Shown one piece after another: positions 1 through 64,000 of a stretch of 64,000 nucleotides of DNA. Below the pieces are notes generated by a model that saw only the letters and a list, made by a program, of their open reading frames with translations, was not told the origin of the DNA and made no database searches. Numbering within the stretch: the first letter of the stretch is position 1; the number at the start of each line of letters is the position of its first letter. The DNA comes from Candidatus Woesebacteria bacterium RIFCSPHIGHO2_01_FULL_39_32 (lineage in GTDB: Bacteria; Patescibacteriota; Microgenomatia; UBA8517): NCBI GenBank assembly GCA_001792345.1, contig MGGJ01000001.1, positions 217,710 through 281,709 on the forward strand. The letters run 5' to 3'. Made by a program: the position numbers and the translations under genes.

Positions 1-617
1 ACAATATTTCGAAGGAAATCATAGTTGTTAACGACGCTTCAATTGACAAAACTGCTGAGATATTAAAAGGTGTGAGAAACATTGAAGTAATTTCGCATAA
101 AAGAAATTTAGGAAAAGGAGCCGCTATAAAGACCGGTCTTAAAAAGGCAACTGGCGACTTAATTCTTGTTCAGGATGCCGATTTAGAATACAATCCTGAG
201 GATTATTCACGATTAATACGTCCAATTAGGGAGAGCAATGCAGATGTGGTGTACGGATCTAGATTAAAAAGTTTTCCACTCAGGATTAGCGGAAAAAGAA
301 AAACGCCGCTTATAACTCACTATTTGGGTAATAAATTCCTAAGCTTGGTAACAAGAATCGTGTATGGTACCGATCTGTCTGATATGGAAACGTGCTATAA
401 AGTTTTCAGAAAATCGATTATTAAGAGTATAAAATTAAGAGCAAATAGATTTGATTTTGAGCCTGAGATAACTGCGAAAATATTAAAGAAAGGATATAAG
501 ATTTACGAAGTTCCTATTAAAGTTAAACCAAGGGGTTATGACGAGGGAAAAAAGATTACATGGAAAGATGGGTTTATTGCCGTTTGGACGCTTCTTAAAT
601 ATCGCTTCATAGACTAA
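1..617 (+). CDS. Glycosyltransferase family 2 (dolichyl-phosphate sugar transferase-like), 5' end outside the window
   Basis: The reading frame is open from base 3. The upstream translation NISKEIIVVNDASIDKTAEIL is followed by a DxD region (VQDADLEYNPED), typical of GT2 DPM1/GtrB-like enzymes. The ORF track starts it only at GTG 72. Confidence 0.7.
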   Translation, partial: NISKEIIVVNDASIDKTAEILKGVRNIEVISHKRNLGKGAAIKTGLKKATGDLILVQDADLEYNPEDYSRLIRPIRESNADVVYGSRLKSFPLRISGKRKTPLITHYLGNKFLSLVTRIVYGTDLSDMETCYKVFRKSIIKSIKLRANRFDFEPEITAKILKKGYKIYEVPIKVKPRGYDEGKKITWKDGFIAVWTLLKYRFID

Positions 618-645
618 GTAATTCTTTCTTGAGATAATAATTAAT

Positions 646-1737
646 ATGAGAATTGCTATTTTGTCTTTGTATTCGGGACATATCGATAGAGGAGTGGAAA
701 CGTGGACCCGGGAAATGGCATCCAGGTTGAGAAAAAGAAAAAATGATGTTCTGGTACTTCAAGGGAGTGACGAAAAAATAAAAACCGATTATGAAGTCCA
801 AGTCGTAGATATTCAGATAATTTGGAAATATAGAGGCGGCGAGGATAACTTTTCTCAAATAATTTCCTGGTTTTATTGGTTTTCCTTGAATTTTTCTTTT
901 ACTTTAAGAAGCATACCTATTTTAGTTAAATTTAAACCGGATATTATTTTACCAACAAACGGTGGAATACAAACTCTTTTAATTAAAATAGCAAGCCTAA
1001 TTTTTGGTTGGAAAATCGTTATTACTGGCCACGCCGGAATAGGTGCACCAGAAAAATGGAACTTATTAATGAGACCTGACATTTACGTTTCTCCGAGTAT
1101 ACGGGGAAAAAATTGGACTAAGAATTTATGGTTTTCAAAGGGACTAAGAATAGAAAACATTCCTCATGGAGTGGATTTGGAAAAATTTAGCCCTGGGAAA
1201 AAAGATTTTAAGCTACCTTTAGAAAGGCCAATAATATTATGTGTTTCGTCTCTTGACCCATTTAAGCGGGTTGATTTGGTTGTAAGGGCTGTTAGTAAGT
1301 TGGAGAAGGGAAGTTTGCTAATTTTGGGTGGGGATAGGGACCAGGGCATGGTTACCGCTCTTGCTGAAAAACTTCTGGGTAGAGAGAGGTTTATGTTGAT
1401 GAAAGTTAGTCCGGCGGAAATTCCCAAATTTTATAGAAATTCAGATCTTTTCACTTTGCCTTCAAATGAATTTGAGGCCTTTGGCATAGTATATTTAGAA
1501 GCTCTTGCTTCTGGGTTGCCCGTAGTTGCTACTGATGATGCATTAAGGAAAGAGATTATAAGAGATGCAGGAATTTTGGTTAATCCTGAAGATATCGATG
1601 TATATGCCAAAGCCTTGGAAAAAGCTTTAAAGACTGATTGGGGGGACAAACCACGAAACCAAGCTAAAAAATTCTCATGGGATAAGGTTGTTAAAAAGTA
1701 TGAGAGCCTATTTCAAGAATTGACTAATAAGGTATGA
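646..1737 (+). CDS. Glycosyltransferase family 1 (GT4)
   Basis: C-terminal GT1 signature EAFGIVYLEALASGLPVVATD; length 363 aa. Confidence 0.75.
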   Translation: MRIAILSLYSGHIDRGVETWTREMASRLRKRKNDVLVLQGSDEKIKTDYEVQVVDIQIIWKYRGGEDNFSQIISWFYWFSLNFSFTLRSIPILVKFKPDIILPTNGGIQTLLIKIASLIFGWKIVITGHAGIGAPEKWNLLMRPDIYVSPSIRGKNWTKNLWFSKGLRIENIPHGVDLEKFSPGKKDFKLPLERPIILCVSSLDPFKRVDLVVRAVSKLEKGSLLILGGDRDQGMVTALAEKLLGRERFMLMKVSPAEIPKFYRNSDLFTLPSNEFEAFGIVYLEALASGLPVVATDDALRKEIIRDAGILVNPEDIDVYAKALEKALKTDWGDKPRNQAKKFSWDKVVKKYESLFQELTNKV

Positions 1738-1760
1738 ATTTTGATTTCATGTATTAATAC

Positions 1761-2534
1761 ATGAATACATATATGAAGAATAAATTAAGCGTTACAGTAA
1801 TAACTCTTAATGAAGAAAAAGACCTTACCCGATGTTTAGAATCGGTTAAGAATATTGCCGACGAGATTGTATTAGTAGATTCAGGAAGTACGGATAAAAC
1901 GGTCGATATTGCCAAAAAACTTGGAGCACAAGTCTTTTATCGAAAGTTCGACAATTATGCTAATCAGAAAAATTTTGCAGCCGAGAAATCAAATGGAGAA
2001 TGGATATTATCACTAGATGCAGATGAGGAAATTTCTCCACAACTCGCTTCCGAAATTTTGCCTGTACTGGCTCTTCACAACCAACCTGCAGCCTACACAA
2101 TACCACGGAAGAATATAATTTTCGGAAAATTTGTAAAATATTCGCGTTGGCAACCGGAATTAGACAGACATATTTGGTTATGGCGCAGAGGTAAAGGAAA
2201 ATGGGTCGGAGATGTACACGAGGAAGTGGTTGTTGAAGGTGAGGTAGGAAAGCTTAGGGACGCAAAAATCCATCACCAGTATGATACTGTTTCTGAATTT
2301 TTACAAATGATGAATCGATACTCAGAGATTGGCGCAGGGGAGATGATTAAAAAGAGAGCAAAATTTAGTTATTTTCAGTTATTTTTTCAACCTATTTATA
2401 ACTTTTTGGTTAGATACTTTTATAGATTGGGATTCTTGGATGGCTGGAGAGGGTTTATTCTTTCGTATTTAATGGCCGTATACCATCTTGAGCTTTGGAT
2501 CAAGGTTTGGGAAAGAGAAAGGAGGATTGGTTAA
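1761..2534 (+). CDS. Glycosyltransferase family 2
   Basis: N-terminal LSVTVITLNEEKDL ... DSGSTDKT and a DADE motif; 257 aa. Confidence 0.75.
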   Translation: MNTYMKNKLSVTVITLNEEKDLTRCLESVKNIADEIVLVDSGSTDKTVDIAKKLGAQVFYRKFDNYANQKNFAAEKSNGEWILSLDADEEISPQLASEILPVLALHNQPAAYTIPRKNIIFGKFVKYSRWQPELDRHIWLWRRGKGKWVGDVHEEVVVEGEVGKLRDAKIHHQYDTVSEFLQMMNRYSEIGAGEMIKKRAKFSYFQLFFQPIYNFLVRYFYRLGFLDGWRGFILSYLMAVYHLELWIKVWERERRIG

Positions 2535-4016
2535 TTGGTTAAATGGTTAATTAGGGGCGATAAAACTATTTTTTTTATTCTTTTACTTGGACTTATACTT
2601 AGACTTGTTGCAATTAATCAATCACTTTGGCTTGACGAAGCAATTGGAGCTATTGCGGCGAGAGACTTCACTTTTTCCGGAATCTTAACCGATTTTATAA
2701 AGGCGGACAATCATTCGCCTTTGTATTATTTAACGTTAAAGGCATGGACTAATATATTTGGATATTCGGAGGTATCAATTCGATTTCCATCAGTTATCTT
2801 TGGAATTCTGACTATTTATTTTGCTTACAGAATTGCCAAATTAATAATTCCGTCTGGAAAGGCCAGCTTTCCGATTATTACTTCACTTTTATTGAGTATG
2901 TCTTCGTTTCATATTTACTATTCACAAGAAGCACGGATGTATTCTATGGCAGCTTTTTTTGCAACAACTGCTTTCTATTATTTTTTCCAATTATTAAATA
3001 ACGAAGCCAGAAGGAAAGATTGGGTACTGTTTTCTGTATCGATTACAGCATTAGCATTTACTGATTACGTACCTGTTTTTCTTTTGCCTGTCTTTTGGAT
3101 TATCGTATTTAAAAAAAGAAAAGATATAAATTTTCGGAAACTTTTTCTTTTAGCCCACGCCCTTCTTGTCGTTTTGGGAATTTTGTGGCTGCCTACATTT
3201 ATAGTTCAAGCAGAAAGGGGAAATTGGTTACTTCAAACATGGCCTGCTTGGAAAAATGTAGCAGGTGGAGCAACATTGAAACAGTTGCTACTGGTTTGGA
3301 TGAAATTTGTTTTTGGAAGAATATCTCTTTCCAATAGATTACTTTACTATTCGTTGGTCGTTATGACGAGTATTCCTGTATTTCTATCTTTAATTAATTC
3401 ATGGAAAGATCGAAATAAAAACGTGGTTAGGGTTTGGTTATGGCTTATTATCCCGCTTTTATTAGGTTTTTTAGTAAGTTTTAATTTTCCCGCGTTTATC
3501 TATTTTAGATTTGTATATGTTGTTCCAGCATTTTACTTACTTATTTCATGGGGGATAGAAAAGATAAAAAACATCCGAGTTAAAAGGGTATTGTTTTTGG
3601 GGATTTTAACCTCAAATATTTTGAGTTGGTTCATCTATATTACAAATGTAAATCAACAGCGTGAGCAATGGAGGGAAGCAACGATGTTTGTGGAGAAAAA
3701 TGCGAAATCTGATGAAATAGTGATATTTGAATTTCCAGAACCTTTTGCTCCCTACCGGTGGTATTCCAAAAACTTAGTGCAGGTTAAGGGTATAACAAAT
3801 TCGATTTCGGTCGACCCAGAAAAAACCTCCGAGATTACTTCAAAAGCAATAGAAACTAAATCTGGCATTTATTATTTCGAATATTTGAGAGAGTTATCGG
3901 ATCCGAAGGATATTGTAAGAAAAACCTTGGTCGAAAAAGGCTTTATAAAAAAAGATGTTTATAATTTTCAGGGAGTCGGATTTATTGAATATTATGTTAA
4001 GGGTGAGTCACTTTAG
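2535..4016 (+). CDS. GT39/GT83-family polytopic membrane glycosyltransferase (PMT_2 / ArnT-like, lipid-linked sugar donor)
   Basis: Multi-TM protein with an LWLDEAIGA motif in the first loop, typical of ArnT/PMT-type dolichyl/undecaprenyl-phosphate-sugar transferases. Confidence 0.6.
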   Translation: MVKWLIRGDKTIFFILLLGLILRLVAINQSLWLDEAIGAIAARDFTFSGILTDFIKADNHSPLYYLTLKAWTNIFGYSEVSIRFPSVIFGILTIYFAYRIAKLIIPSGKASFPIITSLLLSMSSFHIYYSQEARMYSMAAFFATTAFYYFFQLLNNEARRKDWVLFSVSITALAFTDYVPVFLLPVFWIIVFKKRKDINFRKLFLLAHALLVVLGILWLPTFIVQAERGNWLLQTWPAWKNVAGGATLKQLLLVWMKFVFGRISLSNRLLYYSLVVMTSIPVFLSLINSWKDRNKNVVRVWLWLIIPLLLGFLVSFNFPAFIYFRFVYVVPAFYLLISWGIEKIKNIRVKRVLFLGILTSNILSWFIYITNVNQQREQWREATMFVEKNAKSDEIVIFEFPEPFAPYRWYSKNLVQVKGITNSISVDPEKTSEITSKAIETKSGIYYFEYLRELSDPKDIVRKTLVEKGFIKKDVYNFQGVGFIEYYVKGESL

Positions 4017-4044
4017 TACTTTAAAGTGCTAAAGTATTTAAGCT

Positions 4045-5403
4045 ATGTTGGGTATTAGTATTATTTTGTTTTTAATAATTATTACTCATATTTTTTTGTT
4101 AAGTAAGCTTGTATTCTTTCCTTATCCAGAGCTATTTATATACTCTTATTTAACAAAGATCGGTCTTGTACCCTACAAACAAATATTCGACCAGCATTTT
4201 CCGGGAATTATGTTTTTCCCAATAAACCTTACAACTTTGGGAATCGACACTGTTTTCGAAATGAGACTATTGCACTTTGCAATAATTTCTCTTACCCAAA
4301 TTCTTCTTTTTGTCGTAGTGAAGAAATTGTTTAACTCTAACCTCTTAGCCCTAGCTTCTAATATTTTATATTTAATTTGGCAGCCATTTTTTGAGGGATA
4401 TGTACTTTGGATAGACTCTTTCATCCCGCTATTTCTTCTGCCCGCGCTTTATTTTTTAGTAAGTAAAAAAAGCAATAAAAGTATATTACTTTCAGGCCTT
4501 TTTTTGGGAACTGCGCTCTTATTTAAGCAGGTCGCAGCACCGCTTATTTTCATGACTTTTTTATTTCTAATTCTTACAAATAAACCCTTGAAGAAAAATT
4601 TGTCCTTCTTGTTGGGTTTAGCAGTTCCAATTCTGATCTTGGTTCTCTTCGTTACCTATAAAAACATTTGGGAGGATTTTATATACTGGAGCGTAACTTT
4701 TAATCTAACAACTTTTGCAGAAATGGGAAGTAAATTACCGGACCTTTTCGGATTTATTAAAGTATTGCCTTTATTTGCAGTCAGCTTTGTTTTTCTAGCT
4801 TTAACCTACTTCAAGAAAAAATCTACTGAAATTCTAATGATTACGTTTTTTATCATAGGATCTTTGGTATTTTCATTTGCCCGTTTTGACTATATTCATT
4901 TGCAGCCTGCCGTCCCATTTGCCATTATTGGTATAGTTTTAGGATTGAAGGAGTTACAGAAAAAGAATATACATTATTATCTCGGTTTATACCTTCTATT
5001 TTCGATATTGTTTATAATTCCATTTTATAAAGCTAGCTTTGGAGATAAAGTTCTTTTCTTCGGAGATAATGAAGAAAAGATTAGCAATGCTGTTTTGAGA
5101 TATGTGAATTCGGGAAACAGTGTGTTTGCCTTTGGGACAACTCCACACCTTTATTATTTAACTAAAACACGTCCACCGGGAAACGTCTTTGTTTTTCAAT
5201 TTCCCTGGTTTATGGTAGAAGCCGAAGAAAAAATTTTACAAGGTATAATTACTGATCCCCCAGAAATTATTGTAAGAGATAAAAACGCAGAAGTAGAAAA
5301 TATGAATTTGGTCAAGTATATGCCTAAAATAAAAGCTCATATTGATCGGTATTATAAAGTTGTAGATAAGATTGATGGAACTGAAATAATGGTCAAAAAT
5401 TAA
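4045..5403 (+). CDS. Polytopic integral membrane protein, possibly another lipid-linked glycosyltransferase
   Basis: 452 aa with at least 10 hydrophobic segments, located inside the GT locus. No diagnostic motif recognised. Confidence 0.4.
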   Translation: MLGISIILFLIIITHIFLLSKLVFFPYPELFIYSYLTKIGLVPYKQIFDQHFPGIMFFPINLTTLGIDTVFEMRLLHFAIISLTQILLFVVVKKLFNSNLLALASNILYLIWQPFFEGYVLWIDSFIPLFLLPALYFLVSKKSNKSILLSGLFLGTALLFKQVAAPLIFMTFLFLILTNKPLKKNLSFLLGLAVPILILVLFVTYKNIWEDFIYWSVTFNLTTFAEMGSKLPDLFGFIKVLPLFAVSFVFLALTYFKKKSTEILMITFFIIGSLVFSFARFDYIHLQPAVPFAIIGIVLGLKELQKKNIHYYLGLYLLFSILFIIPFYKASFGDKVLFFGDNEEKISNAVLRYVNSGNSVFAFGTTPHLYYLTKTRPPGNVFVFQFPWFMVEAEEKILQGIITDPPEIIVRDKNAEVENMNLVKYMPKIKAHIDRYYKVVDKIDGTEIMVKN

Positions 5404-5406
5404 CTC

Positions 5407-6489
5407 ATGAAAATTGCAATTGACATCTCTTCAGTAATTTACGGTACCGGTGTATCGGTTTACACAAAAAATCTTGTCAAAAATATATTGAAAATTGATC
5501 ACAATAACGACTATATTTTATTCGGCGGTTCTCTTCGAAGAAATCTTGAGTTGAAGTCATTTCTATCTACCTTTAAAGGTAAGAGTATGCAAGGTAAAGT
5601 TTTTCTTTTGCCTCCGACTCTTGCGGATATTATTTGGAATAAACTACACATAATAAATATCGAGAAATTAATAGGAAAAGTTGATGTTTTCCATTCATCT
5701 GATTGGTCACAACCTCCCTCAAAAGCTTTTAATGTAACAACTGTTCATGATCTGGTACCCTTAAAATTTCCAAAGCTGTCTGATCCTAAAATAGTATTAA
5801 CGCACCAAGCACGCATGAATTGGGTCATTAAAGAAGTAAAGAGAGTTATTGTTCCTTCCATTGCAACAGCTACTGATGTCGAGGAGCTCGGAATAGAAAG
5901 TAAAAAAATAAGAGTTATACCTGAATCTGTTGATCCTCGAATAAAGCCCACGAATCTAAATGAAATTAAGAACCTGAAAAGAAAATACCGAATTTCAGGT
6001 AAGTATCTATTAGCGGTAGGGGCAAATCCGCGTAAGAACACAGAAAATATTATTTCAGCCTATGAAAAAATCAAGGCGGATACTAATTTAAGATTAGTCA
6101 TAATCGGTTATTCTCATATGAAAGTGAAAGATATTCGTGGTGTTATATATCCGGGGCATATTCCTGATAATGAGTTGGCAACGTTCTACTCCGGCGCAGA
6201 AACTTTGGTTTATCCCTCCTTTTACGAAGGTTTTGGTATTCCAATTTTAGAAGCCTTTGTATGTAAACTGCCCGTGGTTACGTCAAATATAGGAAGTATG
6301 GTGGAAGTTGCAGGAAAAGCAGCAATTTTGGTTGATCCTTATGATGCCGATTCTATAGCTGAAGGAATTTTAGACGCTCTAAAAAACAAAGAAAAACTTG
6401 TAAAGTTAGGTTTAAAACGAGCTAAGCAGTTCTCTTGGGAAAAAACTGCTAAAGAAACTTTGAAAGTTTATAACGAAGTTAGAGAATGA
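5407..6489 (+). CDS. Glycosyltransferase family 1 (GT4)
   Basis: YPSFYEGFGIPILEAFVCKLPVVTSN signature. Confidence 0.75.
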   Translation: MKIAIDISSVIYGTGVSVYTKNLVKNILKIDHNNDYILFGGSLRRNLELKSFLSTFKGKSMQGKVFLLPPTLADIIWNKLHIINIEKLIGKVDVFHSSDWSQPPSKAFNVTTVHDLVPLKFPKLSDPKIVLTHQARMNWVIKEVKRVIVPSIATATDVEELGIESKKIRVIPESVDPRIKPTNLNEIKNLKRKYRISGKYLLAVGANPRKNTENIISAYEKIKADTNLRLVIIGYSHMKVKDIRGVIYPGHIPDNELATFYSGAETLVYPSFYEGFGIPILEAFVCKLPVVTSNIGSMVEVAGKAAILVDPYDADSIAEGILDALKNKEKLVKLGLKRAKQFSWEKTAKETLKVYNEVRE

Positions 6490-6524
6490 TGAAGTTAAAT
6501 TCTAGTTTGGATTGAATATTTTCT

Positions 6525-7142
6525 TTGTCAGACTTTCTTTTGTTAAAAGAAAGTCTGAAGATAAGTATGGCACACAACAATCAGGAAATTGAGTTAAAAC
6601 TTCCACTGACCAGAGAGCAGTTTGATAAAGTAAGCAAAAAACTCCAAAAGATTGCTAAATTTGTTAAATTTTGTCATCAGATAGATGACTATTTCACCCC
6701 GACTTACAAAAGTTTTCTGCTAGCAAAATACCCTTATGAGTGGTTAAGTATCAGAAAAAGGAATGGAAAAGTGGTGTTAAATTACAAGCATTGGTATCCC
6801 GAAAACGCTAAATATACAACTCATTGTGACGAGTATGATACAGAGGTCGGGGATGTTGAGCAGCTTGAGAAGATTCTGGCGGCTCTAAGTTTCAGAAATT
6901 TAGTAACGTTTGAGAAGAAAAGGAGCGTATTTTTATACCAAAATAGCCTTGAAATTGCTTTAGATGAGGTTAAAGAGCTAGGATTTTTTATTGAAGTCGA
7001 AACAATGAAAGACTTCGGAAGCGTAGAGGAAGCAAGACGTGAGATCATTAAATTTACTAAAACTTTAGATCTTTTAGGAACAAGGACTGTCCCGGGAGGT
7101 TACGCCGCTGCATTAATGAGACAAAAAGGATTAGTTAAATAA
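6525..7142 (+). CDS. CYTH-domain protein (class IV adenylyl cyclase / triphosphatase fold)
   Basis: N-terminal EIELKL motif and C-terminal acidic FFIEVE strand, characteristic of CYTH triphosphate tunnel proteins. Confidence 0.45.
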   Translation: MSDFLLLKESLKISMAHNNQEIELKLPLTREQFDKVSKKLQKIAKFVKFCHQIDDYFTPTYKSFLLAKYPYEWLSIRKRNGKVVLNYKHWYPENAKYTTHCDEYDTEVGDVEQLEKILAALSFRNLVTFEKKRSVFLYQNSLEIALDEVKELGFFIEVETMKDFGSVEEARREIIKFTKTLDLLGTRTVPGGYAAALMRQKGLVK

Positions 7143-7210
7143 TCCTCACCATTTTATTGCATTCAACATCTCTTCACTCTACAATTTGGGTAGCATTTAG
7201 GTAAAAACTT

Positions 7211-8347
7211 ATGATTATCGGTATTGATGGTAACGAAGCAAACGTTAAAGAGAAAGCCGGAGTACATACTTACGCGTTAGAAATTCTTTGGGGTTTGTAC
7301 AAACTACAGGATAACAAAAATACACACAATAAGTTTTTTATTTATCTAAAAAAAGCCCCAAATTCGGATTTACCTAAAGAAAATTCTTACTGGAAGTATA
7401 AAGTTATACCGGGGAGCGGTCTATGGGTGCTAAGAAATTTAATGCCAACCCTTTTAAAAACTGAAAGATTGGATGTTTTCTTTACTCCGGGGCACTATTT
7501 GCCGTTTTTCAGTAGATGTCCTAAAGTATTTACAATACACGATCTTGGATACCTCAAATTTTCGGGACAATTCAAAAAAAATGACTTTTGGCAATTAAAA
7601 TACTGGAGTGCCATTTCCATAATTATATCAAAATATATCATTTGTCCCTCCGTATCTACAGAAAGTGACATTGTACGACACTATCCTTTTGCTCGTAAGA
7701 AAGTTAAAGTTATATACCACGGATATAATAAAGAAAAATTTAATATACAAATTTCAGAAAATTTTGTGCGACGAGTTAGGGAGAAATATAGGATTCCCGA
7801 AAATTACTTGCTTTTTCTCTCAACTCTAAAGCCTAGCAAGAACATCGAGAATTTATTGGGAGCTTACGAGTTGTTAAAAAGTAAAAGACGAACGTTGAAC
7901 GTTAAGTTAGTTATAGCCGGAAAAAAAGGCTGGATGTTTGACTCAATTTTTGAAAAAGTAAAGGAACTGGGACTGGAAAAAGATGTAATTTTTACAGACT
8001 ACGTCCAAGAAAACGACAAACCAGCGTTAATAAAGGGTGCAAAATTATTTGTACTTCCCTCTTTTTGGGAAGGGTTTGGGATTGATGTTCTTGAAGCTAT
8101 GGCTTGTGGAGTAGTAGTGGTTGTAAGTAAGGTCGCGAGTCTGCCTGAAGTTGTAGGAGATGCAGGATTATACGTCGATCCGTATAATATAGAAAGTATC
8201 GCCGAAGCAGTTGAGAGAGTGCTTACTATGAGCAGTGACGAATACACTAAATTGATAAGAAAAGGCCTTAAACAAGCCCAAAAGTTTATCTGGAAAAAAG
8301 CAGCACGGGAAACATTGGAAGTTTTAGAATTAGCTTCCAGAAGATAG
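7211..8347 (+). CDS. Glycosyltransferase family 1 (GT4)
   Basis: LPSFWEGFGIDVLEAMACGVVVV signature. Confidence 0.75.
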   Translation: MIIGIDGNEANVKEKAGVHTYALEILWGLYKLQDNKNTHNKFFIYLKKAPNSDLPKENSYWKYKVIPGSGLWVLRNLMPTLLKTERLDVFFTPGHYLPFFSRCPKVFTIHDLGYLKFSGQFKKNDFWQLKYWSAISIIISKYIICPSVSTESDIVRHYPFARKKVKVIYHGYNKEKFNIQISENFVRRVREKYRIPENYLLFLSTLKPSKNIENLLGAYELLKSKRRTLNVKLVIAGKKGWMFDSIFEKVKELGLEKDVIFTDYVQENDKPALIKGAKLFVLPSFWEGFGIDVLEAMACGVVVVVSKVASLPEVVGDAGLYVDPYNIESIAEAVERVLTMSSDEYTKLIRKGLKQAQKFIWKKAARETLEVLELASRR

Positions 8348-8352
8348 TCTGA

Positions 8353-9000
8353 ATGAGTATGTTATATAAAGAAAATATAAAGGTTAGTACTAAAGGAGTT
8401 GTCTTTACAGATAAGCATGGTCGAGAATTATCTTTAAACGAGGCACTTAAAAAGATATCAGCAAGAATCTACAATTGGTATTTGGACTTTAAACTCTTTT
8501 TAATCCATTTAGTAAGCCTCCATGTTCCCTTTTATAGCATCAGAAAGTTATTTTTTGTTATATCGGGTGTGAAAATAGGCAGTGGATCTACAATACATAT
8601 GGGTTGTAGATTTTTTGAACCTAGAAAAATAGTAATTGGCAAGGATTCGAAAATTGGTAACAATGCTTTTTTGGACGGGAGGGCACAGCTTACGATAGGA
8701 GATCATGTAGACATTGCTTCGCAAGTACTCATTTATAATTCTGAACATGATTTGGATGATCCTGAGTTTAAAGCAATAGAGCAGCCCGTAGAGATTGGTG
8801 ATTATGTTTTTATCGGACCCAGGGTGGTAATTTTACCCGGAGTTAAGATCGGAAAAGGAGCAGTTATCGCAGCTTCTGCAGTTGTGACAAAGGATGTTCC
8901 TGAATTTACTATTGTGGGTGGGGTTCCTGCTAAGGAAATAGGAGAAAGAAGAAACAATAATTTAGTCTATAAGCTTGGCAGAGCAAGGCTATTTCAGTAG
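8353..9000 (+). CDS. Left-handed beta-helix (hexapeptide) acyl/acetyltransferase, WcaF-like
   Basis: Repeated [LIV]G-x4 hexapeptides (IGKDSKIGNNAFLDGRAQLTIGDHVDI...) and a C-terminal GGVPAK motif. Confidence 0.7.
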   Translation: MSMLYKENIKVSTKGVVFTDKHGRELSLNEALKKISARIYNWYLDFKLFLIHLVSLHVPFYSIRKLFFVISGVKIGSGSTIHMGCRFFEPRKIVIGKDSKIGNNAFLDGRAQLTIGDHVDIASQVLIYNSEHDLDDPEFKAIEQPVEIGDYVFIGPRVVILPGVKIGKGAVIAASAVVTKDVPEFTIVGGVPAKEIGERRNNNLVYKLGRARLFQ

Positions 9001-9020
9001 AAAGTATAAATAAATTACTC

Positions 9021-9584
9021 ATGAAAAACCTAGTGAAAATAATATATTTAATTTTTTCTGCTATTTTTATTACTTATTTATTATTACCCGGTTACAATTT
9101 TCCTTTTCCTCCTAACGACTCCATTCAGTCTCAAGAACCTGCTGATACGGAAGCACCCTTTCGTCGAGCTTACTTTACCAATTACACCAGATCTGAAGTT
9201 TTAAGCCATTATTCAAGTCAACTAATAAAATCTTCACTTCTTAAAGTACCATTACCTACTTATAGGTTGAATTATCCTCCTGAAGAAGCACAAACAATCA
9301 TACGCGATCAAACCAGAAGTACATTTCTGGAAGAAATTACACATCCGCTTCGTGAATCTGTGTTTATAAACGGATTCCAAGCTAAAAATGAGAAAGATAC
9401 CATCCTAATAGACGATAAAATATGGTTAGAAAAGATTACCGTACGTTTTGTTCCCAGTTCAGTGTATTTCAGATTAGTTGTGGGTCTAAGTGTTCTTTTC
9501 CTTATTCCATTAATAATTAACAGTTGGAGTTTAACACTCATCCTGCTGAAGAAAGAACTTTCACAAAAATGGAACTCTCGGTAG
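9021..9584 (+). CDS. Hypothetical membrane-anchored protein
   Basis: N-terminal TM helix; no recognisable domain. Confidence 0.35.
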   Translation: MKNLVKIIYLIFSAIFITYLLLPGYNFPFPPNDSIQSQEPADTEAPFRRAYFTNYTRSEVLSHYSSQLIKSSLLKVPLPTYRLNYPPEEAQTIIRDQTRSTFLEEITHPLRESVFINGFQAKNEKDTILIDDKIWLEKITVRFVPSSVYFRLVVGLSVLFLIPLIINSWSLTLILLKKELSQKWNSR

Positions 9585-10483
9585 TTGTTGTTAGTTTTAA
9601 TACCAAAAAGCTTTTAAAAAACTGTTTAGAGTCGGTTTTGAAGGAAACCAAAGGCTTAAATTATGAAATTATTATATTAGATAATGCATCTACCGACGAT
9701 TCGGTTGAAGAAATTAAAAAACTTCGGATAAAGTTTAAAAATATAAAACTAATATTAAACAAGGAAAACCTTGGTTTTGCGAAGGCGAATAATTTAGGAA
9801 TAAAATCAGCAAAAGGCAAATTCATCTTATTATTAAATCCGGACACCTTAATTCACGATAATTTACTTTTCGAAATGATTCGGTGGATGAAAAGACACCC
9901 AAAAGCTGGTATTATTTCCTGTTCTCTAAAAAATCCCGATAATTCGGTTCAAGGAACGGGAGGGTATTTTCCGACATTAATCAGAGTTTTATCCTGGATG
10001 ACTATTCAAGATCTACCATTTATCGATAAATTAATTACCCCGTTCCATCCATTGAAAGCTCTTTCATATCATACAGGGGAAGATTTTTATAGATTTGAAA
10101 AAGAACTGGATTGGGTGACCGGAGCGTTTTTTTTAATTCGAAAAAAAGTTATTGATGATATCGGTTATTTTGATGAAGATTATTTTATGTATACAGAGGA
10201 GGTTGACTTCTGTTTTCGTGCAAAACAGTCCGGCTGGAAAGTATATTACCTACCAAAGTGGTTTATCACCCATATTGGAGGTGCAAGCGGAAAAGCTTGG
10301 TCTTATGTAATTGCCGAATTTGAAGGAGTGAAGTTATTTTATAAAAAACACTATCCCGCTTGGCAGTATCCAATCTTGAGACTATTTCTTAAAATTGGAG
10401 CTCTGGGTAGAATTATTGTCTTTGGGGTACTTAAAGGGAAGGAGGCAGCTTTGTCCTATGCTAAAGCGTTTATGGTTGCTTGA
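9569..10483 (+). CDS. Glycosyltransferase family 2
   Basis: MELSVVVVSFNTKKLLKNCLESV ... LDNASTDDS, then DxD region. The longest ORF starts at 9524 and overlaps the previous gene, so ATG 9569 is the more likely start. Confidence 0.7.
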   Translation: MELSVVVVSFNTKKLLKNCLESVLKETKGLNYEIIILDNASTDDSVEEIKKLRIKFKNIKLILNKENLGFAKANNLGIKSAKGKFILLLNPDTLIHDNLLFEMIRWMKRHPKAGIISCSLKNPDNSVQGTGGYFPTLIRVLSWMTIQDLPFIDKLITPFHPLKALSYHTGEDFYRFEKELDWVTGAFFLIRKKVIDDIGYFDEDYFMYTEEVDFCFRAKQSGWKVYYLPKWFITHIGGASGKAWSYVIAEFEGVKLFYKKHYPAWQYPILRLFLKIGALGRIIVFGVLKGKEAALSYAKAFMVA

Positions 10484-11834
10484 TGGATTAATTAAATATA
10501 CCGTTGCAGCGATTCTTATTGGAGTACCTTTATACCCAAAATTTCCCTTATTCCGGATTTCAGGCACCTTTGTTGCCATTAGGATTGAAGATATTCTTTT
10601 GGCTTTTGCGGGATTTTTACTCCTGGCAATATTTGTTCGTAAATTAGATAAATATTGGAAGGATTCTATTACCAAAACCATTATGCTTTTTTTAATTGTT
10701 GGTTTTGTTTCATTAATATCAGCCATATATATTACTCATACTGTTGTACCCCATATTGGTTTATTGCATTGGGTCAGAAGAATTGAATATTTTATTCCTT
10801 TTTTCTTAGGCTTGGAGGCAATCGAGAGAGATAAGAAAAACCTAGCTTTCTTTTCAAAAATAATTGTAATAGTAGTCGCATTAGCCTTCATTTACGGGTT
10901 TGGACAGAAATATTTTGGATGGCCGATTATTATTACACAAAATCAGGAATACTCTAAGGGAATTGCTCTCCGCTACACTACTGGTAGCCATATTAACTCG
11001 ACATTTGCCGGGCATTACGACTTAGCTAGTTTCTTAGTTTTAATTTTGCCGATAGTTGTTTCATCATTTTTCTTACTCAAGGGCTTACGGACTAAGATAT
11101 TTCTGACAGCGGGTTTTTTTTCGGGCTTATGGCTTTTAGTTAATACTGCATCACGCATTTCTCTAGTTTCTTATCTTGTCGCAGTAGTATTAAGTTTATT
11201 CCTAATTAAAAGATATAAGGCAATACCATTAGTTTTAGTAGTAAGTGTTTTATTCATAGGATTTTCATCTAATTTAATATCACGGTATGGAAGAATTATC
11301 GAAGTAGTTAGAACTCAATCTCTTGAGTTTAACCTAATAAATTATCGAAGCTTAAACCGTTTAGTCTATGCCGCAGAAGATGAATTTGTATTAAAAAGAC
11401 AGATAGCAACTCCAACACCTACGCTGGTACCGGTCTTTGAGGATAGGTCTACTAATATAAGACTGAATGTTGAATGGCCCAGGGCTTTAAGAGCTTTTGC
11501 TAAAAATCCTTTCTTAGGTACGGGGTATTCGTCGATCACTTTAGCTACAGACAATGATTACTTACGAACCTTGGGAGAAGTTGGTGCTTTAGGATTTTTG
11601 GCATTTTTCTTAATTTTTGGAAAAATATCAGTTAGTTTGGTAAAAGTTCTTCCTTTTGATAAGCATTTTGAAGGAATAGAACTTGCTTTCATTGTGGGAG
11701 TGGTTGGGGCTATGCCGGGAATATTTCTTAACGCTTTCTTTATAGATGTTTTTGAAGCATCAAAATTTGCTATCTTCTTTTGGTTATTAATTGGGTTTAC
11801 CATATCTTTAACAAAATATGCAAAAAGTGAGTAA
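10395..11834 (+). CDS. O-antigen ligase / Wzy-like polytopic membrane protein
   Basis: About 10 TM segments with a large periplasmic loop, sitting in the glycan locus. The start is probably internal, near 10460. Confidence 0.45.
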   Translation: MELWVELLSLGYLKGRRQLCPMLKRLWLLDGLIKYTVAAILIGVPLYPKFPLFRISGTFVAIRIEDILLAFAGFLLLAIFVRKLDKYWKDSITKTIMLFLIVGFVSLISAIYITHTVVPHIGLLHWVRRIEYFIPFFLGLEAIERDKKNLAFFSKIIVIVVALAFIYGFGQKYFGWPIIITQNQEYSKGIALRYTTGSHINSTFAGHYDLASFLVLILPIVVSSFFLLKGLRTKIFLTAGFFSGLWLLVNTASRISLVSYLVAVVLSLFLIKRYKAIPLVLVVSVLFIGFSSNLISRYGRIIEVVRTQSLEFNLINYRSLNRLVYAAEDEFVLKRQIATPTPTLVPVFEDRSTNIRLNVEWPRALRAFAKNPFLGTGYSSITLATDNDYLRTLGEVGALGFLAFFLIFGKISVSLVKVLPFDKHFEGIELAFIVGVVGAMPGIFLNAFFIDVFEASKFAIFFWLLIGFTISLTKYAKSE

Positions 11835-13290
11835 GATATTTAAACAGATTTTTAACTATAAATATATCGAGTATATATTTTTATCTTTTGTCTTAATATT
11901 GGGCCTTTTATTAAGACTATATAAAATTAATAATCCCATTGCCGACTGGCATTCATGGAGACAGGCAGATACATCTTCCGTTACCAGAAGTTATGTGGAT
12001 AAAGGAATAAATCTTCTTTTTCCGCGCTATCATGATATTTCAACCACTCAGACAGGAAAATTTAATCCCGAAGGATATAGATTTGTCGAGTTTCCAATCT
12101 ATAACGTAGTTCATACTTTGTTGACAGAAAATTTTAACTTTTTAACACTTGAAGTGTGGGGAAGGCTTCTATCAGTTTTCTTTGCTTTAGTTACAACTGT
12201 ATTTATTTATTTATTGGGTAAGCGTTTTTTGGGAGTTTGGGGAGGTATATTAGCTTCCTTTTTTTACGTCGTATTGCCTTATAACATTTATTTTACAAGG
12301 GTAATTTTACCGGAACCGATGGCTGTAATGTTTGCAGTTGCAAGCCTTTGGGCATTTATAACTTATATTGATTCAAACAAAAATTGGAGACTATATTTTT
12401 CAGGTTTATTATTCGCATTGGCATTACTTGTCAAACCTTATGTAATCTTTTACAGCGTTCCAATGATCTATTTGTTATTGAATAAGTTCAAGATCAAAGA
12501 AATTTTTCGCAATGCAAAATTAATTATTCCCTTATTACTTTTCACGGACATTGTATTGGTTCCCTTAATTGCCTGGCGCGGCTGGATTTCAAATTACCCT
12601 GAAGGGATTCCACACTTTGGGTGGGTGTTTAACGGGGATGACATACGTTTTAAACCTTCATTCTGGAGTTGGATTTTTGGCGAACGACTTAGTTGGCTAA
12701 TTCTAGGGGGTTGGGGTTTGGTACCTTTTTCTTTTGGCTTAATGAAAAGACTAAAAAATTCTTACTTCACGCACTTTTTCCTTTTGGGAATGTTTTTTTA
12801 CGTTTCGGTAGTTGCAACTGCAAACGTTCGCCATGACTACTATCAAACGCTAGTAATTCCCGCAGTTTCACTAATATTGGCACAAGGTTGTATTATCTTG
12901 TGGGAATCAAGCCAGTTTAATAAGTTACTGTCAAGAGGTCTGCTGGTATTTTCGATTGGTTTAGCTATTAATAATGGATTAATCCAAATAAAAGAGTTTT
13001 ACAAAATTAATCATCCCGAAATTATTATCGCCGGCCAGTCGGTTGACCGTCTTACCCCTAAAAATGCCCTGGTTATTGCTCCATACAATGGTGACAGCGC
13101 ATTTTTGTATCAGACAAAAAGATGGGGTTGGCCATTCGTTGACAGACCCATTGAAGAGTTAATCGAAAACGGTGCAGATTACTATGTTTCTGTTAATTTT
13201 GATGCGCAAACAAATGAGTTTATCAATAAGTTCGAGACTGTTCAAAAAAAGGATCAATACTTAATTCTTAGCCTGCAAAAAAGAAAATAA
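11818..13290 (+). CDS. GT39/GT83-family membrane glycosyltransferase (PMT_2/ArnT-like)
   Basis: Polytopic N-terminal region with an early DWHSWRQAD loop motif and a C-terminal soluble domain, as in PMT-family enzymes. Confidence 0.55.
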   Translation: MQKVSKIFKQIFNYKYIEYIFLSFVLILGLLLRLYKINNPIADWHSWRQADTSSVTRSYVDKGINLLFPRYHDISTTQTGKFNPEGYRFVEFPIYNVVHTLLTENFNFLTLEVWGRLLSVFFALVTTVFIYLLGKRFLGVWGGILASFFYVVLPYNIYFTRVILPEPMAVMFAVASLWAFITYIDSNKNWRLYFSGLLFALALLVKPYVIFYSVPMIYLLLNKFKIKEIFRNAKLIIPLLLFTDIVLVPLIAWRGWISNYPEGIPHFGWVFNGDDIRFKPSFWSWIFGERLSWLILGGWGLVPFSFGLMKRLKNSYFTHFFLLGMFFYVSVVATANVRHDYYQTLVIPAVSLILAQGCIILWESSQFNKLLSRGLLVFSIGLAINNGLIQIKEFYKINHPEIIIAGQSVDRLTPKNALVIAPYNGDSAFLYQTKRWGWPFVDRPIEELIENGADYYVSVNFDAQTNEFINKFETVQKKDQYLILSLQKRK

Positions 13291-13291
13291 A

Positions 13292-14485
13292 ATGAAAATA
13301 TTGATGCTCGTTCCTTATTTACCAACGATCACTATGAGTGGAGGTCAAACTCGCTGGTATAACATTATTAAATATCTCGCCAAAAAACACGATATTACTC
13401 TTTTTTCATTAATAAAAGACGATTCCGAAAAACGTTTTATTCCCGAACTTGAGAAGTACTGTAAAAAAGTAAGGGTATTTAATCGACCCAAAAGACCATG
13501 GACTATTAAAAATATTCTTCTTTCGGTATTTGGTCCTTACCCACTATTGGTTATAAGGAACCAATCTTTAGAAGAAAGACGTGCAATACGAGAGGAGCTG
13601 GAAAATGAAAAATATGACCTGATTCACGCAGAGACATTTTACGTAATGCCACATTTACCAAAAAGCGTTGTTCCTACAATCTTAGTCGAGCAAACAATCT
13701 GGCATGATGTGTACAAGCACTATGTGATGCATGAAGTTCCAACGATTTTAAGACCCTTTTACTTACAAGACGTGCTCAAAATTAAGTTTTGGGAAAAATA
13801 TTACTGGGGCAAAGCAGATCGTCTTTTTGGTGTATCCGAAGAAGACAGGATTGCGATGCTAAAGCTTGTCCCTCAAAAACAAGTTGGGATAATTCCTAAT
13901 GGAGTTGACTCAGCCTATTACAGTCAAAAAAAAATTAAGAAGAAAGTTCCTCCGAGAATTCTTTATGGGGTAACAAATTTCGAATGGCTTCAAAATCAGG
14001 AAGCGACAGAGATGCTTATTAAGGAAGTTTGGCCGAAGATAAAAGAAACATATGCTAAAGCAAAAGTATGGATTGTAGGTAGAAAAATTCCTGATTGGGT
14101 TAAAAAGGAAGCTGGAAAGGGTAATATCGAAATGACAGAGAACATCCGAGATGCAAGAGATGCTTATGGTGGGGCAACTATAATGGTTGCATCGATTAAG
14201 GGAACAGGAGGAACCAGGCTTAAAATTCTTGAAGCAATGGCTGCTGGTTTGCCGGTGGTGTCAACTTCGGTTGGAGTGGTGGGATTAAATCTAACAAATG
14301 GGAAAAATGTACTCATGGCGGATACTCCGGAAGAATTGGCTGACAAGGCAACGATGCTTTTGAAGGATGAAGAATTGAGAAGAAGAATCGGTCAGTTCGG
14401 AAAGGAACATGTATCTAAATATTTTGATTGGAAATCTATCGTTAAACTCCATGACCCTATTTACAATGAATTAGTAAAGAAATAA
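13292..14485 (+). CDS. Glycosyltransferase family 1 (GT4)
   Basis: GGTRLKILEAMAAGLPVVST motif. Confidence 0.7.
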   Translation: MKILMLVPYLPTITMSGGQTRWYNIIKYLAKKHDITLFSLIKDDSEKRFIPELEKYCKKVRVFNRPKRPWTIKNILLSVFGPYPLLVIRNQSLEERRAIREELENEKYDLIHAETFYVMPHLPKSVVPTILVEQTIWHDVYKHYVMHEVPTILRPFYLQDVLKIKFWEKYYWGKADRLFGVSEEDRIAMLKLVPQKQVGIIPNGVDSAYYSQKKIKKKVPPRILYGVTNFEWLQNQEATEMLIKEVWPKIKETYAKAKVWIVGRKIPDWVKKEAGKGNIEMTENIRDARDAYGGATIMVASIKGTGGTRLKILEAMAAGLPVVSTSVGVVGLNLTNGKNVLMADTPEELADKATMLLKDEELRRRIGQFGKEHVSKYFDWKSIVKLHDPIYNELVKK

Positions 14486-15393
14486 TGAAAAAACCAAAAC
14501 TTTCTATTGTAATTCTGAGTTATAACACAGTAGATCTACTGCGAGAATGTTTACTTTCATTAAAGAAAGTAAGAGGAGAGGTAGGCTTTGAAGTAATAGT
14601 TTCCGATAATGCCTCAACCGACGGATCTCCTGAGATGGTTGAAGATGAATTTCCGTGGGTTAAAAAGATTATAAAAACTAGGATAAATATTGGTTTTGCG
14701 GCTGGGAATAACAGGGCAAGAGAGTATGTTAATGGGGAATTTGTTCTATTTTTAAACCCGGATACAATTATTCATAAAGACACTTTAAAGAAATGTAGAC
14801 AATATTTAGATAACCACAAGGATGTGGGTGCATTAACCTGTAAAATTGTTCTTCCCACCGGTCAATTAGATAAAGATGCAAGGAGATCCTTCATAACTCC
14901 GTGGATAGGTTTGACTCATATTTATTTGAAACTAGACAGAATATTTCCAAAATCCAAACTTTTTGCCAAGTATTGGTATGGTTATGTATCTCCCAATACC
15001 GAACACGAGGTTGATGCTTTACAGGGTGCCTTTTTCTTCACAAGAAGAGCCGTTTTAGATCAAGTCGGTTGGTTTGATGAAGATTATTTTTTAAACGCGG
15101 AAGATATTGATCTTTCATGGAAAATAAAAGAGAAAGGTTGGAAGATATTTTATTACCCAAACGTTTCAATAACACACGTTAAAGGGGCCGCTAAAGGTAA
15201 GACTAAAAGAACTAAACAGAATGTTCCACTGAAAGAAAAGTTAAAATATCGCCTTGCCGAAGTAGATGCAATGGAAGTATTTGTTAAAAAAAGACTATGG
15301 AGAAATTATCCTTTAGCTTTAAATCTCTTAGTTTTGACCGGAATTAAGTTATTAAGGTTTATAAGAGCTACGAAAGTTATTTTATTAGGATAA
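14485..15393 (+). CDS. Glycosyltransferase family 2
   Basis: LSIVILSYNTVDLLRECLLSL ... SDNASTDGS. Confidence 0.75.
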   Translation: MKKPKLSIVILSYNTVDLLRECLLSLKKVRGEVGFEVIVSDNASTDGSPEMVEDEFPWVKKIIKTRINIGFAAGNNRAREYVNGEFVLFLNPDTIIHKDTLKKCRQYLDNHKDVGALTCKIVLPTGQLDKDARRSFITPWIGLTHIYLKLDRIFPKSKLFAKYWYGYVSPNTEHEVDALQGAFFFTRRAVLDQVGWFDEDYFLNAEDIDLSWKIKEKGWKIFYYPNVSITHVKGAAKGKTKRTKQNVPLKEKLKYRLAEVDAMEVFVKKRLWRNYPLALNLLVLTGIKLLRFIRATKVILLG

Positions 15394-16535
15394 TGAAAAT
15401 ATTAATTGATGCAAGGATGTATGGACTTGAGCACTCAGGGATTGGTAGGTATTTGATTAATTTGATCGACAACCTTAAAGAGATCGATAGAGAGAATAGC
15501 TATATTATTTTATTAAGGAAAAAGTACTTCGATGAATTAAGGTTTCCGGAAAATTGGATGAAGATTATAGTAGACCTTCGCCACTATACATTTGCAGAAC
15601 AGTTTAAATTGCCGGGAATTATAAATAAAGAAAAACCGGATTTAGTCCACTTTCCCCACTTTAATATTCCATTACAATTTAAAGGTCCGTTTGTGGTAAC
15701 CATCCACGATACGACGATGCATCATCAAGGAACCAATGCCACTACGCTTCCATTATACAAATATATATTCAAGCGGATTCCATATAAATTAGTTTTCAAG
15801 AAAGCAGTTATCAATTCAAAAAAAATTATTACTCCCAGTGAAACAGTCAAAAAAGAGGTTCTAGATTATTACAAAGTTGATCCGGAAAAGATCGCGGTTG
15901 CCTATGAAGGGTTCAATGCCGACTATATTGTTGAGAAAGCAAGCAGCAGAGAGTTGGAAACGTTAACCAAATTTAAAGCTGCTAATGCGGATTATTTCTT
16001 TTATGTCGGTAATGCTTATCCCCATAAAAATTTGGACAACGTCATTCGAGGTATAGTGGATATAAATAAAAATAAAAATGGTTCAGTGAGGTTTCTTATC
16101 GCGGGATCAAGAGATATTTTTATGGAAAGACTTCAAAAGTTAATCGATAGACTTGAAGCCAATGATTATGTGGAACTTTTAGGATTTGTTAGGGACGACG
16201 AGCTTTGGGTGTTGTACAAATATAGTTTGGGATTTGTGTATCCATCTCTTTCTGAGGGGTTTGGTCTGCAAGGTTTAGAAGCTATTTCATCCGGTACGAT
16301 TCTTCTTGCGTCAAATATTCCAGTTTTTCAAGAAATTTACGGAAGTCACGCATTTTATTTTAACCCGCAAGATGTAAGCTCAATTTCTGGAACAATGTAT
16401 TCTGTTTTGAAAATGGAAAGAGAAGATAAATATAAGTATTTGGAAATTGCGCAAGAATATATCAAAAAATACTCCTGGCAAAAAATGGCCAAAGAAACTT
16501 TAGAAGTTTACAGGCAAGTTTTAAAAGAAAAGTAA
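15393..16535 (+). CDS. Glycosyltransferase family 1 (GT4)
   Basis: YPSLSEGFGLQGLEAISSGTILLAS motif. Confidence 0.7.
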   Translation: MKILIDARMYGLEHSGIGRYLINLIDNLKEIDRENSYIILLRKKYFDELRFPENWMKIIVDLRHYTFAEQFKLPGIINKEKPDLVHFPHFNIPLQFKGPFVVTIHDTTMHHQGTNATTLPLYKYIFKRIPYKLVFKKAVINSKKIITPSETVKKEVLDYYKVDPEKIAVAYEGFNADYIVEKASSRELETLTKFKAANADYFFYVGNAYPHKNLDNVIRGIVDINKNKNGSVRFLIAGSRDIFMERLQKLIDRLEANDYVELLGFVRDDELWVLYKYSLGFVYPSLSEGFGLQGLEAISSGTILLASNIPVFQEIYGSHAFYFNPQDVSSISGTMYSVLKMEREDKYKYLEIAQEYIKKYSWQKMAKETLEVYRQVLKEK

Positions 16536-16598
16536 CACGTGTCAATAGGAATACACCCGACGGGTGGTCTAGCTTTGCACCTATAACTTTCTTGAGTT

Positions 16599-17117
16599 TT
16601 GGACAATTTGTTTATGAGAAGTGAAATTGAGTGGATAAAGCTTGTTACGAGAAAAAACTCGTTAGCATTCATGCATGTTGTGGCTAAACAAAAGCCTTAT
16701 GTAAAAGCTGTCATAGATTTTGATCTCAATTATTATTGGTATAACGGGATTACCTATGAAGCTTGCTATTCAAAAAAAGAAGTTTACGGTCTGGGGTCTA
16801 AAATTTCTGATGAAATTAAAAAAAATCTTAATTTTGCTTCACAAAATGCAGAATTATGCAGAGTTCTTTGCGATAAATTAATATTACAATCAGAAGCGAT
16901 CGGAAAAGTTAATTTGAGATTAATTAGCAACAGGCAACTATATAAAATTCTCAATGACTTTCTTGTACCTTTCTATGAACTTGTTCCGTTCCTTCTTGTT
17001 CCGCATTCAGTAGAACGGCAGATTTTGTCTGAGATTGAAGAATTAGTTTCCCAAAAATTAGGCGGCGACGAAGAAAAACAAAAAAAAATATATAGAAGTA
17101 TTTTCTACGCCAATTGA
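16599..17117 (+). CDS. N-terminal part of a PEP-utilizing-domain protein, probably frameshifted relative to 17146-18069
   Basis: The ORF ends in an A9 homopolymer region (17080-17088). Removing one A joins its frame to the downstream ORF, giving a ~479-aa product of the same size as paralog 19295-20752. Confidence 0.4.
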   Translation: MDNLFMRSEIEWIKLVTRKNSLAFMHVVAKQKPYVKAVIDFDLNYYWYNGITYEACYSKKEVYGLGSKISDEIKKNLNFASQNAELCRVLCDKLILQSEAIGKVNLRLISNRQLYKILNDFLVPFYELVPFLLVPHSVERQILSEIEELVSQKLGGDEEKQKKIYRSIFYAN

Positions 17118-17145
17118 TGAAGATATTGACGAATCAGAGTCGGCC

Positions 17146-18069
17146 TTGAAAATTGCAACATATGTTAAGAAGGTTGGTTGGAATATGCAAGCGAATCAAG
17201 AATTGAGAAGGCACACTCAAAAATTCTGCTGGATTTCGATGTGGGGTGTTACAGATAAACCACTGACTAGTAAGTATTTTAGGGATGAAATTGATACCTT
17301 AGTGGATAATATAGAAAATCCCCTTCTGGAAATTGAGAAACTAAAGAAAGAGCATTCTCGCCGAAAGGAAATATTTGATAAAACATTGAAAAAACTTAAT
17401 GCTTCGGAACATTTGGAAGGACTTGCTCGGATTCTTCAATCTTATGTTTTTTTGCGCACTTATAGAAAGAATGCTTATTCGAAAGCCAACTATTTACATC
17501 TACCCCTGCTTTATGAAACAGGCAGAAGAATGGGTTTAAATAATAGGGAAGCAAAATATGTAACCTATGACGAGATGCTCGATTTCTTGGATAAAGGTAA
17601 AGGAGTTTTCAAACCTTTGATTAAAGAGAGAATTAAAGGGTGGGCAACGCTTCTTTGGGATGGGGAAACATTTGTATTTTCTGGTAAAAGCGAAGTCAAA
17701 AGGGCCATTAAAAAATACAATATTTTTGTTGAAGAAGCCTCGGAAGGTAACCAAGTAAAAGGTAGGGTGGCAAGTACGGGAAAGGTCAGGGGTAAAGTTA
17801 GGGTTGTCAGAAGTCTTAAAGGCATTGGAAAAGTTGAAAAGGGAGATATTTTAGTGGCCACAATGACAACGCCTGATTACATGCTCGCTATTCATAAATG
17901 CGCCGGGATTGTTACAGACGAGGGAGGAGTGACGTGCCATGCTGCCATTATTTCGCGTGAATTTAATATTCCTTGCATTGTAGGGACTGGAAACGCAACT
18001 CAGGTTTTGGAAGATGGAGATTTAGTAGAAGTTGATGCGGAGAAAGGAATTGTCAGAAAACTTCATTGA
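17146..18069 (+). CDS. PEP-utilizing enzyme mobile (phosphohistidine swivel) domain protein
   Basis: C-terminal DEGGVTCHAAIISREFNIPCIVGTGNATQ...DGDLVEVDAEKGIV matches the PPDK/PpsA/EI central His-domain consensus. TTG start. Confidence 0.7.
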   Translation: MKIATYVKKVGWNMQANQELRRHTQKFCWISMWGVTDKPLTSKYFRDEIDTLVDNIENPLLEIEKLKKEHSRRKEIFDKTLKKLNASEHLEGLARILQSYVFLRTYRKNAYSKANYLHLPLLYETGRRMGLNNREAKYVTYDEMLDFLDKGKGVFKPLIKERIKGWATLLWDGETFVFSGKSEVKRAIKKYNIFVEEASEGNQVKGRVASTGKVRGKVRVVRSLKGIGKVEKGDILVATMTTPDYMLAIHKCAGIVTDEGGVTCHAAIISREFNIPCIVGTGNATQVLEDGDLVEVDAEKGIVRKLH

Positions 18070-18101
18070 CAGTAAATTTTCCACAGACTATTATCTAGTT
18101 A

Positions 18102-18353
18102 ATGGATAAAAAGAAAAAGAAAGATAAACAATATAAATTCTTTGCGGATGCTTTTCATGAAGTTGTAGTTCCACTTCTTGAGAATATGGCTACGAAAGAC
18201 GATGTTAAGGATATGGCTACCAAAGATGACATCGATAAAATTAATAGTAGATTGGTTAAAATTGATGATAAGCTAGAAAGATATGGAAATAGACCTGATG
18301 GTCATGAAAAAAGAATAACAAAGTTGGAAAATAAAGTTGCTATAGCTTCATAA
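18102..18353 (+). CDS. Small coiled-coil protein, member of a paralogous family also present in the 57-62 kb island
   Basis: Internal duplication MATKDDVKD/MATKDDIDK. The C-terminal KINSRL..KI...GHEKRITKLENKV is shared with 59959-60264 and 61056-61385. Confidence 0.35.
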   Translation: MDKKKKKDKQYKFFADAFHEVVVPLLENMATKDDVKDMATKDDIDKINSRLVKIDDKLERYGNRPDGHEKRITKLENKVAIAS

Positions 18354-18396
18354 AAAAACTCAATTAATATTAGGAATTTTTGATAAAATCAGTACA

Positions 18397-19293
18397 GTGG
18401 AACTTAAGCGGGTATTGGTTGAATTAGAAAAGCTGTTGCAAAACTGGAGAATAAATACATCAGGTTGGATTCTTGTATCTCAGTATGCTTATCGACTTCT
18501 AGGGTACGATGTTAAACTTCGTAAAGGACACTTGAATGTATTAGTTAGAAAAAATAAAATACCGTGGAAAATAAAAGAAGGAATTGAAATTCATCCCCCC
18601 AGGAAGACTAAATATAGGGCAGAATTTGAAAAATTCATAGATAAAACGGGGTTTGATTTTGACATAAACCTTGCCACAGATAAAGAATTTACAGCTAAAG
18701 AAGGCTTCTACGTTTTGTACAAACTTCCGAATTCTACAGAAATTAGAGTTCAAAAACCTTCTGGTGCAATTAAAGAATTTGAAAAATTACTTTCCTTAAG
18801 TACCAAAGAAGGATTAGGGACTGAAAGATTGAATAAAGATATTTTCTACATTAAAGATATGATTCTGGCTTTGTCAAAGAAGGGAGAAGAAGATACAACC
18901 AAGCTTTTCCAAAGACTTCTCAAAAAATATCTAACTGTTAAGAAGAAGCATATTACTGTAAAACCCACTGATACCGATAGTATCGCAGGAATAGTAGCAA
19001 GTAAAGGAAAAGCTAATGGAAGGATCATTGTTGTTTACGATATTAAAGATGCAAAACTTATTAAAGACGGTGACATTCTAGTCACAAAAATGACTTCACC
19101 AATCCTAACATTGCTGCTTCCGAAAATTTCTGCAATTGTTACGGATAAGGGCGGAATGCTTAGCCACGCTGCAATTTTAGCTCGCGAGATTGGTGTTCCC
19201 TGCATCGTCGGCACACAAGTCGCAACTAAGGTGCTTAAAGACGGAGATTTAGTCGAAGTTGATGCATATAGGGGAATTGTAAGGAAAATATAA
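18397..19293 (+). CDS. PEP-utilizing enzyme mobile domain protein (paralog 2)
   Basis: C-terminal DKGGMLSHAAILAREIGVPCIVGTQVATKVLKDGDLVEVDAYRGIV. Confidence 0.7.
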   Translation: MELKRVLVELEKLLQNWRINTSGWILVSQYAYRLLGYDVKLRKGHLNVLVRKNKIPWKIKEGIEIHPPRKTKYRAEFEKFIDKTGFDFDINLATDKEFTAKEGFYVLYKLPNSTEIRVQKPSGAIKEFEKLLSLSTKEGLGTERLNKDIFYIKDMILALSKKGEEDTTKLFQRLLKKYLTVKKKHITVKPTDTDSIAGIVASKGKANGRIIVVYDIKDAKLIKDGDILVTKMTSPILTLLLPKISAIVTDKGGMLSHAAILAREIGVPCIVGTQVATKVLKDGDLVEVDAYRGIVRKI

Positions 19294-19294
19294 A

Positions 19295-20752
19295 ATGCTC
19301 GATCCAAATAGAAAGTTATTCCGTTGGGGACCAATAAGTGCCTGCCCTTTTTTTATGTCCTTCACGATTGGAGCTGCTTTTACGCCATTAAAAAAACTTC
19401 TTGGTGTTTGCTATCCCGAATCAGTGATTATTTTTAAAGACAAAAAGGTTACGTGGCTAATGGATGCCGAAGATTTTTCAAAATCTAGCCAAGACTTTGT
19501 ACAAAGAAACATTTTTAACAACAAAAGGAAAAAAATGTATTCGAGCGAATGGAACAGAAAAACAAGTTTACTTCAAGGAGAATTCAATTTGTTGAATGAA
19601 ATAAATTTTACGTCTTTAACACAAGAAGATCTAAACCAAAAATTTGAACATTTTTCCGAAATATATTTTTTGTGGTGGACTTTAACGATTTCGGTCGAAT
19701 TAATTACAACATCAATTGAACCACTTTTAGGGAAGGGATTAAAAGATTACTACAAAGATGAACAAGTGAAAGAGTTTAATAAAGATTTTGCTATTCTTAC
19801 TTCTCCTCTTGCTTTAACATTTTACAGACAAGAACAAAAAGACTTACTTGAAATCCTGGCACTTCCTAATAAGAAATGGGGTAGTGCACTTAAAGCTCAT
19901 CAACAAAATTATTTCTGGATGTACAACAGTTATCTTAAAGCAAAGAAATTAAATGTGAATTATTTTCGAAAAGAAGCAGAAAAATTTGCGAAAACCAAGT
20001 GGAAACCACTGTTTGAGGAGATAAATAATTATTCCGAAAATACTAAATTCCAAAAGTCTCAGATAATAAAAAGACTGTATCTGAAAAGGGAAGTTCGGGA
20101 TTTAATTTCTTTAGTTGAGAAATTCGCTCAGTTTCAAGATCAAAGAAAAGCTTTAAATTTTAAATCTGATCATTATCTTCAAATTTTTGTAGACGAATAC
20201 GCGCGAAGATTAAAAATAAAAAGCGACGATCTTAAAATGTTACTTTTCAAGGAGTTGACTGCTTTCTCTGACGAGCTGAAAAAGAATTTAATTAAAAAGC
20301 GGAAGGAGTGTTTTGTTTTGGTTTGCAAAAATACAGGAATAAAACATTTCGTTGGAAGTAAAGCGTTATTTTTGCATAAAAGATTCGGCAAAGTTAGAAA
20401 AATTAAAGAGAGCATGATTCATGGTAGAGTTGCTTCAGTTGGTAAAGAATATCATTTTAGAGGTACTGCAAAAGTTGTATTGACAATAAAAGAAATTGGT
20501 AAAGTCAAAAAGGGTGACGTGTTGGTTACAACGATGACGAGTCCTGATTTCGTGATTGGAATGAAGAAGGCGATTGCGATAATTACTGATACCGGCGGAA
20601 TACTAAGCCACGCTGCAATAGTTTCGAGGGAACTGAAAAAACCATGCATTGTTGGGACAGAAGTAGCTACTAAAGTTATTCATGATGGTGATATCGTCGA
20701 AATTCACTCAGGAAGAGGAACAGTTAGAATTGTTAAACACGAGGGAAATTAA
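19295..20752 (+). CDS. PEP-utilizing enzyme mobile domain protein (paralog 3, 485 aa)
   Basis: C-terminal DTGGILSHAAIVSRELKKPCIVGTEVATKVIHDGDIVEIHSGRGTV. The N-terminal ~380 aa have no recognisable ATP-grasp motifs. Confidence 0.7.
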   Translation: MLDPNRKLFRWGPISACPFFMSFTIGAAFTPLKKLLGVCYPESVIIFKDKKVTWLMDAEDFSKSSQDFVQRNIFNNKRKKMYSSEWNRKTSLLQGEFNLLNEINFTSLTQEDLNQKFEHFSEIYFLWWTLTISVELITTSIEPLLGKGLKDYYKDEQVKEFNKDFAILTSPLALTFYRQEQKDLLEILALPNKKWGSALKAHQQNYFWMYNSYLKAKKLNVNYFRKEAEKFAKTKWKPLFEEINNYSENTKFQKSQIIKRLYLKREVRDLISLVEKFAQFQDQRKALNFKSDHYLQIFVDEYARRLKIKSDDLKMLLFKELTAFSDELKKNLIKKRKECFVLVCKNTGIKHFVGSKALFLHKRFGKVRKIKESMIHGRVASVGKEYHFRGTAKVVLTIKEIGKVKKGDVLVTTMTSPDFVIGMKKAIAIITDTGGILSHAAIVSRELKKPCIVGTEVATKVIHDGDIVEIHSGRGTVRIVKHEGN

Positions 20753-21937
20753 ATGAAAACGGCAATTGTTTATGATCGGGTGAATAAATGGGGAGGGGCA
20801 GAGAGGGTGCTTTTGGCGCTTCATGAACTTTTTCCTGAAGCACCGCTTTACACTTCAGTTTACGACAAGAAGAAAGCACCGTGGGCAAAAGTTTTTCCTA
20901 AAGTTAAAACGACCTTTTTACAAAATTTGCCGATATTGAATAACTATCATGAACTGTTGGGTTGGCTTACACCCATTGCTTATGAAACATTTAATTTTGA
21001 CAAATACGATCTTGTTATATCTGTTACTTCCGAAGCAGCAAAAGGAATTATTACGAAACCGAAAACTTTGCATTTATGTTATTGTTTAACGCCAACCCGA
21101 TATTTGTGGAGTGGATATGAAGAATATTTGAATAATCCACCCAAAAATCTCAGCTGGATACCTTTATATAAAATATTGTCCCAACCCTTTCTTAAGTATA
21201 CAAAAAAATGGGATATGGTTGCAGCTCAGAGACCAGACGTTATGATAGCAATTTCTACAGAAGTTAAAAAGAGAATTAAAAAATATTATAAAAGGGAATC
21301 GGAACTTGTATATCCTCCAATTGAACCCCCAAAATTTAGAAAGAAAAACCAAAAACATAAAAAACCCGATAATGCAGGCTGTTCAATCTCGGAGATTGAT
21401 TACGTTCAAACATCAGGATCTAAAAATCTAATAAAGACCGATTACTATTTGGTTGTTTCGAGGTTGGTACCTTACAAGAGAGTTGATTTAGCGATTGAAT
21501 CTTTCAATAAACTTGGTTTGCCCTTGGTTATTATTGGGACAGGAAGTGAAGAGAAGGGGTTGAAAAGAGTTGCTAAAGAAAATATTCACTTTGAAGGATT
21601 TGTAAAAGAAGAAGATTTAGCAAATTACTATCTGAATGCGAAAGCTCTTATTTACCCCCAAGAAGAAGATTTTGGGATTACTGCAGTTGAATCTCAAGCA
21701 GCAGGAACGCCCGTTATCGCATACAAAAAAGGCGGAGCGCTTGATACTGTTATTGACAGCAAAACAGGGATATTTTTTGAGGAACAAAGAAAAGAAAGTT
21801 TAATTGAAGCGATTCAAAGATTTGAATCGCTGGATTTTTCAAAAGAAGATTTGGTTAAGAATGCAAAAAAATTTTCAAAAGACAGGTTTAAAAAAGAGTT
21901 TGGAAGGTTGGTCGATGAATTATTATTAGCCAAATAA
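20753..21937 (+). CDS. Glycosyltransferase family 1 (GT4)
   Basis: EDFGITAVESQAAGTPVIAYKKGGALDTV motif. Confidence 0.75.
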   Translation: MKTAIVYDRVNKWGGAERVLLALHELFPEAPLYTSVYDKKKAPWAKVFPKVKTTFLQNLPILNNYHELLGWLTPIAYETFNFDKYDLVISVTSEAAKGIITKPKTLHLCYCLTPTRYLWSGYEEYLNNPPKNLSWIPLYKILSQPFLKYTKKWDMVAAQRPDVMIAISTEVKKRIKKYYKRESELVYPPIEPPKFRKKNQKHKKPDNAGCSISEIDYVQTSGSKNLIKTDYYLVVSRLVPYKRVDLAIESFNKLGLPLVIIGTGSEEKGLKRVAKENIHFEGFVKEEDLANYYLNAKALIYPQEEDFGITAVESQAAGTPVIAYKKGGALDTVIDSKTGIFFEEQRKESLIEAIQRFESLDFSKEDLVKNAKKFSKDRFKKEFGRLVDELLLAK

Positions 21938-22014
21938 TAAAAAATTTGCTACAATTTTTCACACTATGGCAAAAGAAAATTTATCCTTTGATCTGCTAGA
22001 TTTTTAATAAATAT

Positions 22015-23073
22015 ATGATTCCAGTTATTATTTGTGGAGGATTTGGTACAAAACTTTGGCCGGTAAGTCGTGAGCATAAACCCAAGCATTTTATTCCTCT
22101 TGTAGGCGATAAGTCGCTATTTCAGTTGAATTATGAAGCTTTAAGATCACACTTCAAACCTGAGGAAATATACGTTTCCACAAATGAAGATCAAGTTGAA
22201 TTGGCTAAGAAACAAGTTGAGGATATATCAGTAGAAAACTATATTTTGGAGCCAGAAATGCGTAACCAAGGTCCTGCAACAGGTTTAATTGCAGCATTTT
22301 TGTATAAGAAGGGTCTTAAAGATGAGCCATTTATGATCGTTCAAGTGGATGATTTGCGAGAACCGGTTGAGAATTTTATTAAAATGATGCTTGATTGCGA
22401 CACTGTTGCCAGGCGAGAAAGTAAATATATTACAGGCGGTATGAGTACAGACTTCCCAGTTATGGGCGTTGATTACCTTATAAAAGGGGAAAAGATTTCC
22501 AATGAAGGTTCGGTTGGGATTTATAAAGTTGAAAAATTTGTATGGAGAAGTACTAAAGAACAAACTGAAGAGCTTATTAAACAAAAGGGTGTTCTAATAC
22601 ACACAAATCATACTTGTATGACTCCTCAAAACATGCTTAATATGCTGCAAAAGTACAAACCTGAGTGGTACGAACCTTTAATGAACTACGTTAATGGATC
22701 TGAATTGAAAAACGAATATGTTAAGATGCCTGCTGGTCCAATTGAAGATGTAACTCAGCAAGTTCACGCCGATGGCGAATCATTAGTAGTAGAACTTCCG
22801 TTTACGTGGTTTGATATAGGCACGTTTGAAACTCTTCATGAATACTTGAAGCAAAAGGGTTTATATAAGATAAGTGATAATATCGTTGATTTAAACGGAA
22901 AAGATAATTTTGTTAAGCTTGATGATGCTAACAAGGTGGTAGCTCTTGTTGGAGTCGATAACTTGATAGTTGTTGATACTGGGGATGCACTGCTTATTTG
23001 TGACAAGAGACGGACTGGTGAGGTTAAAGAGGCATTGAAAGAGGTTCAAAAAAGAAAATTGTCGCTTACGTAA
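22015..23073 (+). CDS. Sugar-1-phosphate nucleotidyltransferase, mannose-1-phosphate guanylyltransferase-like
   Basis: N-terminal IPVIICGGFGTKLWPVSREHKPKHFIPL, matching the G-G-x-G-T-R/K-L-P nucleotidyltransferase motif of ManC/GMP-type enzymes. Confidence 0.65.
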   Translation: MIPVIICGGFGTKLWPVSREHKPKHFIPLVGDKSLFQLNYEALRSHFKPEEIYVSTNEDQVELAKKQVEDISVENYILEPEMRNQGPATGLIAAFLYKKGLKDEPFMIVQVDDLREPVENFIKMMLDCDTVARRESKYITGGMSTDFPVMGVDYLIKGEKISNEGSVGIYKVEKFVWRSTKEQTEELIKQKGVLIHTNHTCMTPQNMLNMLQKYKPEWYEPLMNYVNGSELKNEYVKMPAGPIEDVTQQVHADGESLVVELPFTWFDIGTFETLHEYLKQKGLYKISDNIVDLNGKDNFVKLDDANKVVALVGVDNLIVVDTGDALLICDKRRTGEVKEALKEVQKRKLSLT

Positions 23074-23120
23074 GTTTCTCTTTTTCTGATATCTGAAGTA
23101 TAGTATAATCCTGCCCGGAT

Positions 23121-23759
23121 ATGTATTACGCCAGCACCAAAAGAACAATTGATATAATTGGCTCTATAATTTCGCTTATTCTTTTTTTCCCTCTCCTTCT
23201 TATTACTGCTTTCCTTATTAAAATGACTTCTCCAGGACCCGTATTTGCTGATATTCCCAACCGTGTAGGGAAAGGCGGAAAGCTTTTTAGAATTTATAAA
23301 TTTAGATCAATGATTATGAATGCTCACAAGTTAATGAAAAAAGACCCAGAATTTAAAGATTTGTACGAAGAGTATAAAAGATCAAGCTATAAACTTTACA
23401 AAGACCCTCGTGTTACAAAAGTCGGGAAAATTATTCGTAAATATTCTATCGACGAAATGCCACAGTTTATTAATGTTTTGAGAGGTGAAATGAGCATTGT
23501 TGGCCCTCGAGCCTATTATCCTGACGAACTGGATGATCAACAAAAGAAGTATCCTCATACAAAGGCTTTAGTTAAAGAGGTGCTTGAAGTAAGGCCAGGC
23601 ATTACCGGTTACTGGCAGGTAACGGGGAGAAGTGAAGTGAATTTTGATAAAAGGATTGAAATGGATGCTTATTATGCACGCAAGAAATCCCTTACCTTTG
23701 ACATTTTGATTATACTTAAAACTCCCTGGGCAATGATTTCAGGAAAAGGAGCCGTTTGA
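23121..23759 (+). CDS. Polyprenyl-phosphate sugar-1-phosphate transferase (bacterial sugar transferase family, WbaP/PglC-like initiating enzyme)
   Basis: Single N-terminal re-entrant helix followed by PGPVFADIPNRVGKGGKLFRIYKFRSM and the catalytic DE dyad region (IDEMPQFINVLRGEMSIVGPR). Confidence 0.8.
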   Translation: MYYASTKRTIDIIGSIISLILFFPLLLITAFLIKMTSPGPVFADIPNRVGKGGKLFRIYKFRSMIMNAHKLMKKDPEFKDLYEEYKRSSYKLYKDPRVTKVGKIIRKYSIDEMPQFINVLRGEMSIVGPRAYYPDELDDQQKKYPHTKALVKEVLEVRPGITGYWQVTGRSEVNFDKRIEMDAYYARKKSLTFDILIILKTPWAMISGKGAV

Positions 23760-25756
23760 TGGATGATATAAATATTCCGAGAATTAAACCGTCTGAAGAA
23801 ATAGAGATTAATAATAATCCTGAAGAGGAAGGGGGCTCCATTCAGATTCCAAAGATAAATATAGGAAAGACAAGAGCCTGGAAGATTAAAATTGGCAAAA
23901 GAGGAAAATATGCTCTTTTAGTTTTTGGAGTAATTTTATTTATATATGGGCTTTTGACTTATAGGCTCTATGCGAAGGCAATAAAGGTAAAAGCTTCTTT
24001 AGATGGGATTCGGGAAGCCATAAGTTCTCAGAATTTTGATGCAATTAAAGAAAATTTAGGCAAGACTGAAGATACTTTGTTGGAATTAGGTAGCGCGTAT
24101 AAACCTTTTACCGTTTTTAAGATTATACCTTTTGTGGGAGCATATGTTTCCGATGGTCAACATGGGATTATTGCTGCGAGTTACGGAGTAGAAACTGCTT
24201 CCTTATTGGTTGAAGTGACTGAGCCATACGCTGATATAATTGGTTTTACAAGCGGTTCCAAACAGTCAACTTCAGGTGAGCAAACGGCACAAGAGCGACT
24301 TGATTTTGTAGTAAAGACCATTCCGGATTTGATATCTAAAGCTGATGCACTTACCGAGAAAGTAAAACTTGTCAGAAGCGAGATAGGTACTATCGACCCT
24401 ACTAGATATCCGGTAACTGTCTTCGGAAAACCAGTCAGGGAAAAATTAAGAGGAGGACTCGAACTTGTCGACACTAGCTCGGAACTACTCGAAAACGGAA
24501 AACCTCTCCTGGAAGCTGCACCGTACCTCCTGGGCGTTGATAAGGAAAGAACGTATCTTGTTATTTTCCAGAATGATAAAGAGCTTCGGCCAACTGGTGG
24601 TTTTATAACCGCTTATTCAATTGCAAAAGTCACAAAAGGAAGGTTTGAGCCCGTCAAAAGCGACGATATATATAACTTAGATGATCAATATAAACCGAAA
24701 GTTTCTGCGCCGGAGCCTCTTATTAAATATATAAAGGGTCCCTATACACTTTCTAGAAACTACCGGCTTCGCGATATGAATTGGCTTCCGGATTTTAAAG
24801 CATCTATGGATTTATTCGTAAGGGAAATTGAATCTGTTGGAATTGATGATATTGACGGAATAATTGCAGTCGATACACAAGTACTAGTTAATATTCTTAA
24901 CGCAACAGGTCCTATCCAAGTTCCCGGATTTGGAGAATACAGTACAAAGATAGTTGCCGAGTGTGATTGTCCCCAAGTTATCTATGAGCTTGAAAGTTTC
25001 GCGGACATAGAAGGACCAATTGTTTGGAGCGAAAATGAACCTGGAAAGATCGTTTATGCGCCTCCAAACTACGATAATCGTAAAAAGATAATAGGCCCCC
25101 TAATGAACTCTGTTCTTGCTAATGCTTTAGGACAACCTAAAGAAAAACTCCCCATGCTTTTTGAAGCTATTCTGAAATCTCTAACAGAAAAACACGTTCT
25201 TTTTTACATGCATGACGCCAAATCACAAGACGCTGTTGAGGTTTTCGGGATTGCAGGAACACTTGACGAATATAACGGAGACTATATACATATTAACGAT
25301 GCGAATCTGGGGGGAAGAAAGTCTAATCTTTACGTAATGCAAGAGGTAGTTCAAGAAATTGAAGTTGCAAAGGATGGAACGGCTACCAAAACCGTTACTA
25401 TTACTTATAAAAATCCAAAAGAACATGACGGTTGGCTTAATTCTGTTTTACCCAATTGGGTGAGGATTTACGTTCCCAAAGGTAGCGAACTTATAGAGTT
25501 TAATGGGGTTGAAGAGAAACAAGAAGTCTATGAAGAATTCGGTAAAACTGTTTTTGCAGGTTTTTTTAATCTTCGACCGCAAGGGGTGGCAAAGATAACT
25601 CTGAAATATAAACTTCCTTTCAAAATTGAAAAACATTACAACATCTTTTTGCAAAAACAACCTGGGACAGACTCTCCTTTATATACTGTTCAATTCAAAA
25701 AACAGAAGGAAGAGTTTTTCCTCAAGGTAGATAGGGAAATCAAATTCAAAATTTAA
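23756..25756 (+). CDS. Large exported/membrane-anchored protein of unknown function (possibly DUF4012-like) adjacent to the priming transferase
   Basis: 666 aa with one N-terminal TM helix and no catalytic motifs recognised. The DUF4012 assignment is from memory of the family and unverified. Confidence 0.4.
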   Translation: MMDDINIPRIKPSEEIEINNNPEEEGGSIQIPKINIGKTRAWKIKIGKRGKYALLVFGVILFIYGLLTYRLYAKAIKVKASLDGIREAISSQNFDAIKENLGKTEDTLLELGSAYKPFTVFKIIPFVGAYVSDGQHGIIAASYGVETASLLVEVTEPYADIIGFTSGSKQSTSGEQTAQERLDFVVKTIPDLISKADALTEKVKLVRSEIGTIDPTRYPVTVFGKPVREKLRGGLELVDTSSELLENGKPLLEAAPYLLGVDKERTYLVIFQNDKELRPTGGFITAYSIAKVTKGRFEPVKSDDIYNLDDQYKPKVSAPEPLIKYIKGPYTLSRNYRLRDMNWLPDFKASMDLFVREIESVGIDDIDGIIAVDTQVLVNILNATGPIQVPGFGEYSTKIVAECDCPQVIYELESFADIEGPIVWSENEPGKIVYAPPNYDNRKKIIGPLMNSVLANALGQPKEKLPMLFEAILKSLTEKHVLFYMHDAKSQDAVEVFGIAGTLDEYNGDYIHINDANLGGRKSNLYVMQEVVQEIEVAKDGTATKTVTITYKNPKEHDGWLNSVLPNWVRIYVPKGSELIEFNGVEEKQEVYEEFGKTVFAGFFNLRPQGVAKITLKYKLPFKIEKHYNIFLQKQPGTDSPLYTVQFKKQKEEFFLKVDREIKFKI

Positions 25757-26301
25757 TGCGGCCAAGACGATATTCAACTGAGGCGATTATACTCTCCAGG
25801 AAAAGTTATGGCGAAGCAGATAGAATTTTAACTGTTTATTCAAAACACTACGGAAAGGTACAACTTCTTGCCAAAGGAGTTAGGTATCCCAAAAGTCGTA
25901 AACGAGGACATATTGAAGTGTTTAGTCTAATCCGATTCTCGGCTGCTCATGGGAAACACTTGGATCTTATAACTGAAGCTGAGACGTTGGACTCTTTTGA
26001 GAAAGTCCGAAAAGAGCTCAAAAAAGTTGCCGTTGCTTACCATTTGGTGGACGTAGTGAAAATGACAACTGCCTTTGAAGAAAAAAACGAAAAGTTATTC
26101 GAAATTGCCATGAATTACTTGAATCTGTTAAAAACAGCAACGCAGTTAAGAAAATTAAGACATATGTTTATAAAAGATTGCTTGGTACTTTTGGGTTTTT
26201 GGCCGTTGGGCAAAGACTTAACTGATCCGGACAAAATTTTGGAAAAAATAACAGAAAGAAGAGTATCAAGTATCAGGGTTGGGAAAAAGTTGTTACAATA
26301 G
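25756..26301 (+). CDS. recO: DNA repair protein RecO (short form)
   Basis: N-terminal OB-fold signature AIILSRKSYGEADRILTVYSKHYGKVQLLAKGVR, similar to the RecO N-terminus. Confidence 0.6.
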   Translation: MRPRRYSTEAIILSRKSYGEADRILTVYSKHYGKVQLLAKGVRYPKSRKRGHIEVFSLIRFSAAHGKHLDLITEAETLDSFEKVRKELKKVAVAYHLVDVVKMTTAFEEKNEKLFEIAMNYLNLLKTATQLRKLRHMFIKDCLVLLGFWPLGKDLTDPDKILEKITERRVSSIRVGKKLLQ

Positions 26302-26310
26302 ATCAAAATT

Positions 26311-26670
26311 ATGGCCCGTGCTGTCTTTTTAAATAAAGATGGTTATATAGAACAGATTTATAAAGGTGATCAAGATTATGACACCGTTACCTCAGCTGTT
26401 CACAAGGTAAATAAACTAATTGAAAAACTTCAGAGTGAAGGTAGATCAGTAAAGGTGATCGTCAACCTATCCGAAATTGGGAAAACCGATTCTGGAAGTC
26501 GAGAAGCGGCTGTTTATGCCTTAAAGAGTTGGTATTTTGACAAAACCGCACTTTACGGTGGAAATGTATTCATTAATAATTTGGCGAATTTGATAATTAG
26601 GGCTGCCAGAAAGCAAAAAAAAGTTAAAGTTTTTAACACACGACGCGAGGCATATAAATGGTTAGGCTAA
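26311..26670 (+). CDS. Hypothetical small protein, possibly STAS-like
   Basis: 119 aa; a VKVIVNLSEIGKTDSGS segment weakly resembles anti-sigma antagonist folds. Speculative. Confidence 0.25.
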   Translation: MARAVFLNKDGYIEQIYKGDQDYDTVTSAVHKVNKLIEKLQSEGRSVKVIVNLSEIGKTDSGSREAAVYALKSWYFDKTALYGGNVFINNLANLIIRAARKQKKVKVFNTRREAYKWLG

Positions 26671-28013
26671 GACATAGTAAATCCCCAAAAGGCTCTTTTG
26701 AGGCTGATGCCGATGTTAAAAAGTATGTAGCGCAAAGACTGGATCCTCTGGTTGATGTTCTTTCGTTTGCCTCGATAGGGGATTTTACGAAAAATGTACA
26801 TATTTCAAAAAAAGAGGATGAATTTACTCCGGTTAATGTTGGCGTTCAAGTACTTTTAGACGTCATTCGCGATAAGATAAGGGAGTTAGAAGAAGAAAAA
26901 GGGAGGATTGAGGCCGATAAAAAACAGCTCGGAACTCTTTTGGATAGTCTTCCCGTTGGAGTTTACATTGCAGAAGTACCTTCAGGAAAACCGATTTTGG
27001 TTAATAAGAAGGCAACTGAGCTGGTGGGAAGGTCCTTTGATCCTGAAGCTGGAGTTGATGATTACACAAAAACATACGACCTTTTGACAGAAGAAGGAAA
27101 AAAATATCCCACTAAAGGCCACCCTCTTTACATAACTATAAAAAAAGGTATAGAAGCTAAAAAATCCGATCTGGTCGTACGACGACCCAACAAATCTTTA
27201 ATTACATTGAAAGTACAGAGCGTTCCTGTACATGATAAAGTTGGAAACTTATCTTCCGCAATTGCGGTTTTTGATGATATCACGAAAGAAAGAGAGGTAG
27301 AAAATCTAAAATCCCAATTCGTATCACTTGTATCCCACCAGTTGAGGACACCTCTTTCAAATATGCGCTGGAATATTGAAATGCTTCTAAAAGGCGATTA
27401 TGGAATCTTACCGGAAGAAATTGCGGGTGTACTGAAAGATGTTTACGAAAGTGATAAAAAGCTTATTATACTTGTTAACGACATTTTGAATGTCTCTCAC
27501 ATCGAAGAAGGGAAGGAATTAGAATACGCTGTGGGGGTAAGTCCCAAAAAGATTATACATAAAGTGCTTACAGATATGAAACCCCTTGCAAGAGAAAAGA
27601 TGGTCAAACTTCATTTTAAAACCCAACACAATATTCCTAGGGTTTTTATTGACCCCAAACATTTGTTTCAGATAGTGCAAAACCTTGTTTCAAACGCAAT
27701 TAACTATAATGTGGCAAAAGGAAAAGTGACAGTTCACCTTAGAAAAGGTACAAATAAAATCCTAATTTTGGTTGAAGATACAGGTATAGGCATTCCGGAG
27801 AAGGACAGGGAAAGAATTTTTGATAAATTTTTTAGAACGGAAAATGCTATTAAAAGTCAGATTCAGGGAAGTGGTTTGGGCCTCTACATTGTAAAAACTT
27901 ACGTTAAGAAGTGGGGAGGGAATATTATTTTTACCAGCAAAGAAGGGAAGGGAAGTACCTTCTTTGTAGAACTGCCAATTAAAAACCATATTGATAAAAA
28001 AACGAAGACATGA
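26658..28013 (+). CDS. Cytoplasmic sensor histidine kinase (PAS-HisKA-HATPase_c)
   Basis: H-box SHQLRTPLSNM; N/G boxes LVSNAINYN and EDTGIGIPEKDRERIFDKFFR ... GSGLGL; no TM segments. Confidence 0.8.
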   Translation: MVRLRHSKSPKGSFEADADVKKYVAQRLDPLVDVLSFASIGDFTKNVHISKKEDEFTPVNVGVQVLLDVIRDKIRELEEEKGRIEADKKQLGTLLDSLPVGVYIAEVPSGKPILVNKKATELVGRSFDPEAGVDDYTKTYDLLTEEGKKYPTKGHPLYITIKKGIEAKKSDLVVRRPNKSLITLKVQSVPVHDKVGNLSSAIAVFDDITKEREVENLKSQFVSLVSHQLRTPLSNMRWNIEMLLKGDYGILPEEIAGVLKDVYESDKKLIILVNDILNVSHIEEGKELEYAVGVSPKKIIHKVLTDMKPLAREKMVKLHFKTQHNIPRVFIDPKHLFQIVQNLVSNAINYNVAKGKVTVHLRKGTNKILILVEDTGIGIPEKDRERIFDKFFRTENAIKSQIQGSGLGLYIVKTYVKKWGGNIIFTSKEGKGSTFFVELPIKNHIDKKTKT

Positions 28014-28032
28014 GAGAGTTGAGGTATAGATA

Positions 28033-28407
28033 ATGTCGCAAAAGAAGATTTTAATAGTTGAAGACGACATTCAGACTCAAAGGGTATACCACAATAAACT
28101 AACTTCTGAAGGTTACGCTGTCGTTTTGGCAGCTACCGGCAAAGAAGGAGTTTTTACCGCCAAAAAAATAAGACCCGACCTCGTTATTTTAGATATTATG
28201 CTACCAGGAACCGGAATGAACGGTTTTGATGTATTGGAGAATATGAAGAAAGATCAAGAACTTAAAAATATTCCAGTTTTAGTTTTGACAAACCTTGATA
28301 CTGAAGAAAGAGTCGCTAAAGAGATTGGAGCCAACGAATATCTGGTGAAGGCCAATGTATCGATTGACGAAGTGGCAGAGAGAGTTAATAAACGCCTTCA
28401 AAAATAG
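28033..28407 (+). CDS. Stand-alone response regulator receiver (CheY-like) protein
   Basis: KILIVEDD ... phospho-acceptor D in LVILDIMLPG ... conserved K in NEYLVKA; no output domain. Confidence 0.8.
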   Translation: MSQKKILIVEDDIQTQRVYHNKLTSEGYAVVLAATGKEGVFTAKKIRPDLVILDIMLPGTGMNGFDVLENMKKDQELKNIPVLVLTNLDTEERVAKEIGANEYLVKANVSIDEVAERVNKRLQK

Positions 28408-28412
28408 CTTCG

Positions 28413-29537
28413 GTGATGATACAATTCGGTCTGAATATGAACCCCAAATTTAAATGTCCTCATTGCGGGCAGCTGATTGAGATTTCTGAGGCTCTAAAGC
28501 AGCAGGTTGAAGAGGAAGTAAGAAAAAATTTAGAAGTTAGAATCAAGAAAGAGTTTGAAGAAAAATCTTCTACCGAGATTGAAGATTTGAAAAAACAGCT
28601 TTCTGAGAAAGAAGAAAAGGTTAATGAGCTTCGTGAACAGGAGTTAAAACTTCGTGAGGAGAGAAGGAAACTTGAAAACAGAGAAAAGGATTTAAAACTT
28701 GAACTCCAAAGGCAACTGGATGAGGAACGCCAAAAAATTCAAGAATCGGTATTGAAACAAGCAGTTGAAGAGCATCGCCTCAAAGATATGGAAAAAGAGA
28801 AAAAGATAAATGACTTGCAAGCACAACTTGAGGAGGCACTTCGACGAGCAAAAGTTGGCTCCCAGCAACTTCAAGGTGAAATTCTTGAGCTGGATTTGGA
28901 AGAAACTTTGCGCACTACTTTTCCCAATGATGAAGTTGAACCGGTTGGTAAGGGTGTTAAGGGAGCGGATGTCAGGCAAATTGTAAAAAGTCCTAAGGGA
29001 TTTAACTGTGGAGTGATTTTGTGGGAAACAAAAAGGACCAAAGCTTGGAAAGATGAGTGGGTTACTAAGTTGAAAAGTGATTTAAGAGCGGAAAAATCAA
29101 ACATTGCTGTTATTGTTTCGTCAGTTTTCCCTAAGGGTGTTAAAGATGGTTTTGGATTGTACGAAGGAGTATGGATTGTTTCATATGAACTGATAATTCC
29201 TATGGCGACAATTTTGCGAAAAAATCTACTGGACCTTGGTTTTCAAAAAGCCGTTTCCGCGCACAAAGGAGAAAAAGCGGAGTATCTTTACGAGTATGTA
29301 ACCTCTCACGAGTTCCGCCAACAGCTTGAGGCATTAGTTGAGGTTTACTCCGAGATGCAATTGCAACTTGATAAAGAAAAAGCGGCATATGAGCGAATCT
29401 GGAAATCCCGTGAAGGGCAAATTAAAAGACTGGTTACATCAACTGCTAATGTGGTCGGCAGTATCCAAGGCCGCGTCGGATCTTCTGCGTTACAAATTAA
29501 AGGCCTCGATTTACCAGAGTTGGAAAGTGGAGATTAG
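28413..29537 (+). CDS. Zinc-ribbon plus long coiled-coil protein, DUF2130-like
   Basis: N-terminal FKCPHCGQLIE zinc ribbon, ~150-aa charged heptad coiled coil, then a globular C-terminal domain. The architecture recalls the DUF2130 family. Confidence 0.45.
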   Translation: MMIQFGLNMNPKFKCPHCGQLIEISEALKQQVEEEVRKNLEVRIKKEFEEKSSTEIEDLKKQLSEKEEKVNELREQELKLREERRKLENREKDLKLELQRQLDEERQKIQESVLKQAVEEHRLKDMEKEKKINDLQAQLEEALRRAKVGSQQLQGEILELDLEETLRTTFPNDEVEPVGKGVKGADVRQIVKSPKGFNCGVILWETKRTKAWKDEWVTKLKSDLRAEKSNIAVIVSSVFPKGVKDGFGLYEGVWIVSYELIIPMATILRKNLLDLGFQKAVSAHKGEKAEYLYEYVTSHEFRQQLEALVEVYSEMQLQLDKEKAAYERIWKSREGQIKRLVTSTANVVGSIQGRVGSSALQIKGLDLPELESGD

Positions 29538-29593
29538 TTGTACGTCTTGTGTGCAGGAATGGTCCTTGAAAGTTGCAATATTGCGCTTTCGTA

Positions 29594-30247
29594 TTACTGG
29601 TGGAATGTGTCTATTTTTAATTCGATAGCTTTGGGGAAATCTTCTTTTTCTGTTTTCATCCAGCCTATTACATCTTTTAATAATGGGGAGCTGGGTTTTT
29701 CTGTAATTAAAACCTCTTCAAAAGCTTTAACGTAGGCACGATTAACTTGCGCTGTTATATCTGGATTGTTATCGTTTTCGAGCTGTCCTAAAAAAGCCCC
29801 GAAACCCTCTATTAAAGCCCCAGATGCGGGAGTTCCTATGCTGGGATGACCAGGATCAACCCTTGCCCATTCTGGGTATTCTCTTGTCGCCTTTTCAATT
29901 GTCGAAAAAACAATATTAGCGATTCTCTCAGAAGTATAGAACTGTTTTCTAGCGTCTTTGAGAGTTGGTATTTGTCTACCATTTAAATTTTGCGCAAGTA
30001 GATTAACATCTCTATATTGGGGTGGCAAATTAGATGATTGTTGCATTAACCTATTAAGCCTTCGATTTATGTACTCAAAATCTTCAACCCTTTGGTCTTT
30101 TTCCTGAGTTTCTTTTCCCAACCAACCAAGCGAAGAAAGAAGATCTTTAATTGCCTCTCTCTTATCTGTCTCTCTGTTGCTTAGTGTTAATTTTCTTCTA
30201 AACACTAAGAATAACTCGTCTGCAGCTGATCGGCGATCTTCTGTCAT
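29594..30247 (-). CDS. Hypothetical protein
   Basis: 217-aa ORF convergent with flanking genes; no recognisable motif. Confidence 0.35.
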   Translation of the reverse strand: MTEDRRSAADELFLVFRRKLTLSNRETDKREAIKDLLSSLGWLGKETQEKDQRVEDFEYINRRLNRLMQQSSNLPPQYRDVNLLAQNLNGRQIPTLKDARKQFYTSERIANIVFSTIEKATREYPEWARVDPGHPSIGTPASGALIEGFGAFLGQLENDNNPDITAQVNRAYVKAFEEVLITEKPSSPLLKDVIGWMKTEKEDFPKAIELKIDTFHQ

Positions 30248-30331
30248 ATTGATTGAAATTATAGGAATTAATTAGGTGCAATGCAAATAATTGTGCTGGA
30301 TAAGAGTTAATTAAATAGTTATAATTTAAGC

Positions 30332-31615
30332 ATGGATTTGATGGCGGATGTTACGTCTCTAGCAAAAAGACGCGGATTTATTTATCCCGGAAGCGAGATT
30401 TATGGGGGTCTTGCTGGTTTTTGGGATTATGGACCCTTGGGGGTTGAACTTAAAAACAATATAAAAAGGCAGTGGTGGAAAGACATGGTTTATGATAGGG
30501 ATGATGTGGTTGGAATAGACGCTGCCATAATTATGAATCCCGAAGTCTGGAAGGCGTCGGGACATTTGGATGCATTCACAGACCCCTTGGTTGAATGTAA
30601 AATTTGCCACCAAAGAGTAAGAGCAGATAACGAAGAAATAAAAAAAGAACACGAGAAAACACACGAAGATAAAAAAGTAGAGTGGACAGAACCAAAATCT
30701 TTCAATCTAATGACAGAGGTATTTTTGGGCGTAACTGAACCAAAACAGAAAGCTTATCTTCGAGGAGAAATTACCCAAGGAGTTTTTGTTAATTTTCAAA
30801 ATGTTATTGACTCTACGAGGATTAAACTTCCTTTCGGTATTGCACAAATCGGAAAAGCTTTCAGAAACGAGATTACTCCCGGGAATTTTACTTTCAGAAG
30901 TCGGGAATTTGAACAGATGGAATTGGAATATTTTATGAGACCGGATGACAAAGAGGCAGAAAAGGTTTTCGGGTTTTGGAAAAAAGAGAGAATGGCTTGG
31001 TACGTTAATCTGGGTGTTAAAAAAGAAAATCTTCGCTATAGAGATCATGATCCCGATGAAAGAGCCCATTACGCTCGCTTTGCAACAGATATTGAATATA
31101 ATTCTCCTTTTGGTTGGAAGGAATTTGAGGGAATTCACCATCGGGGTGATTGGGATTTGGGGAGACACAAGCTAATATACAAAGATCCTGACACTAATGA
31201 GGAATACACTCCCTGGGTTATTGAAACATCGGGTGGGGTGGATCGAGCTGCATTGTTTTTCCTCTTGGATGCATACAATGAAGAGAAGAGCAGGGTGATT
31301 TTAAAGCTTCATCCAAAACTTGCACCGTTCAAATTGGCTGTATTTCCACTTCTTGCAAATAAAGAAGAATTAATTAACAAAGCACGAGAAATCCATCAAA
31401 TCCTGTCCAGAAATTACTTTGTTGCATGGGATTCTCGTGGAAACATAGGTAAGCGTTATTTTGCCCAAGACGAGATAGGTACACCTTGGTGTGTGACAAT
31501 TGACTTTCAAAGCCTAGAAGATGATACAGTTACGGTGCGAGATAGAGATACAACCAAGCAGGAAAGAGTATCTGTTGACAAGTTGCCAGAGTACATAGAA
31601 AATAAATTAGGATGA
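30332..31615 (+). CDS. glyS: Glycine--tRNA ligase (class II, dimeric alpha2 type)
   Basis: RGFIYPGSEIYGGLAGFWDYGPLGVELKNNIK N-terminal signature; class II motifs including FRNEITPGNFTFRSREFEQMELEYF. Confidence 0.85.
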   Translation: MDLMADVTSLAKRRGFIYPGSEIYGGLAGFWDYGPLGVELKNNIKRQWWKDMVYDRDDVVGIDAAIIMNPEVWKASGHLDAFTDPLVECKICHQRVRADNEEIKKEHEKTHEDKKVEWTEPKSFNLMTEVFLGVTEPKQKAYLRGEITQGVFVNFQNVIDSTRIKLPFGIAQIGKAFRNEITPGNFTFRSREFEQMELEYFMRPDDKEAEKVFGFWKKERMAWYVNLGVKKENLRYRDHDPDERAHYARFATDIEYNSPFGWKEFEGIHHRGDWDLGRHKLIYKDPDTNEEYTPWVIETSGGVDRAALFFLLDAYNEEKSRVILKLHPKLAPFKLAVFPLLANKEELINKAREIHQILSRNYFVAWDSRGNIGKRYFAQDEIGTPWCVTIDFQSLEDDTVTVRDRDTTKQERVSVDKLPEYIENKLG

Positions 31616-32355
31616 AAAAATACCTGCCACTTATACTTCTAGGATTCGGAATTCTTGTTGTCGTCGGAGCGTTTGTGATTGTACGCGGACGAAGGGAAGT
31701 CAATGATGCTGGGGAAGAGGAAGGTGCGTTGATTGATGTAGCCTTAAATGAAAGACCGATTGTTTCTTTAGTTCCACGCTCCGACGGTCATTACTTAGAT
31801 ATGAAAATAGAAAAGTTAATGGTTCCAGGTGCAAAAAAGCTTGATTATGATTTTTTTTACAAGACAGAAGGTAGTAATCAGCCTCTTGGGGGAACGGGAG
31901 TAATACCTTTAGAAGGAAAGGATGTGGTTGAAGAAGAACTTTTATTTGGAACTGTGTCCTCGGGAAATTACCGATACGACGAGGGAGTAGAAGAAGGTAC
32001 AATAACGCTCCGTTTCAGAAATTCCGATGGAGAACTTTTAGTTAAATTTGAAACGGATTTTCATTTGCAAACAGGTACAGACTTACTTTCTTCGATAGAC
32101 GAGAACTTTAAATACGAATTAAAAGAAGAATCTGAAGAGTTTTTTGTAACAATGACAACCATTGGTTATCCCGCCGATGCACCTGCTGAGGTTGAAAGTG
32201 GTCCATATGGAGTCTTTTCATCGGGAGATGAAGAATTCCCTGGGACAGTCGATTTGGGTGTTGACAATGTGTATTATTGGGACGGTAGTGAGTGGAATAT
32301 GTTGGAGGGAAATGAATCTAAAAATATGGGAATATTCTTCGGAAGCACTCAATAG
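31612..32355 (+). CDS. Hypothetical membrane-anchored secreted protein
   Basis: N-terminal TM helix followed by a 220-aa acidic beta-rich domain. Confidence 0.35.
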   Translation: MKKYLPLILLGFGILVVVGAFVIVRGRREVNDAGEEEGALIDVALNERPIVSLVPRSDGHYLDMKIEKLMVPGAKKLDYDFFYKTEGSNQPLGGTGVIPLEGKDVVEEELLFGTVSSGNYRYDEGVEEGTITLRFRNSDGELLVKFETDFHLQTGTDLLSSIDENFKYELKEESEEFFVTMTTIGYPADAPAEVESGPYGVFSSGDEEFPGTVDLGVDNVYYWDGSEWNMLEGNESKNMGIFFGSTQ

Positions 32356-32395
32356 CTCCCCAATCTAGTATAAATTATCAAGTTTCGAGTTCCGC

Positions 32396-32423
32396 GACAA
32401 ACAATATTTGGGTATTGTTTGTC
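32396..32423. promoter_or_regulatory. Perfect 11-bp inverted repeat (GACAAACAATA-n6-TATTGTTTGTC) abutting the mraZ -35 hexamer
   Basis: Read directly from the sequence. It could be an operator or the terminator of the upstream gene. Confidence 0.35.
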
Positions 32424-32450
32424 TTGACACGTCCGTGAAAATATATAAGA
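32424..32450 (+). promoter_or_regulatory. Candidate sigma70-type promoter of the dcw cluster (TTGACA -35 at 32424-32429; AT-rich -10 near TATAAG 32444-32449)
   Basis: Consensus -35 hexamer 80 bp upstream of mraZ; the spacing to the best -10 is suboptimal. Confidence 0.4.
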
Positions 32451-32451
32451 A

Positions 32452-32477
32452 TGGTTAATACTGGTGATAAATGGTGA
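32452..32477 (+). promoter_or_regulatory. Candidate MraZ operator: three direct TGGT(T/G)A repeats at exact 10-bp periodicity
   Basis: TGGTTA (32452-57), TGGTGA (32462-67) and TGGTGA (32472-77) between the promoter and the mraZ start. MraZ is known to bind tandem direct repeats with a 10-bp phase upstream of its own gene. Confidence 0.45.
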
Positions 32478-32509
32478 AATGTATATCACCTTAGACTGCC
32501 CACATTTAA

Positions 32510-32938
32510 ATGCTAATAGGGCAGTATTCAAGTAAATTAACAGAAGGAAGTAGAATTTCCATACCAAAGAAATTTAGAGAAGAATTGGGTGAGGGAATGA
32601 TTATTTCCAAATGGTATGAAGGTTCTCTGGTATTGGTGTCAAAGCTATATTGGGAAGGTTTAGTAAAACGACTAACAGGCGAGACGAGAATTATTACTTC
32701 CCCTGTAAGAGACATTGACAGATTTATTTACGGTTCGGCGTTTGAAGTGGATCTTGATAGTCAGGGAAGGTTTGTCCTACCTGAAAGCTTAAGAGCCTAC
32801 GCGAATATAGTTTCAGAAATAAGCTTCATCGGTTTAGGTGACAGAATTGAAATTTGGGGAGCGGAAAAATGGTTGGAGTTGGAGAGAGGTGCTGAAGAAA
32901 AATCCTCCTTAGCAATTGAAAAAATTGCCAAGAAGTAG
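32510..32938 (+). CDS. mraZ: Transcriptional regulator MraZ
   Basis: MLIGQYSSKLTEGSRISIPKKFRE and a second half-domain ...GRFVLPESLR; first gene of the dcw cluster. Confidence 0.85.
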   Translation: MLIGQYSSKLTEGSRISIPKKFREELGEGMIISKWYEGSLVLVSKLYWEGLVKRLTGETRIITSPVRDIDRFIYGSAFEVDLDSQGRFVLPESLRAYANIVSEISFIGLGDRIEIWGAEKWLELERGAEEKSSLAIEKIAKK

Positions 32939-33046
32939 ATATCAAAATGATTAAAATATACAAAAATTTAATGGATGAACAACTCAAGATGTTCATTGCG
33001 TTTTTCCAAAGTGCTAATATCGAAAACAAGAAATTTCATAAAGTAA

Positions 33047-33988
33047 ATGAAAAAGTTAAAAGAAGCCAAAGAGCTTCATGAACCTGTCCTTTTAAATGAA
33101 GTTCTAGAAGCTTTGCGGGTAAAAGAAATCGCACGTTCAAAAAAAGCTTGCTATATCGACGCAACAGTCGGATTAGGAGGTCATACTCGGGAAATTGTTA
33201 AAGCTGGAGCCAGAGTTCTGGGGATTGAAGCAGACCTCTATTCTCTTGAAATTGCACGAGAGCGTTTGAAAGAAGCCTGCCCTACCCTTGAAAGTGATGA
33301 TCACTTTCAAGGGTCTTTCATACTTACTCACGGCAACTTCATAGAAATAGAAAAAATTGCTAAAGACAACGGGTTTGAGAGTGTAGAGGGTATACTTTTT
33401 GATCTTGGTATCTCGAGTTTCCAACTGGAAGGCAAGAACGCCGGCTTTTCGTTTCAAGATCCTTTGGCGCCTCTTGATATGAGGATAGATCCTGTATCTA
33501 ACAAGGTAAAAGCGTCCGACCTTCTTAAGGTATTAAACGAAACTCAATTGATCGAGCTATTTACGGTGGTTTTGAATACAGCAAAGTCGAGATTAGTAGC
33601 AAAAGCAATAGTAAGAGAAAGAGCTAAAAAAGATATTCAAACAGTTGGGGATTTTTTATATACGATTCGAGGAATTTTTAGACCCAAAAGGGGACAGAAT
33701 GTCGCAACTTTGCCTTTTCTTGCTCTTAGGATTGCTGTCAATAGCGAGCTTGAGAATTTAAAAATAACATTGCCTGCGGCATTTAATCTTTTGAATCTCG
33801 GAGGAAAACTCGTAGTTATCTGTTTTCACTCAGGTGAAGATAGGATAGTAAAGCATTTTTTTATAACTAAAGAAAAAGAAGGAGTGGCGCGTTTGCTGAC
33901 CAAAAAGCCAATTGTCCCGAGTTATGAAGAGATTCAAAGAAATCCCAGAGCAAGAAGCGCAAAGATGAGAATTCTGGAGAAAATATGA
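33047..33988 (+). CDS. rsmH: 16S rRNA (cytosine1402-N4)-methyltransferase RsmH (MraW)
   Basis: HEPVLLNEVLEAL ... IDATVGLGGHTREIV SAM-binding motif, in the conserved position after mraZ. Confidence 0.85.
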   Translation: MKKLKEAKELHEPVLLNEVLEALRVKEIARSKKACYIDATVGLGGHTREIVKAGARVLGIEADLYSLEIARERLKEACPTLESDDHFQGSFILTHGNFIEIEKIAKDNGFESVEGILFDLGISSFQLEGKNAGFSFQDPLAPLDMRIDPVSNKVKASDLLKVLNETQLIELFTVVLNTAKSRLVAKAIVRERAKKDIQTVGDFLYTIRGIFRPKRGQNVATLPFLALRIAVNSELENLKITLPAAFNLLNLGGKLVVICFHSGEDRIVKHFFITKEKEGVARLLTKKPIVPSYEEIQRNPRARSAKMRILEKI

Positions 33989-34305
33989 GAAGAAAACCAC
34001 AAATAAAAATAAGTAATAGTAAAAAACCGTTCAACAAGAAAGTCCTTTTTGGAATTCTTATATCTTTCTGTGCAGCCGCCCAAGTGTTTTTTACAATAGG
34101 GACAAGTGCACTAGGAGCACAAATATCAAGTTTTGAGGAGGAGGTGGAGCTCCTTACAAAAGAAAATCGGGAACTCGAAGATAAACTTATCTCGTCTACC
34201 TCGTTAATTCAACTTAGGCAGAAAGCAGAAGATTTGGGATTTGCGAAAAGCACAACCACTTACTACATAGAAAAAGGCGAATCCTATGCAATGAGTGCGC
34301 CTTGA
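33985..34305 (+). CDS. ftsL: Cell division protein FtsL-like (septum formation initiator)
   Basis: 106 aa with a single TM helix and a short coiled coil, in the canonical position between rsmH and ftsI. Confidence 0.5.
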   Translation: MRRKPQIKISNSKKPFNKKVLFGILISFCAAAQVFFTIGTSALGAQISSFEEEVELLTKENRELEDKLISSTSLIQLRQKAEDLGFAKSTTTYYIEKGESYAMSAP

Positions 34306-34308
34306 TCT

Positions 34309-36021
34309 ATGTTAATCCGCTTGAGACTTATCTCGATTTTCTTTGCTTTCGCCTACCTCGTACTAGTCGTTAGGCTTTTTTATTGGCAAATTTATAAGGG
34401 AAAAGAGCTGTCAGTTGAGGCAAGGGGTCAATATCAAGCACAATGGTCGATTGATGCTCCAAGAGGCGATATTTTATCTTCAGATGGGAGTTGGCTTGCG
34501 GCAAGCGCAGATTCATGGCTAATTTATGCTAGTTTGCCCGATATAAAAGAACCTTCCAAAAAAATTTCAGAACAACTTGCACCCCTTCTGGTAGAAGATC
34601 CTGAAGATAAAGATGCGCTTTTCACAGAAATAGACAGAATTTATTCTTTGCTTACCAGAGATAATGTGGAATGGATACCGATAAAATCGAAAGTTACCCC
34701 TGAAGTTAAGAAACACATTGAAAAGTTGGAAATTTCGGGAATTGGGTACGAGCTTCAAGAAGCGAGAATTTATCCAGAAGCTTCGACTGCTGCACAGCTT
34801 ATGGGTTTTGTAGGTAAGGATGAGGCAGGTGGTGACATAGGGTATTTCGGATTGGAGGGATATTATGATGTAGTTTTATCGGGAAAACCGGGTTTTAAAG
34901 CTCGTGAGAGAGATGCCAGCGGTATTCCAATCTTACTGGGAACTACCAGAGAGATTTCTGCAATAAAAGGAGTGGATCTTCAAACAAATATTGATAAGTT
35001 TATACAACTGACTTTGGATAAAAAACTTAAAGAGGGAATAGAGAGGTATGGGGCTTCAGCTGGGGTGGCGGTAGTTATGAATCCGAAAAATGGTGCCATT
35101 TTAGGTATGGGTGCTTATCCGTCGTACGATCCTTCTGAGTACTGGGAATTTGGAGATGAACTTTTTAATAATCCAGTAATTTCTAATAGTTTTGAACCCG
35201 GTTCAGTGTTTAAAGTTATTGTTATGGCCTCTGCCCTTGACGCTGGTGTCGTTAAACCGGATACAATCTGCAACATTTGTGGAGGTGCAGTAAAAGTTGA
35301 TAAATATACTATTGAAACTTGGAACCAACAGTATTATCCAAATTCAACATTAACAGATGTTATTGTACATTCTGATAATGTAGGCATGGTTTTTACAAGT
35401 AGACGAATAGGAGCAGACATTTTATTTGATTATCTAGAAAACTTTGGGATTGGAAAACCAACTGGAATAGATCTTCAGGGTGAGGCAAATCCTGGCCTAC
35501 GCGATAAAGGAAAATGGAGTAGTGTAGATCTGGCCACAGCAGGCTTTGGCCAGGGAGTCGCTGTCACACCAATTCAACTATTGACTGCTGTTTCTGTAAT
35601 TGCTAATAAGGGCGTGAAGGTTACTCCACAAGTTGTAGATAAACTGGTTGGCGATGGTTGGGAGGAAGACATAAAGCCTGTTATAGGGAAGCGAGTAATC
35701 TCCCAAAGGTCTGCCGAGCAAATTACTACAATGATGGTTGAGGCAGCTAAAAACGGTGAGTCAAAGTGGACGCATGCGAGGGGTTTTAGGGTAGCGGGAA
35801 AAACAGGTACAGCCCAAATTCCTATTGAGGGGCATTATGATGAAGACAAAACGATAGCTTCATTTGTCGGTTTTGCGCCTTATGATAATCCGAAGTTTTT
35901 AATGCTTGTTACTTTACGACAGCCGACAACTTCTCCATGGGCTTCTGAAACAGCGGCCCCGCTGTGGTATTCAATTGCTAAAGATTTTTTTGAGTATTTT
36001 CAAATTCAGCCTGAAAAATAG
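34309..36021 (+). CDS. ftsI: Penicillin-binding protein 2/3 family transpeptidase (FtsI)
   Basis: N-terminal TM anchor; SxxK (GSVFKV), SxN (HSDNVG) and KTG (AGKTGTAQ) motifs. Confidence 0.85.
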   Translation: MLIRLRLISIFFAFAYLVLVVRLFYWQIYKGKELSVEARGQYQAQWSIDAPRGDILSSDGSWLAASADSWLIYASLPDIKEPSKKISEQLAPLLVEDPEDKDALFTEIDRIYSLLTRDNVEWIPIKSKVTPEVKKHIEKLEISGIGYELQEARIYPEASTAAQLMGFVGKDEAGGDIGYFGLEGYYDVVLSGKPGFKARERDASGIPILLGTTREISAIKGVDLQTNIDKFIQLTLDKKLKEGIERYGASAGVAVVMNPKNGAILGMGAYPSYDPSEYWEFGDELFNNPVISNSFEPGSVFKVIVMASALDAGVVKPDTICNICGGAVKVDKYTIETWNQQYYPNSTLTDVIVHSDNVGMVFTSRRIGADILFDYLENFGIGKPTGIDLQGEANPGLRDKGKWSSVDLATAGFGQGVAVTPIQLLTAVSVIANKGVKVTPQVVDKLVGDGWEEDIKPVIGKRVISQRSAEQITTMMVEAAKNGESKWTHARGFRVAGKTGTAQIPIEGHYDEDKTIASFVGFAPYDNPKFLMLVTLRQPTTSPWASETAAPLWYSIAKDFFEYFQIQPEK

Positions 36022-36054
36022 ATTAGCCATGATACAATATAAAGCCAGCCTATT

Positions 36055-37344
36055 ATGAATATTAAGGTTCAGGGAAGACAGGTTTTATCTGGTGAGATTT
36101 TTCCATCGGGGAGCAAGAATTCTGCTGTACACATCTTACCTGCTACGGTTCTGCTTGAAGAAAAGGTAATCCTTAAAAATGTTCCTGATATAAGCGATGT
36201 TGCCAAACTGGTCCATATCCTAAGGAAATTAGGGAGCAAGTTAGATTGGGATAAAGATAAAAAGACAATATCTTTAGATAACTCGAATTTAAGTTTCAAG
36301 AGTTTGAACGAAGAAGATCTTGGAAATATGAAAGCATCGGCCCTCATGTGGGGTGGACTTCTGGGTCGTTTTCACAAAGTTGACTTTTCAGAATTGCCTG
36401 GCGGTTGTACTCTTGGGATTCGACCCTTTGAACCTTTTTACAAGTCATTTAGAACTCTCGGGATTATTGTGAAAGAAATTGACGGCGGCGTTTTAATGGA
36501 TGCAACAAACGCAAATCCAACACACGTTTGGTTAACAGAGATGGCAGTATCGGTTACCAGTACATTGGTGATGGTTGCGGTCACTTTAGAAGGTAAAACG
36601 AAATTAACGGGTGCCGCTTCTGAACCACAGGTGCAGGATTTATGTAATTTTTTGGTAAAAGCAGGGGCAGATATAAAAGGAGTAGGAACAAATGTTCTTG
36701 AAATAAATGGAGGTAAAAAGCTCTCTTCGGTAACACACGAGCTTTTCCATGATCATAATGAAATAGCAACTTTTTTAGCTCTTGGTGCGGTTACGGGTGG
36801 AGAAATACGGGTACATAATTCAGAAGCCGAACTTTTTCCCCAGATAAACTATGAATTTTCAAAATTTAATATAAATATTGAATACGAAGAGGATATTGCA
36901 ATTGTACGTCAGAATCAGGACATCCGATTTACCGGTTCTTTTGAAAAGAAAACCAATGTTGTTAGGGCTCAGCCCTGGCCGGGTCTACCGGTTGATTTAC
37001 TACCCAATTTCATTCCTTTGGCATTAGCGGCCCCAGGTGGTTATATGATATTTCATAACTGGATGTATGAATCAGGGCTTTTTTGGACAAGTGAACTTAC
37101 AAAACTTGGGGCGGAAGTTGTCATGGCAGATCCCCATAGAGTGATCGTGATTGCCGGAAATACGCTAAAAGGCGCAACCCTTGAAGCCCCTTATATTATT
37201 CGCGCGGTTGTTTCCATGGTTATGGCTGCTATGATTGCCGATGGGGAGACAACGATTCTTAATGCTGATGCACTTTATAGGGGTCATCCGAACTTTGCCG
37301 AAAATCTTCGAAAAATTGGAGCTAAGATTGAAGAAGTCGCCTGA
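36055..37344 (+). CDS. murA: UDP-N-acetylglucosamine 1-carboxyvinyltransferase MurA
   Basis: EPSP-synthase fold start MNIKVQGRQVLSGEIFPSGSKNSAVHILPA and active-site Cys loop LPGGCTLGIRP. Confidence 0.8.
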   Translation: MNIKVQGRQVLSGEIFPSGSKNSAVHILPATVLLEEKVILKNVPDISDVAKLVHILRKLGSKLDWDKDKKTISLDNSNLSFKSLNEEDLGNMKASALMWGGLLGRFHKVDFSELPGGCTLGIRPFEPFYKSFRTLGIIVKEIDGGVLMDATNANPTHVWLTEMAVSVTSTLVMVAVTLEGKTKLTGAASEPQVQDLCNFLVKAGADIKGVGTNVLEINGGKKLSSVTHELFHDHNEIATFLALGAVTGGEIRVHNSEAELFPQINYEFSKFNINIEYEEDIAIVRQNQDIRFTGSFEKKTNVVRAQPWPGLPVDLLPNFIPLALAAPGGYMIFHNWMYESGLFWTSELTKLGAEVVMADPHRVIVIAGNTLKGATLEAPYIIRAVVSMVMAAMIADGETTILNADALYRGHPNFAENLRKIGAKIEEVA

Positions 37345-37364
37345 ATGCGCCACAATAAATATTA

Positions 37365-38927
37365 ATGAAGCTTTACAAACTTCTTGAAAACTTGTCAGAT
37401 TATAAAGTTTATGGAAAGGTGCATTTAGTATTAACTTCAATAACCGAAGATTCAAGACAAGCCAAAAAAGGAGGTTTATTTGTTGCAGTAAAAGGATTAA
37501 CAGTTGATGGTCATAAGTTTATCCCCCAAGCAGTAGAGAATGGTGCAAAGGTTGTTGTAGGAGAACTCGATAAAGGAGAAATTAATATTCCAAAAGGTGC
37601 AACTTATGTAAAGGTCAAAAATTCAAGAAAAGCGTTGGGTTTAATGGCCTCGTCTTTTTACGGCAATTCCTCTTCAAAGCTAAAAGTTATCGGGGTAACA
37701 GGAACTGACGGAAAAACAACAACTGCGTTTTTAATTTATCACATTTTACAGACTGCAGGTAAAAAGGTGGGATTGGTTAGTACTGTTTCAGCAAAAATAG
37801 GTAAAAGGGAAGTCGATACAGGATTACATGTTACTAATCCGGACCCCGTAACTTTGCAGTCGTTTCTAGCGGATATGGTTAAGGCAAGATGTGAATTTGC
37901 CGTAGTTGAAGTCACATCTCACGGACTAGATCAAGAAAGAACAGCAGGAGTGAATTTTGATTCCGCAGCTCTAACAAACATTACTCATGAACACCTGGAT
38001 TATCATAAAAGTTTTGAGGAGTATCTCGACACAAAAGCTAAACTTTTTCAGTATGTTAAAAGTTTTGTTGTACTTAATAGAGATGATGAGTCGTTCGAAT
38101 ATATTTCAAAAACAACTCAAGCACGTACTATTTCTTACGCAATAAAAGACAGGTCTTCGGATCTTTACGCTCAAAATATTCGTGAGGAAGTCGGTAAAAC
38201 GGTATATGAATTAGTCCGTGGTGTAAATTCGTTTAAAATTCAAACTGATCTTCCTGGCGAATACAATGTCTCAAACAGTTTAGCAGCAATTGGAATTGCA
38301 TTGGAATACGGCGTTTCTGTAGAGTCGATCAAAAAAGCGCTTTTATCATTCAAAGCGCCCAAAGGACGCCTTGAGAAAATCGAAACATATAAAAATTTTG
38401 AAGTCTACGTTGATTTTGCTCACACCTCTAACTCCTTAGAAAATGTGCTAAGTCTTTTAATAAAACGAATAGCGCAAAAGCAGGAAAAGAGAAAACTAAT
38501 AGCTGTTTTTGGTTGCGCAGGGGAGAGAGATGTTAAAAAAAGACCATTGATGGGCGAGATTTCGACTCGGATAGCCGATACCTCGATTTTTACTGCAGAG
38601 GATCCAAGAAGCGAGGACGTTAATAAAATAATTACGGAAATAGTTAAAGGTACAAGAAAGTCAGAAGTAATGGAAATAAAACCGAGTCACTTTAAAACAT
38701 TAAAAGAAAGCGATAAACATTATTTTTTAAGAATTCCTGAAAGAGGAGAAGCAATTTCTTTTGCAATTCAGAAATTAGCAAAAAAGGGCGATATTGTTGT
38801 AATTTGCGGAAAAGGGCATGAGCAAAGTATGGCCTACGATGGAAAAGAATATGATTGGTCTGACCACGAAGCAGTAAAAATGGCACTTAAAGGAGATATT
38901 AAGAAAATAATCAGAGAAGAATCTTAA
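37365..38927 (+). CDS. murE: UDP-MurNAc-L-Ala-D-Glu:diamino-acid ligase MurE
   Basis: Mur ligase P-loop GVTGTDGKTTT and a C-terminal Mur ligase domain. Confidence 0.8.
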   Translation: MKLYKLLENLSDYKVYGKVHLVLTSITEDSRQAKKGGLFVAVKGLTVDGHKFIPQAVENGAKVVVGELDKGEINIPKGATYVKVKNSRKALGLMASSFYGNSSSKLKVIGVTGTDGKTTTAFLIYHILQTAGKKVGLVSTVSAKIGKREVDTGLHVTNPDPVTLQSFLADMVKARCEFAVVEVTSHGLDQERTAGVNFDSAALTNITHEHLDYHKSFEEYLDTKAKLFQYVKSFVVLNRDDESFEYISKTTQARTISYAIKDRSSDLYAQNIREEVGKTVYELVRGVNSFKIQTDLPGEYNVSNSLAAIGIALEYGVSVESIKKALLSFKAPKGRLEKIETYKNFEVYVDFAHTSNSLENVLSLLIKRIAQKQEKRKLIAVFGCAGERDVKKRPLMGEISTRIADTSIFTAEDPRSEDVNKIITEIVKGTRKSEVMEIKPSHFKTLKESDKHYFLRIPERGEAISFAIQKLAKKGDIVVICGKGHEQSMAYDGKEYDWSDHEAVKMALKGDIKKIIREES

Positions 38928-38949
38928 TACTTACAGGGACAGTCCCTGC

Positions 38950-40380
38950 ATGCTGTATATAGTAAATATGGTCTTAAAAAAAATAAAACATGTGCACTTC
39001 ATGGGAATCGGAGGGAGTGCTCTGTCTGGGGTAGCAATAATGGCTTTGAATGAAGGCTTTAAGGTAACAGGTTGTGATTTGGAAGAAGATACGGCTTACT
39101 TAAATAAGGCTAAAAAGGCAGGGATCAAAGTTTTTAAGGGGCATGACAAAAAACACTTGGAGGGTGTTGACATATTAGCAGTAAGTCCTGCGGTGGTTTA
39201 CCAGAATGAAAGGCACCCCGAGTATTTGATTGCAAAAAAAAGCGGAATTTTAAAAATTTGGGACGAATTCGTGGGAGAATACCTGTTAAAAAATAAGGAA
39301 TCAATATGTGTCACTGGAACCCACGGAAAATCAACCACAACCAGCATGGCAGCACTTCTTTTTGAAAAGGCTGGTTTAGACCCCAGCGCGCTAATTGGAG
39401 CAAAGCTTACAGAATGGGGGAGTAATTATCGAATCGGAAACAGTAAATATTTTGTTATCGAGGCAGATGATTTTTATGAAAAATTTTTCAGCTATAAGCC
39501 CTCAACTATCATTTTGAATAATATTGAATTTGATCACCCAGATTATTTTAGGTCGGAAAATCAAATGGTTAAATCGTATATAAAATTTATAAAGCTTTTG
39601 CGAAGGCCAAAGAACCTGATTATAAATCAGGATTCGGAAGGAAATAAAAAACTTTTCGGGAGGTTAGATGAAAGATTCTTAAAATCGATAAATTTGTATG
39701 GTTATACGGTTAGTAACAACCCTTTAATCAAATTAGATAGTTCTTTAAAAGGAGAGATGTTGGATGCTAATGAAGAAAATACTGTATTCAAAGTAAAAGG
39801 TGAAAAACCGAGTGTTTATGAGGAATATAAGCTAAGTATTCCGGGAAAACACAACGTTTCTAATGCGCTAGGGGTTATTATTTTAGGAAAAATTTATAAG
39901 ATTGAACGCTCAGTTATAAGAGATATGCTTTTTAAATTTAAAGGAACGGTAAGAAGATTACAGTTGATCGGAGAGAAGAAAGGAATAAAAGTTTATGACG
40001 ACTATGCGCATCATCCGACTGCGATCCGGGTAACTTTAGAAGCATTAAGACAGAAGTACCCGAAAAATAGAATTTGGGCGGTTGTTGAACCCCATTCATA
40101 TTCCAGAACAAAAGCTCTTTTAAAAGATTATAAAGGTGTTTTTAAAGATGCAGACAAAGTACTAATCGGTCCGATTTATAAAGCCAGAGATAAAAAGACT
40201 TTCGGTGTTACCGGCGCTTCGATTGTGGAAGTATCGAACCATAAAGATGCCGTTTATAAAAAAGATATTGATGAGATATTAAACTTACTGAAAAAAGAAG
40301 TAAAAAGGAGTGACGTTATTTTAGTAATGGGTGCGGGTAAAAGCTATTTGTGGGCTAGGGAAATTTTGCGGGTTTTGTAG
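38950..40380 (+). CDS. murC: UDP-N-acetylmuramate--L-alanine ligase MurC
   Basis: HFMGIGGSALSGVAIMAL Rossmann N-terminus and GTHGKSTTTSM P-loop. Confidence 0.85.
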   Translation: MLYIVNMVLKKIKHVHFMGIGGSALSGVAIMALNEGFKVTGCDLEEDTAYLNKAKKAGIKVFKGHDKKHLEGVDILAVSPAVVYQNERHPEYLIAKKSGILKIWDEFVGEYLLKNKESICVTGTHGKSTTTSMAALLFEKAGLDPSALIGAKLTEWGSNYRIGNSKYFVIEADDFYEKFFSYKPSTIILNNIEFDHPDYFRSENQMVKSYIKFIKLLRRPKNLIINQDSEGNKKLFGRLDERFLKSINLYGYTVSNNPLIKLDSSLKGEMLDANEENTVFKVKGEKPSVYEEYKLSIPGKHNVSNALGVIILGKIYKIERSVIRDMLFKFKGTVRRLQLIGEKKGIKVYDDYAHHPTAIRVTLEALRQKYPKNRIWAVVEPHSYSRTKALLKDYKGVFKDADKVLIGPIYKARDKKTFGVTGASIVEVSNHKDAVYKKDIDEILNLLKKEVKRSDVILVMGAGKSYLWAREILRVL

Positions 40381-40381
40381 T

Positions 40382-41419
40382 ATGACCAAATTATTAATAA
40401 AAGAAAACATTCCACTGAAGAATCTAACAACTTTCCATGTAGGCGGACTTGCGAGTTATTTTGCTGAAGTTAACAATAAAGAAGAGCTTACCGAAGTAGT
40501 TGGGTTCGCAAAGTCTAAAAATATTCCCATTTTTATACTTGGTGGTGGAAGCGATATTTTGATGAGCGATGAGGGTTTTCCCGGTTTGGTTTTGAGATAT
40601 AAAGACACATCGATATCTTTTAAGGTGGTAAATAATGATGTTTTGGTTACAGCAGGTGCAGGTTTAATTTGGGACGGTTTAGTGAAAGTGTGTGTTGAGA
40701 AAGGGCTTCAAGGAATAGAATGTCTATCAGGAATACCAGGGTCAGTTGGAGCTTCTCCGATACAAAACATAGGAGCTTACGGACAAGAGTTGAAAGATAC
40801 CTTTGTGAGCTTAACCGCCTACGATCTGAGAAAAGCTAAGTTTGTAACATTGGATAAAAAGTCATGTAGGTTTTCCTATCGTGAAAGCATATTTAAAGAT
40901 CCCCAACAAAAGGGTAGGTATATTATTTTGGGTTTAACTCTCAGGTTAAAAAAGGATGCTAAACCATCCCTTATCTATGAATCACTTACTTCGTATCTAT
41001 CTGATAAGAATATTAATTCTCCCACCATACGTGAAGTACGTGAAGCTATCTTGACACTCCGGGGTAGAAAACTTGAAGACCCGAAAGTCATAGGTAACGC
41101 TGGTTCGTTTTTCAAAAACCCGATGGTCGAACGTCCGATATTAACTGAAATTCAGAAGGATTTTCCTGAAGTACCATTTCACGAGGTTGCTGACCGAAAA
41201 GTAAAGCTATTTGCAGGGTGGTTGATAGAAAAATCGGGTTGGAAAGGTAAACGATACAAAAACGCGTCGGTGTCAGAGAGAAATGCTCTTGTGATTATGA
41301 ATCCTGAAGGTCGCGCCACAGCTAGGGAGGTAAAGGAATTAGCCGATAAGATTTCGAGTGCTGTAGAAAAGAAGTTTAAAATAGAACTAGAACCTGAAGT
41401 TCAATATATAGGTTTTTAA
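40382..41419 (+). CDS. murB: UDP-N-acetylenolpyruvoylglucosamine reductase MurB
   Basis: FAD-binding NLTTFHVGGLA ... ILGGGSDIL. The ATG is 2 bp after the murC stop; the ORF track's 40331 start overlaps murC. Confidence 0.8.
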   Translation: MTKLLIKENIPLKNLTTFHVGGLASYFAEVNNKEELTEVVGFAKSKNIPIFILGGGSDILMSDEGFPGLVLRYKDTSISFKVVNNDVLVTAGAGLIWDGLVKVCVEKGLQGIECLSGIPGSVGASPIQNIGAYGQELKDTFVSLTAYDLRKAKFVTLDKKSCRFSYRESIFKDPQQKGRYIILGLTLRLKKDAKPSLIYESLTSYLSDKNINSPTIREVREAILTLRGRKLEDPKVIGNAGSFFKNPMVERPILTEIQKDFPEVPFHEVADRKVKLFAGWLIEKSGWKGKRYKNASVSERNALVIMNPEGRATAREVKELADKISSAVEKKFKIELEPEVQYIGF

Positions 41420-41423
41420 AGTA

Positions 41424-42791
41424 ATGATAAACTTCAAAAACAAAAGAGTTGCAGTTTTGGGGTGGGGAATTAATGGTTTGGATGCTTTCCAGTACTTACT
41501 CAAACAAGGTGCCAATATAGCAATTTTTGATGGGAAAGGAGAAAAAGAGTTGGATTTTTCTGGGTTTGATGTTAAAGAAGCAAGACTGGTTCTGGGTAAG
41601 AAATATCTAAAAGATGGTTTAAACAGTTTTGATTATATTTTTCGAGCGCCCGGAGTTTACCGCTATCTTCCTGAAATAGTGGAGGCCGAGAATAAAGGAG
41701 TTACAGTTACCTCGGTAGTAAAATTATTCTTCGATTTATGTCCAGGCAAAATTATTGGCGTAACAGGAACAAAAGGAAAGGGAACAACAAGTACTTTAAT
41801 CTATGAAATTGTGAAAAAAGACGGCAAAGATGTGTACTTGGCCGGTAATATTGGAACTCCTATGCTTAACCTTTTACCTAAGCTTAAAGCGGAAAGCTGG
41901 GTTATCTTAGAACTATCTTCATTTCAATTAATCGATATGACTAAAAGTCCTCACATTGCTATAGTCTTGAATATTACTAAAGATCACATGGATTGGCATA
42001 AAAACCGTGAAGAATACGTTGAAGCGAAGACCCAAATAGTCAGGCATCAAAGTGATAAGGACTTTTCTATCCTAGCTTACGATTACAATGATTCAAGGAA
42101 TTTTTCAAAAATAACGAAGGCGGAAAAATATTATTTCAGCAATACTCAAAAAGTAAAAGGATCGTATGTAAAAGACGGAAAAATAATTCTGCATGTAAGA
42201 GGTCAGATGTTAGATGTAGGAAATACTAAAGATCTTTTACTTCGGGGTAAGCATAATTGGGAAAATGTATGCGGAGCTTGTTGCTCTTCTTTCCTTGCAG
42301 GAGCTGGTATAGATTCAATTAAAGAAACTATATTTTCTTTTAAAGGACTTGAACATAGACTCGAGCTTGTAAATAAGGTTAAAGGTGTTACTTTCTATAA
42401 TGATTCCTTTTCGACTAATCCGCAAACGACTATTGCAGCGATTCATTCATTTGAAGAACCATTGACAATAATTTTAGGAGGATCAGATAAAGGTTTGAAT
42501 TATGATGAAATGGGTAGAGAGATTAGTAAAAGTCATAATATTAAAAATGTTGTATTAATAGGCGATATTTCGGGAATGATAGAAAAAGCAATCGAAAAAG
42601 CAAACTACAAAGGAAAAATATTAAAACTTGGTAAATCTGATATTAAAAAAATTGTTAAAAGGTGTTTAGAAATAACCCCAAAAGGCGGAGTAGCTCTTTT
42701 ATCGCCCGCAACTGCTTCTTTTGATATGTTTAAAGATTATAAAGACAGAGGAAATCAGTTCAAGGAAGCTGTGAGGTTGTTGAAAAAATGA
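41424..42791 (+). CDS. murD: UDP-N-acetylmuramoylalanine--D-glutamate ligase MurD
   Basis: GVTGTKGKGTTSTL P-loop with a short N-terminal Rossmann domain. Confidence 0.85.
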   Translation: MINFKNKRVAVLGWGINGLDAFQYLLKQGANIAIFDGKGEKELDFSGFDVKEARLVLGKKYLKDGLNSFDYIFRAPGVYRYLPEIVEAENKGVTVTSVVKLFFDLCPGKIIGVTGTKGKGTTSTLIYEIVKKDGKDVYLAGNIGTPMLNLLPKLKAESWVILELSSFQLIDMTKSPHIAIVLNITKDHMDWHKNREEYVEAKTQIVRHQSDKDFSILAYDYNDSRNFSKITKAEKYYFSNTQKVKGSYVKDGKIILHVRGQMLDVGNTKDLLLRGKHNWENVCGACCSSFLAGAGIDSIKETIFSFKGLEHRLELVNKVKGVTFYNDSFSTNPQTTIAAIHSFEEPLTIILGGSDKGLNYDEMGREISKSHNIKNVVLIGDISGMIEKAIEKANYKGKILKLGKSDIKKIVKRCLEITPKGGVALLSPATASFDMFKDYKDRGNQFKEAVRLLKK

Positions 42792-42798
42792 GATAGAA

Positions 42799-43677
42799 TT
42801 ACCAACGGCCTTGGTCTATAAATTTCCTAAATTCGGCCATTATTTTCTTCGTAACCTCGCCTGGTTTTCCGTTACCGATTACTGTATTATCCACCTTCAC
42901 AACAGGTAAAATTTCTTTGTTACTGGCAGAAAGAAATAATTCATCTGCATGGTAGAGCTCATTAATTTTGACTTCCCTCATTTTTGTGGGATATAGCTTT
43001 TTACACATACTCATAACCAGCTCTCTTGTTATTCCCGGTAAAGTTTCTCCATCAGGAGTAATTATCTTTTCATTTTTTATCAAAAATAAATTACTGGTTG
43101 TACCTTCGAATACTTTGTTATTTTTTTTATGGATGTAAACCGATTCAATTGCGTCTTTCTTTCTAGCCAGTATATTCGCTTTTACAGCTTGAATATAATT
43201 TAGGCTTTTTGCCTGAGGAGACTCGCGGTTGAAATCAAAAGTTACTACCTTTGCACCTTTTTTGTATAATGATTCCGGAAATCTTTTTCTATCGTTTAAA
43301 GAAATTACAATTGTGGGTTTCTTGCCCAGGCTAATTGCATTTTCGCTTTCGCCACCTGTTATTATTATTCTAATACCTTTTTCTTTCCCATTTTTATTTT
43401 TGTTTATTGTTTTAATAATAAGTTTTTCTATAAATGAGGTTTTGTAAGGAATTTCTAGACCTATGAGTTTCGCGGAATTATAGAGTCTTTTTAGGTGCCT
43501 TTTAATTAAAAAGGGGCGGCCTCCGTTATAAGTCACTAAGAAATCAAAAACTCCGTACCCCCTTAAAAGTCCTAGGTCACTTACACTTATTTTGGCTTCG
43601 TTTTTAGGTATATATTTCCCGTTCACATAATAAATAGGTTCTGATTTTTTCATAATAATATTTTCGAATTGTAGCAA
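42799..43677 (-). CDS. Class IV (fold-type IV) PLP aminotransferase, D-amino-acid or branched-chain type
   Basis: YGVFDFLVTYNGGRPFLIKRHLKRLYNSAKLIGLEIP pattern typical of Dat/IlvE. It is the only minus-strand gene inside the dcw cluster. Confidence 0.7.
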   Translation of the reverse strand: MLQFENIIMKKSEPIYYVNGKYIPKNEAKISVSDLGLLRGYGVFDFLVTYNGGRPFLIKRHLKRLYNSAKLIGLEIPYKTSFIEKLIIKTINKNKNGKEKGIRIIITGGESENAISLGKKPTIVISLNDRKRFPESLYKKGAKVVTFDFNRESPQAKSLNYIQAVKANILARKKDAIESVYIHKKNNKVFEGTTSNLFLIKNEKIITPDGETLPGITRELVMSMCKKLYPTKMREVKINELYHADELFLSASNKEILPVVKVDNTVIGNGKPGEVTKKIMAEFRKFIDQGRW

Positions 43678-43728
43678 AATTTAGCTAGTTTAGTATAAGG
43701 AAATTGGAATAATGCTAAAATTGATTGT

Positions 43729-44445
43729 ATGTCAGATAAAAACATAGTTCTTTTACATGGATGGGGAGCGGCAACTTATAATCTTGAACCTTTGAAAAGT
43801 GAGTTTGAAAAATTAGGTTGGCAAGTTTTACTTCCCCAACTAGCAGGTTTTGAAAAACCTGCTCCTAAAGAAGTGTGGGGAATAAAGGAATATTCCAACT
43901 ATGTGCGTGAAGAAGCAGTAAATGTTTTTGGAAAAGATAAGTTTTTTGTTTTCGGCCATTCATTTGGCGGGGGTGTTGCTATTAAATTGGCATCAAGTAA
44001 TTCAAAAAATCTCTCTGGAGTAATATTATGCGCTACAAGAGGTATATCTCGTGGAAAGTCGGTTAAAAGACTTTTATTTACCACTTTGGCTAAAACAGGG
44101 AAATTATTTTTAGTGACACCTCAGTTGGCTCAAAAGTTTAGAAAATTACTTTATAAAGCTGCTCGTGAGCATGATTATGAAAAAACACAGGGAATTATGA
44201 GAGAGGTATTCAAAAAAGTTGTTTCCGAAGATCTAAAGCCATCGTTACATAATATTAAAGTTCCCACTCTCATTTTGTGGGGGGAAGATGATAAAATGAC
44301 GCCGATAAAAGATGCGAAATATATAAAATCGGTTCTTTCCAAAAGTAAACTTGTTACTTATAAAGATCAGGGACATAAACTTCCGTACGAAAAACCAAAA
44401 GTGCTAGCTAAAGAAATTGAATTATGGTCGAAACAATTACATTAG
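43729..44445 (+). CDS. Alpha/beta-fold hydrolase
   Basis: Nucleophile elbow GHSFGG; Asp and His candidates near the C-terminus. Confidence 0.6.
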   Translation: MSDKNIVLLHGWGAATYNLEPLKSEFEKLGWQVLLPQLAGFEKPAPKEVWGIKEYSNYVREEAVNVFGKDKFFVFGHSFGGGVAIKLASSNSKNLSGVILCATRGISRGKSVKRLLFTTLAKTGKLFLVTPQLAQKFRKLLYKAAREHDYEKTQGIMREVFKKVVSEDLKPSLHNIKVPTLILWGEDDKMTPIKDAKYIKSVLSKSKLVTYKDQGHKLPYEKPKVLAKEIELWSKQLH

Positions 44446-46034
44446 TTATAATTCTTTTTTGGTTGCCACAAGCAATTTACCAAGTTCTTAATTGGACTTA
44501 CTGGTGGCAGGTCAAAGAATATAGATTCGATAGGTTTTTTGTCTTTCTGAAAACAAAGGACGGGAAGGAAAAATTAGACTTAATTCCAATCTTTCTTAAG
44601 CTCTCCATTTTAATAATAGCGATATTTAAACCTCTATTTATATGGCTAGGTTTATTTTTATTAATATTAGTGGACCTCAAACTTTTCCGAGAAACAGCGC
44701 AAAAAAGTATCAGAAAACCCATTGTAACCGAGCGGGTAAAGAAAATTCTGGCAACTTGTCTCTTGGGGATAATCCTCACACTACTAGTTTATTGGTATTT
44801 TAACAATATTGCATTCAGTTTATTTATTGGAGAAGTATTGTTGCTCTTAAGTCCCTTAGCTGGAATGCTTTGGACAATTCCGATTGTGAATAAAATTAAA
44901 ATAGAGGAAATCGAAAAGGCTCAAAAAGTTCTTAAAAAAATTAAACCAACAGTAATTGGAATTACCGGAAGCTACGGTAAAACTACCACTAAAGAATTTG
45001 TAGCACACTTTCTGTCTCAAAAATATGAAACTGCAAGAACAGAAGGAAGTGAAAATACTGAATTTGGAATTGCTAGGAAAACCTATAAAAATGTAGCAAA
45101 AGGAACCAAATTTTTTGTTGTTGAAATGGGTGCTTATAGAGTGGGAGAAATAAAACGCCTTGCCGATATTGTTCATCCACAATTAGGAATAATAACCGGA
45201 ATAGAAGAGCAACATTTGTCTTTGTTTGGTAGCCTGGAAAATATTAAAAAGGCAAAGTTTGAGTTAATAGAAAGCTTACCCAGAAGCGGCGCCGCAATAT
45301 TCAATTACTCCAATGAATACAGTCAAGAACTTGTTAAATGGGTGCGTCAACTAAGAACAAATCTGAAAGTTTTGACATACTATGTAAGAGATAAGATAGA
45401 GCAAGGTAAGTCAAATGCTGATATTGAATCCGAAGTTTTATCGGTCGATGCCGAAAAAGTGCGATTCAAAGTAGATTATAAAGGAGAATCAAAAATTCTT
45501 TCAGCTACCTTACCGGGCTTACATTTTTTGGAGAACTTAACATGCGCCATTTTAGTAGCAAGATATTTTGGAGTTCCTTGGAGTAATATAAAAAAGGCCT
45601 GCTTAAATATTGCAATGCCGGAAAATACAATGGATGTTTATAAAACAAAAGCCGGTAGTACGATTATTGACGACACTCATAATGCTACACCTTTAGCTTT
45701 TGAATCAGCATTAAAATATCTTTCCTACTTTCGAGGAAAAAGAAAATTTGTCATTACTGGCGGTATTATCGAATTGGGTAATAAGACTGACTCTGCTCAT
45801 TATGAAATAGGCAAAATCATGGCACAAACGATAGATAAAGTAATTCTTACAAATGACGATTATTACTCAAGTGTTAAGTCTGGGCTTGGTAATGAATCTG
45901 GCAAACTTATTTCAGGATCAGAAAATGAGTTGCAATCAGAAATTGGAAAAATAATTAATTTAAATGATGCTGTTGTCCTCCTCGAGGGTCGTTTACCGTC
46001 TAGAATTATGGAATTAATACAAAGTTCAAAATGA
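44424..46034 (+). CDS. murF: UDP-MurNAc-tripeptide--D-Ala-D-Ala ligase MurF with an atypical hydrophobic N-terminal extension
   Basis: GITGSYGKTTTKE P-loop at residue ~178 of the longest ORF, preceded by 4-5 predicted TM helices instead of the usual soluble N-domain. Confidence 0.7.
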   Translation: MVETITLVIILFWLPQAIYQVLNWTYWWQVKEYRFDRFFVFLKTKDGKEKLDLIPIFLKLSILIIAIFKPLFIWLGLFLLILVDLKLFRETAQKSIRKPIVTERVKKILATCLLGIILTLLVYWYFNNIAFSLFIGEVLLLLSPLAGMLWTIPIVNKIKIEEIEKAQKVLKKIKPTVIGITGSYGKTTTKEFVAHFLSQKYETARTEGSENTEFGIARKTYKNVAKGTKFFVVEMGAYRVGEIKRLADIVHPQLGIITGIEEQHLSLFGSLENIKKAKFELIESLPRSGAAIFNYSNEYSQELVKWVRQLRTNLKVLTYYVRDKIEQGKSNADIESEVLSVDAEKVRFKVDYKGESKILSATLPGLHFLENLTCAILVARYFGVPWSNIKKACLNIAMPENTMDVYKTKAGSTIIDDTHNATPLAFESALKYLSYFRGKRKFVITGGIIELGNKTDSAHYEIGKIMAQTIDKVILTNDDYYSSVKSGLGNESGKLISGSENELQSEIGKIINLNDAVVLLEGRLPSRIMELIQSSK

Positions 46035-47278
46035 AAAGACCAATTGCTATATCACTTTCACCCAATACAGAGAAAGACGATGTAATTCTGGCTATAAAAC
46101 TTTTTTTTTCCCCGATAAGGTGGTTTAATTTTAGGGAGACCGAGAAGCTGGAGATCGAATTTGCAGCACGTTTTGGGAATAAATACCAAGCCCTGGCGGT
46201 AAACAGCGGCAGAAGCGCTTTATATTTGATTCTTAGTGCTCTCGGAATAAAAGATTTTGACGAAGTTGCAATACAAGCTCTCACATGTGTGGCGGTTCCA
46301 AACTCAGTTCTGTGGTTGAAGGCAAAACCCTTATACATAGATGTTGATGACACTTTCAATTTAAGCCCAAAAGATCTTAGTGAAAAAATCGGTGAAAAAA
46401 CGAAGGCAATTATTGTTCAACACACATTTGGTGTAGCTGCAGAAATGCATTCGATATTAAAAATAGCTCGAAAAAGAAAAATTCCTATTATCGAAGATTG
46501 TGCTTTAGCTTTGGGGGGTAAATATGACAACAAGTTACTTGGAACTCTGGGAGACATATCTTTTTTCAGCTTTGGGCGAGATAAAGTAATATCAAGCGTA
46601 TTTGGGGGCATGATTCTTTGTAAGGACCAAAAACTATACGAGAAGCTATTAGATGTGAGAGATAACTTAGATTATCCGGGGCCTCGTTGGGTGATGCAGC
46701 AACTTTTACACCCAGTTCTTCTTAGTTTAATTCTACCTTTTTACAACATTGGTCTTGGGAAAGTAACTTTTGGTAAATTAATGCTTTTTCTACTCCAAAA
46801 GTTTGGGATATTATCAAAAGCAGTTTACTGGGAAGAAGAACTCGGGCAGAAGCCTAAAGTTTTCCCGGCAAAACTCCCCGGTGCTTTCTCGATTTTGGCT
46901 CTGAATCAACTTCATAAACTTGATAGGTTTAATCTTCACCGAAAAGAAATTGCTAATATTTATTTTCAAAAACTCAAATCGTCCGGTATTAAGTTGCCCA
47001 ATAAAAATAAAGGATCAATTTGGGTGAGATTTCCGGTTGTACACGAAAATGCAAAAAATATTTTTAATTGTGCAAAAAGAAAAGGCGTTCTTTTAGGAGA
47101 TTGGTACAAGGACGTAGTTGTGCCCGTTAAGAATCTGTCTGTGGTTAATTATGAAAGAGGTAGTTGTCCAAATGCCCAGATGCTTGCAGGTAAAATCATT
47201 AATCTCCCAACATACCCTTCTTTGAGTAAAAGGCAGGCTCTAGAAGTAGTTCAATTACTTAAATCATGTCTAAATTAG
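46031..47278 (+). CDS. DegT/DnrJ/EryC1/StrS-family PLP-dependent sugar aminotransferase/dehydratase
   Basis: ALAVNSGRSALYLILSALGI and downstream conserved GGKYDNKLLGTLGDISFFSFGRDK (a Lys in FGRDK), typical of the DegT family. Confidence 0.7.
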   Translation: MKRPIAISLSPNTEKDDVILAIKLFFSPIRWFNFRETEKLEIEFAARFGNKYQALAVNSGRSALYLILSALGIKDFDEVAIQALTCVAVPNSVLWLKAKPLYIDVDDTFNLSPKDLSEKIGEKTKAIIVQHTFGVAAEMHSILKIARKRKIPIIEDCALALGGKYDNKLLGTLGDISFFSFGRDKVISSVFGGMILCKDQKLYEKLLDVRDNLDYPGPRWVMQQLLHPVLLSLILPFYNIGLGKVTFGKLMLFLLQKFGILSKAVYWEEELGQKPKVFPAKLPGAFSILALNQLHKLDRFNLHRKEIANIYFQKLKSSGIKLPNKNKGSIWVRFPVVHENAKNIFNCAKRKGVLLGDWYKDVVVPVKNLSVVNYERGSCPNAQMLAGKIINLPTYPSLSKRQALEVVQLLKSCLN

Positions 47279-48288
47279 AAATAAAAGAAATATCGGATAA
47301 GTCTCTTTGGGAAAAATTTTTGCTTTCCCGAAATCCTGGTACTTTCCTGCAATCTTGGAACTGGGGAGAAACGAATAGATTGTTGGGATTTAAAATTTCA
47401 AGGTTAGGATTTTATAAAGGGAAAGTTTTGGTTGGAATAACTCAGCTCATACACCAACCCGCCAAAAGGGGCCATCATTTTCTGATACCTGGTGGGCCGG
47501 TAATCGATTATGGAAACAAAAACCTTTTAAAGTTTGTTACAGAATCTATTGGAGAATACGTCCGCAAAGAGAAAGTTTGGTTTGTAAGGATACGGCCGGA
47601 TCAACCTGATTCAGAAGAACTTCGCACATTACTGATAAATCAAGGGTTTATTTTTGCCCCTATGCATTTGCATGGCGAACACACTCTCATAATTGATATA
47701 ACGAAGCCTGAGGAGGAGATCTTAAAAAATATGAGAAAAACAACTAGATATTTGATAAGAAAAAGTTTGAATGAAGGATTCAAGATGCGAGTATCGAAAA
47801 ATCCTGAAGATACAGATATATTGTTTGACTTGCAGAAGGCAACTGCTAAAAGACACCGTTTTGTAGGTTTTACGAAGAAACTCTTTGAGGCACAACTTGA
47901 AACATTCGGAAAAGACGGCCAATCGGAACTATTTATTTGCGAGAAGGAGGGGATACCGATAGTGGCTGCTATTATCATCTTTTATGGCGAAAAGGCATTT
48001 TATCATCACAGTGGTTCTTCAGAAACGGCTCGTAGTACTAATGCGTCATATTTTACACAATGGCAGATTATAAAAAGAGCAAGAGAGCTTGGGAAAAAAT
48101 ATTACGATTTTTGGGGGATTGCACCTACCGAGAATCCCAGACATAGATTTGCCGGAGTTACTACTTTTAAGAAAGGATTTGGCGGCGTTAGGGTAAATTG
48201 GATTCATGCGCACGACTTACCAATAACTCCTTTGTATTGGACAACACATGCCTTTGAAACAGGAAGAAGAATTTTCAGACGTTTGTGA
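47266..48288 (+). CDS. FemAB-family peptidyltransferase (lipid II amino-acid branch transferase)
   Basis: N-terminal ...DKSLWEKFLLSRNPGTFLQSWNWGE and an overall twin-GNAT length pattern of FemX/MurM enzymes. Confidence 0.65.
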   Translation: MSKLEIKEISDKSLWEKFLLSRNPGTFLQSWNWGETNRLLGFKISRLGFYKGKVLVGITQLIHQPAKRGHHFLIPGGPVIDYGNKNLLKFVTESIGEYVRKEKVWFVRIRPDQPDSEELRTLLINQGFIFAPMHLHGEHTLIIDITKPEEEILKNMRKTTRYLIRKSLNEGFKMRVSKNPEDTDILFDLQKATAKRHRFVGFTKKLFEAQLETFGKDGQSELFICEKEGIPIVAAIIIFYGEKAFYHHSGSSETARSTNASYFTQWQIIKRARELGKKYYDFWGIAPTENPRHRFAGVTTFKKGFGGVRVNWIHAHDLPITPLYWTTHAFETGRRIFRRL

Positions 48289-48334
48289 AAAGGCCGCAAT
48301 GCCATTATAATACAGCTACTGTACGAGTAAAATT

Positions 48335-49390
48335 ATGACAATGCCAACTTTACTGCCCTTGGCTTTAGGCCTTCTTTTATTTTCATTTTTCGTAACTAGC
48401 GTTTTTATAGTTCCTTTTATTAACCTTCTTTACAAGTTCAAGTTAACTCGGAAGAAGGAGGCTCCGGCAAAGGGGAAAATTCCGCTTTTTGATATATTGC
48501 ATGATAGAAAGGCGGGGACTCCGGTCGGTGGTGGAATCATAATAATATTGATTGTCTTGGGACTTTTTGCTTTTCTTTTTCCACTTGCTTCACGAATGGG
48601 AGTTTATATCAGAAGCTCGTATAATTTTAAAATAGAACTTTTTGTAATTTTTTTTACGTTTGTATCATTCGGTATTCTTGGATTATCGGACGACTTTATG
48701 AAAATATTTGGCAAGCCTAAACAAGGCAGTTTGGGTTTGTGGTTTGGATTAACACGAAGAAAGAAATTTTTACTGCAATTACTATTAGCAAGTGCAATTG
48801 GTTATATTCTCTATAGCCTATTAGGGATAAACATTGTTTACTTACCACTATTTGATAATATTATTCGCTTAGGGATTTGGTATATTCCTTTTGCAGCCTT
48901 CGTAATTATTTCATTTTCTAACGCATTCAATATAACAGATGGTTTAGATGGGTTGGCTACTGGTTTACTCATAATTTGCCTGACGGCTTTTGGGGCAATA
49001 GCTGCCGGGAATCTTGATACTCCACTTTCTTCTTTCATTGCTTTATGGCTGGGGACTCTTTTAGCATTTGCTTACTTTAACGTATGGCCGGCACGTGTTC
49101 ATTTGGGTGATGTGGGAGCACTTTCTTTTGGAGCGATGCTGGCTCTCATTGGGCTACTTACGGGTAATATTGTAGCACTTATTGTAATTGGAGGTCTTTT
49201 TGTACTTGAGGCGGTGTCTTCTGCTGTACAAATTCTGGGATGGAAGATTCTTAAAAAACCAATCTTACCACTTGCTCCCTTACATAATACATTTTTGGCC
49301 ATTGGTTGGGAGGAGCCTAAAATTGTTATGAGAGCATGGTTTGCAGGGATTATGTTAGCAATTTTCGGACTTTGGCTAGCAACGATTTAA
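48335..49390 (+). CDS. mraY: Phospho-N-acetylmuramoyl-pentapeptide transferase MraY
   Basis: NAFNITDGLDGLA motif; 10 TM helices. Confidence 0.85.
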   Translation: MTMPTLLPLALGLLLFSFFVTSVFIVPFINLLYKFKLTRKKEAPAKGKIPLFDILHDRKAGTPVGGGIIIILIVLGLFAFLFPLASRMGVYIRSSYNFKIELFVIFFTFVSFGILGLSDDFMKIFGKPKQGSLGLWFGLTRRKKFLLQLLLASAIGYILYSLLGINIVYLPLFDNIIRLGIWYIPFAAFVIISFSNAFNITDGLDGLATGLLIICLTAFGAIAAGNLDTPLSSFIALWLGTLLAFAYFNVWPARVHLGDVGALSFGAMLALIGLLTGNIVALIVIGGLFVLEAVSSAVQILGWKILKKPILPLAPLHNTFLAIGWEEPKIVMRAWFAGIMLAIFGLWLATI

Positions 49391-49401
49391 TGAATTGAAG
49401 T

Positions 49402-50493
49402 GTGCGAAAAAACAAATTACAAAGACAAGCCTCAACAATTGATAAGAAGTTTTTACTTTTGAGTCTCTTTCTGACAGTTGTCGGACTCGTTGCATTGGCA
49501 GACGCTTCTGCTCCTTTGGCTCAGAGAAATTTTGGAGATAAATTTTTCTTCCTCAAACAACAAATTGTCTGGGCGGGTGTAGGAATTGTGCTTCTTTTCA
49601 TCGCATCTAAAATCCATTATAGGCTTTGGGAAAAAATCGCAACTATTATTTTTTTCTTGAGCCTTTTTGGCATGTTGATGGTTTTTATTCCCGGAATTGG
49701 CACGAAACTTTTGGGTGCAAGAAGATGGTTAGTTCTTGGTCCAATAACTATTCAACCTTCTGAATTTTTAAAGTTAACCCTTGCAATATATTTGGCCAAA
49801 GTGTCATCCAAAAACAAAAAGCTGGCAGCCTATTTTGTTCCTCTAATCTTAGCTTTATCTCTAATTATGCTCCAGCCAGATCTCGGTACTGCTATCGTAG
49901 TTTCGACAATCGGGATGGCTCAGCTTTTTGTGTCCGGTATTAGTCTAATCTACTTTGCATCAACTCTAGCTTTAGGTGGAGTACTTGGTTTTATTTTAAT
50001 TATTACCTCAGAATACAGACGGGATAGGTTACTGACTTTTTTCGAACAAACCCGTGATCCCCTGGATAAGAGCTATCATATACGCCAAATATTACTGGCA
50101 TTAGGTTCTGGTGGCCTTTTCGGAGTAGGCTTAGGTCAAAGTAGACAAAAGTATCTTTTTTTACCAGAAACCGCGACTGATTCGATCTTTGCGATAATTG
50201 CCGAAGAAATCGGATTTCTGGGAGCAAGCATTTTAATAATTATAATTGTGATTTTCGTCATTCGCGGATTTGCAATTGCGAGGGCATCTCCTGATACGTT
50301 TTCGCGAGTACTTTCTTGCGGAATAATGTCTTGGATTGGTGCACAAACACTTCTCAACATTGGATCTATGGTTGCTATAGTACCTTTGACCGGCATACCT
50401 CTCCCGTTTTTTTCCTACGGAGGATCATCATTGATCGCCCTTCTCATTGGTTGCGGAATACTTTTAAATATTTCAAAATATGGCAAAGAATAA
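49402..50493 (+). CDS. ftsW: SEDS-family peptidoglycan glycosyltransferase FtsW/RodA
   Basis: Polytopic; conserved ...LQPDLGTA... and C-terminal PLPFFSYGGSS motifs of FtsW/RodA. Confidence 0.85.
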   Translation: MRKNKLQRQASTIDKKFLLLSLFLTVVGLVALADASAPLAQRNFGDKFFFLKQQIVWAGVGIVLLFIASKIHYRLWEKIATIIFFLSLFGMLMVFIPGIGTKLLGARRWLVLGPITIQPSEFLKLTLAIYLAKVSSKNKKLAAYFVPLILALSLIMLQPDLGTAIVVSTIGMAQLFVSGISLIYFASTLALGGVLGFILIITSEYRRDRLLTFFEQTRDPLDKSYHIRQILLALGSGGLFGVGLGQSRQKYLFLPETATDSIFAIIAEEIGFLGASILIIIIVIFVIRGFAIARASPDTFSRVLSCGIMSWIGAQTLLNIGSMVAIVPLTGIPLPFFSYGGSSLIALLIGCGILLNISKYGKE

Positions 50494-51589
50494 TGATACA
50501 AAAAAAGTTGTCTTGACTGGAGGACATGCGGGTTCAACGGCATATGTTGTAATCGAGGAAATAAGAAAACAAAATAAAAATTGGGATTTATATTGGATCG
50601 GATCTAAAAGTTCTATTGAAGGAGCGAAAGTTCCTCCAATTTCTTCGATATATTTTCCGAAATACGGAATTAAGACATATGGAATTATAGCAGGACGCCT
50701 GCAAAGAAAGTTTACACTTCACACTGTCCCTTCGCTCTTAAAAATCCCAATAGGATTTATTCATGCAATTTATCTTCTGGCTAAAATTAAACCGGATGTA
50801 GTTTTGTCATTTGGTGGTTTTAGTGCGTTTCCGGTCGTTGTTGTTGCTGGCATCTTCGGAATTCCTGTAATAATTCATGAACAAACCTCGGTTGTTGGGA
50901 GAGCAAATAAATATTCGGCCACTTTTTCAAAAAGAATTGCAATTTCAAGAGATACCAGTGCCAGATTTTTTCCGAAAGAAAAGACGCTGCTTACGGGTAA
51001 CCCTACTCCTTACGATATTAAATCAAACCTAAAAAATCTACCGAAGATTCCTGCTATTTTTATAACCGGTGGGCAATCTGGATCGGTTGTGATTAACGAT
51101 GCAGTTGAAAGTGCTCTTCCTAAATTATTGAAAGATTTCCGAGTAGTTCATCTAACTGGGATTAGGCAGGAGGATAAATTTAGACATATTTGGGAAAAAT
51201 TAGATTCAAAATTAAAAGAAAGATATAAAGTTTACGGACAGGTTGATTTTAAAAAATACAGCGAGATTTTTAATTCCTCAACTTTATTGATTTCCAGGGC
51301 TGGAGCTAATACTGTATCAAAGATTCTTGTTTCAAAAAAACCCTCTATTCTAATCCCTCTTCCAATTTCATATCTTAACGAACAGGAAAAAAATGCGATT
51401 TACGCTAAAAACTTTGGCCTTGCAAGAGTACTTTTGCAAGATGATCTAACTCCCGAAAGTTTATTAGACGAAGTTTTTTATTTAATCGAAAATTGGAATG
51501 AAATTCTGGACAATGTGTCTAAAAAAGAAACTCCCGACGTTCATGCTGCCGAAAAACTTGTAAGTCTAATTGAGGAGGAGCTTAAATGA
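50480..51589 (+). CDS. murG: UDP-GlcNAc:lipid I N-acetylglucosaminyltransferase MurG
   Basis: VVLTGGHAGSTAYV N-terminal GT28 motif, ...HEQTS..., and C-terminal ISRAGANTVSKIL. Confidence 0.8.
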   Translation: MAKNNDTKKVVLTGGHAGSTAYVVIEEIRKQNKNWDLYWIGSKSSIEGAKVPPISSIYFPKYGIKTYGIIAGRLQRKFTLHTVPSLLKIPIGFIHAIYLLAKIKPDVVLSFGGFSAFPVVVVAGIFGIPVIIHEQTSVVGRANKYSATFSKRIAISRDTSARFFPKEKTLLTGNPTPYDIKSNLKNLPKIPAIFITGGQSGSVVINDAVESALPKLLKDFRVVHLTGIRQEDKFRHIWEKLDSKLKERYKVYGQVDFKKYSEIFNSSTLLISRAGANTVSKILVSKKPSILIPLPISYLNEQEKNAIYAKNFGLARVLLQDDLTPESLLDEVFYLIENWNEILDNVSKKETPDVHAAEKLVSLIEEELK

Positions 51590-52287
51590 AACTTTTGGCC
51601 AAATTAAAAATTCCATTTACAATAATTGTTGCCGGCCTTCTGATTTCAGTAATTTCTGGATTAATAAAAATAAGAGAAATTTCCTGTGAAAATCAAAATG
51701 GAGAATGTAGTCGTGGAGTTACGCAAAAATTTACTGAGGCAAAGGGCCTGCCATATTCTTCTGCAAAAAATAAGTTAACAGAAATGCTGCAGAGTAATGT
51801 TGCTGTCAAAAAATATACTATTCATTTCCAAATTCCGGCGAAACTTGAAGTTAATATTATTGAAAGTAAACCAAAATATGCGCTTAAAAATTCTACTTCG
51901 AATATTTTTTCATTGGTGGGGGAAGACGGTAGAGTAATTTCTCAGGCCGAATCGTCAGATCTCCCGACATTATTTGTTGAAAAAGATTTACACCCAACTA
52001 CCCAAACAATTGATATGGAAACTCTTTTTGCTTCTGAAATAGTATTTTCGATATCAAATATTCATAAATTTAAAAGCGCACGTCTTGAGGGAGGTAAATT
52101 GATCGTTGAAGTAGTAGAAGGTCCTACTGTAATATTTCCACTTGAGGGAGATAGAGAAATACTCTTAGGGTCATACGTACTGGTTACGGATGAGTTGAAG
52201 AAGGAAGGAATTGGTTCTACAATAAAAAATCCTAGGATTATTGATTTACGGTTCAAAAATCCGATTTTAAAGTATGTCCAAAAATAA
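51586..52287 (+). CDS. ftsQ: Cell division protein FtsQ/DivIB-like (POTRA domain)
   Basis: Single TM helix and a POTRA-like VAVKKYTIHFQIPAKLEVNIIESKPKYAL; canonical position before ftsA. Confidence 0.55.
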   Translation: MKLLAKLKIPFTIIVAGLLISVISGLIKIREISCENQNGECSRGVTQKFTEAKGLPYSSAKNKLTEMLQSNVAVKKYTIHFQIPAKLEVNIIESKPKYALKNSTSNIFSLVGEDGRVISQAESSDLPTLFVEKDLHPTTQTIDMETLFASEIVFSISNIHKFKSARLEGGKLIVEVVEGPTVIFPLEGDREILLGSYVLVTDELKKEGIGSTIKNPRIIDLRFKNPILKYVQK

Positions 52288-53548
52288 AATCATTGCAGGA
52301 ATAGAACTGGGCTCTTCTAAAGTTGCCACAATTATCGCTCAAATTAATGTTGATAGTGTTAGTTTTGAAAGGTCTGTAAATTTAATTGGTGTTTCCTCAA
52401 TTGAATCAAGGGGGGTAAAAAAGGGTCAAATCGTAGATATAGATGAAGCGGTCGAATCAATGATAGCAGGTGTGGAGGCAGCAGAGAGGATGGCGGGGTA
52501 TAACCTGGATAATGCTTACATTTCTTTGGGTGGAGGGCATGTTTCTTCTCAAAATTCCCACGGAGTTGTTGCAGTTTCGGATCCCGACGGAGAAATTTCG
52601 GAAGAAGACGTCGCCCGAGTGATAGAGGCGGCTAGTGCAATTTCTCTTCCGTCATCAAGGGAGCTAATCCATGTTTTACCTCGAGAGTTTGTTGTCGATG
52701 GTGAAGTCGGAGTAAAAGATGCAGTAGGAATGAGTGGAGTTCGCTTGGAAGTGCAAACGCATCTGATTACGGCATCAGGCGCTGCCGTAAAAAATCTAAG
52801 AAAAGCAGTTAATGAGGTTGGAATAACTGTAAATGAGCTAGTCTTTTCCGGTTTGGCTTCAAGCGAGGCGGTTCTAACCAAGACGGAAAAAGAACTTGGA
52901 TGCGTATTAATTGATATTGGGGGCGGAACGACCTCTATTGCCACTTTTGTTGACGGGGCATTAAGTTTTTCGGCTGTCCTTCCCATTGGAGCAAAAAATG
53001 TAACGAACGATTTAGCAATAGGCTTAAGGGTTTCTTTGGAATCTGCCGAAAAAATAAAACTGGAACTCTCCAAAGAAGAGAAAAAGACAAAAAAGATAAA
53101 AGATGCTTCTGGTGATGAATTTGACTTGCAATCAATTGGAATAACCGAAGCTAGAAAGGTTTCTAAAAAAACTCTTACGGATGGTATTATTCGACCGCGG
53201 CTTAACGAAATTTTTACAATGGTGAAACTTGCTCTTGATAGGGAGGGACTTTCGGCCTTAATTCCGGCTGGAGCGATCTTAACCGGGGGGGGTGCTGAGA
53301 CCGTAGGTAGCCTGGAAGCGGCAAAAAGGATGATGTCGCTTCCGGTAAGAATAGGTAAACCTAAGGGCGTCGGAGGATTAATAGATGATGTAATTGATCC
53401 TGTCTTTGCAACTCCGGTTGGATTGGTGTTATACGCAGCTAAACAATCAAATGACGAGTCATTGACAAGCATAGGACGAAAGTTTAAACTGCCCTCGAAA
53501 GGTGTTGTAGGAAAACTTTTAGAAACGCTTAAGGATCTTCTGCCCTAA
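52274..53548 (+). CDS. ftsA: Cell division protein FtsA
   Basis: Actin-fold phosphate-1 IIAGIELGSSKVATIIA and CVLIDIGGGTTSIA motifs. Confidence 0.85.
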   Translation: MSKNKIIAGIELGSSKVATIIAQINVDSVSFERSVNLIGVSSIESRGVKKGQIVDIDEAVESMIAGVEAAERMAGYNLDNAYISLGGGHVSSQNSHGVVAVSDPDGEISEEDVARVIEAASAISLPSSRELIHVLPREFVVDGEVGVKDAVGMSGVRLEVQTHLITASGAAVKNLRKAVNEVGITVNELVFSGLASSEAVLTKTEKELGCVLIDIGGGTTSIATFVDGALSFSAVLPIGAKNVTNDLAIGLRVSLESAEKIKLELSKEEKKTKKIKDASGDEFDLQSIGITEARKVSKKTLTDGIIRPRLNEIFTMVKLALDREGLSALIPAGAILTGGGAETVGSLEAAKRMMSLPVRIGKPKGVGGLIDDVIDPVFATPVGLVLYAAKQSNDESLTSIGRKFKLPSKGVVGKLLETLKDLLP

Positions 53549-53599
53549 TGATAGGATACTAAGATATTAGGATAATATATTGAAATTCTAAATAAATAG

Positions 53600-53628
53600 T
53601 TGTATTTTAGACTTCAATACACTAGAAT
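53600..53628 (+). promoter_or_regulatory. Candidate ftsZ promoter: TTGTAT (53600-53605), 17-nt spacer, TAGAAT (53623-53628)
   Basis: Near-consensus hexamers with ideal spacing 15 bp upstream of the AAAAGGT Shine-Dalgarno and ATG 53644. Confidence 0.45.
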
Positions 53629-53643
53629 CTGTCCACAAAAGGT

Positions 53644-54792
53644 ATGGCTTTAGTTAAACCGGATTCAGCTAGAGTTGCTAAAATTAAGGTAATCGGAATT
53701 GGTGGCGGTGGAAGTAACGCCGTCGCTTCCATGATTGAAGGTAATGACGTAACGGGCGTTGAATTTATTTCCGTAAATACAGACGCACAGGTTCTTCTTG
53801 CCAATAAATCTCCCACTAAACTTCAGATTGGAGAAAAACTTACTAAAGGATTGGGCTCCGGTGGAGATCCGGAAGTCGGAGTACAAGCTGCTGAGGAGTC
53901 AAAAGATAGAATTAAAGAGCTTCTAATTGATTCTGATATGGTTTTTATTACATCTGGTATGGGTGGAGGAACAGGTACAGGTGCATCTCCTGTTATTGCA
54001 AATATTGCCAAAGAGGTTGGCGCACTTACTGTAGCAATTGTTACTAAACCCTTCCATTTTGAAGGGACAAGACGCTCTGTCGTAGCAGAGGAGGGGATAG
54101 AAAAACTACGTGAACAGGTAGATACCTTGATTGTTATTCCAAACCAGCGCTTGATGGATGTAATTGACAGGAAAATGACCCTCTTGGAAGCATTCAAAGT
54201 AGCGGATTCGGTTCTTGGTCAGGCTGTATCGGGAATTGCCGATATCATCACTACCCCGGGACTCATTAACGTTGACTTTGCAGATGTGAAGACTATTATG
54301 AGTGACTCAGGAACAGCCCTACTGGGAATCGGAACCGGAGTAGGGGAAAATAGAGCTCAGATGGCAGCCCGCGCGTCGATTTCTTCACCACTTCTTGATT
54401 TGTCTATAGAAGGTGCAACAGGAGTGCTTTTCAATATTACAGGAGGAAATGATCTTACGATGTTTGAGGTAGATGAGGCTGCCCGAATTATATCTTCTTC
54501 TGCCGATGCCGATGCAAATATTATTTTCGGTGCAGTTATTAAGGAAGACCTGGCTGACCAGATTAGAATAACCGTAGTTGCCACAGGTTTTGATGAAACA
54601 AGAGCAAGAATAGCACAATTTACTCAGCCAAAAGTGACCCCGACTATTCAAGGGGTTGTAAGTGAAGCTCCGAAAGAGGAAGAGGAAGCGGAGGAAAAGG
54701 AAGACGAAGAAGAACCACCCATGGGTGAAGGCGAAGACGACGTCTTCGGTGAAAAATTTGAAATACCGGCATTCCTTCGAAAGATTACCTAA
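53644..54792 (+). CDS. ftsZ: Cell division GTPase FtsZ
   Basis: Tubulin signature GGGTGTG (SGMGGGTGTGASPVIA), T7 loop NVDFADV, and an acidic C-terminal tail ending in the conserved FtsA-binding peptide IPAFLRK. Confidence 0.9.
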   Translation: MALVKPDSARVAKIKVIGIGGGGSNAVASMIEGNDVTGVEFISVNTDAQVLLANKSPTKLQIGEKLTKGLGSGGDPEVGVQAAEESKDRIKELLIDSDMVFITSGMGGGTGTGASPVIANIAKEVGALTVAIVTKPFHFEGTRRSVVAEEGIEKLREQVDTLIVIPNQRLMDVIDRKMTLLEAFKVADSVLGQAVSGIADIITTPGLINVDFADVKTIMSDSGTALLGIGTGVGENRAQMAARASISSPLLDLSIEGATGVLFNITGGNDLTMFEVDEAARIISSSADADANIIFGAVIKEDLADQIRITVVATGFDETRARIAQFTQPKVTPTIQGVVSEAPKEEEEAEEKEDEEEPPMGEGEDDVFGEKFEIPAFLRKIT

Positions 54793-54984
54793 TTAACTCT
54801 TCCTGTTTTTTGTATCACCATTACTTAGTTGGTTTTCGAGTATTTTTTCTATTTCAGAAACATTTGTTTCTTTGAGCATTTCTCGTAGTTCTCTATCCAT
54901 TTTCTTGTTCACGCGACCCGAGTGTATTTGGCTTGCCAGAAGATGTAGAGCTTTCGTTAATTCTTTTTCGGAAATAAGTATCAT
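54793..54984 (-). CDS. Hypothetical small protein
   Basis: 63-aa ORF only. Confidence 0.25.
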   Translation of the reverse strand: MILISEKELTKALHLLASQIHSGRVNKKMDRELREMLKETNVSEIEKILENQLSNGDTKNRKS

Positions 54985-55033
54985 CTGTAAAAGGAGTTCA
55001 CTCCTTAGGCAATGTCGGCAGACTTCTCCATAA

Positions 55034-56218
55034 TCAGTCCGTTTCTATAACAGGCGGCTCTTTTTTGACATAACTATTTTCAATTGAGGCTACCATTCTC
55101 CTTAATATTATCGGTTCTACCATGTTATGACCTCCGACCGGATCATATACAAGTGTTGCATTTTGAAGGCTGGTGCTTGCTTGGTATCCCATTGCGCGAA
55201 CTACGGCATCGTTTTTTTTGAAATAACAAACTGTTCGGACACTGTCGGGTATTCTACTTAAGACAGATTCCCAGTCAATCTCCCTGATTCTGTCAACTAG
55301 CGATGCGAAGCTTTTGGGTGTATTTTCTAAGACAAAAGAGACCATATTTTGCTCATCTATATCTTTATCTAAAAGAAATGCAAAAACTTCTCTGGCTTGT
55401 CTAATAGCAGATTGTGGAGTATCAGATAGTTTTCGTACTACTTTGATAACTTTAGAAAATGCTATCGGGTAGTCTCTGTCATTAGCTTTATATGGAGATG
55501 ATATTGTAATTAGATTGGCCACCTTATCCGGGTGGTTAGAAGCAAGTACTGCCCCCACTAAACCGCCTAGCGAATGGCCTACAACAGTAACCGGTCCATT
55601 TATTCCCATTTTTTTCAATTCGTCAAAAACAAATTCGGCGACATTTTCCATATTTACATCTTGTCCTACCAATTTGTTTGGTCTCTTTTCATGCACCGGA
55701 ACGCGAGAGTTGATATCTATGCCTCTTACGACTTCTCCTTCTTCCCTTACCATATCTAAGTTTCCAGTGCCTACCCACCACTCACCAGCCTTAAAAATAT
55801 TTTCAACTACATCAGGATCCTCCGGTATTTTTTGATCGAACTTTGGCAAGGATATTGCAACCATTCGGATATGCATATTAGGATTTAAATTTCTAAGTTC
55901 CTTGATCCAAAGGCGCCACATTTCTGCGTTACGCCCCTGGCCATGTAGAAAGACTATGGCGTGAGGCACTACTGCCTCTTGAAGTTCTGTGTCGGGAAAG
56001 GATCGCTCGAAACTTTGAGTGAATTCCGTCTCTGCAGCTTTTTGTTGTACTATCTGCTCTTTGTTTTTCCTCAGTATTCCAGGTATTGACCGCAAATAGT
56101 CCATCAAAACACTTCTTTCCTCTACTGGTTCTAATGAGGTGTCCCTGGGAGGCTCGCCAATAATACGAATATTTGCGGAAACTTGAGTATCGGTTTCTGC
56201 AAATTCAGTTTGTTCCAT
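55034..56218 (-). CDS. Alpha/beta-hydrolase fold protein (lipase/esterase-like)
   Basis: Nucleophile elbow VVGHSLGG, and HGQGRN upstream. Confidence 0.55.
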   Translation of the reverse strand: MEQTEFAETDTQVSANIRIIGEPPRDTSLEPVEERSVLMDYLRSIPGILRKNKEQIVQQKAAETEFTQSFERSFPDTELQEAVVPHAIVFLHGQGRNAEMWRLWIKELRNLNPNMHIRMVAISLPKFDQKIPEDPDVVENIFKAGEWWVGTGNLDMVREEGEVVRGIDINSRVPVHEKRPNKLVGQDVNMENVAEFVFDELKKMGINGPVTVVGHSLGGLVGAVLASNHPDKVANLITISSPYKANDRDYPIAFSKVIKVVRKLSDTPQSAIRQAREVFAFLLDKDIDEQNMVSFVLENTPKSFASLVDRIREIDWESVLSRIPDSVRTVCYFKKNDAVVRAMGYQASTSLQNATLVYDPVGGHNMVEPIILRRMVASIENSYVKKEPPVIETD

Positions 56219-56290
56219 CTAAAATATAAAAAAGTATATTATAAGTTCTGTAATTAAGCAATAAATCTATAAAGAAATATCAATATCTTT

Positions 56291-56902
56291 TTGTTATACT
56301 TCAAAAAATCCTATATTGTGCGATTGAGATTACTCGTTATCGTTCTTTTTATACTTTTGCTTATTGCTGTAGGGATAATAATTTTATTGATCAAACAGCA
56401 AAACTTTTATTTTTCTTTTGAAAAAGCCATCTCACCCACACCGACTTTAACGATAGCACCAACACAGACTCCGACACCTTCTCAAAACCCCACCAAGAAA
56501 GGGGAGTTGAATAAAAATTTTTCGATCCCGCTTACCGATTCTTCGGGTAACTTAGTAAGCGGAATTGAATACACCCTTACCGAATACGAGATAACAGATG
56601 AAATTAGAGTTAAAGGACAAACAGCAAAGGCAATTTCCGGAAGAAAGTTTCTGGTTATTAACATAAAAGTAGATAACCAGTTAGATCGCGTAATCGAGAT
56701 AAATACAAAAGACTATATAAGATTATCTGTCAATAATAGTGATAATTGGCTTGCCCCTGATATTCACAATGATCCCGTGGAAGTACAAGCTTTATCGACT
56801 AAATTTACTCGACTCGGTTTTGCGATTAACGAGAAGGATATGGGTTTTGAATTACAATTAGGAAAATTGAACGGTCAAAAGGAGAACTTACTACTTTTCT
56901 AG
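56291..56902 (+). CDS. Hypothetical membrane-anchored protein with Pro/Thr linker and beta-rich C-terminal domain
   Basis: N-terminal TM helix, a PTPTLTIAPTQTPTPSQNPT linker, and a 120-aa beta domain. Confidence 0.4.
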   Translation: MLYFKKSYIVRLRLLVIVLFILLLIAVGIIILLIKQQNFYFSFEKAISPTPTLTIAPTQTPTPSQNPTKKGELNKNFSIPLTDSSGNLVSGIEYTLTEYEITDEIRVKGQTAKAISGRKFLVINIKVDNQLDRVIEINTKDYIRLSVNNSDNWLAPDIHNDPVEVQALSTKFTRLGFAINEKDMGFELQLGKLNGQKENLLLF

Positions 56903-56960
56903 AATTACGGCCTTGATCTTCAAAGTTTTAGCGACGGAGGGAGACAAATTTGAAGAAAAA
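56902..56960 (+). repeat. 55-bp direct repeat copy 1 (GAATTAYGGCCTTG...TTAGCGAYGG...GACAAATTTGAAGAA), left boundary of the repeat-punctuated island
   Basis: About 47 of 57 positions are identical to 59900-59955; its 3' end is the island motif. Confidence 0.7.
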
Positions 56961-57278
56961 TTTGAGATGTTTGTCTACTCACTTCCGGTTACAGGTAACT
57001 CTGATTCTGTACTATCAAAAACCACTCCCCCCGTTGATTGTTCGGCTCGTGATTGGTGTACAGCACGCTGAGAGAGTCTTGTGGGATCATTTTCGGCAAT
57101 CCGAGCAGATCCATCCACGAGACAACCCCAGTGTAACCTAGTGTTTAAAGGACAACTTCCGCAAAAGGGACCTGCAGAAAAATGAGGTCTGTCCGCGCTC
57201 ATATTTAACCTTAAACAGTTAAGTGGTAATTCGCAATAAGCAATAATCTATCTTCCCGTGGAAAAGTATTATTATTAC

Positions 57279-57298
57279 AAACAAATTTGAAGAGAAAT
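57279..57298 (+). repeat. Island motif copy (degenerate: ACAAACAAATTTGAAGAGAAAT)
   Basis: Matches the CAAATTTGAAGA core. Confidence 0.4.
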
Positions 57299-57313
57299 AC
57301 TTTATTTATTTTA

Positions 57314-57466
57314 TTATCTGTTACGTATACCTTGAGTTGGCGTTGCTTCTTCCATTAATAATTCCGCGGATTGTGTAAGATAACTTAAACCATAAGCCGG
57401 GTCAAACTCTTCGAACGGATCTTTATCGGGGTTAATTGCCTTCAGTTCCCCTACAACCTCGTCCAT
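57314..57466 (-). CDS. Short ORF (50 aa) homologous to the middle of the 61056-61385 coiled-coil protein; fragment or mini-paralog
   Basis: MDEVVGELKAI... versus MDEVMGELKAI in 61056-61385. It falls below the ORF-track length cut-off. Confidence 0.3.
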   Translation of the reverse strand: MDEVVGELKAINPDKDPFEEFDPAYGLSYLTQSAELLMEEATPTQGIRNR

Positions 57467-57528
57467 TTTCTAAAAAATTACACTCTTCTGAAAGTCAAGG
57501 AAAGAGGCAAACTTCACTCATATTAAAC

Positions 57529-57723
57529 TTAAGCCTTCTCGATATATTCGATAGCCTCTTGCCCATTTGGGTATGATATTTGTATCTTATCGGTAAAGGG
57601 GCCTACGACTTTTGCAGTCAATTCAAGCCTGACTCCAAATTCTTTTAATTGTGACAATTCGGTAACCCTTTGTAGCGTTTCTTGATTCAAACCTCTTTCA
57701 AAATTTCGATCAGGCCCTACCAT
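57529..57723 (-). CDS. Hypothetical small protein
   Basis: 64-aa ORF in the island; no motif. Confidence 0.25.
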   Translation of the reverse strand: MVGPDRNFERGLNQETLQRVTELSQLKEFGVRLELTAKVVGPFTDKIQISYPNGQEAIEYIEKA

Positions 57724-57807
57724 ATATTTGATTAATTGTAATCATAACAAGTCATCTGAAAAAAGCAATTTTTCCTACATACCAGATACATATTCAAAAT
57801 TCTAAAT

Positions 57808-57829
57808 CCGGGGTCAAATTTAGGATAGA
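57808..57829 (+). repeat. Island motif copy (CCGGGGTCAAATTTAGGATAG)
   Basis: Matches GGGGTCAAATTT. Confidence 0.5.
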
Positions 57830-58102
57830 ATTCGTTATTTACGTTTTCGGAGCTGCCTGTGTATCAGAAGGGGATGTTTCAACAAAATGCGCTGCTTCTT
57901 CTAACGCATCGGGCGATAACATTGATTCAAGCGGTCCTCCCTTCTCAATATCTAAAATTACGCTTTGAATATGAGAACATCAGGACTTCTAATTATTTGA
58001 GCATTTTGTTCAGGGGTTCTTTGATCTGCCGATCCGTGACCTTTAAGTATTTCTACCATAAATGATATTTTATCAGATTAAAAGCTGGTTAAAAATTTAT
58101 TA

Positions 58103-58786
58103 TTGATTTTATTAAACATAGACTTTAAGATGAAAGTTATGAGGAAAATTTCATTCTTATTATCTCTTTTGTTTATTCTACTCTCAACATCTATAGTATT
58201 TGCTAAACCGCCAAATCCCGGAGGCGGCAACGAAGATTTTGTGCCGATACTGTATTCCGTTTGCATCGATCCAGGACACGGTGGAAGTGAGGTAGGATCC
58301 GTAAACGGTAGCTTAAAGGAAAGTACGGTAAATCTTGAAGTTGCGAATCTTTTAAAAAATAAACTTATGAATTATGGCTATAATCCTGGTTTGATTTTTA
58401 TGACGAGAACAGATGATTCTGATAAATCGAATGCAGACAGATATAATTTCTGTAACTCCCAAAAAACTGCAGTTTTGATTTCAATCCATCATAACGGTTC
58501 AAGCGATTCTTCGGTTGATTACACAAGCGCGCTTTATTTCAAAGGTGAAGATAAAGAGATTGCCAATTATGTTACTCAAAACATTTCGCAAAAATTAGTT
58601 CTGCCAAATAATGGAATACGTAGGTATGCATCCGGAGTTTTACTCAAATCGAAAATGCCGGCTACAATTTCAGAAGGATTTTTTCTCACAAGTTCAGACG
58701 AGTATAATCTTATCAAAAATTCCGACAGGCTTGATCAGGAAGCTGAAGCTCTTTTTTCTGCAATCAACACATTCTTCGGGAAATAA
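58103..58786 (+). CDS. N-acetylmuramoyl-L-alanine amidase (Amidase_3 family) with signal peptide
   Basis: VCIDPGHGGSEVGSV ... ISIHHNGS ... SEGFFLTS motifs of the zinc amidase family (AmiC/CwlD/phage endolysin type); cleavable N-terminal hydrophobic leader. Confidence 0.75.
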   Translation: MILLNIDFKMKVMRKISFLLSLLFILLSTSIVFAKPPNPGGGNEDFVPILYSVCIDPGHGGSEVGSVNGSLKESTVNLEVANLLKNKLMNYGYNPGLIFMTRTDDSDKSNADRYNFCNSQKTAVLISIHHNGSSDSSVDYTSALYFKGEDKEIANYVTQNISQKLVLPNNGIRRYASGVLLKSKMPATISEGFFLTSSDEYNLIKNSDRLDQEAEALFSAINTFFGK

Positions 58787-58793
58787 TCCGAAT

Positions 58794-64000: not shown

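Follow-up and report, generated by a model that had tools for sequence, protein, structure and literature searches.

Between the glycosyltransferase genes of a Woesebacteria genome lie genes for three proteins, A, B and C, that end in a phosphohistidine swivel domain. The stretch of DNA analysed (64 kb) is referred to as the window, and all features given below are on its + strand. The block (16599–20752) was found by Pfam to be flanked by a GT4 glycosyltransferase gene upstream (15393..16535; Glyco_transf_4 and Glycos_transf_1) and a GT1-family glycosyltransferase gene downstream (20753..21937; Glycos_transf_1). An earlier note on this DNA had counted three consecutive genes. Three swivel products are indeed encoded, but the block contains five ORFs, because A is split in two frames and is separated from B by an ORF of 83 aa. 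This Lys/Asp-rich ORF (18102..18353) gave zero above-threshold family matches. The gene tables of L011–L013, related loci with B, held no counterpart among the neighbours of B, and no obvious equivalent was seen beside B in L019 and L020, where the comparison, made with ORFs of at least 90 aa only, gave no match. The 83-aa ORF is probably outside the dikinase system proposed below.

The mobile His domains recognised in the earlier note were borne out by profile search. PF00391 (PEP-utilizers mobile domain, cut-off 23.1 bits) matched the C-terminal part of all three products, with scores of 98 bits (E 2e-28) for A2, the second frame of A, 91.5 bits (E 3e-26) for B and 78 bits (E 4e-22) for C. 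Each product carries the motif GGxx[SC]HAA, which reads GGVTCHAA in A2, and the catalytic His codons are at 17938–17940 (His265 of A2), 19165–19167 (His257 of B) and 20609–20611 (His439 of C). The swivel domain of B (18970..19293), which also matched PpsA (8a8e, E 8e-26), has a His257 invariant across 20 orthologues; that of C (20405..20752) was aligned to residues 698–866 of rifampin phosphotransferase (RPH), and H439 is invariant among C orthologues.

The N-terminal domain of C (19295..20404) was modelled as mostly helical (pLDDT 92, pTM 0.91) and is a putative acceptor-binding domain. By itself it had no Pfam or PDB sequence match. The top Foldseek matches of the C model were RPH-Lm entries (5fbu, 5fbt and 5hv1; E ~1e-12), with a query TM of 0.51–0.58 over 470–570 aligned columns and only 14–16% identity over the structural alignment. 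The model covers the rifampin-binding and swivel domains of Listeria RPH-Lm, which supports a predicted resemblance of the C N-domain to the rifampin-binding domain. At the sequence level, the match of the N-domain to RPH was confined to its last ~60 residues, and the 698–866 alignment took in the invariant E320 and R336. C has 41 full-length orthologues of ~484 aa with 56 invariant columns, and the invariant residues of its N-domain also include W11, G12, P13, T175–R178, H202, W208, R284, K285, N288 and F289. We infer that R284 may be the counterpart of RPH Arg666, and the mapping of the Arg666–Glu667 catalytic pair of RPH-Lm onto C is uncertain.

Gene A is one gene of ~489 aa whose reading frame shifts by +1 at an A9 homopolymer (17080..17088), and deletion of one A yielded a 489-aa frame. 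A1 (16614..17117, extendable to a TTG at 16599), the N-terminal third of A and part of its A/C-type acceptor-binding domain, terminates at a stop codon arising from the frameshift. It gave no Pfam match, and it matched residues 1–152 of an intact 482-aa A orthologue (L011:6563–8011; E 2e-5). The open frame of A2 reaches back to 17062, and A2 (17146..18069) holds the rest of the acceptor-binding domain together with the swivel domain. Frame-corrected A aligned with the intact orthologue over residues 5–489 in a single HSP (E 1e-57). The A9 run was identical in five independent assemblies (L001, L002, L003, L005 and L006). Full-length A2 showed 32% identity to residues 192–478 of C and 34% to residues 184–478 of the L011 A, and the intact orthologue aligned to C over residues 3–478. 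By these alignments A and C are homologous over their full length, and B is the sole member with an unrelated N-domain, so the view that all three N-terminal regions differ had to be given up.

The N-terminal domain of B, designated Bn (18397..18960; 185 aa), was predicted as an alpha/beta plus helical domain (pLDDT 90). It had no match in Pfam and none in the PDB by sequence, and hhalign gave no relation to ATP-grasp or to the C N-domain. Bn is rare, with only 111 clusters in a search of 1.84 billion representatives, and we regard it as a domain not described before. Its invariant residues include R42, H45, N47, P56, W57, E61, E64, D87, D89, K101 and Q119. B has 19 orthologues with conserved length and 52 invariant columns, and B orthologues are 53–72% identical. 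The earlier proposal of an RPH-like substrate-binding domain ahead of the swivel domain is supported for C by structural match and extends to A by homology.

As the earlier note had read from the sequence, neither a TIM barrel nor an ATP-grasp is present in A, B or C. Pfam detected no PPDK_N and no PEP-utilizers_C in these proteins or in any called gene of the window, and no ATP-grasp was found window-wide by an ATP-grasp HMM, run on every ORF of 50 aa or more, and by Pfam of the called genes. In the seven further distinct loci that were examined, the surroundings of the B- or C-type genes, out to 10 kb, likewise contained no ATP-grasp. The modules were found joined in metagenomic fusions (Bn E 1e-39 to 2e-11). 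P0072, a real gene of 900 aa on a 69-kb contig, contains a PPDK_N ATP-grasp (E 8e-59), Bn (E 2e-39) and a C-type module (27% identity across C residues 8–479, E 3e-36), in that order; the module order of P0071 is the same, and P0137 (779 aa) consists of a complete B and a C-type module. All three share Bn and the C-type module with the window (27–29% identity, nearly full length), in the order B then C. P0072 and P0071 differ from the window in an extra N-terminal ATP-grasp and a single swivel domain, while P0137 keeps both swivel domains, as the window does. In the ATP-grasp fusions Bn follows the ATP-grasp and precedes the C-type module, so that it might serve in docking or regulation instead of as an acceptor site.

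At E <= 1e-10, 4250 relatives were found for the P0072 ATP-grasp; the best 120 of them were nearly all stand-alone PPDK_N proteins of 206–345 aa, and the named ones among these 120 came mostly from Patescibacteria (Nomura-, Davies-, Falkow- and Saccharibacteria). An A/C-type gene of 477 aa in L101/L102 (31% identity to A, E 8e-52) has one base in common with the beginning of a stand-alone ATP-grasp gene of 247 aa; A/C-type and ATP-grasp genes are thus translationally coupled elsewhere. Among 80 sampled ATP-grasp loci, which gave 16 classifiable stand-alone genes, a separate swivel gene was present in the locus for 11 of the 16, at a distance of at most 200 bp in nine. One ATP-grasp accompanies four tandem swivel paralogues in L029, and three swivel modules are fused with one ATP-grasp in L024. 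The 10 kb that flank the stand-alone grasp gene of L039 on each side contain no swivel gene, which shows that an unlinked arrangement exists. Because of these fusions and operons, all modules are taken to belong to one dikinase system.

A, B and C are probably the phosphate-carrying, acceptor-binding ('H-type') subunits of an RPH-related multi-component dikinase and not split PEP synthases. By homology to RPH, HpeHI and PpsAB, ATP would be bound by a separate ATP-grasp subunit of ~250 aa encoded beyond the window. The swivel domain of each subunit would dock on it, and His265 of A, His257 of B or His439 of C would accept the phosphoryl group, with AMP and Pi leaving. The swivel domain would then return to its own N-terminal domain, where the phosphate would be passed to the acceptor held there. 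This acceptor domain would be RPH-type and helical in A and C, where it has an invariant Arg (R284 of C), and Bn, unlike these, in B. Against this model stand the missing ATP-grasp gene in the window and around the B- or C-type genes of the seven other loci, and the presence of two swivel domains per B and C pair in P0137 and the window but one in P0072, which the simple model leaves unexplained. Phosphorelay carriers with partners elsewhere had been offered as an alternative to such phosphotransferases; this is no real alternative, since RPH-type enzymes are known in a two-component form, as HpeHI, CreHI and PpsAB (PMC12167813), and the fusions and the operons of relatives support that form here.

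Biochemical work has established that RPH homologues of two components exist (PMC12167813, PMC4844700), and HpeHI, CreHI and phenylphosphate synthase PpsAB are two-component small-molecule dikinases (PMC12167813). In HpeH, CreH and PpsA, as in A and C, an RPH-type acceptor-binding domain is followed by a C-terminal swivel His in a chain without ATP-grasp, and a separate ATP-grasp subunit is needed (PMC12167813), as proposed here. A Ser or Cys just before the catalytic His is common to these and the window proteins. The likeness of A and C to this subunit follows from the match of the C model to the RPH-Lm domains, for A via homology. The differences are that A and C have ~485 aa versus ~640 aa (71 kDa) in HpeH; that their N-domain has no detectable sequence family; that the partner gene is not adjacent in the window; and that the related ATP-grasp proteins have ~250 aa versus ~360 aa. 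HpeHI, CreHI and PpsAB have phenolics as substrates and are encoded in catabolic operons of Actinobacteria and Proteobacteria, outside CPR and glycan loci. RPH-Lm (PDB 5FBS, 5FBT, 5FBU and 5HV1), which the C model matched best by structure, has the swivel mechanism predicted for the window proteins, but it carries its ATP-grasp in the same chain. PEP synthase, PPDK and PTS Enzyme I have a homologous swivel domain (30–50% identity around the His), whereas the window proteins lack their ATP-grasp, PEP/pyruvate TIM barrel and HPr-binding subdomain.

The placement of the block in a glycan locus, claimed in the earlier note, was upheld for B. The slot of B between GT4 and GT1 is kept in five Woesebacteria genomes: in L011, L013, L019 and L020 the GT4 orthologue lies directly upstream of B or of A and B, and the GT1 orthologue follows after B and the variable genes that accompany it. 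The interval from B to GT1 holds C in the window and a NUDIX gene, a membrane protein, a peptidase or an A remnant elsewhere, and C orthologues stand alone in unrelated surroundings. Only B is in fixed synteny with the glycan locus; A and C are not. Since B is the member tied to this locus, the most plausible acceptor for it would be a sugar, a nucleotide-sugar or a lipid-linked intermediate of a glycan; a glycan as acceptor of the block proteins is a guess. Plant GWD and PWD (alpha-glucan, water dikinases) are swivel-His dikinases that phosphorylate a glycan, and in GWD the carbohydrate-binding modules and the C-terminal ATP-grasp belong to a single chain. We know of no homology of GWD to Bn, no CBM was detected in the window proteins, and the parallel for B acting on a sugar polymer is only an analogy. 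It is possible, though clearly less probable, that the same enzymology is found here at an incidental location, with A, C and perhaps B being RPH-like kinases of xenobiotics, antibiotics or other small molecules on a variable island without any role in glycans. The solitary C orthologues, the B-to-GT1 interval that differs in every genome, the position of the analogous L029 and L101 arrays outside glycan loci and the small-molecule substrates of characterised relatives, such as rifampin and phenolics (PMC4844700, PMC12167813), all agree with this, but random insertion is hard to square with a B that five genomes retain between one and the same pair of glycosyltransferase genes.

The best NCBIfam and PDB sequence matches of the block proteins are PEP synthases, which would suggest a PEP synthase or pyruvate phosphate dikinase of the ordinary split kind. 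These matches are limited to the swivel domain and linker, the N-domains are RPH-like (A and C) or novel (B) and not PPDK_N, and no PEP-utilizers_C gene is adjacent; this reading, to which we give almost no credence, is refuted by the domain content of A, B, C and the window. The proteins might also be phospho-carriers without a dedicated ATP-grasp, the His being charged by another donor such as full-length PpsA/PPDK or PEP, or the swivel domain might have a regulatory role only, as would the additional swivel-like domain at the C terminus of pyruvate kinase from Geobacillus and Staphylococcus. In keeping with this, no ATP-grasp lies near any B-type or Woesebacteria A-/C-type gene examined, and the pyruvate kinases 2e28 and 3t05 are among the swivel-domain matches. 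Moreover, HpeH by itself can move phosphate between phosphorylated product and substrate (PMC12167813). This is unlikely, however, given that P0072 and P0071 hold Bn, the C-type module and ATP-grasp in one chain, that stand-alone ATP-grasp genes are coupled to A/C-type genes elsewhere and that the N-domains have many invariant polar residues, as catalytic sites would. Still less likely are the block genes to be the non-functional remains of a formerly complete dikinase operon. A is frameshifted in every assembly and only 29% identical to the L011 A, compared with 53–72% among B orthologues; its counterpart in L019 is a truncated and frameshifted remnant, and no A-type gene is present in the L013 and L020 loci. 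Nevertheless, the reading frames of B and C are intact, and 19 length-conserved and 41 full-length orthologues, respectively, retain their invariant columns, so decay would apply to A at most. A is either decaying or rescued through slippage or internal initiation; a separate A2 product may start at the internal ATG 17185, upstream of which lies an SD-like AAGAAGG.

Five ORFs were found on the + strand of window 16599-20752: A1 (16599/16614-17117, 172/167 aa), A2 (17146-18069, 307 aa), orf83 (18102-18353, 83 aa), B (18397-19293, 298 aa) and C (19295-20752, 485 aa). B and C were identical to OGM25409.1 (UniProt A0A1F8BLV3) and OGM25410.1 (UniProt A0A1F8BLH8), respectively, both from Candidatus Woesebacteria of the Rifle aquifer; the window is part of contigs reaching 488 kb. 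At the C-terminal end of A2, B and C there was a PEP-utilizers mobile (phosphohistidine swivel) domain, with PF00391 profile scores of 98.2, 91.5 and 77.9 bits (gathering score 23.1). The catalytic-His loop GGxx(S/C)HAA was present as GGVTCHAA in A2, GGMLSHAA in B and GGILSHAA in C, and its His was invariant in the family alignments of both C-type and B-type proteins. Neither PPDK_N (PF01326) nor PEP-utilizers_C was detected by Pfam search in the five ORFs, and neither was found across the 64-kb window in the precomputed Pfam assignments of every called gene or by an ATP-grasp HMM applied to all ORFs. The observation in the earlier note that three products end in swivel domains and lack a TIM-barrel and an ATP-grasp domain was therefore confirmed, the swivel matches being far above chance. 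The small orf83 product was Lys/Asp-rich and is probably a coiled coil; it matched no family, and next to B in the syntenic Woesebacteria loci nothing evidently corresponded to it.

Sequence searches of the PDB matched PEP synthase, rifampin phosphotransferase (RPH), pyruvate kinase, Enzyme I and PPDK, in all cases via the swivel domain only. An assignment to PEP synthase or PPDK, including the ordinary split form, was rejected because the swivel was the only part present, with no PPDK_N and no PEP-utilizers_C in the window. The same held for PTS Enzyme I, whose matches were confined to the swivel domain and whose HPr-binding subdomain and C-terminal PEP-binding TIM barrel were both lacking. 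A role in anti-phage defence was also considered and dropped, as PADLOC gave no meaningful match.

A1 and A2 were judged from the sequence to be one gene. A2 aligned over its full length to C residues 192-478 with 32% identity, and an intact 482-aa gene was found at the position of A in a syntenic Woesebacteria locus (L011:6563-8011). The product of this gene matched A1 (residues 1-152, E of 2e-5), A2 (residues 184-478, 34%) and C (residues 3-478, 28%, E of 1e-41). The A2 frame was open back to 17062 and overlapped A1 across a run of nine A at 17080-17088, corresponding to a +1 frameshift. Deletion of one A from this run gave a 489-aa product that yielded one HSP against the intact orthologue (E of 1e-57), and the conserved (S/T)(S/T)P segment was restored at the junction. 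An assembly error at the homopolymer was considered unlikely, since the run was identical in five independent assemblies, which argues that this run is a property of the population. Recoding of UGA as a sense codon was not needed to account for the split, because the ORFs lie in different frames and one A of the run explains it. It looks as if A is a gene in the process of loss. Nevertheless, a product could still arise by transcriptional slippage or by internal initiation at ATG 17185; the Shine-Dalgarno-like AAGAAGG 5' of this codon and the existence of naturally short relatives (265-344 aa) make an A2-only product possible. From the alignments of A1, A2 and C with each other and with the orthologue, it followed that A and C have one architecture and that B alone is different, so that the proposal of three mutually divergent N-terminal domains was not upheld.

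The C family was tight, comprising 41 proteins of ~484 aa whose N-terminal domains were 40-50% identical, with 56 invariant columns in the full-length alignment; one named member was from Gottesmanbacteria. The N-terminal domain alone had no Pfam match and no PDB sequence match in profile searches. The AlphaFold2 model of C, built on the family alignment, was of high confidence (pLDDT of 92, pTM of 0.91), and the only structures found by Foldseek to cover most of the chain were those of Listeria RPH, 5fbu, 5fbt and 5hv1 (E of ~1e-12, TM on query of 0.51-0.58, 470-570 aligned columns). In the family profile, residues 308-480 aligned to RPH 698-866. The model match and the profile alignment indicated that C, and by homology A, consists of a helical acceptor-binding domain of the rifampin-binding-domain fold followed by the swivel domain, without the ATP-grasp domain. 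R284 of C was invariant in 40 C-type sequences and was retained in A of the window, in its intact orthologue and, as judged by eye, in the fusion protein P0072. By analogy, R284 may play the role of Arg666 in the catalytic Arg666-Glu667 pair of RPH; it lies ~24 residues before the segment aligned to RPH 698.

B showed no sign of the acceptor-domain fold of RPH, its PDB matches being on the swivel domain only, and fold searches with the whole B model likewise returned swivel-domain matches only. Its N-terminal domain (Bn, ~185 aa) was modelled as an alpha/beta core with a helical hairpin after it (pLDDT of 90) and contained many invariant polar residues, including R42, H45, N47, E61, E64, D87, D89, K101 and Q119. 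No Pfam or PDB match to Bn was obtained in profile searches, and comparison by hhalign gave no relation to an ATP-grasp lobe or to a piece of the N-terminal domain of C, so that a diverged form of either was rejected. An exhaustive profile search for Bn returned only 111 clusters among 1.84 billion representatives, which occurred as ~300-aa proteins (Bn and swivel), as ~185-aa proteins (Bn alone) and as a few fusions. The contigs that encode Bn alone were too short to inform on its gene context. Pol-beta-type nucleotidyltransferases carry the motif hG[GS]...DxD...D/E on a beta-alpha-beta core. The Bn pattern WILVSQYAYRLLG...GHLNVLV...FDFDIN may resemble this motif, with HxN replacing DxD, and the pattern WILV..YAY.LLG...GH.N.LV...FDFD may likewise recall nucleotidyltransferase motifs. 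Bn could serve as the acceptor site, in docking or in regulation.

Relatives linked these modules to ATP-grasp domains. P0072, a 900-aa protein encoded by a genuine gene on a 69-kb contig, contained in order a PPDK_N ATP-grasp, Bn and a C-type module with the swivel at the end, the C-type part being 27% identical to C residues 8-479 (E of 3e-36). The truncated P0071 had the same module order, and in P0137 (779 aa) a C-type module came after a complete B. P0072 had one swivel domain; B and C each carry their own. When the ATP-grasp part of P0072 was used as query, 4250 proteins were obtained at E <= 1e-10; almost all of the best 120 were stand-alone PPDK_N proteins, 206-345 aa in length, with named members mostly from Patescibacteria (CPR), and no partner for the present genome was recognised among these 120. 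One such ATP-grasp protein, P0215 (247 aa, L101/L102), was encoded at the end of an operon after a 428-aa swivel protein, an HD protein and a 477-aa A/C-type protein. The last was 31% identical to A (E of 8e-52), and its gene overlapped that of P0215 by one base.

In a sample of 80 metagenomic ATP-grasp loci, 32 contained RPH-like fusions and 19 PpsA-like proteins, one (L024) an ATP-grasp with three swivel modules (1755 aa) and one (L069) a permuted order; stand-alone ATP-grasp genes accounted for 16 classifiable loci, and in the other 11 the ORF ran off the contig end and was unclassifiable. A separate swivel gene was present in 11 of the 16 stand-alone loci, at a distance of <=200 bp in nine of them. 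The single ORF at L024:9980-15244 is in effect one charger fused to three heads: it combined an ATP-grasp with three swivel domains, and a C-type acceptor domain stood before two or more of these. At L029:3137-10891, four tandem swivel paralogues (498, 265, 487 and 344 aa) had near-identical swivel C-termini and N-terminal domains of different lengths, and a stand-alone 313-aa PPDK_N gene lay 1.7 kb downstream. The context there was not that of a glycan locus, the neighbours being an exonuclease, a PycTM-like protein, an ABC transporter and YdjC. On the evidence of this locus and of the survey, the tandem array of the window was regarded as one case of a recurrent pattern in which one ATP-grasp accompanies several acceptor-swivel proteins. 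Unlinked arrangements also occur, as in L039, where the 10-kb flanks of a stand-alone ATP-grasp gene contained no swivel gene.

The single-chain layout of RPH (PMC4844700) was not found here, because PF01326 was absent from A, B and C, and the ATP-grasp HMM found none in the window. In the two-component small-molecule dikinases HpeHI, CreHI and PpsAB, the H subunits HpeH, CreH and PpsA are served by an ATP-grasp encoded as a separate protein (PMC12167813). The composition of these H subunits, an acceptor domain with a swivel domain and without an ATP-grasp, was the same as that of frame-corrected A and of C. The known systems have an adjoining ATP-grasp gene, whereas none accompanied A, B and C in the 64-kb window, although such genes did adjoin in relatives (L101/L102; 11 of 16 loci). 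By analogy with RPH, HpeHI and PpsAB, the ATP-grasp subunit would charge the swivel His with conversion of ATP to AMP and Pi, and the swivel domain would then go back to the N-terminal domain and phosphorylate the acceptor bound there. Observed directly beneath this scheme were the domain content, the structural match of C with RPH over its acceptor and swivel domains, the conserved His, the fusions and operons that connect the modules with a compact ATP-grasp, and the synteny of B. The RPH-like layout proposed in the earlier note thus held for C by its model match and for A by homology, and failed for B; its alternative, phosphorelay carriers with partner domains encoded elsewhere, turned out to be the same model in two-component form.

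The glycan context was informative for B, as judged from gene order. The block is preceded by GT2, GT4, PMT_2, Wzy_C, CYTH and hexapeptide-transferase genes and followed by GT1, ManC-type NTP_transferase, Bac_transf, DUF4012 and RecO genes. In five distinct genomes with a strongly syntenic locus, the slot that contains B was identical, bounded by the same GT4 gene on one side and the same GT1 gene on the other, and the orthologues of B were 53-72% identical. The companions of B varied, being split A, orf83 and C in the window; intact A and a NUDIX gene in L011; none in L013; an A-type remnant, truncated and frameshifted, with a NUDIX gene in L019; and NUDIX, membrane-protein and peptidase genes in L020. 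C orthologues in other CPR were solitary in unrelated neighbourhoods. The fixed slot, the variable companions and the solitary C orthologues indicated that B is the locus-specific gene; C looks like a widespread family present in this locus by chance. Embedding in a glycan locus, which had been attributed to all three genes, was accordingly retained for B and not for A and C. The A-type remnant at L019:11562-12198 consisted of a 104-aa fragment that includes the region of the RxxxF/DY motif and, after it in a different frame, a 133-aa ORF with the swivel alone. A Bn scan of GTDB gave three genomes, which together with L013 and the window make up the five; two are Woesebacteria from Rifle, and the third, with a locus syntenic to theirs, is a MAG under the label Gammaproteobacteria. 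The latter (L020, CAZVJU010000004.1, "uncultured Gammaproteobacteria bacterium") was fully syntenic with the Woesebacteria glycan locus, and probably the label is wrong or the bin contaminated.

In three Woesebacteria loci a NUDIX gene came after B or after the remnant of A (L011:8899-9456, L019:12195-12752 and L020:10903-11358), a MazG-like gene (L016:170-478) preceded a stand-alone Bn, and an HD-domain gene (L101:7993-8568) lay between two swivel genes. These recurrent neighbours of nucleotide-pyrophosphohydrolase type may hint at a nucleotide-linked substrate. Together with the ManC gene two genes downstream of the A-B-C block, they make a sugar or nucleotide-sugar acceptor for B a reasonable guess. 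A bolder proposal, which we consider unlikely as a whole, is that B is a new glycan-pathway phosphotransferase and a functional bacterial counterpart of plant glucan water dikinase. On this view the acceptor would bind to Bn, by a new fold, and the swivel domain would phosphorylate it; it would be an intermediate of the Woesebacteria surface polymer, whether a sugar, a nucleotide-sugar or a polyprenyl-linked compound. One ATP-grasp encoded elsewhere would charge A, B and C as interchangeable heads, all within a minimal CPR genome.

The kind of enzyme is already known; the novelty lies in the compact subunit set of CPR, in Bn and in the constant placement of B within a glycan locus. Two-component relatives of RPH have been recognised only recently and so far only in phenolic catabolism, and the literature search turned up no study of these proteins in CPR. 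In CPR, the swivel chemistry is split into small mix-and-match genes, namely an ATP-grasp of ~250 aa, acceptor subunits of ~485 aa and the new Bn of ~185 aa. Several acceptor subunits are possible per ATP-grasp subunit, the subunits of a dikinase can be genomically unlinked, and one subunit is fixed inside a cell-surface glycan locus. A testable function is thereby offered for thousands of hypothetical proteins of Patescibacteria annotated as "PEP/pyruvate-binding domain" or "PEP-utilising mobile domain", and labels such as PEP synthase or PPDK should be avoided for them when CPR metabolism is reconstructed. The surface glycans of CPR may also carry a phosphate modification.

Several features of the surroundings were also noted. 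Three PMT_2 genes (GT-C, polyprenyl-phosphate-sugar-dependent), Wzy_C, Bac_transf and a 665-aa DUF4012 gene at window 2535-5403 and 11818-13290 suggest that the surface glycan is lipid-linked and assembled externally. The CYTH (triphosphate tunnel metalloenzyme) gene at 6525-7142 lies inside the glycosyltransferase array and is conserved at that position in L019. At 32510-54792 the dcw/mur cell-wall cluster is complete, running from MraZ to FtsZ, and includes an extra Mur-ligase-like gene (44424-46034), a DegT aminotransferase gene (46031-47278) and a FemAB-family gene (47266-48288). The cumulative GC skew peaks at ~54000-56000, where gene orientation switches from + to -, and the region downstream contains NucS, a PD-(D/E)XK gene and a series of small minus-strand ORFs that have no annotation.

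What the first reader, a model, noticed from the sequence alone, without database searches (positions are those of the whole stretch)
32510..54792. Rearranged and expanded dcw cluster: murA/murC/murB moved in, plus FemAB, DegT aminotransferase, class-IV aminotransferase and hydrolase insertions
The canonical order mraZ-rsmH-ftsL-ftsI-murE-murF-mraY-murD-ftsW-murG-murC-(murB)-ddl-ftsQ-ftsA-ftsZ is replaced here. murA, murE, murC, murB and murD form one block after ftsI. murF is separated from murE. ddl is absent from the cluster. Four non-canonical genes are inserted: a convergent class-IV aminotransferase that could supply D-Glu or D-Ala, an alpha/beta hydrolase, a DegT-family sugar aminotransferase between murF and the Fem gene, and a FemAB-family transferase directly before mraY. 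FemAB and DegT genes adjacent to mraY suggest a modified lipid II, with an interpeptide branch and/or an aminated or otherwise modified MurNAc/GlcNAc moiety. That would be a notable cell-wall chemistry for this lineage.
Basis: partly seen in the sequence, partly recalled or inferred. Interest (0 to 1): 0.55.

Follow-up and report, generated by a model that had tools for sequence, protein, structure and literature searches.

The report
Conserved cell-wall cassette with membrane-bound MurF
This is the cell-wall and division operon of a tiny Woesebacteria-like (CPR) bacterium, and its "extra" genes form a four-gene cassette conserved across the whole phylum, including a MurF enzyme that is built into the membrane instead of being soluble, which suggests these bacteria finish their cell-wall building block differently from textbook bacteria.

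Summary
There is no ddl, alr or murI anywhere in the 64 kb.

The inserted genes are conserved in relatives. Hydrolase-murF-DegT-Fem is a cassette, usually with 4-bp gene overlaps, present in at least 575 species-level Patescibacteria genomes. It is intact in 54 of 57 evaluable loci, even where the rest of the cluster is arranged differently.

The cassette's MurF has no UDP-binding N-domain. In its place is a conserved five-helix membrane domain with invariant cytoplasmic motifs and no structural relative in the PDB.

The hydrolase, DegT and Fem proteins all keep their catalytic residues. MurE carries E-D-x-R instead of DNPR. Aminoacyl-tRNA synthetase genes (GlyRS here; LysRS and SerRS in Parcubacteria-type loci) sit nearby.

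A branched or otherwise modified precursor is plausible but unproven, and the substrates of DegT and the hydrolase are unknown. I found no published description. Verdict: a real, phylum-wide variant of a known pathway.

The parts
32510..36021 (+). mraZ, rsmH, ftsL-like (106 aa, one TM helix), ftsI: the canonical head of the dcw cluster
   Evidence: Pfam MraZ, Methyltransf_5, PBP_dimer plus Transpeptidase. TM segment 18-43 in the 106-aa ORF.
36055..42791 (+). murA-murE-murC-murB-murD block. All are soluble and keep canonical N-domains. MurE carries EDPR in place of DNPR.
   Evidence: NCBIfam murA NF006873 (347 bits), murE NF001126 (494), murC TIGR01082 (378), murB NF000755 (347), murD TIGR01087 (354). 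Pfam N-domains PF01225 and PF21799. Motif alignment.
42799..43677 (-). Class-IV (fold-type IV) aminotransferase, convergent with murD. Candidate D-Glu supplier; specificity unresolved. Likely true start at 43653.
   Evidence: PF01063, 156 bits. Closest PDB: archaeal BCAT 5mqz at 180 bits, DAATs at 110-140. Motif alignment. MurI (PF01177) sits next to murD in 8 other loci.
43729..44445 (+). Cassette gene 1: alpha/beta-fold serine hydrolase (238 aa, Ser78-Asp188-His216). It overlaps the murF* start by 22 nt.
   Evidence: Pfam Abhydrolase_1/6 and Hydrolase_4. Triad and HGW motif conserved in at least 93% of 72 homologs. Median gap to murF* is -4 bp. Also paired with a TM-MurF in the non-CPR contig L086.
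44424..44933 (+). Membrane domain of MurF* (residues 1-170): five TM helices, N-terminus outside. Invariant cytoplasmic motifs W-x-Q-x-K-E-Y-R-x-D-R (27-37) and R-K-P-x-x-T-x-R (97-104). It replaces the UDP-binding N-domain of canonical MurF.
   Evidence: Hydropathy. Invariant columns. AF2 pLDDT 96.3. No PDB fold match, best E 1.9. Found only at the N-terminus of ~520-545 aa MurF-like proteins among 1.84e9 representatives.
44934..46034 (+). Catalytic part of MurF*: central ATP-binding domain (P-loop GITGSYGKTT around residues 179-188) and C-terminal domain of a MurF-type ligase.
   Evidence: PF08245 at 180-379 and PF02875 at 403-480. TIGR01143, 224 bits. phmmer to E. coli MurF 1gg4 aligns query 155-490 with chain 80-405.
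46031..47278 (+). Cassette gene 3: DegT/DnrJ/EryC1-fold PLP enzyme (415 aa) with Schiff-base Lys185 and Asp156. Family-specific features: Arg61, Arg183, loss of the canonical Gln after E-D, and a ~50-residue helical insert. It is the most conserved cassette member.
   Evidence: PF01041, 211 bits. Alignment A1. AF2 pLDDT 92.5. Foldseek TM 0.76/0.86 to perosamine synthase, WbpE and ArnB at 22-24% identity. 43-49% identity across the phylum where the other cassette proteins are 30-38%.
47266..48288 (+). Cassette gene 4: FemX-type (FemABX family, no coiled-coil insert) aminoacyl-tRNA-dependent transferase, 340 aa. F301-K302 is conserved.
   Evidence: PF02388, 147 bits. Best PDB hit S. aureus FemX 6snr (87 bits), then W. 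viridescens FemX (47 bits). 3444 homologs, with the top 120 nearly all ~340 aa. Conserved residues.
48335..54792 (+). mraY, ftsW, murG, ftsQ-like (233 aa, one TM helix), ftsA, ftsZ: the canonical tail of the dcw cluster
   Evidence: Pfam. TM segment 1-32 in the 233-aa ORF. The positional equivalent in other loci has POTRA_1 and FtsQ_DivIB_C.
30332..31615 (+). Glycyl-tRNA synthetase, two genes upstream of mraZ. Possible donor-supply link to the Fem transferase (weak, positional only).
   Evidence: NF003211, 570 bits. Parallel: LysRS and SerRS sit directly upstream of the cassette in 34 and 38 Parcubacteria-type loci.

Best explanation
The region is the standard peptidoglycan and division super-operon of a Woesebacteria-like Patescibacterium. 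Its non-canonical core is a phylum-wide, translationally coupled cassette: hydrolase, MurF*, DegT*, Fem. This cassette carries out and tailors the last cytoplasmic-face steps of precursor synthesis at the membrane.

Shown:
- The four genes are kept together across the phylum while their surroundings vary.
- All four proteins keep their catalytic residues.
- MurF* has MurF-type ATP-binding and C-terminal domains, but a five-helix membrane domain stands where the UDP-binding domain should be. Invariant Arg/Lys-rich loops of that domain face the cytoplasm.

Inferred:
1. MurF* adds D-Ala-D-Ala to the MurNAc-tripeptide while anchored beside MraY. The conserved loops replace the lost N-domain in gripping the pyrophosphate-sugar end of the substrate. 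That substrate may be UDP-linked or already lipid-linked.
2. Fem transfers Gly, Ser or Ala from an aminoacyl-tRNA onto a free amine of the precursor, most simply the side-chain amine of the DAP-like residue 3. This gives a branched precursor.
3. DegT* is an aminotransferase that feeds Fem by creating or supplying that amine. This follows the common 'aminotransferase then GNAT N-acyltransferase' logic. Its carbonyl substrate is not identified.
4. The hydrolase works with MurF*, because it also accompanies a membrane MurF outside the CPR. Its substrate is unknown.
5. The convergent class-IV aminotransferase is a Woesebacteria-specific replacement for glutamate racemase next to murD.
For: Synteny:
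- 54 of 57 evaluable loci carry the full cassette.
- Median intergenic distance is -4 bp.
- The context varies: Microgenomates-type murA-[cassette]-mraY versus Parcubacteria-type ftsI-lysS-serS-[cassette]-ftsQ, or murG-lysS-serS-[cassette].
- At least 575 species genomes encode DegT*.

MurF*:
- Hydropathy.
- The alignment to 1gg4 starts at chain residue 80.
- Invariant Q29, E32, Y33, R34, D36, P99, R104.
- AF2 pLDDT 96.3.
- The domain is found only on MurF-like proteins.
- By direct count on the sequence there are 7 and 8 Lys/Arg in the two conserved loops and 0-1 in the opposite turns, which places the loops in the cytoplasm.
- An intact ddl lies directly after a hydrolase plus TM-MurF pair in L086, which supports a D-Ala-D-Ala-adding role.

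Fem:
- Closest to S. aureus FemX, the lipid II:glycine glycyltransferase.
- The FK catalytic pair is conserved.

MurE:
- It keeps the Arg that binds the distal carboxylate of DAP (PMC3829189).

DegT*:
- Lys185 and Asp156 are intact, and the whole protein has the sugar-aminotransferase fold.
- FemABX enzymes can acylate an enzymatically made sugar amine (PMC12945691).

Class-IV aminotransferase:
- MurI is adjacent to murD in 8 loci, whereas the class-IV enzyme occupies that slot only in the Woesebacteria clade.
Against: - No biochemical or compositional data exist for any Patescibacteria peptidoglycan.
- No dehydrogenase or dehydratase that could make a keto substrate for DegT* occurs in or beside the cassette in any locus.
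- The acceptor and donor of Fem are not determined. The aaRS synteny may be inherited gene order within related lineages.
- I could not check whether a second, canonical murF, or ddl and alr, exist elsewhere in these genomes. The only ddl seen next to a CPR cassette (L009) is truncated.
- The membrane domain could be a simple tether.
- The class-IV enzyme resembles L-specific BCATs more than DAATs.
Confidence: 0.6

Rival explanations
1. Sugar route, closest to the first reader's idea. DegT* aminates a keto derivative of the UDP-sugar or lipid-linked MurNAc/GlcNAc, and Fem then aminoacylates that sugar amine. The glycan, not the stem peptide, would carry the extra amino acid.
For: DegT* has the complete fold of NDP-sugar aminotransferases. 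An aminotransferase followed by a GNAT-fold N-acyltransferase is the usual pairing in nucleotide-sugar pathways (my own knowledge: PseC/PseH, PglE/PglD). A FemABX-type enzyme, Orf11, aminoacylates an amino sugar with Gly-tRNA (PMC12945691).
Against: No oxidoreductase or dehydratase partner appears in any of 84 loci. The C-terminal half of DegT*, which in known members helps hold the nucleotide, is too divergent for sequence search to match. The family has invariant Arg61 and Arg183 near the cofactor motifs, which points to an acidic substrate. Fem is closest to stem-peptide FemX enzymes.
Confidence: 0.15
2. In-situ diamino-acid formation. MurE ligates a keto-acid analogue of DAP, the open form of tetrahydrodipicolinate (2-amino-6-oxopimelate). 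DegT* holds the UDP-MurNAc handle and transaminates the 6-oxo group to make the DAP residue on the precursor. This bypasses DapD/C/E (or DapL). Fem then acylates the new amine.
For: All MurE proteins from cassette genomes have E-D-x-R instead of DNPR. The carboxylate-binding Arg is kept, but the first two positions are changed, including the Asn that H-bonds the mDAP carboxylate (PMC3829189). DegT* has family-specific invariant arginines that would suit an alpha-keto-acid carboxylate. A DegT-family enzyme, Fic25, acts on a lysine-like chain rather than a sugar. The model explains why an NDP-sugar-type aminotransferase is locked to murF and Fem with no oxidoreductase.
Against: This is entirely inferential. 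MurE passes the DAP-ligase equivalog threshold, so ordinary DAP is the default. The presence or absence of dapA/B/D/C/E/F/L in these genomes was not testable. The gene order places DegT* after murF, not after murE.
Confidence: 0.1
3. D-amino-acid supply. DegT*, alone or with Fem, replaces alanine racemase and/or Ddl and provides the D-Ala-containing unit that MurF* adds. It would work as a stereo-inverting aminotransferase or as a PLP epimerase.
For: There is no ddl or alr in the 64-kb window or next to any CPR cassette. The single ddl found (L009) is truncated. In the non-CPR contig L086 an intact ddl occupies the position directly after the TM-MurF, where DegT*-Fem sit in the CPR. DegT* is the most conserved cassette member, as expected for a core metabolic enzyme.
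Against: No DegT-family member is known to act as a racemase or an amino-acid D-transaminase (my own knowledge; all PDB relatives act on sugars, cyclitols or one lysine-like chain). Fem enzymes use L-aminoacyl-tRNA or glycyl-tRNA. The literature reports Ddl/Van-type ligases in some CPR genomes and 'essentially complete' pathways (PMC8651080, PMC7143001). Absence from 21-kb windows says nothing about the rest of the genome.
Confidence: 0.08
4. Hitchhiking. The hydrolase, DegT* and Fem are unrelated housekeeping or surface-glycan genes that simply sit in a long, compact operon, and the membrane domain is only a tether.
For: CPR genomes are compact, with many overlapping genes. A large glycan-synthesis cluster lies upstream in the window. 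Other non-PG genes such as greA, lysS and serS are also found in these clusters.
Against: The four genes stay together in 54 of 57 loci while everything around them is reshuffled. They usually overlap by 4 bp. The membrane domain has invariant polar residues, which a passive anchor would not need. The hydrolase also accompanies a TM-MurF in an unrelated diderm bacterium.
Confidence: 0.07

Closest known systems
Canonical dcw cluster and cytoplasmic Mur pathway (E. coli / B. subtilis type)
   Same: It has the same enzyme set (MraZ, RsmH, FtsL, FtsI, MurA-G, MraY, FtsW, FtsQ/A/Z) and the same overall polarity. MurC, MurD and MurE have the normal three-domain build.
   Different: The gene order differs: murA, murC, murB and murD are grouped after ftsI, and murF is detached from murE. 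There is no ddl. Four extra genes are present. MurF is an integral membrane protein without the UDP-binding domain, whereas MurC-F are described as cytoplasmic enzymes whose N-domain binds the UDP-MurNAc-peptide (PMC10214165).
FemX / MurM (FemABX family) branched-precursor synthesis
   Same: Two-GNAT-domain fold without a coiled coil, ~340 aa, conserved catalytic Phe-Lys. Best structural-sequence match is S. aureus FemX, followed by W. viridescens FemX. The gene sits between murF and mraY, where a FemX acting on UDP-MurNAc-pentapeptide would operate.
   Different: Far below the FemX equivalog cutoff (69.6 versus 500 bits). The residue-3 ligase is DAP-like rather than Lys-type. The gene is always coupled to a DegT-type PLP enzyme, which no characterised Fem system has. 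Donor and acceptor are unknown.
MurT/GatD lipid II amidation complex
   Same: It contains a Mur-ligase-family enzyme that lacks the nucleotide-binding N-domain, is encoded next to and probably works with a small hydrolase-type partner, and acts at the membrane stage.
   Different: MurT is soluble with a DUF1727 C-domain, and its partner is a glutaminase. MurF* has MurF-type central and C-terminal domains, its own five-helix membrane domain, and an alpha/beta-hydrolase partner with a Ser-Asp-His triad.
NDP-sugar aminotransferases (PseC, ArnB, WbpE, perosamine synthase) paired with N-acyltransferases
   Same: DegT* shares their whole fold (TM 0.76/0.86), their Lys and Asp cofactor residues, and the gene-pair logic of an aminotransferase followed by a GNAT-fold transferase.
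   Different: Only 22-24% identity. The phosphate-binding Thr/Ser is replaced by invariant Arg61, the canonical Gln is lost, and there is a ~50-residue insert. No keto-sugar-forming partner is present. The transferase partner uses aminoacyl-tRNA instead of acetyl-CoA.

Membership tests
dcw (division and cell wall) cluster | Co-oriented block containing mraZ-rsmH-ftsL-ftsI at the head and ftsQ-ftsA-ftsZ at the tail, with mur genes, mraY and ftsW between | tested here: met
   Pfam/NCBIfam on all 20 ORFs. FtsL and FtsQ are assigned by position and a single TM helix only.
dcw (division and cell wall) cluster | Canonical internal order murE-murF-mraY-murD-ftsW-murG-murC-(murB)-ddl | tested here: not met
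   The order is murA-murE-murC-murB-murD-(AT4)-abH-murF-DegT-Fem-mraY-ftsW-murG, with no ddl.
MurF (UDP-MurNAc-tripeptide:D-Ala-D-Ala ligase) | Central ATP-binding Mur ligase domain with P-loop, and a C-terminal domain most similar to MurF | tested here: met
   PF08245 (131 bits) and PF02875. The best NCBIfam and PDB hits are all MurF.
MurF (UDP-MurNAc-tripeptide:D-Ala-D-Ala ligase) | [quoted passage not shown] | tested here: not met
   Residues 1-156 are five TM helices. The alignment to E. coli MurF begins at chain residue 80. TIGR01143 scores below its cutoff (224 versus 288.6).
MurF (UDP-MurNAc-tripeptide:D-Ala-D-Ala ligase) | Adds D-Ala-D-Ala to the tripeptide precursor | not testable with these tools
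   Support is indirect only. It is the sole MurF-like gene in the cluster, and an intact ddl is adjacent to the homologous pair in L086.
FemABX aminoacyl-tRNA transferases | FemAB Pfam domain across two GNAT-like halves, with the catalytic Phe-Lys motif near the C-terminus | tested here: met
   PF02388 at 147 bits, above its cutoff of 24. F301-K302 conserved in at least 93% of 70 homologs.
FemABX aminoacyl-tRNA transferases | Equivalog-level identity to a characterised FemX (UDP-MurNAc-pentapeptide-lysine N6-alanyltransferase) | tested here: not met
   NF047883 scores 69.6 bits against a cutoff of 500.
FemABX aminoacyl-tRNA transferases | Uses aminoacyl-tRNA to acylate the residue-3 side-chain amine of a peptidoglycan precursor | not testable with these tools
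   The only hints are positional: the gene lies between murF and mraY, and GlyRS, SerRS and LysRS genes are nearby.
DegT/DnrJ/EryC1/StrS sugar aminotransferases | Fold-type I PLP fold of this family, with the Schiff-base Lys and the pyridine-N Asp | tested here: met
   PF01041 at 211 bits. K185 and D156 invariant. Foldseek probability 1.00 and TM 0.76/0.86 to 3bn1, 3nu7 and 4oca.
DegT/DnrJ/EryC1/StrS sugar aminotransferases | Membership of a characterised subfamily (PseC, LegC, ArnB, WecE, DesI and others) | tested here: not met
   All NCBIfam hits cover only residues ~35-210 and score 89-155 bits against cutoffs of 375-650.
DegT/DnrJ/EryC1/StrS sugar aminotransferases | Works on a keto-sugar made by an adjacent dehydratase or dehydrogenase | tested here: not met
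   No such gene lies in or next to the cassette in the window or in 84 related loci.
D-amino-acid transaminase (class IV) | Class-IV fold plus the carboxylate trap of Bacillus DAAT (Tyr31, Arg98, His100) | tested here: inconclusive
   The fold criterion is met (PF01063, 156 bits). The trap residues align to Phe, Glu and Ala. Non-canonical DAATs score 130-140 bits.

The most novel reading that the evidence does not exclude
Patescibacteria complete the peptidoglycan precursor by a route not seen elsewhere. An integral-membrane MurF, whose novel five-helix domain recognises a lipid-linked rather than UDP-linked MurNAc-tripeptide, adds the terminal dipeptide after transfer to the lipid carrier. 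A dedicated PLP aminotransferase then creates an amine on the precursor, and a FemX-type enzyme acylates it from aminoacyl-tRNA. The result would be a phylum-specific peptidoglycan chemotype and a new order of steps in lipid II synthesis.
Probability: 0.2. Interest if true: 0.85.

Novelty: new variant of a known kind. Interest (0 to 1): 0.62.

Why it matters
Patescibacteria (CPR) make up a large share of bacterial diversity, and their cell-wall chemistry has never been measured. Reviews say only that peptidoglycan genes are 'frequently observed' (PMC13293708).

This analysis shows that the pathway in these organisms is not textbook. One of its essential, supposedly cytoplasmic ligases is an integral membrane protein carrying a conserved domain of unknown fold. 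That ligase is locked to three further enzymes of unknown substrate in hundreds of species.

This gives concrete, testable targets:
- for working out the CPR wall structure;
- for understanding how genome-reduced episymbionts obtain D-amino acids and diamino acids;
- for lineage-specific inhibitors or probes.

It also matters for annotation. Pipelines label these genes 'MurF', 'DegT aminotransferase' and 'FemAB', which hides the fact that they form one unit.

Tried and rejected
1. Word-index homology search with the MurF* membrane domain returned only a self-match. The exhaustive HMMER search was needed instead.
3. The promoter and terminator scan gave fewer hits than shuffled sequence and says nothing about operon structure.
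4. The window has no tRNA genes and no Rfam families, so there is no dedicated cell-wall tRNA or T-box near glyS.
5. The apparent DegT pseudogene in L001/L002 was rejected as an assembly artefact: Ns and a frameshift fall at the same site.
6. P0304, a 1865-aa hit to the KEYR motif, is a eukaryotic FN3-repeat protein and a spurious match.
7. The metagenome scan with the truncated L009 Ddl found only two loci. One was a Firmicute-like ddl-alr pair, which was irrelevant. The other was the informative L086.
8. Motif-based calling of D versus L specificity for the class-IV aminotransferase was inconclusive.
9. Literature searches for the cassette, a membrane MurF, or ddl/alr in Patescibacteria found nothing specific.
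10. Whether ddl, alr, dap genes or a second murF exist elsewhere in these genomes could not be tested, because only 21-kb slices were available.

Full report

Yes.

The four Mur ligases separate cleanly: murC TIGR01082 at 378 bits, murD TIGR01087 at 354, murE NF001126 at 494, and murF TIGR01143 at 224. There is no ddl, alr or murI anywhere in the 64 kb.

The closest named relatives are Candidatus Woesebacteria. GC content is about 36%.

**2. Are the insertions conserved?**

The Fem protein has 3444 detectable homologs, and the top 120 are nearly all ~340 aa. The DegT protein likewise has a deep family of ~410-420-aa proteins.

Gene neighbourhoods of Fem homologs at 75%, 58% and 53% identity show the same block: hydrolase, long murF, DegT, Fem, mraY, ftsW, murG, ftsQ, ftsA. 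The 80 best were all Patescibacteria by title: Woese-, Blackburn-, Gottesman-, Chisholm-, Yanofsky-, Wildermuth-, Nealson-, Staskawicz-, Portnoy- and Peregrinibacteria.

I labelled the ORFs of all loci by BLASTP against the window's proteins. The four genes hydrolase-murF-DegT-Fem travel as a unit, intact in 54 of 57 evaluable loci, while the context changes:
- In Microgenomates-type loci the cassette lies between murA (or glmU/glmS) and mraY.
- In Parcubacteria-type loci it follows ftsI-lysS-serS or murG-lysS-serS and precedes ftsQ, with mraY elsewhere.

Median intergenic distances inside the cassette are -4, -4 and -1.5 bp, which is the ATGA-type overlap of translationally coupled genes. DegT is the best conserved member: 43-49% identity at distances where the other three proteins are at 30-38%. 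An apparent split of DegT in one Woesebacteria lineage is an assembly artefact.

The 'rearranged and expanded' cluster is therefore the norm for the phylum, not a peculiarity of this genome.

**3.

The cassette MurF is 536 aa. Pfam finds only the central and C-terminal Mur ligase domains, from residue 180 onward. The alignment to E. coli MurF (1gg4) starts at chain residue 80, which is the end of the UDP-binding N-domain.

The first ~156 residues are hydrophobic helices. The other Mur ligases, the hydrolase, DegT and Fem have none.

An exhaustive HMMER search of 1.84 billion cluster representatives found this domain only at the N-terminus of ~516-555-aa MurF-like proteins or their fragments. 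An alignment of 26 members has invariant Q29, E32, Y33, R34, D36, P99 and R104. AlphaFold2 models the domain with pLDDT 96.3 as five long helices plus two short ones in the first loop. Foldseek finds no relative in the PDB; the best hit has E = 1.9 and TM < 0.3.

I counted charges on the sequence. The two conserved loops (residues 31-52 and 86-107) hold 7 and 8 Lys/Arg, and the opposite turns hold 1 and 0. The topology is therefore N-terminus out, five TM helices, with both conserved motifs and the ligase domains in the cytoplasm.

Canonical MurC-F are cytoplasmic, and their N-domain binds the UDP-MurNAc-peptide (PMC10214165). I found no paper describing a membrane MurF.

Invariant polar residues argue against a passive anchor. 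The simplest inference is that the Arg/Lys-rich loops take over binding of the pyrophosphate-sugar end of the substrate. Whether that substrate is UDP-linked or lipid-linked is open. MurT, another Mur-family ligase lacking the N-domain, acts on lipid II (my own knowledge), which makes the lipid-linked option worth testing.

**4. The hydrolase belongs with MurF.**

It has an intact Ser78-Asp188-His216 triad and an HGW oxyanion motif, conserved in at least 93% of 72 homologs. It always precedes and usually overlaps murF*.

A metagenome scan seeded with a Ddl fragment turned up contig L086. Its TonB-dependent receptor indicates a diderm, non-CPR bacterium. The contig carries GNAT, hydrolase, TM-MurF (31% identity, with the same kind of membrane domain and loop motifs), and an intact ddl. 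The pair of hydrolase and membrane MurF is therefore older or wider than the CPR. Its adjacency to ddl supports a true D-Ala-D-Ala-adding function. DegT and Fem are the CPR-specific additions. The hydrolase's substrate is unknown; its nearest families are small esterases and lipases.

**5. Fem.**

It is a FemX-type protein without a coiled coil. It is closest to S. aureus FemX, the lipid II:glycine glycyltransferase (87 bits), and then to W. viridescens FemX (47 bits). It has a conserved F301-K302 pair that matches the catalytic Phe-Lys of FemX (my own knowledge). It falls far below the FemX equivalog cutoff, so it is a family member of unknown specificity.

Positional hints to the donor amino acid:
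- Glycyl-tRNA synthetase lies two genes upstream of mraZ in the window.
- LysRS and SerRS lie directly upstream of the cassette in 34 and 38 Parcubacteria-type loci.

These loci are related, so the synteny may reflect only a few evolutionary events. The window contains no tRNA gene and no T-box.

**6. MurE.**

It passes the DAP-ligase equivalog model. Every MurE from a cassette genome has E-D-[P/S/Y/F]-R where mDAP enzymes have DNPR. The Arg that binds the distal carboxylate of mDAP is kept, whereas Lys-type S. aureus MurE has Ala there (PMC3829189). The first two positions differ. Residue 3 is therefore a DAP-like dicarboxylic amino acid, possibly not meso-DAP itself. A Fem branch on a DAP-type residue is known in LL-DAP-Gly walls (my own knowledge).

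**7. DegT\*.**

It is a complete sugar-aminotransferase-type fold: AF2 pLDDT 92.5 and TM 0.76/0.86 to GDP-perosamine synthase, WbpE and ArnB at 22-24% identity. Lys185 and Asp156 are intact.

It has its own signature:
- Invariant Arg61 where the family has the phosphate-binding Thr/Ser.
- Invariant Arg183-Asp184 before the lysine.
- Loss of the canonical Gln after Glu-Asp.
- A conserved ~50-residue helical insert.

No keto-sugar-forming enzyme accompanies it in any locus. Its constant pairing with a GNAT-fold transferase mirrors the 'make an amine, then N-acylate it' logic of sugar pathways. FemABX enzymes can acylate such an amine (Orf11; PMC12945691). One family member, Fic25, works on a lysine-like chain.

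I therefore infer that DegT* provides the amine Fem uses. I rank three possibilities for where that amine sits: on the stem peptide (including in-situ formation of the DAP residue from its keto-acid precursor), on the sugar, or in a free D-amino acid. None could be tested here.

**8. The class-IV aminotransferase.**

It occurs only in the Woesebacteria clade (the window, L001, L002 and L005), always convergent with murD. In 8 other loci a glutamate racemase sits beside murD. That is good positional support for a D-Glu-supplying role.

The sequence is less clear. The closest solved structures are archaeal branched-chain aminotransferases (180 bits), then non-canonical DAATs (130-140) and Bacillus DAAT (110). 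It has neither the DAAT carboxylate trap nor the BCAT Gly38/Arg40 pair. I give a D-amino-acid role about even odds.

**9. ddl.**

ddl is absent from the window and from the neighbourhood of every CPR cassette, with one exception. L009 has a ddl directly upstream of the hydrolase, but it lacks the C-terminal third and has no continuation in any frame.

The literature says only that CPR pathways are 'essentially complete' (PMC7143001) and that Ddl/Van-type ligases occur in some genomes (PMC8651080). The source of D-Ala-D-Ala therefore remains open and needs a whole-genome census.

**10. Verdict.**

The interpretation, a modified lipid II, is reasonable for the Fem branch and unsupported for sugar amination.

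The actual finding is broader than the one reported: a phylum-wide, tightly coupled cassette built around a membrane-embedded MurF with a domain of unknown fold, plus an uncharacterised DegT-type enzyme and a FemX-type transferase.

It is a new variant of a known pathway rather than a new kind of system. I found no description of it in the searchable literature. Mechanistic confidence is moderate for the general model (0.6) and low for any specific chemistry.

Noticed in passing
window 72-25756: A ~25-kb surface-glycan cluster fills the first 40% of the window. It contains seven GT4/GT1-type and three GT2 glycosyltransferases, three PMT_2 (dolichyl-phosphate-mannose-type) membrane glycosyltransferases, a Wzy_C polymerase/ligase, a hexapeptide acyltransferase, a sugar nucleotidyltransferase, a Bac_transf priming transferase and a DUF4012 protein. 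It has no sugar aminotransferase or dehydratase.
   Followed up: partly
window 17146-20752: Three tandem genes (307, 298 and 485 aa) each end in a PEP-utilising-enzyme mobile domain (PF00391), and nothing else in them is recognisable. A row of three is unusual.
   Followed up: no
window 30332-31615: Glycyl-tRNA synthetase (NF003211, 570 bits) lies two genes upstream of mraZ. It is followed by a 247-aa single-TM ORF of unknown family at 31612-32355. There is no T-box or other Rfam match in front of it.
   Followed up: partly
L011-L081 (Parcubacteria-type loci), e.g. L022:5048-6511 and L032:6410-7675: Lysyl-tRNA synthetase and seryl-tRNA synthetase sit directly upstream of the cassette, between ftsI or murG and the hydrolase, in 34 and 38 loci. 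This may be a donor-supply link to Fem or simply inherited synteny.
   Followed up: partly
L016, L030, L052, L061, L064, L078, L082 (Gottesmanbacteria-type loci): These clusters pack further peptidoglycan-related genes around the cassette: YfiH/PgeF-type Cu-oxidase_4 between murE and murC, glmU and glmS before the hydrolase, DgkA-type kinase (PF01219) between Fem and mraY, and sometimes CvpA+CAP or a metallo-beta-lactamase-fold gene between DegT and Fem. A YvcK-like UDP-GlcNAc-binding protein is present in L065 and L084.
   Followed up: partly
L086:6740-10735: A non-CPR (diderm, TonB-receptor-bearing) metagenome contig carries GNAT, an alpha/beta hydrolase, a membrane-domain MurF and an intact ddl outside any dcw context. 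The membrane MurF plus hydrolase pair is therefore not confined to the CPR.
   Followed up: partly
L009:6613-7392: The only ddl next to a CPR cassette is truncated. It has the N-terminal and central domains only, with no continuation in any frame. This could be gene decay or an assembly problem.
   Followed up: partly
L058 and L069: Two loci have a second Fem paralog inserted between the hydrolase and murF*, in addition to the usual Fem after DegT. This hints at a two-residue branch in those lineages.
   Followed up: no
window 55034-56218 (-) and 58103-58786 (+): Just downstream of ftsZ there is a second, larger alpha/beta hydrolase (394 aa, with a PGAP1-like region) on the opposite strand, and an Amidase_3 N-acetylmuramoyl-L-alanine amidase. 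A 1.2-kb stretch at 56903-58102 has no ORF of at least 80 aa and no Rfam or tRNA hit.
   Followed up: no
window 58794-62247 (-): A NucS-C-domain protein (348 aa) and a PD-(D/E)XK nuclease-superfamily protein (228 aa) flank three small ORFs with no family match. GC skew turns negative from about 54 kb onward, matching the switch to minus-strand genes.
   Followed up: no
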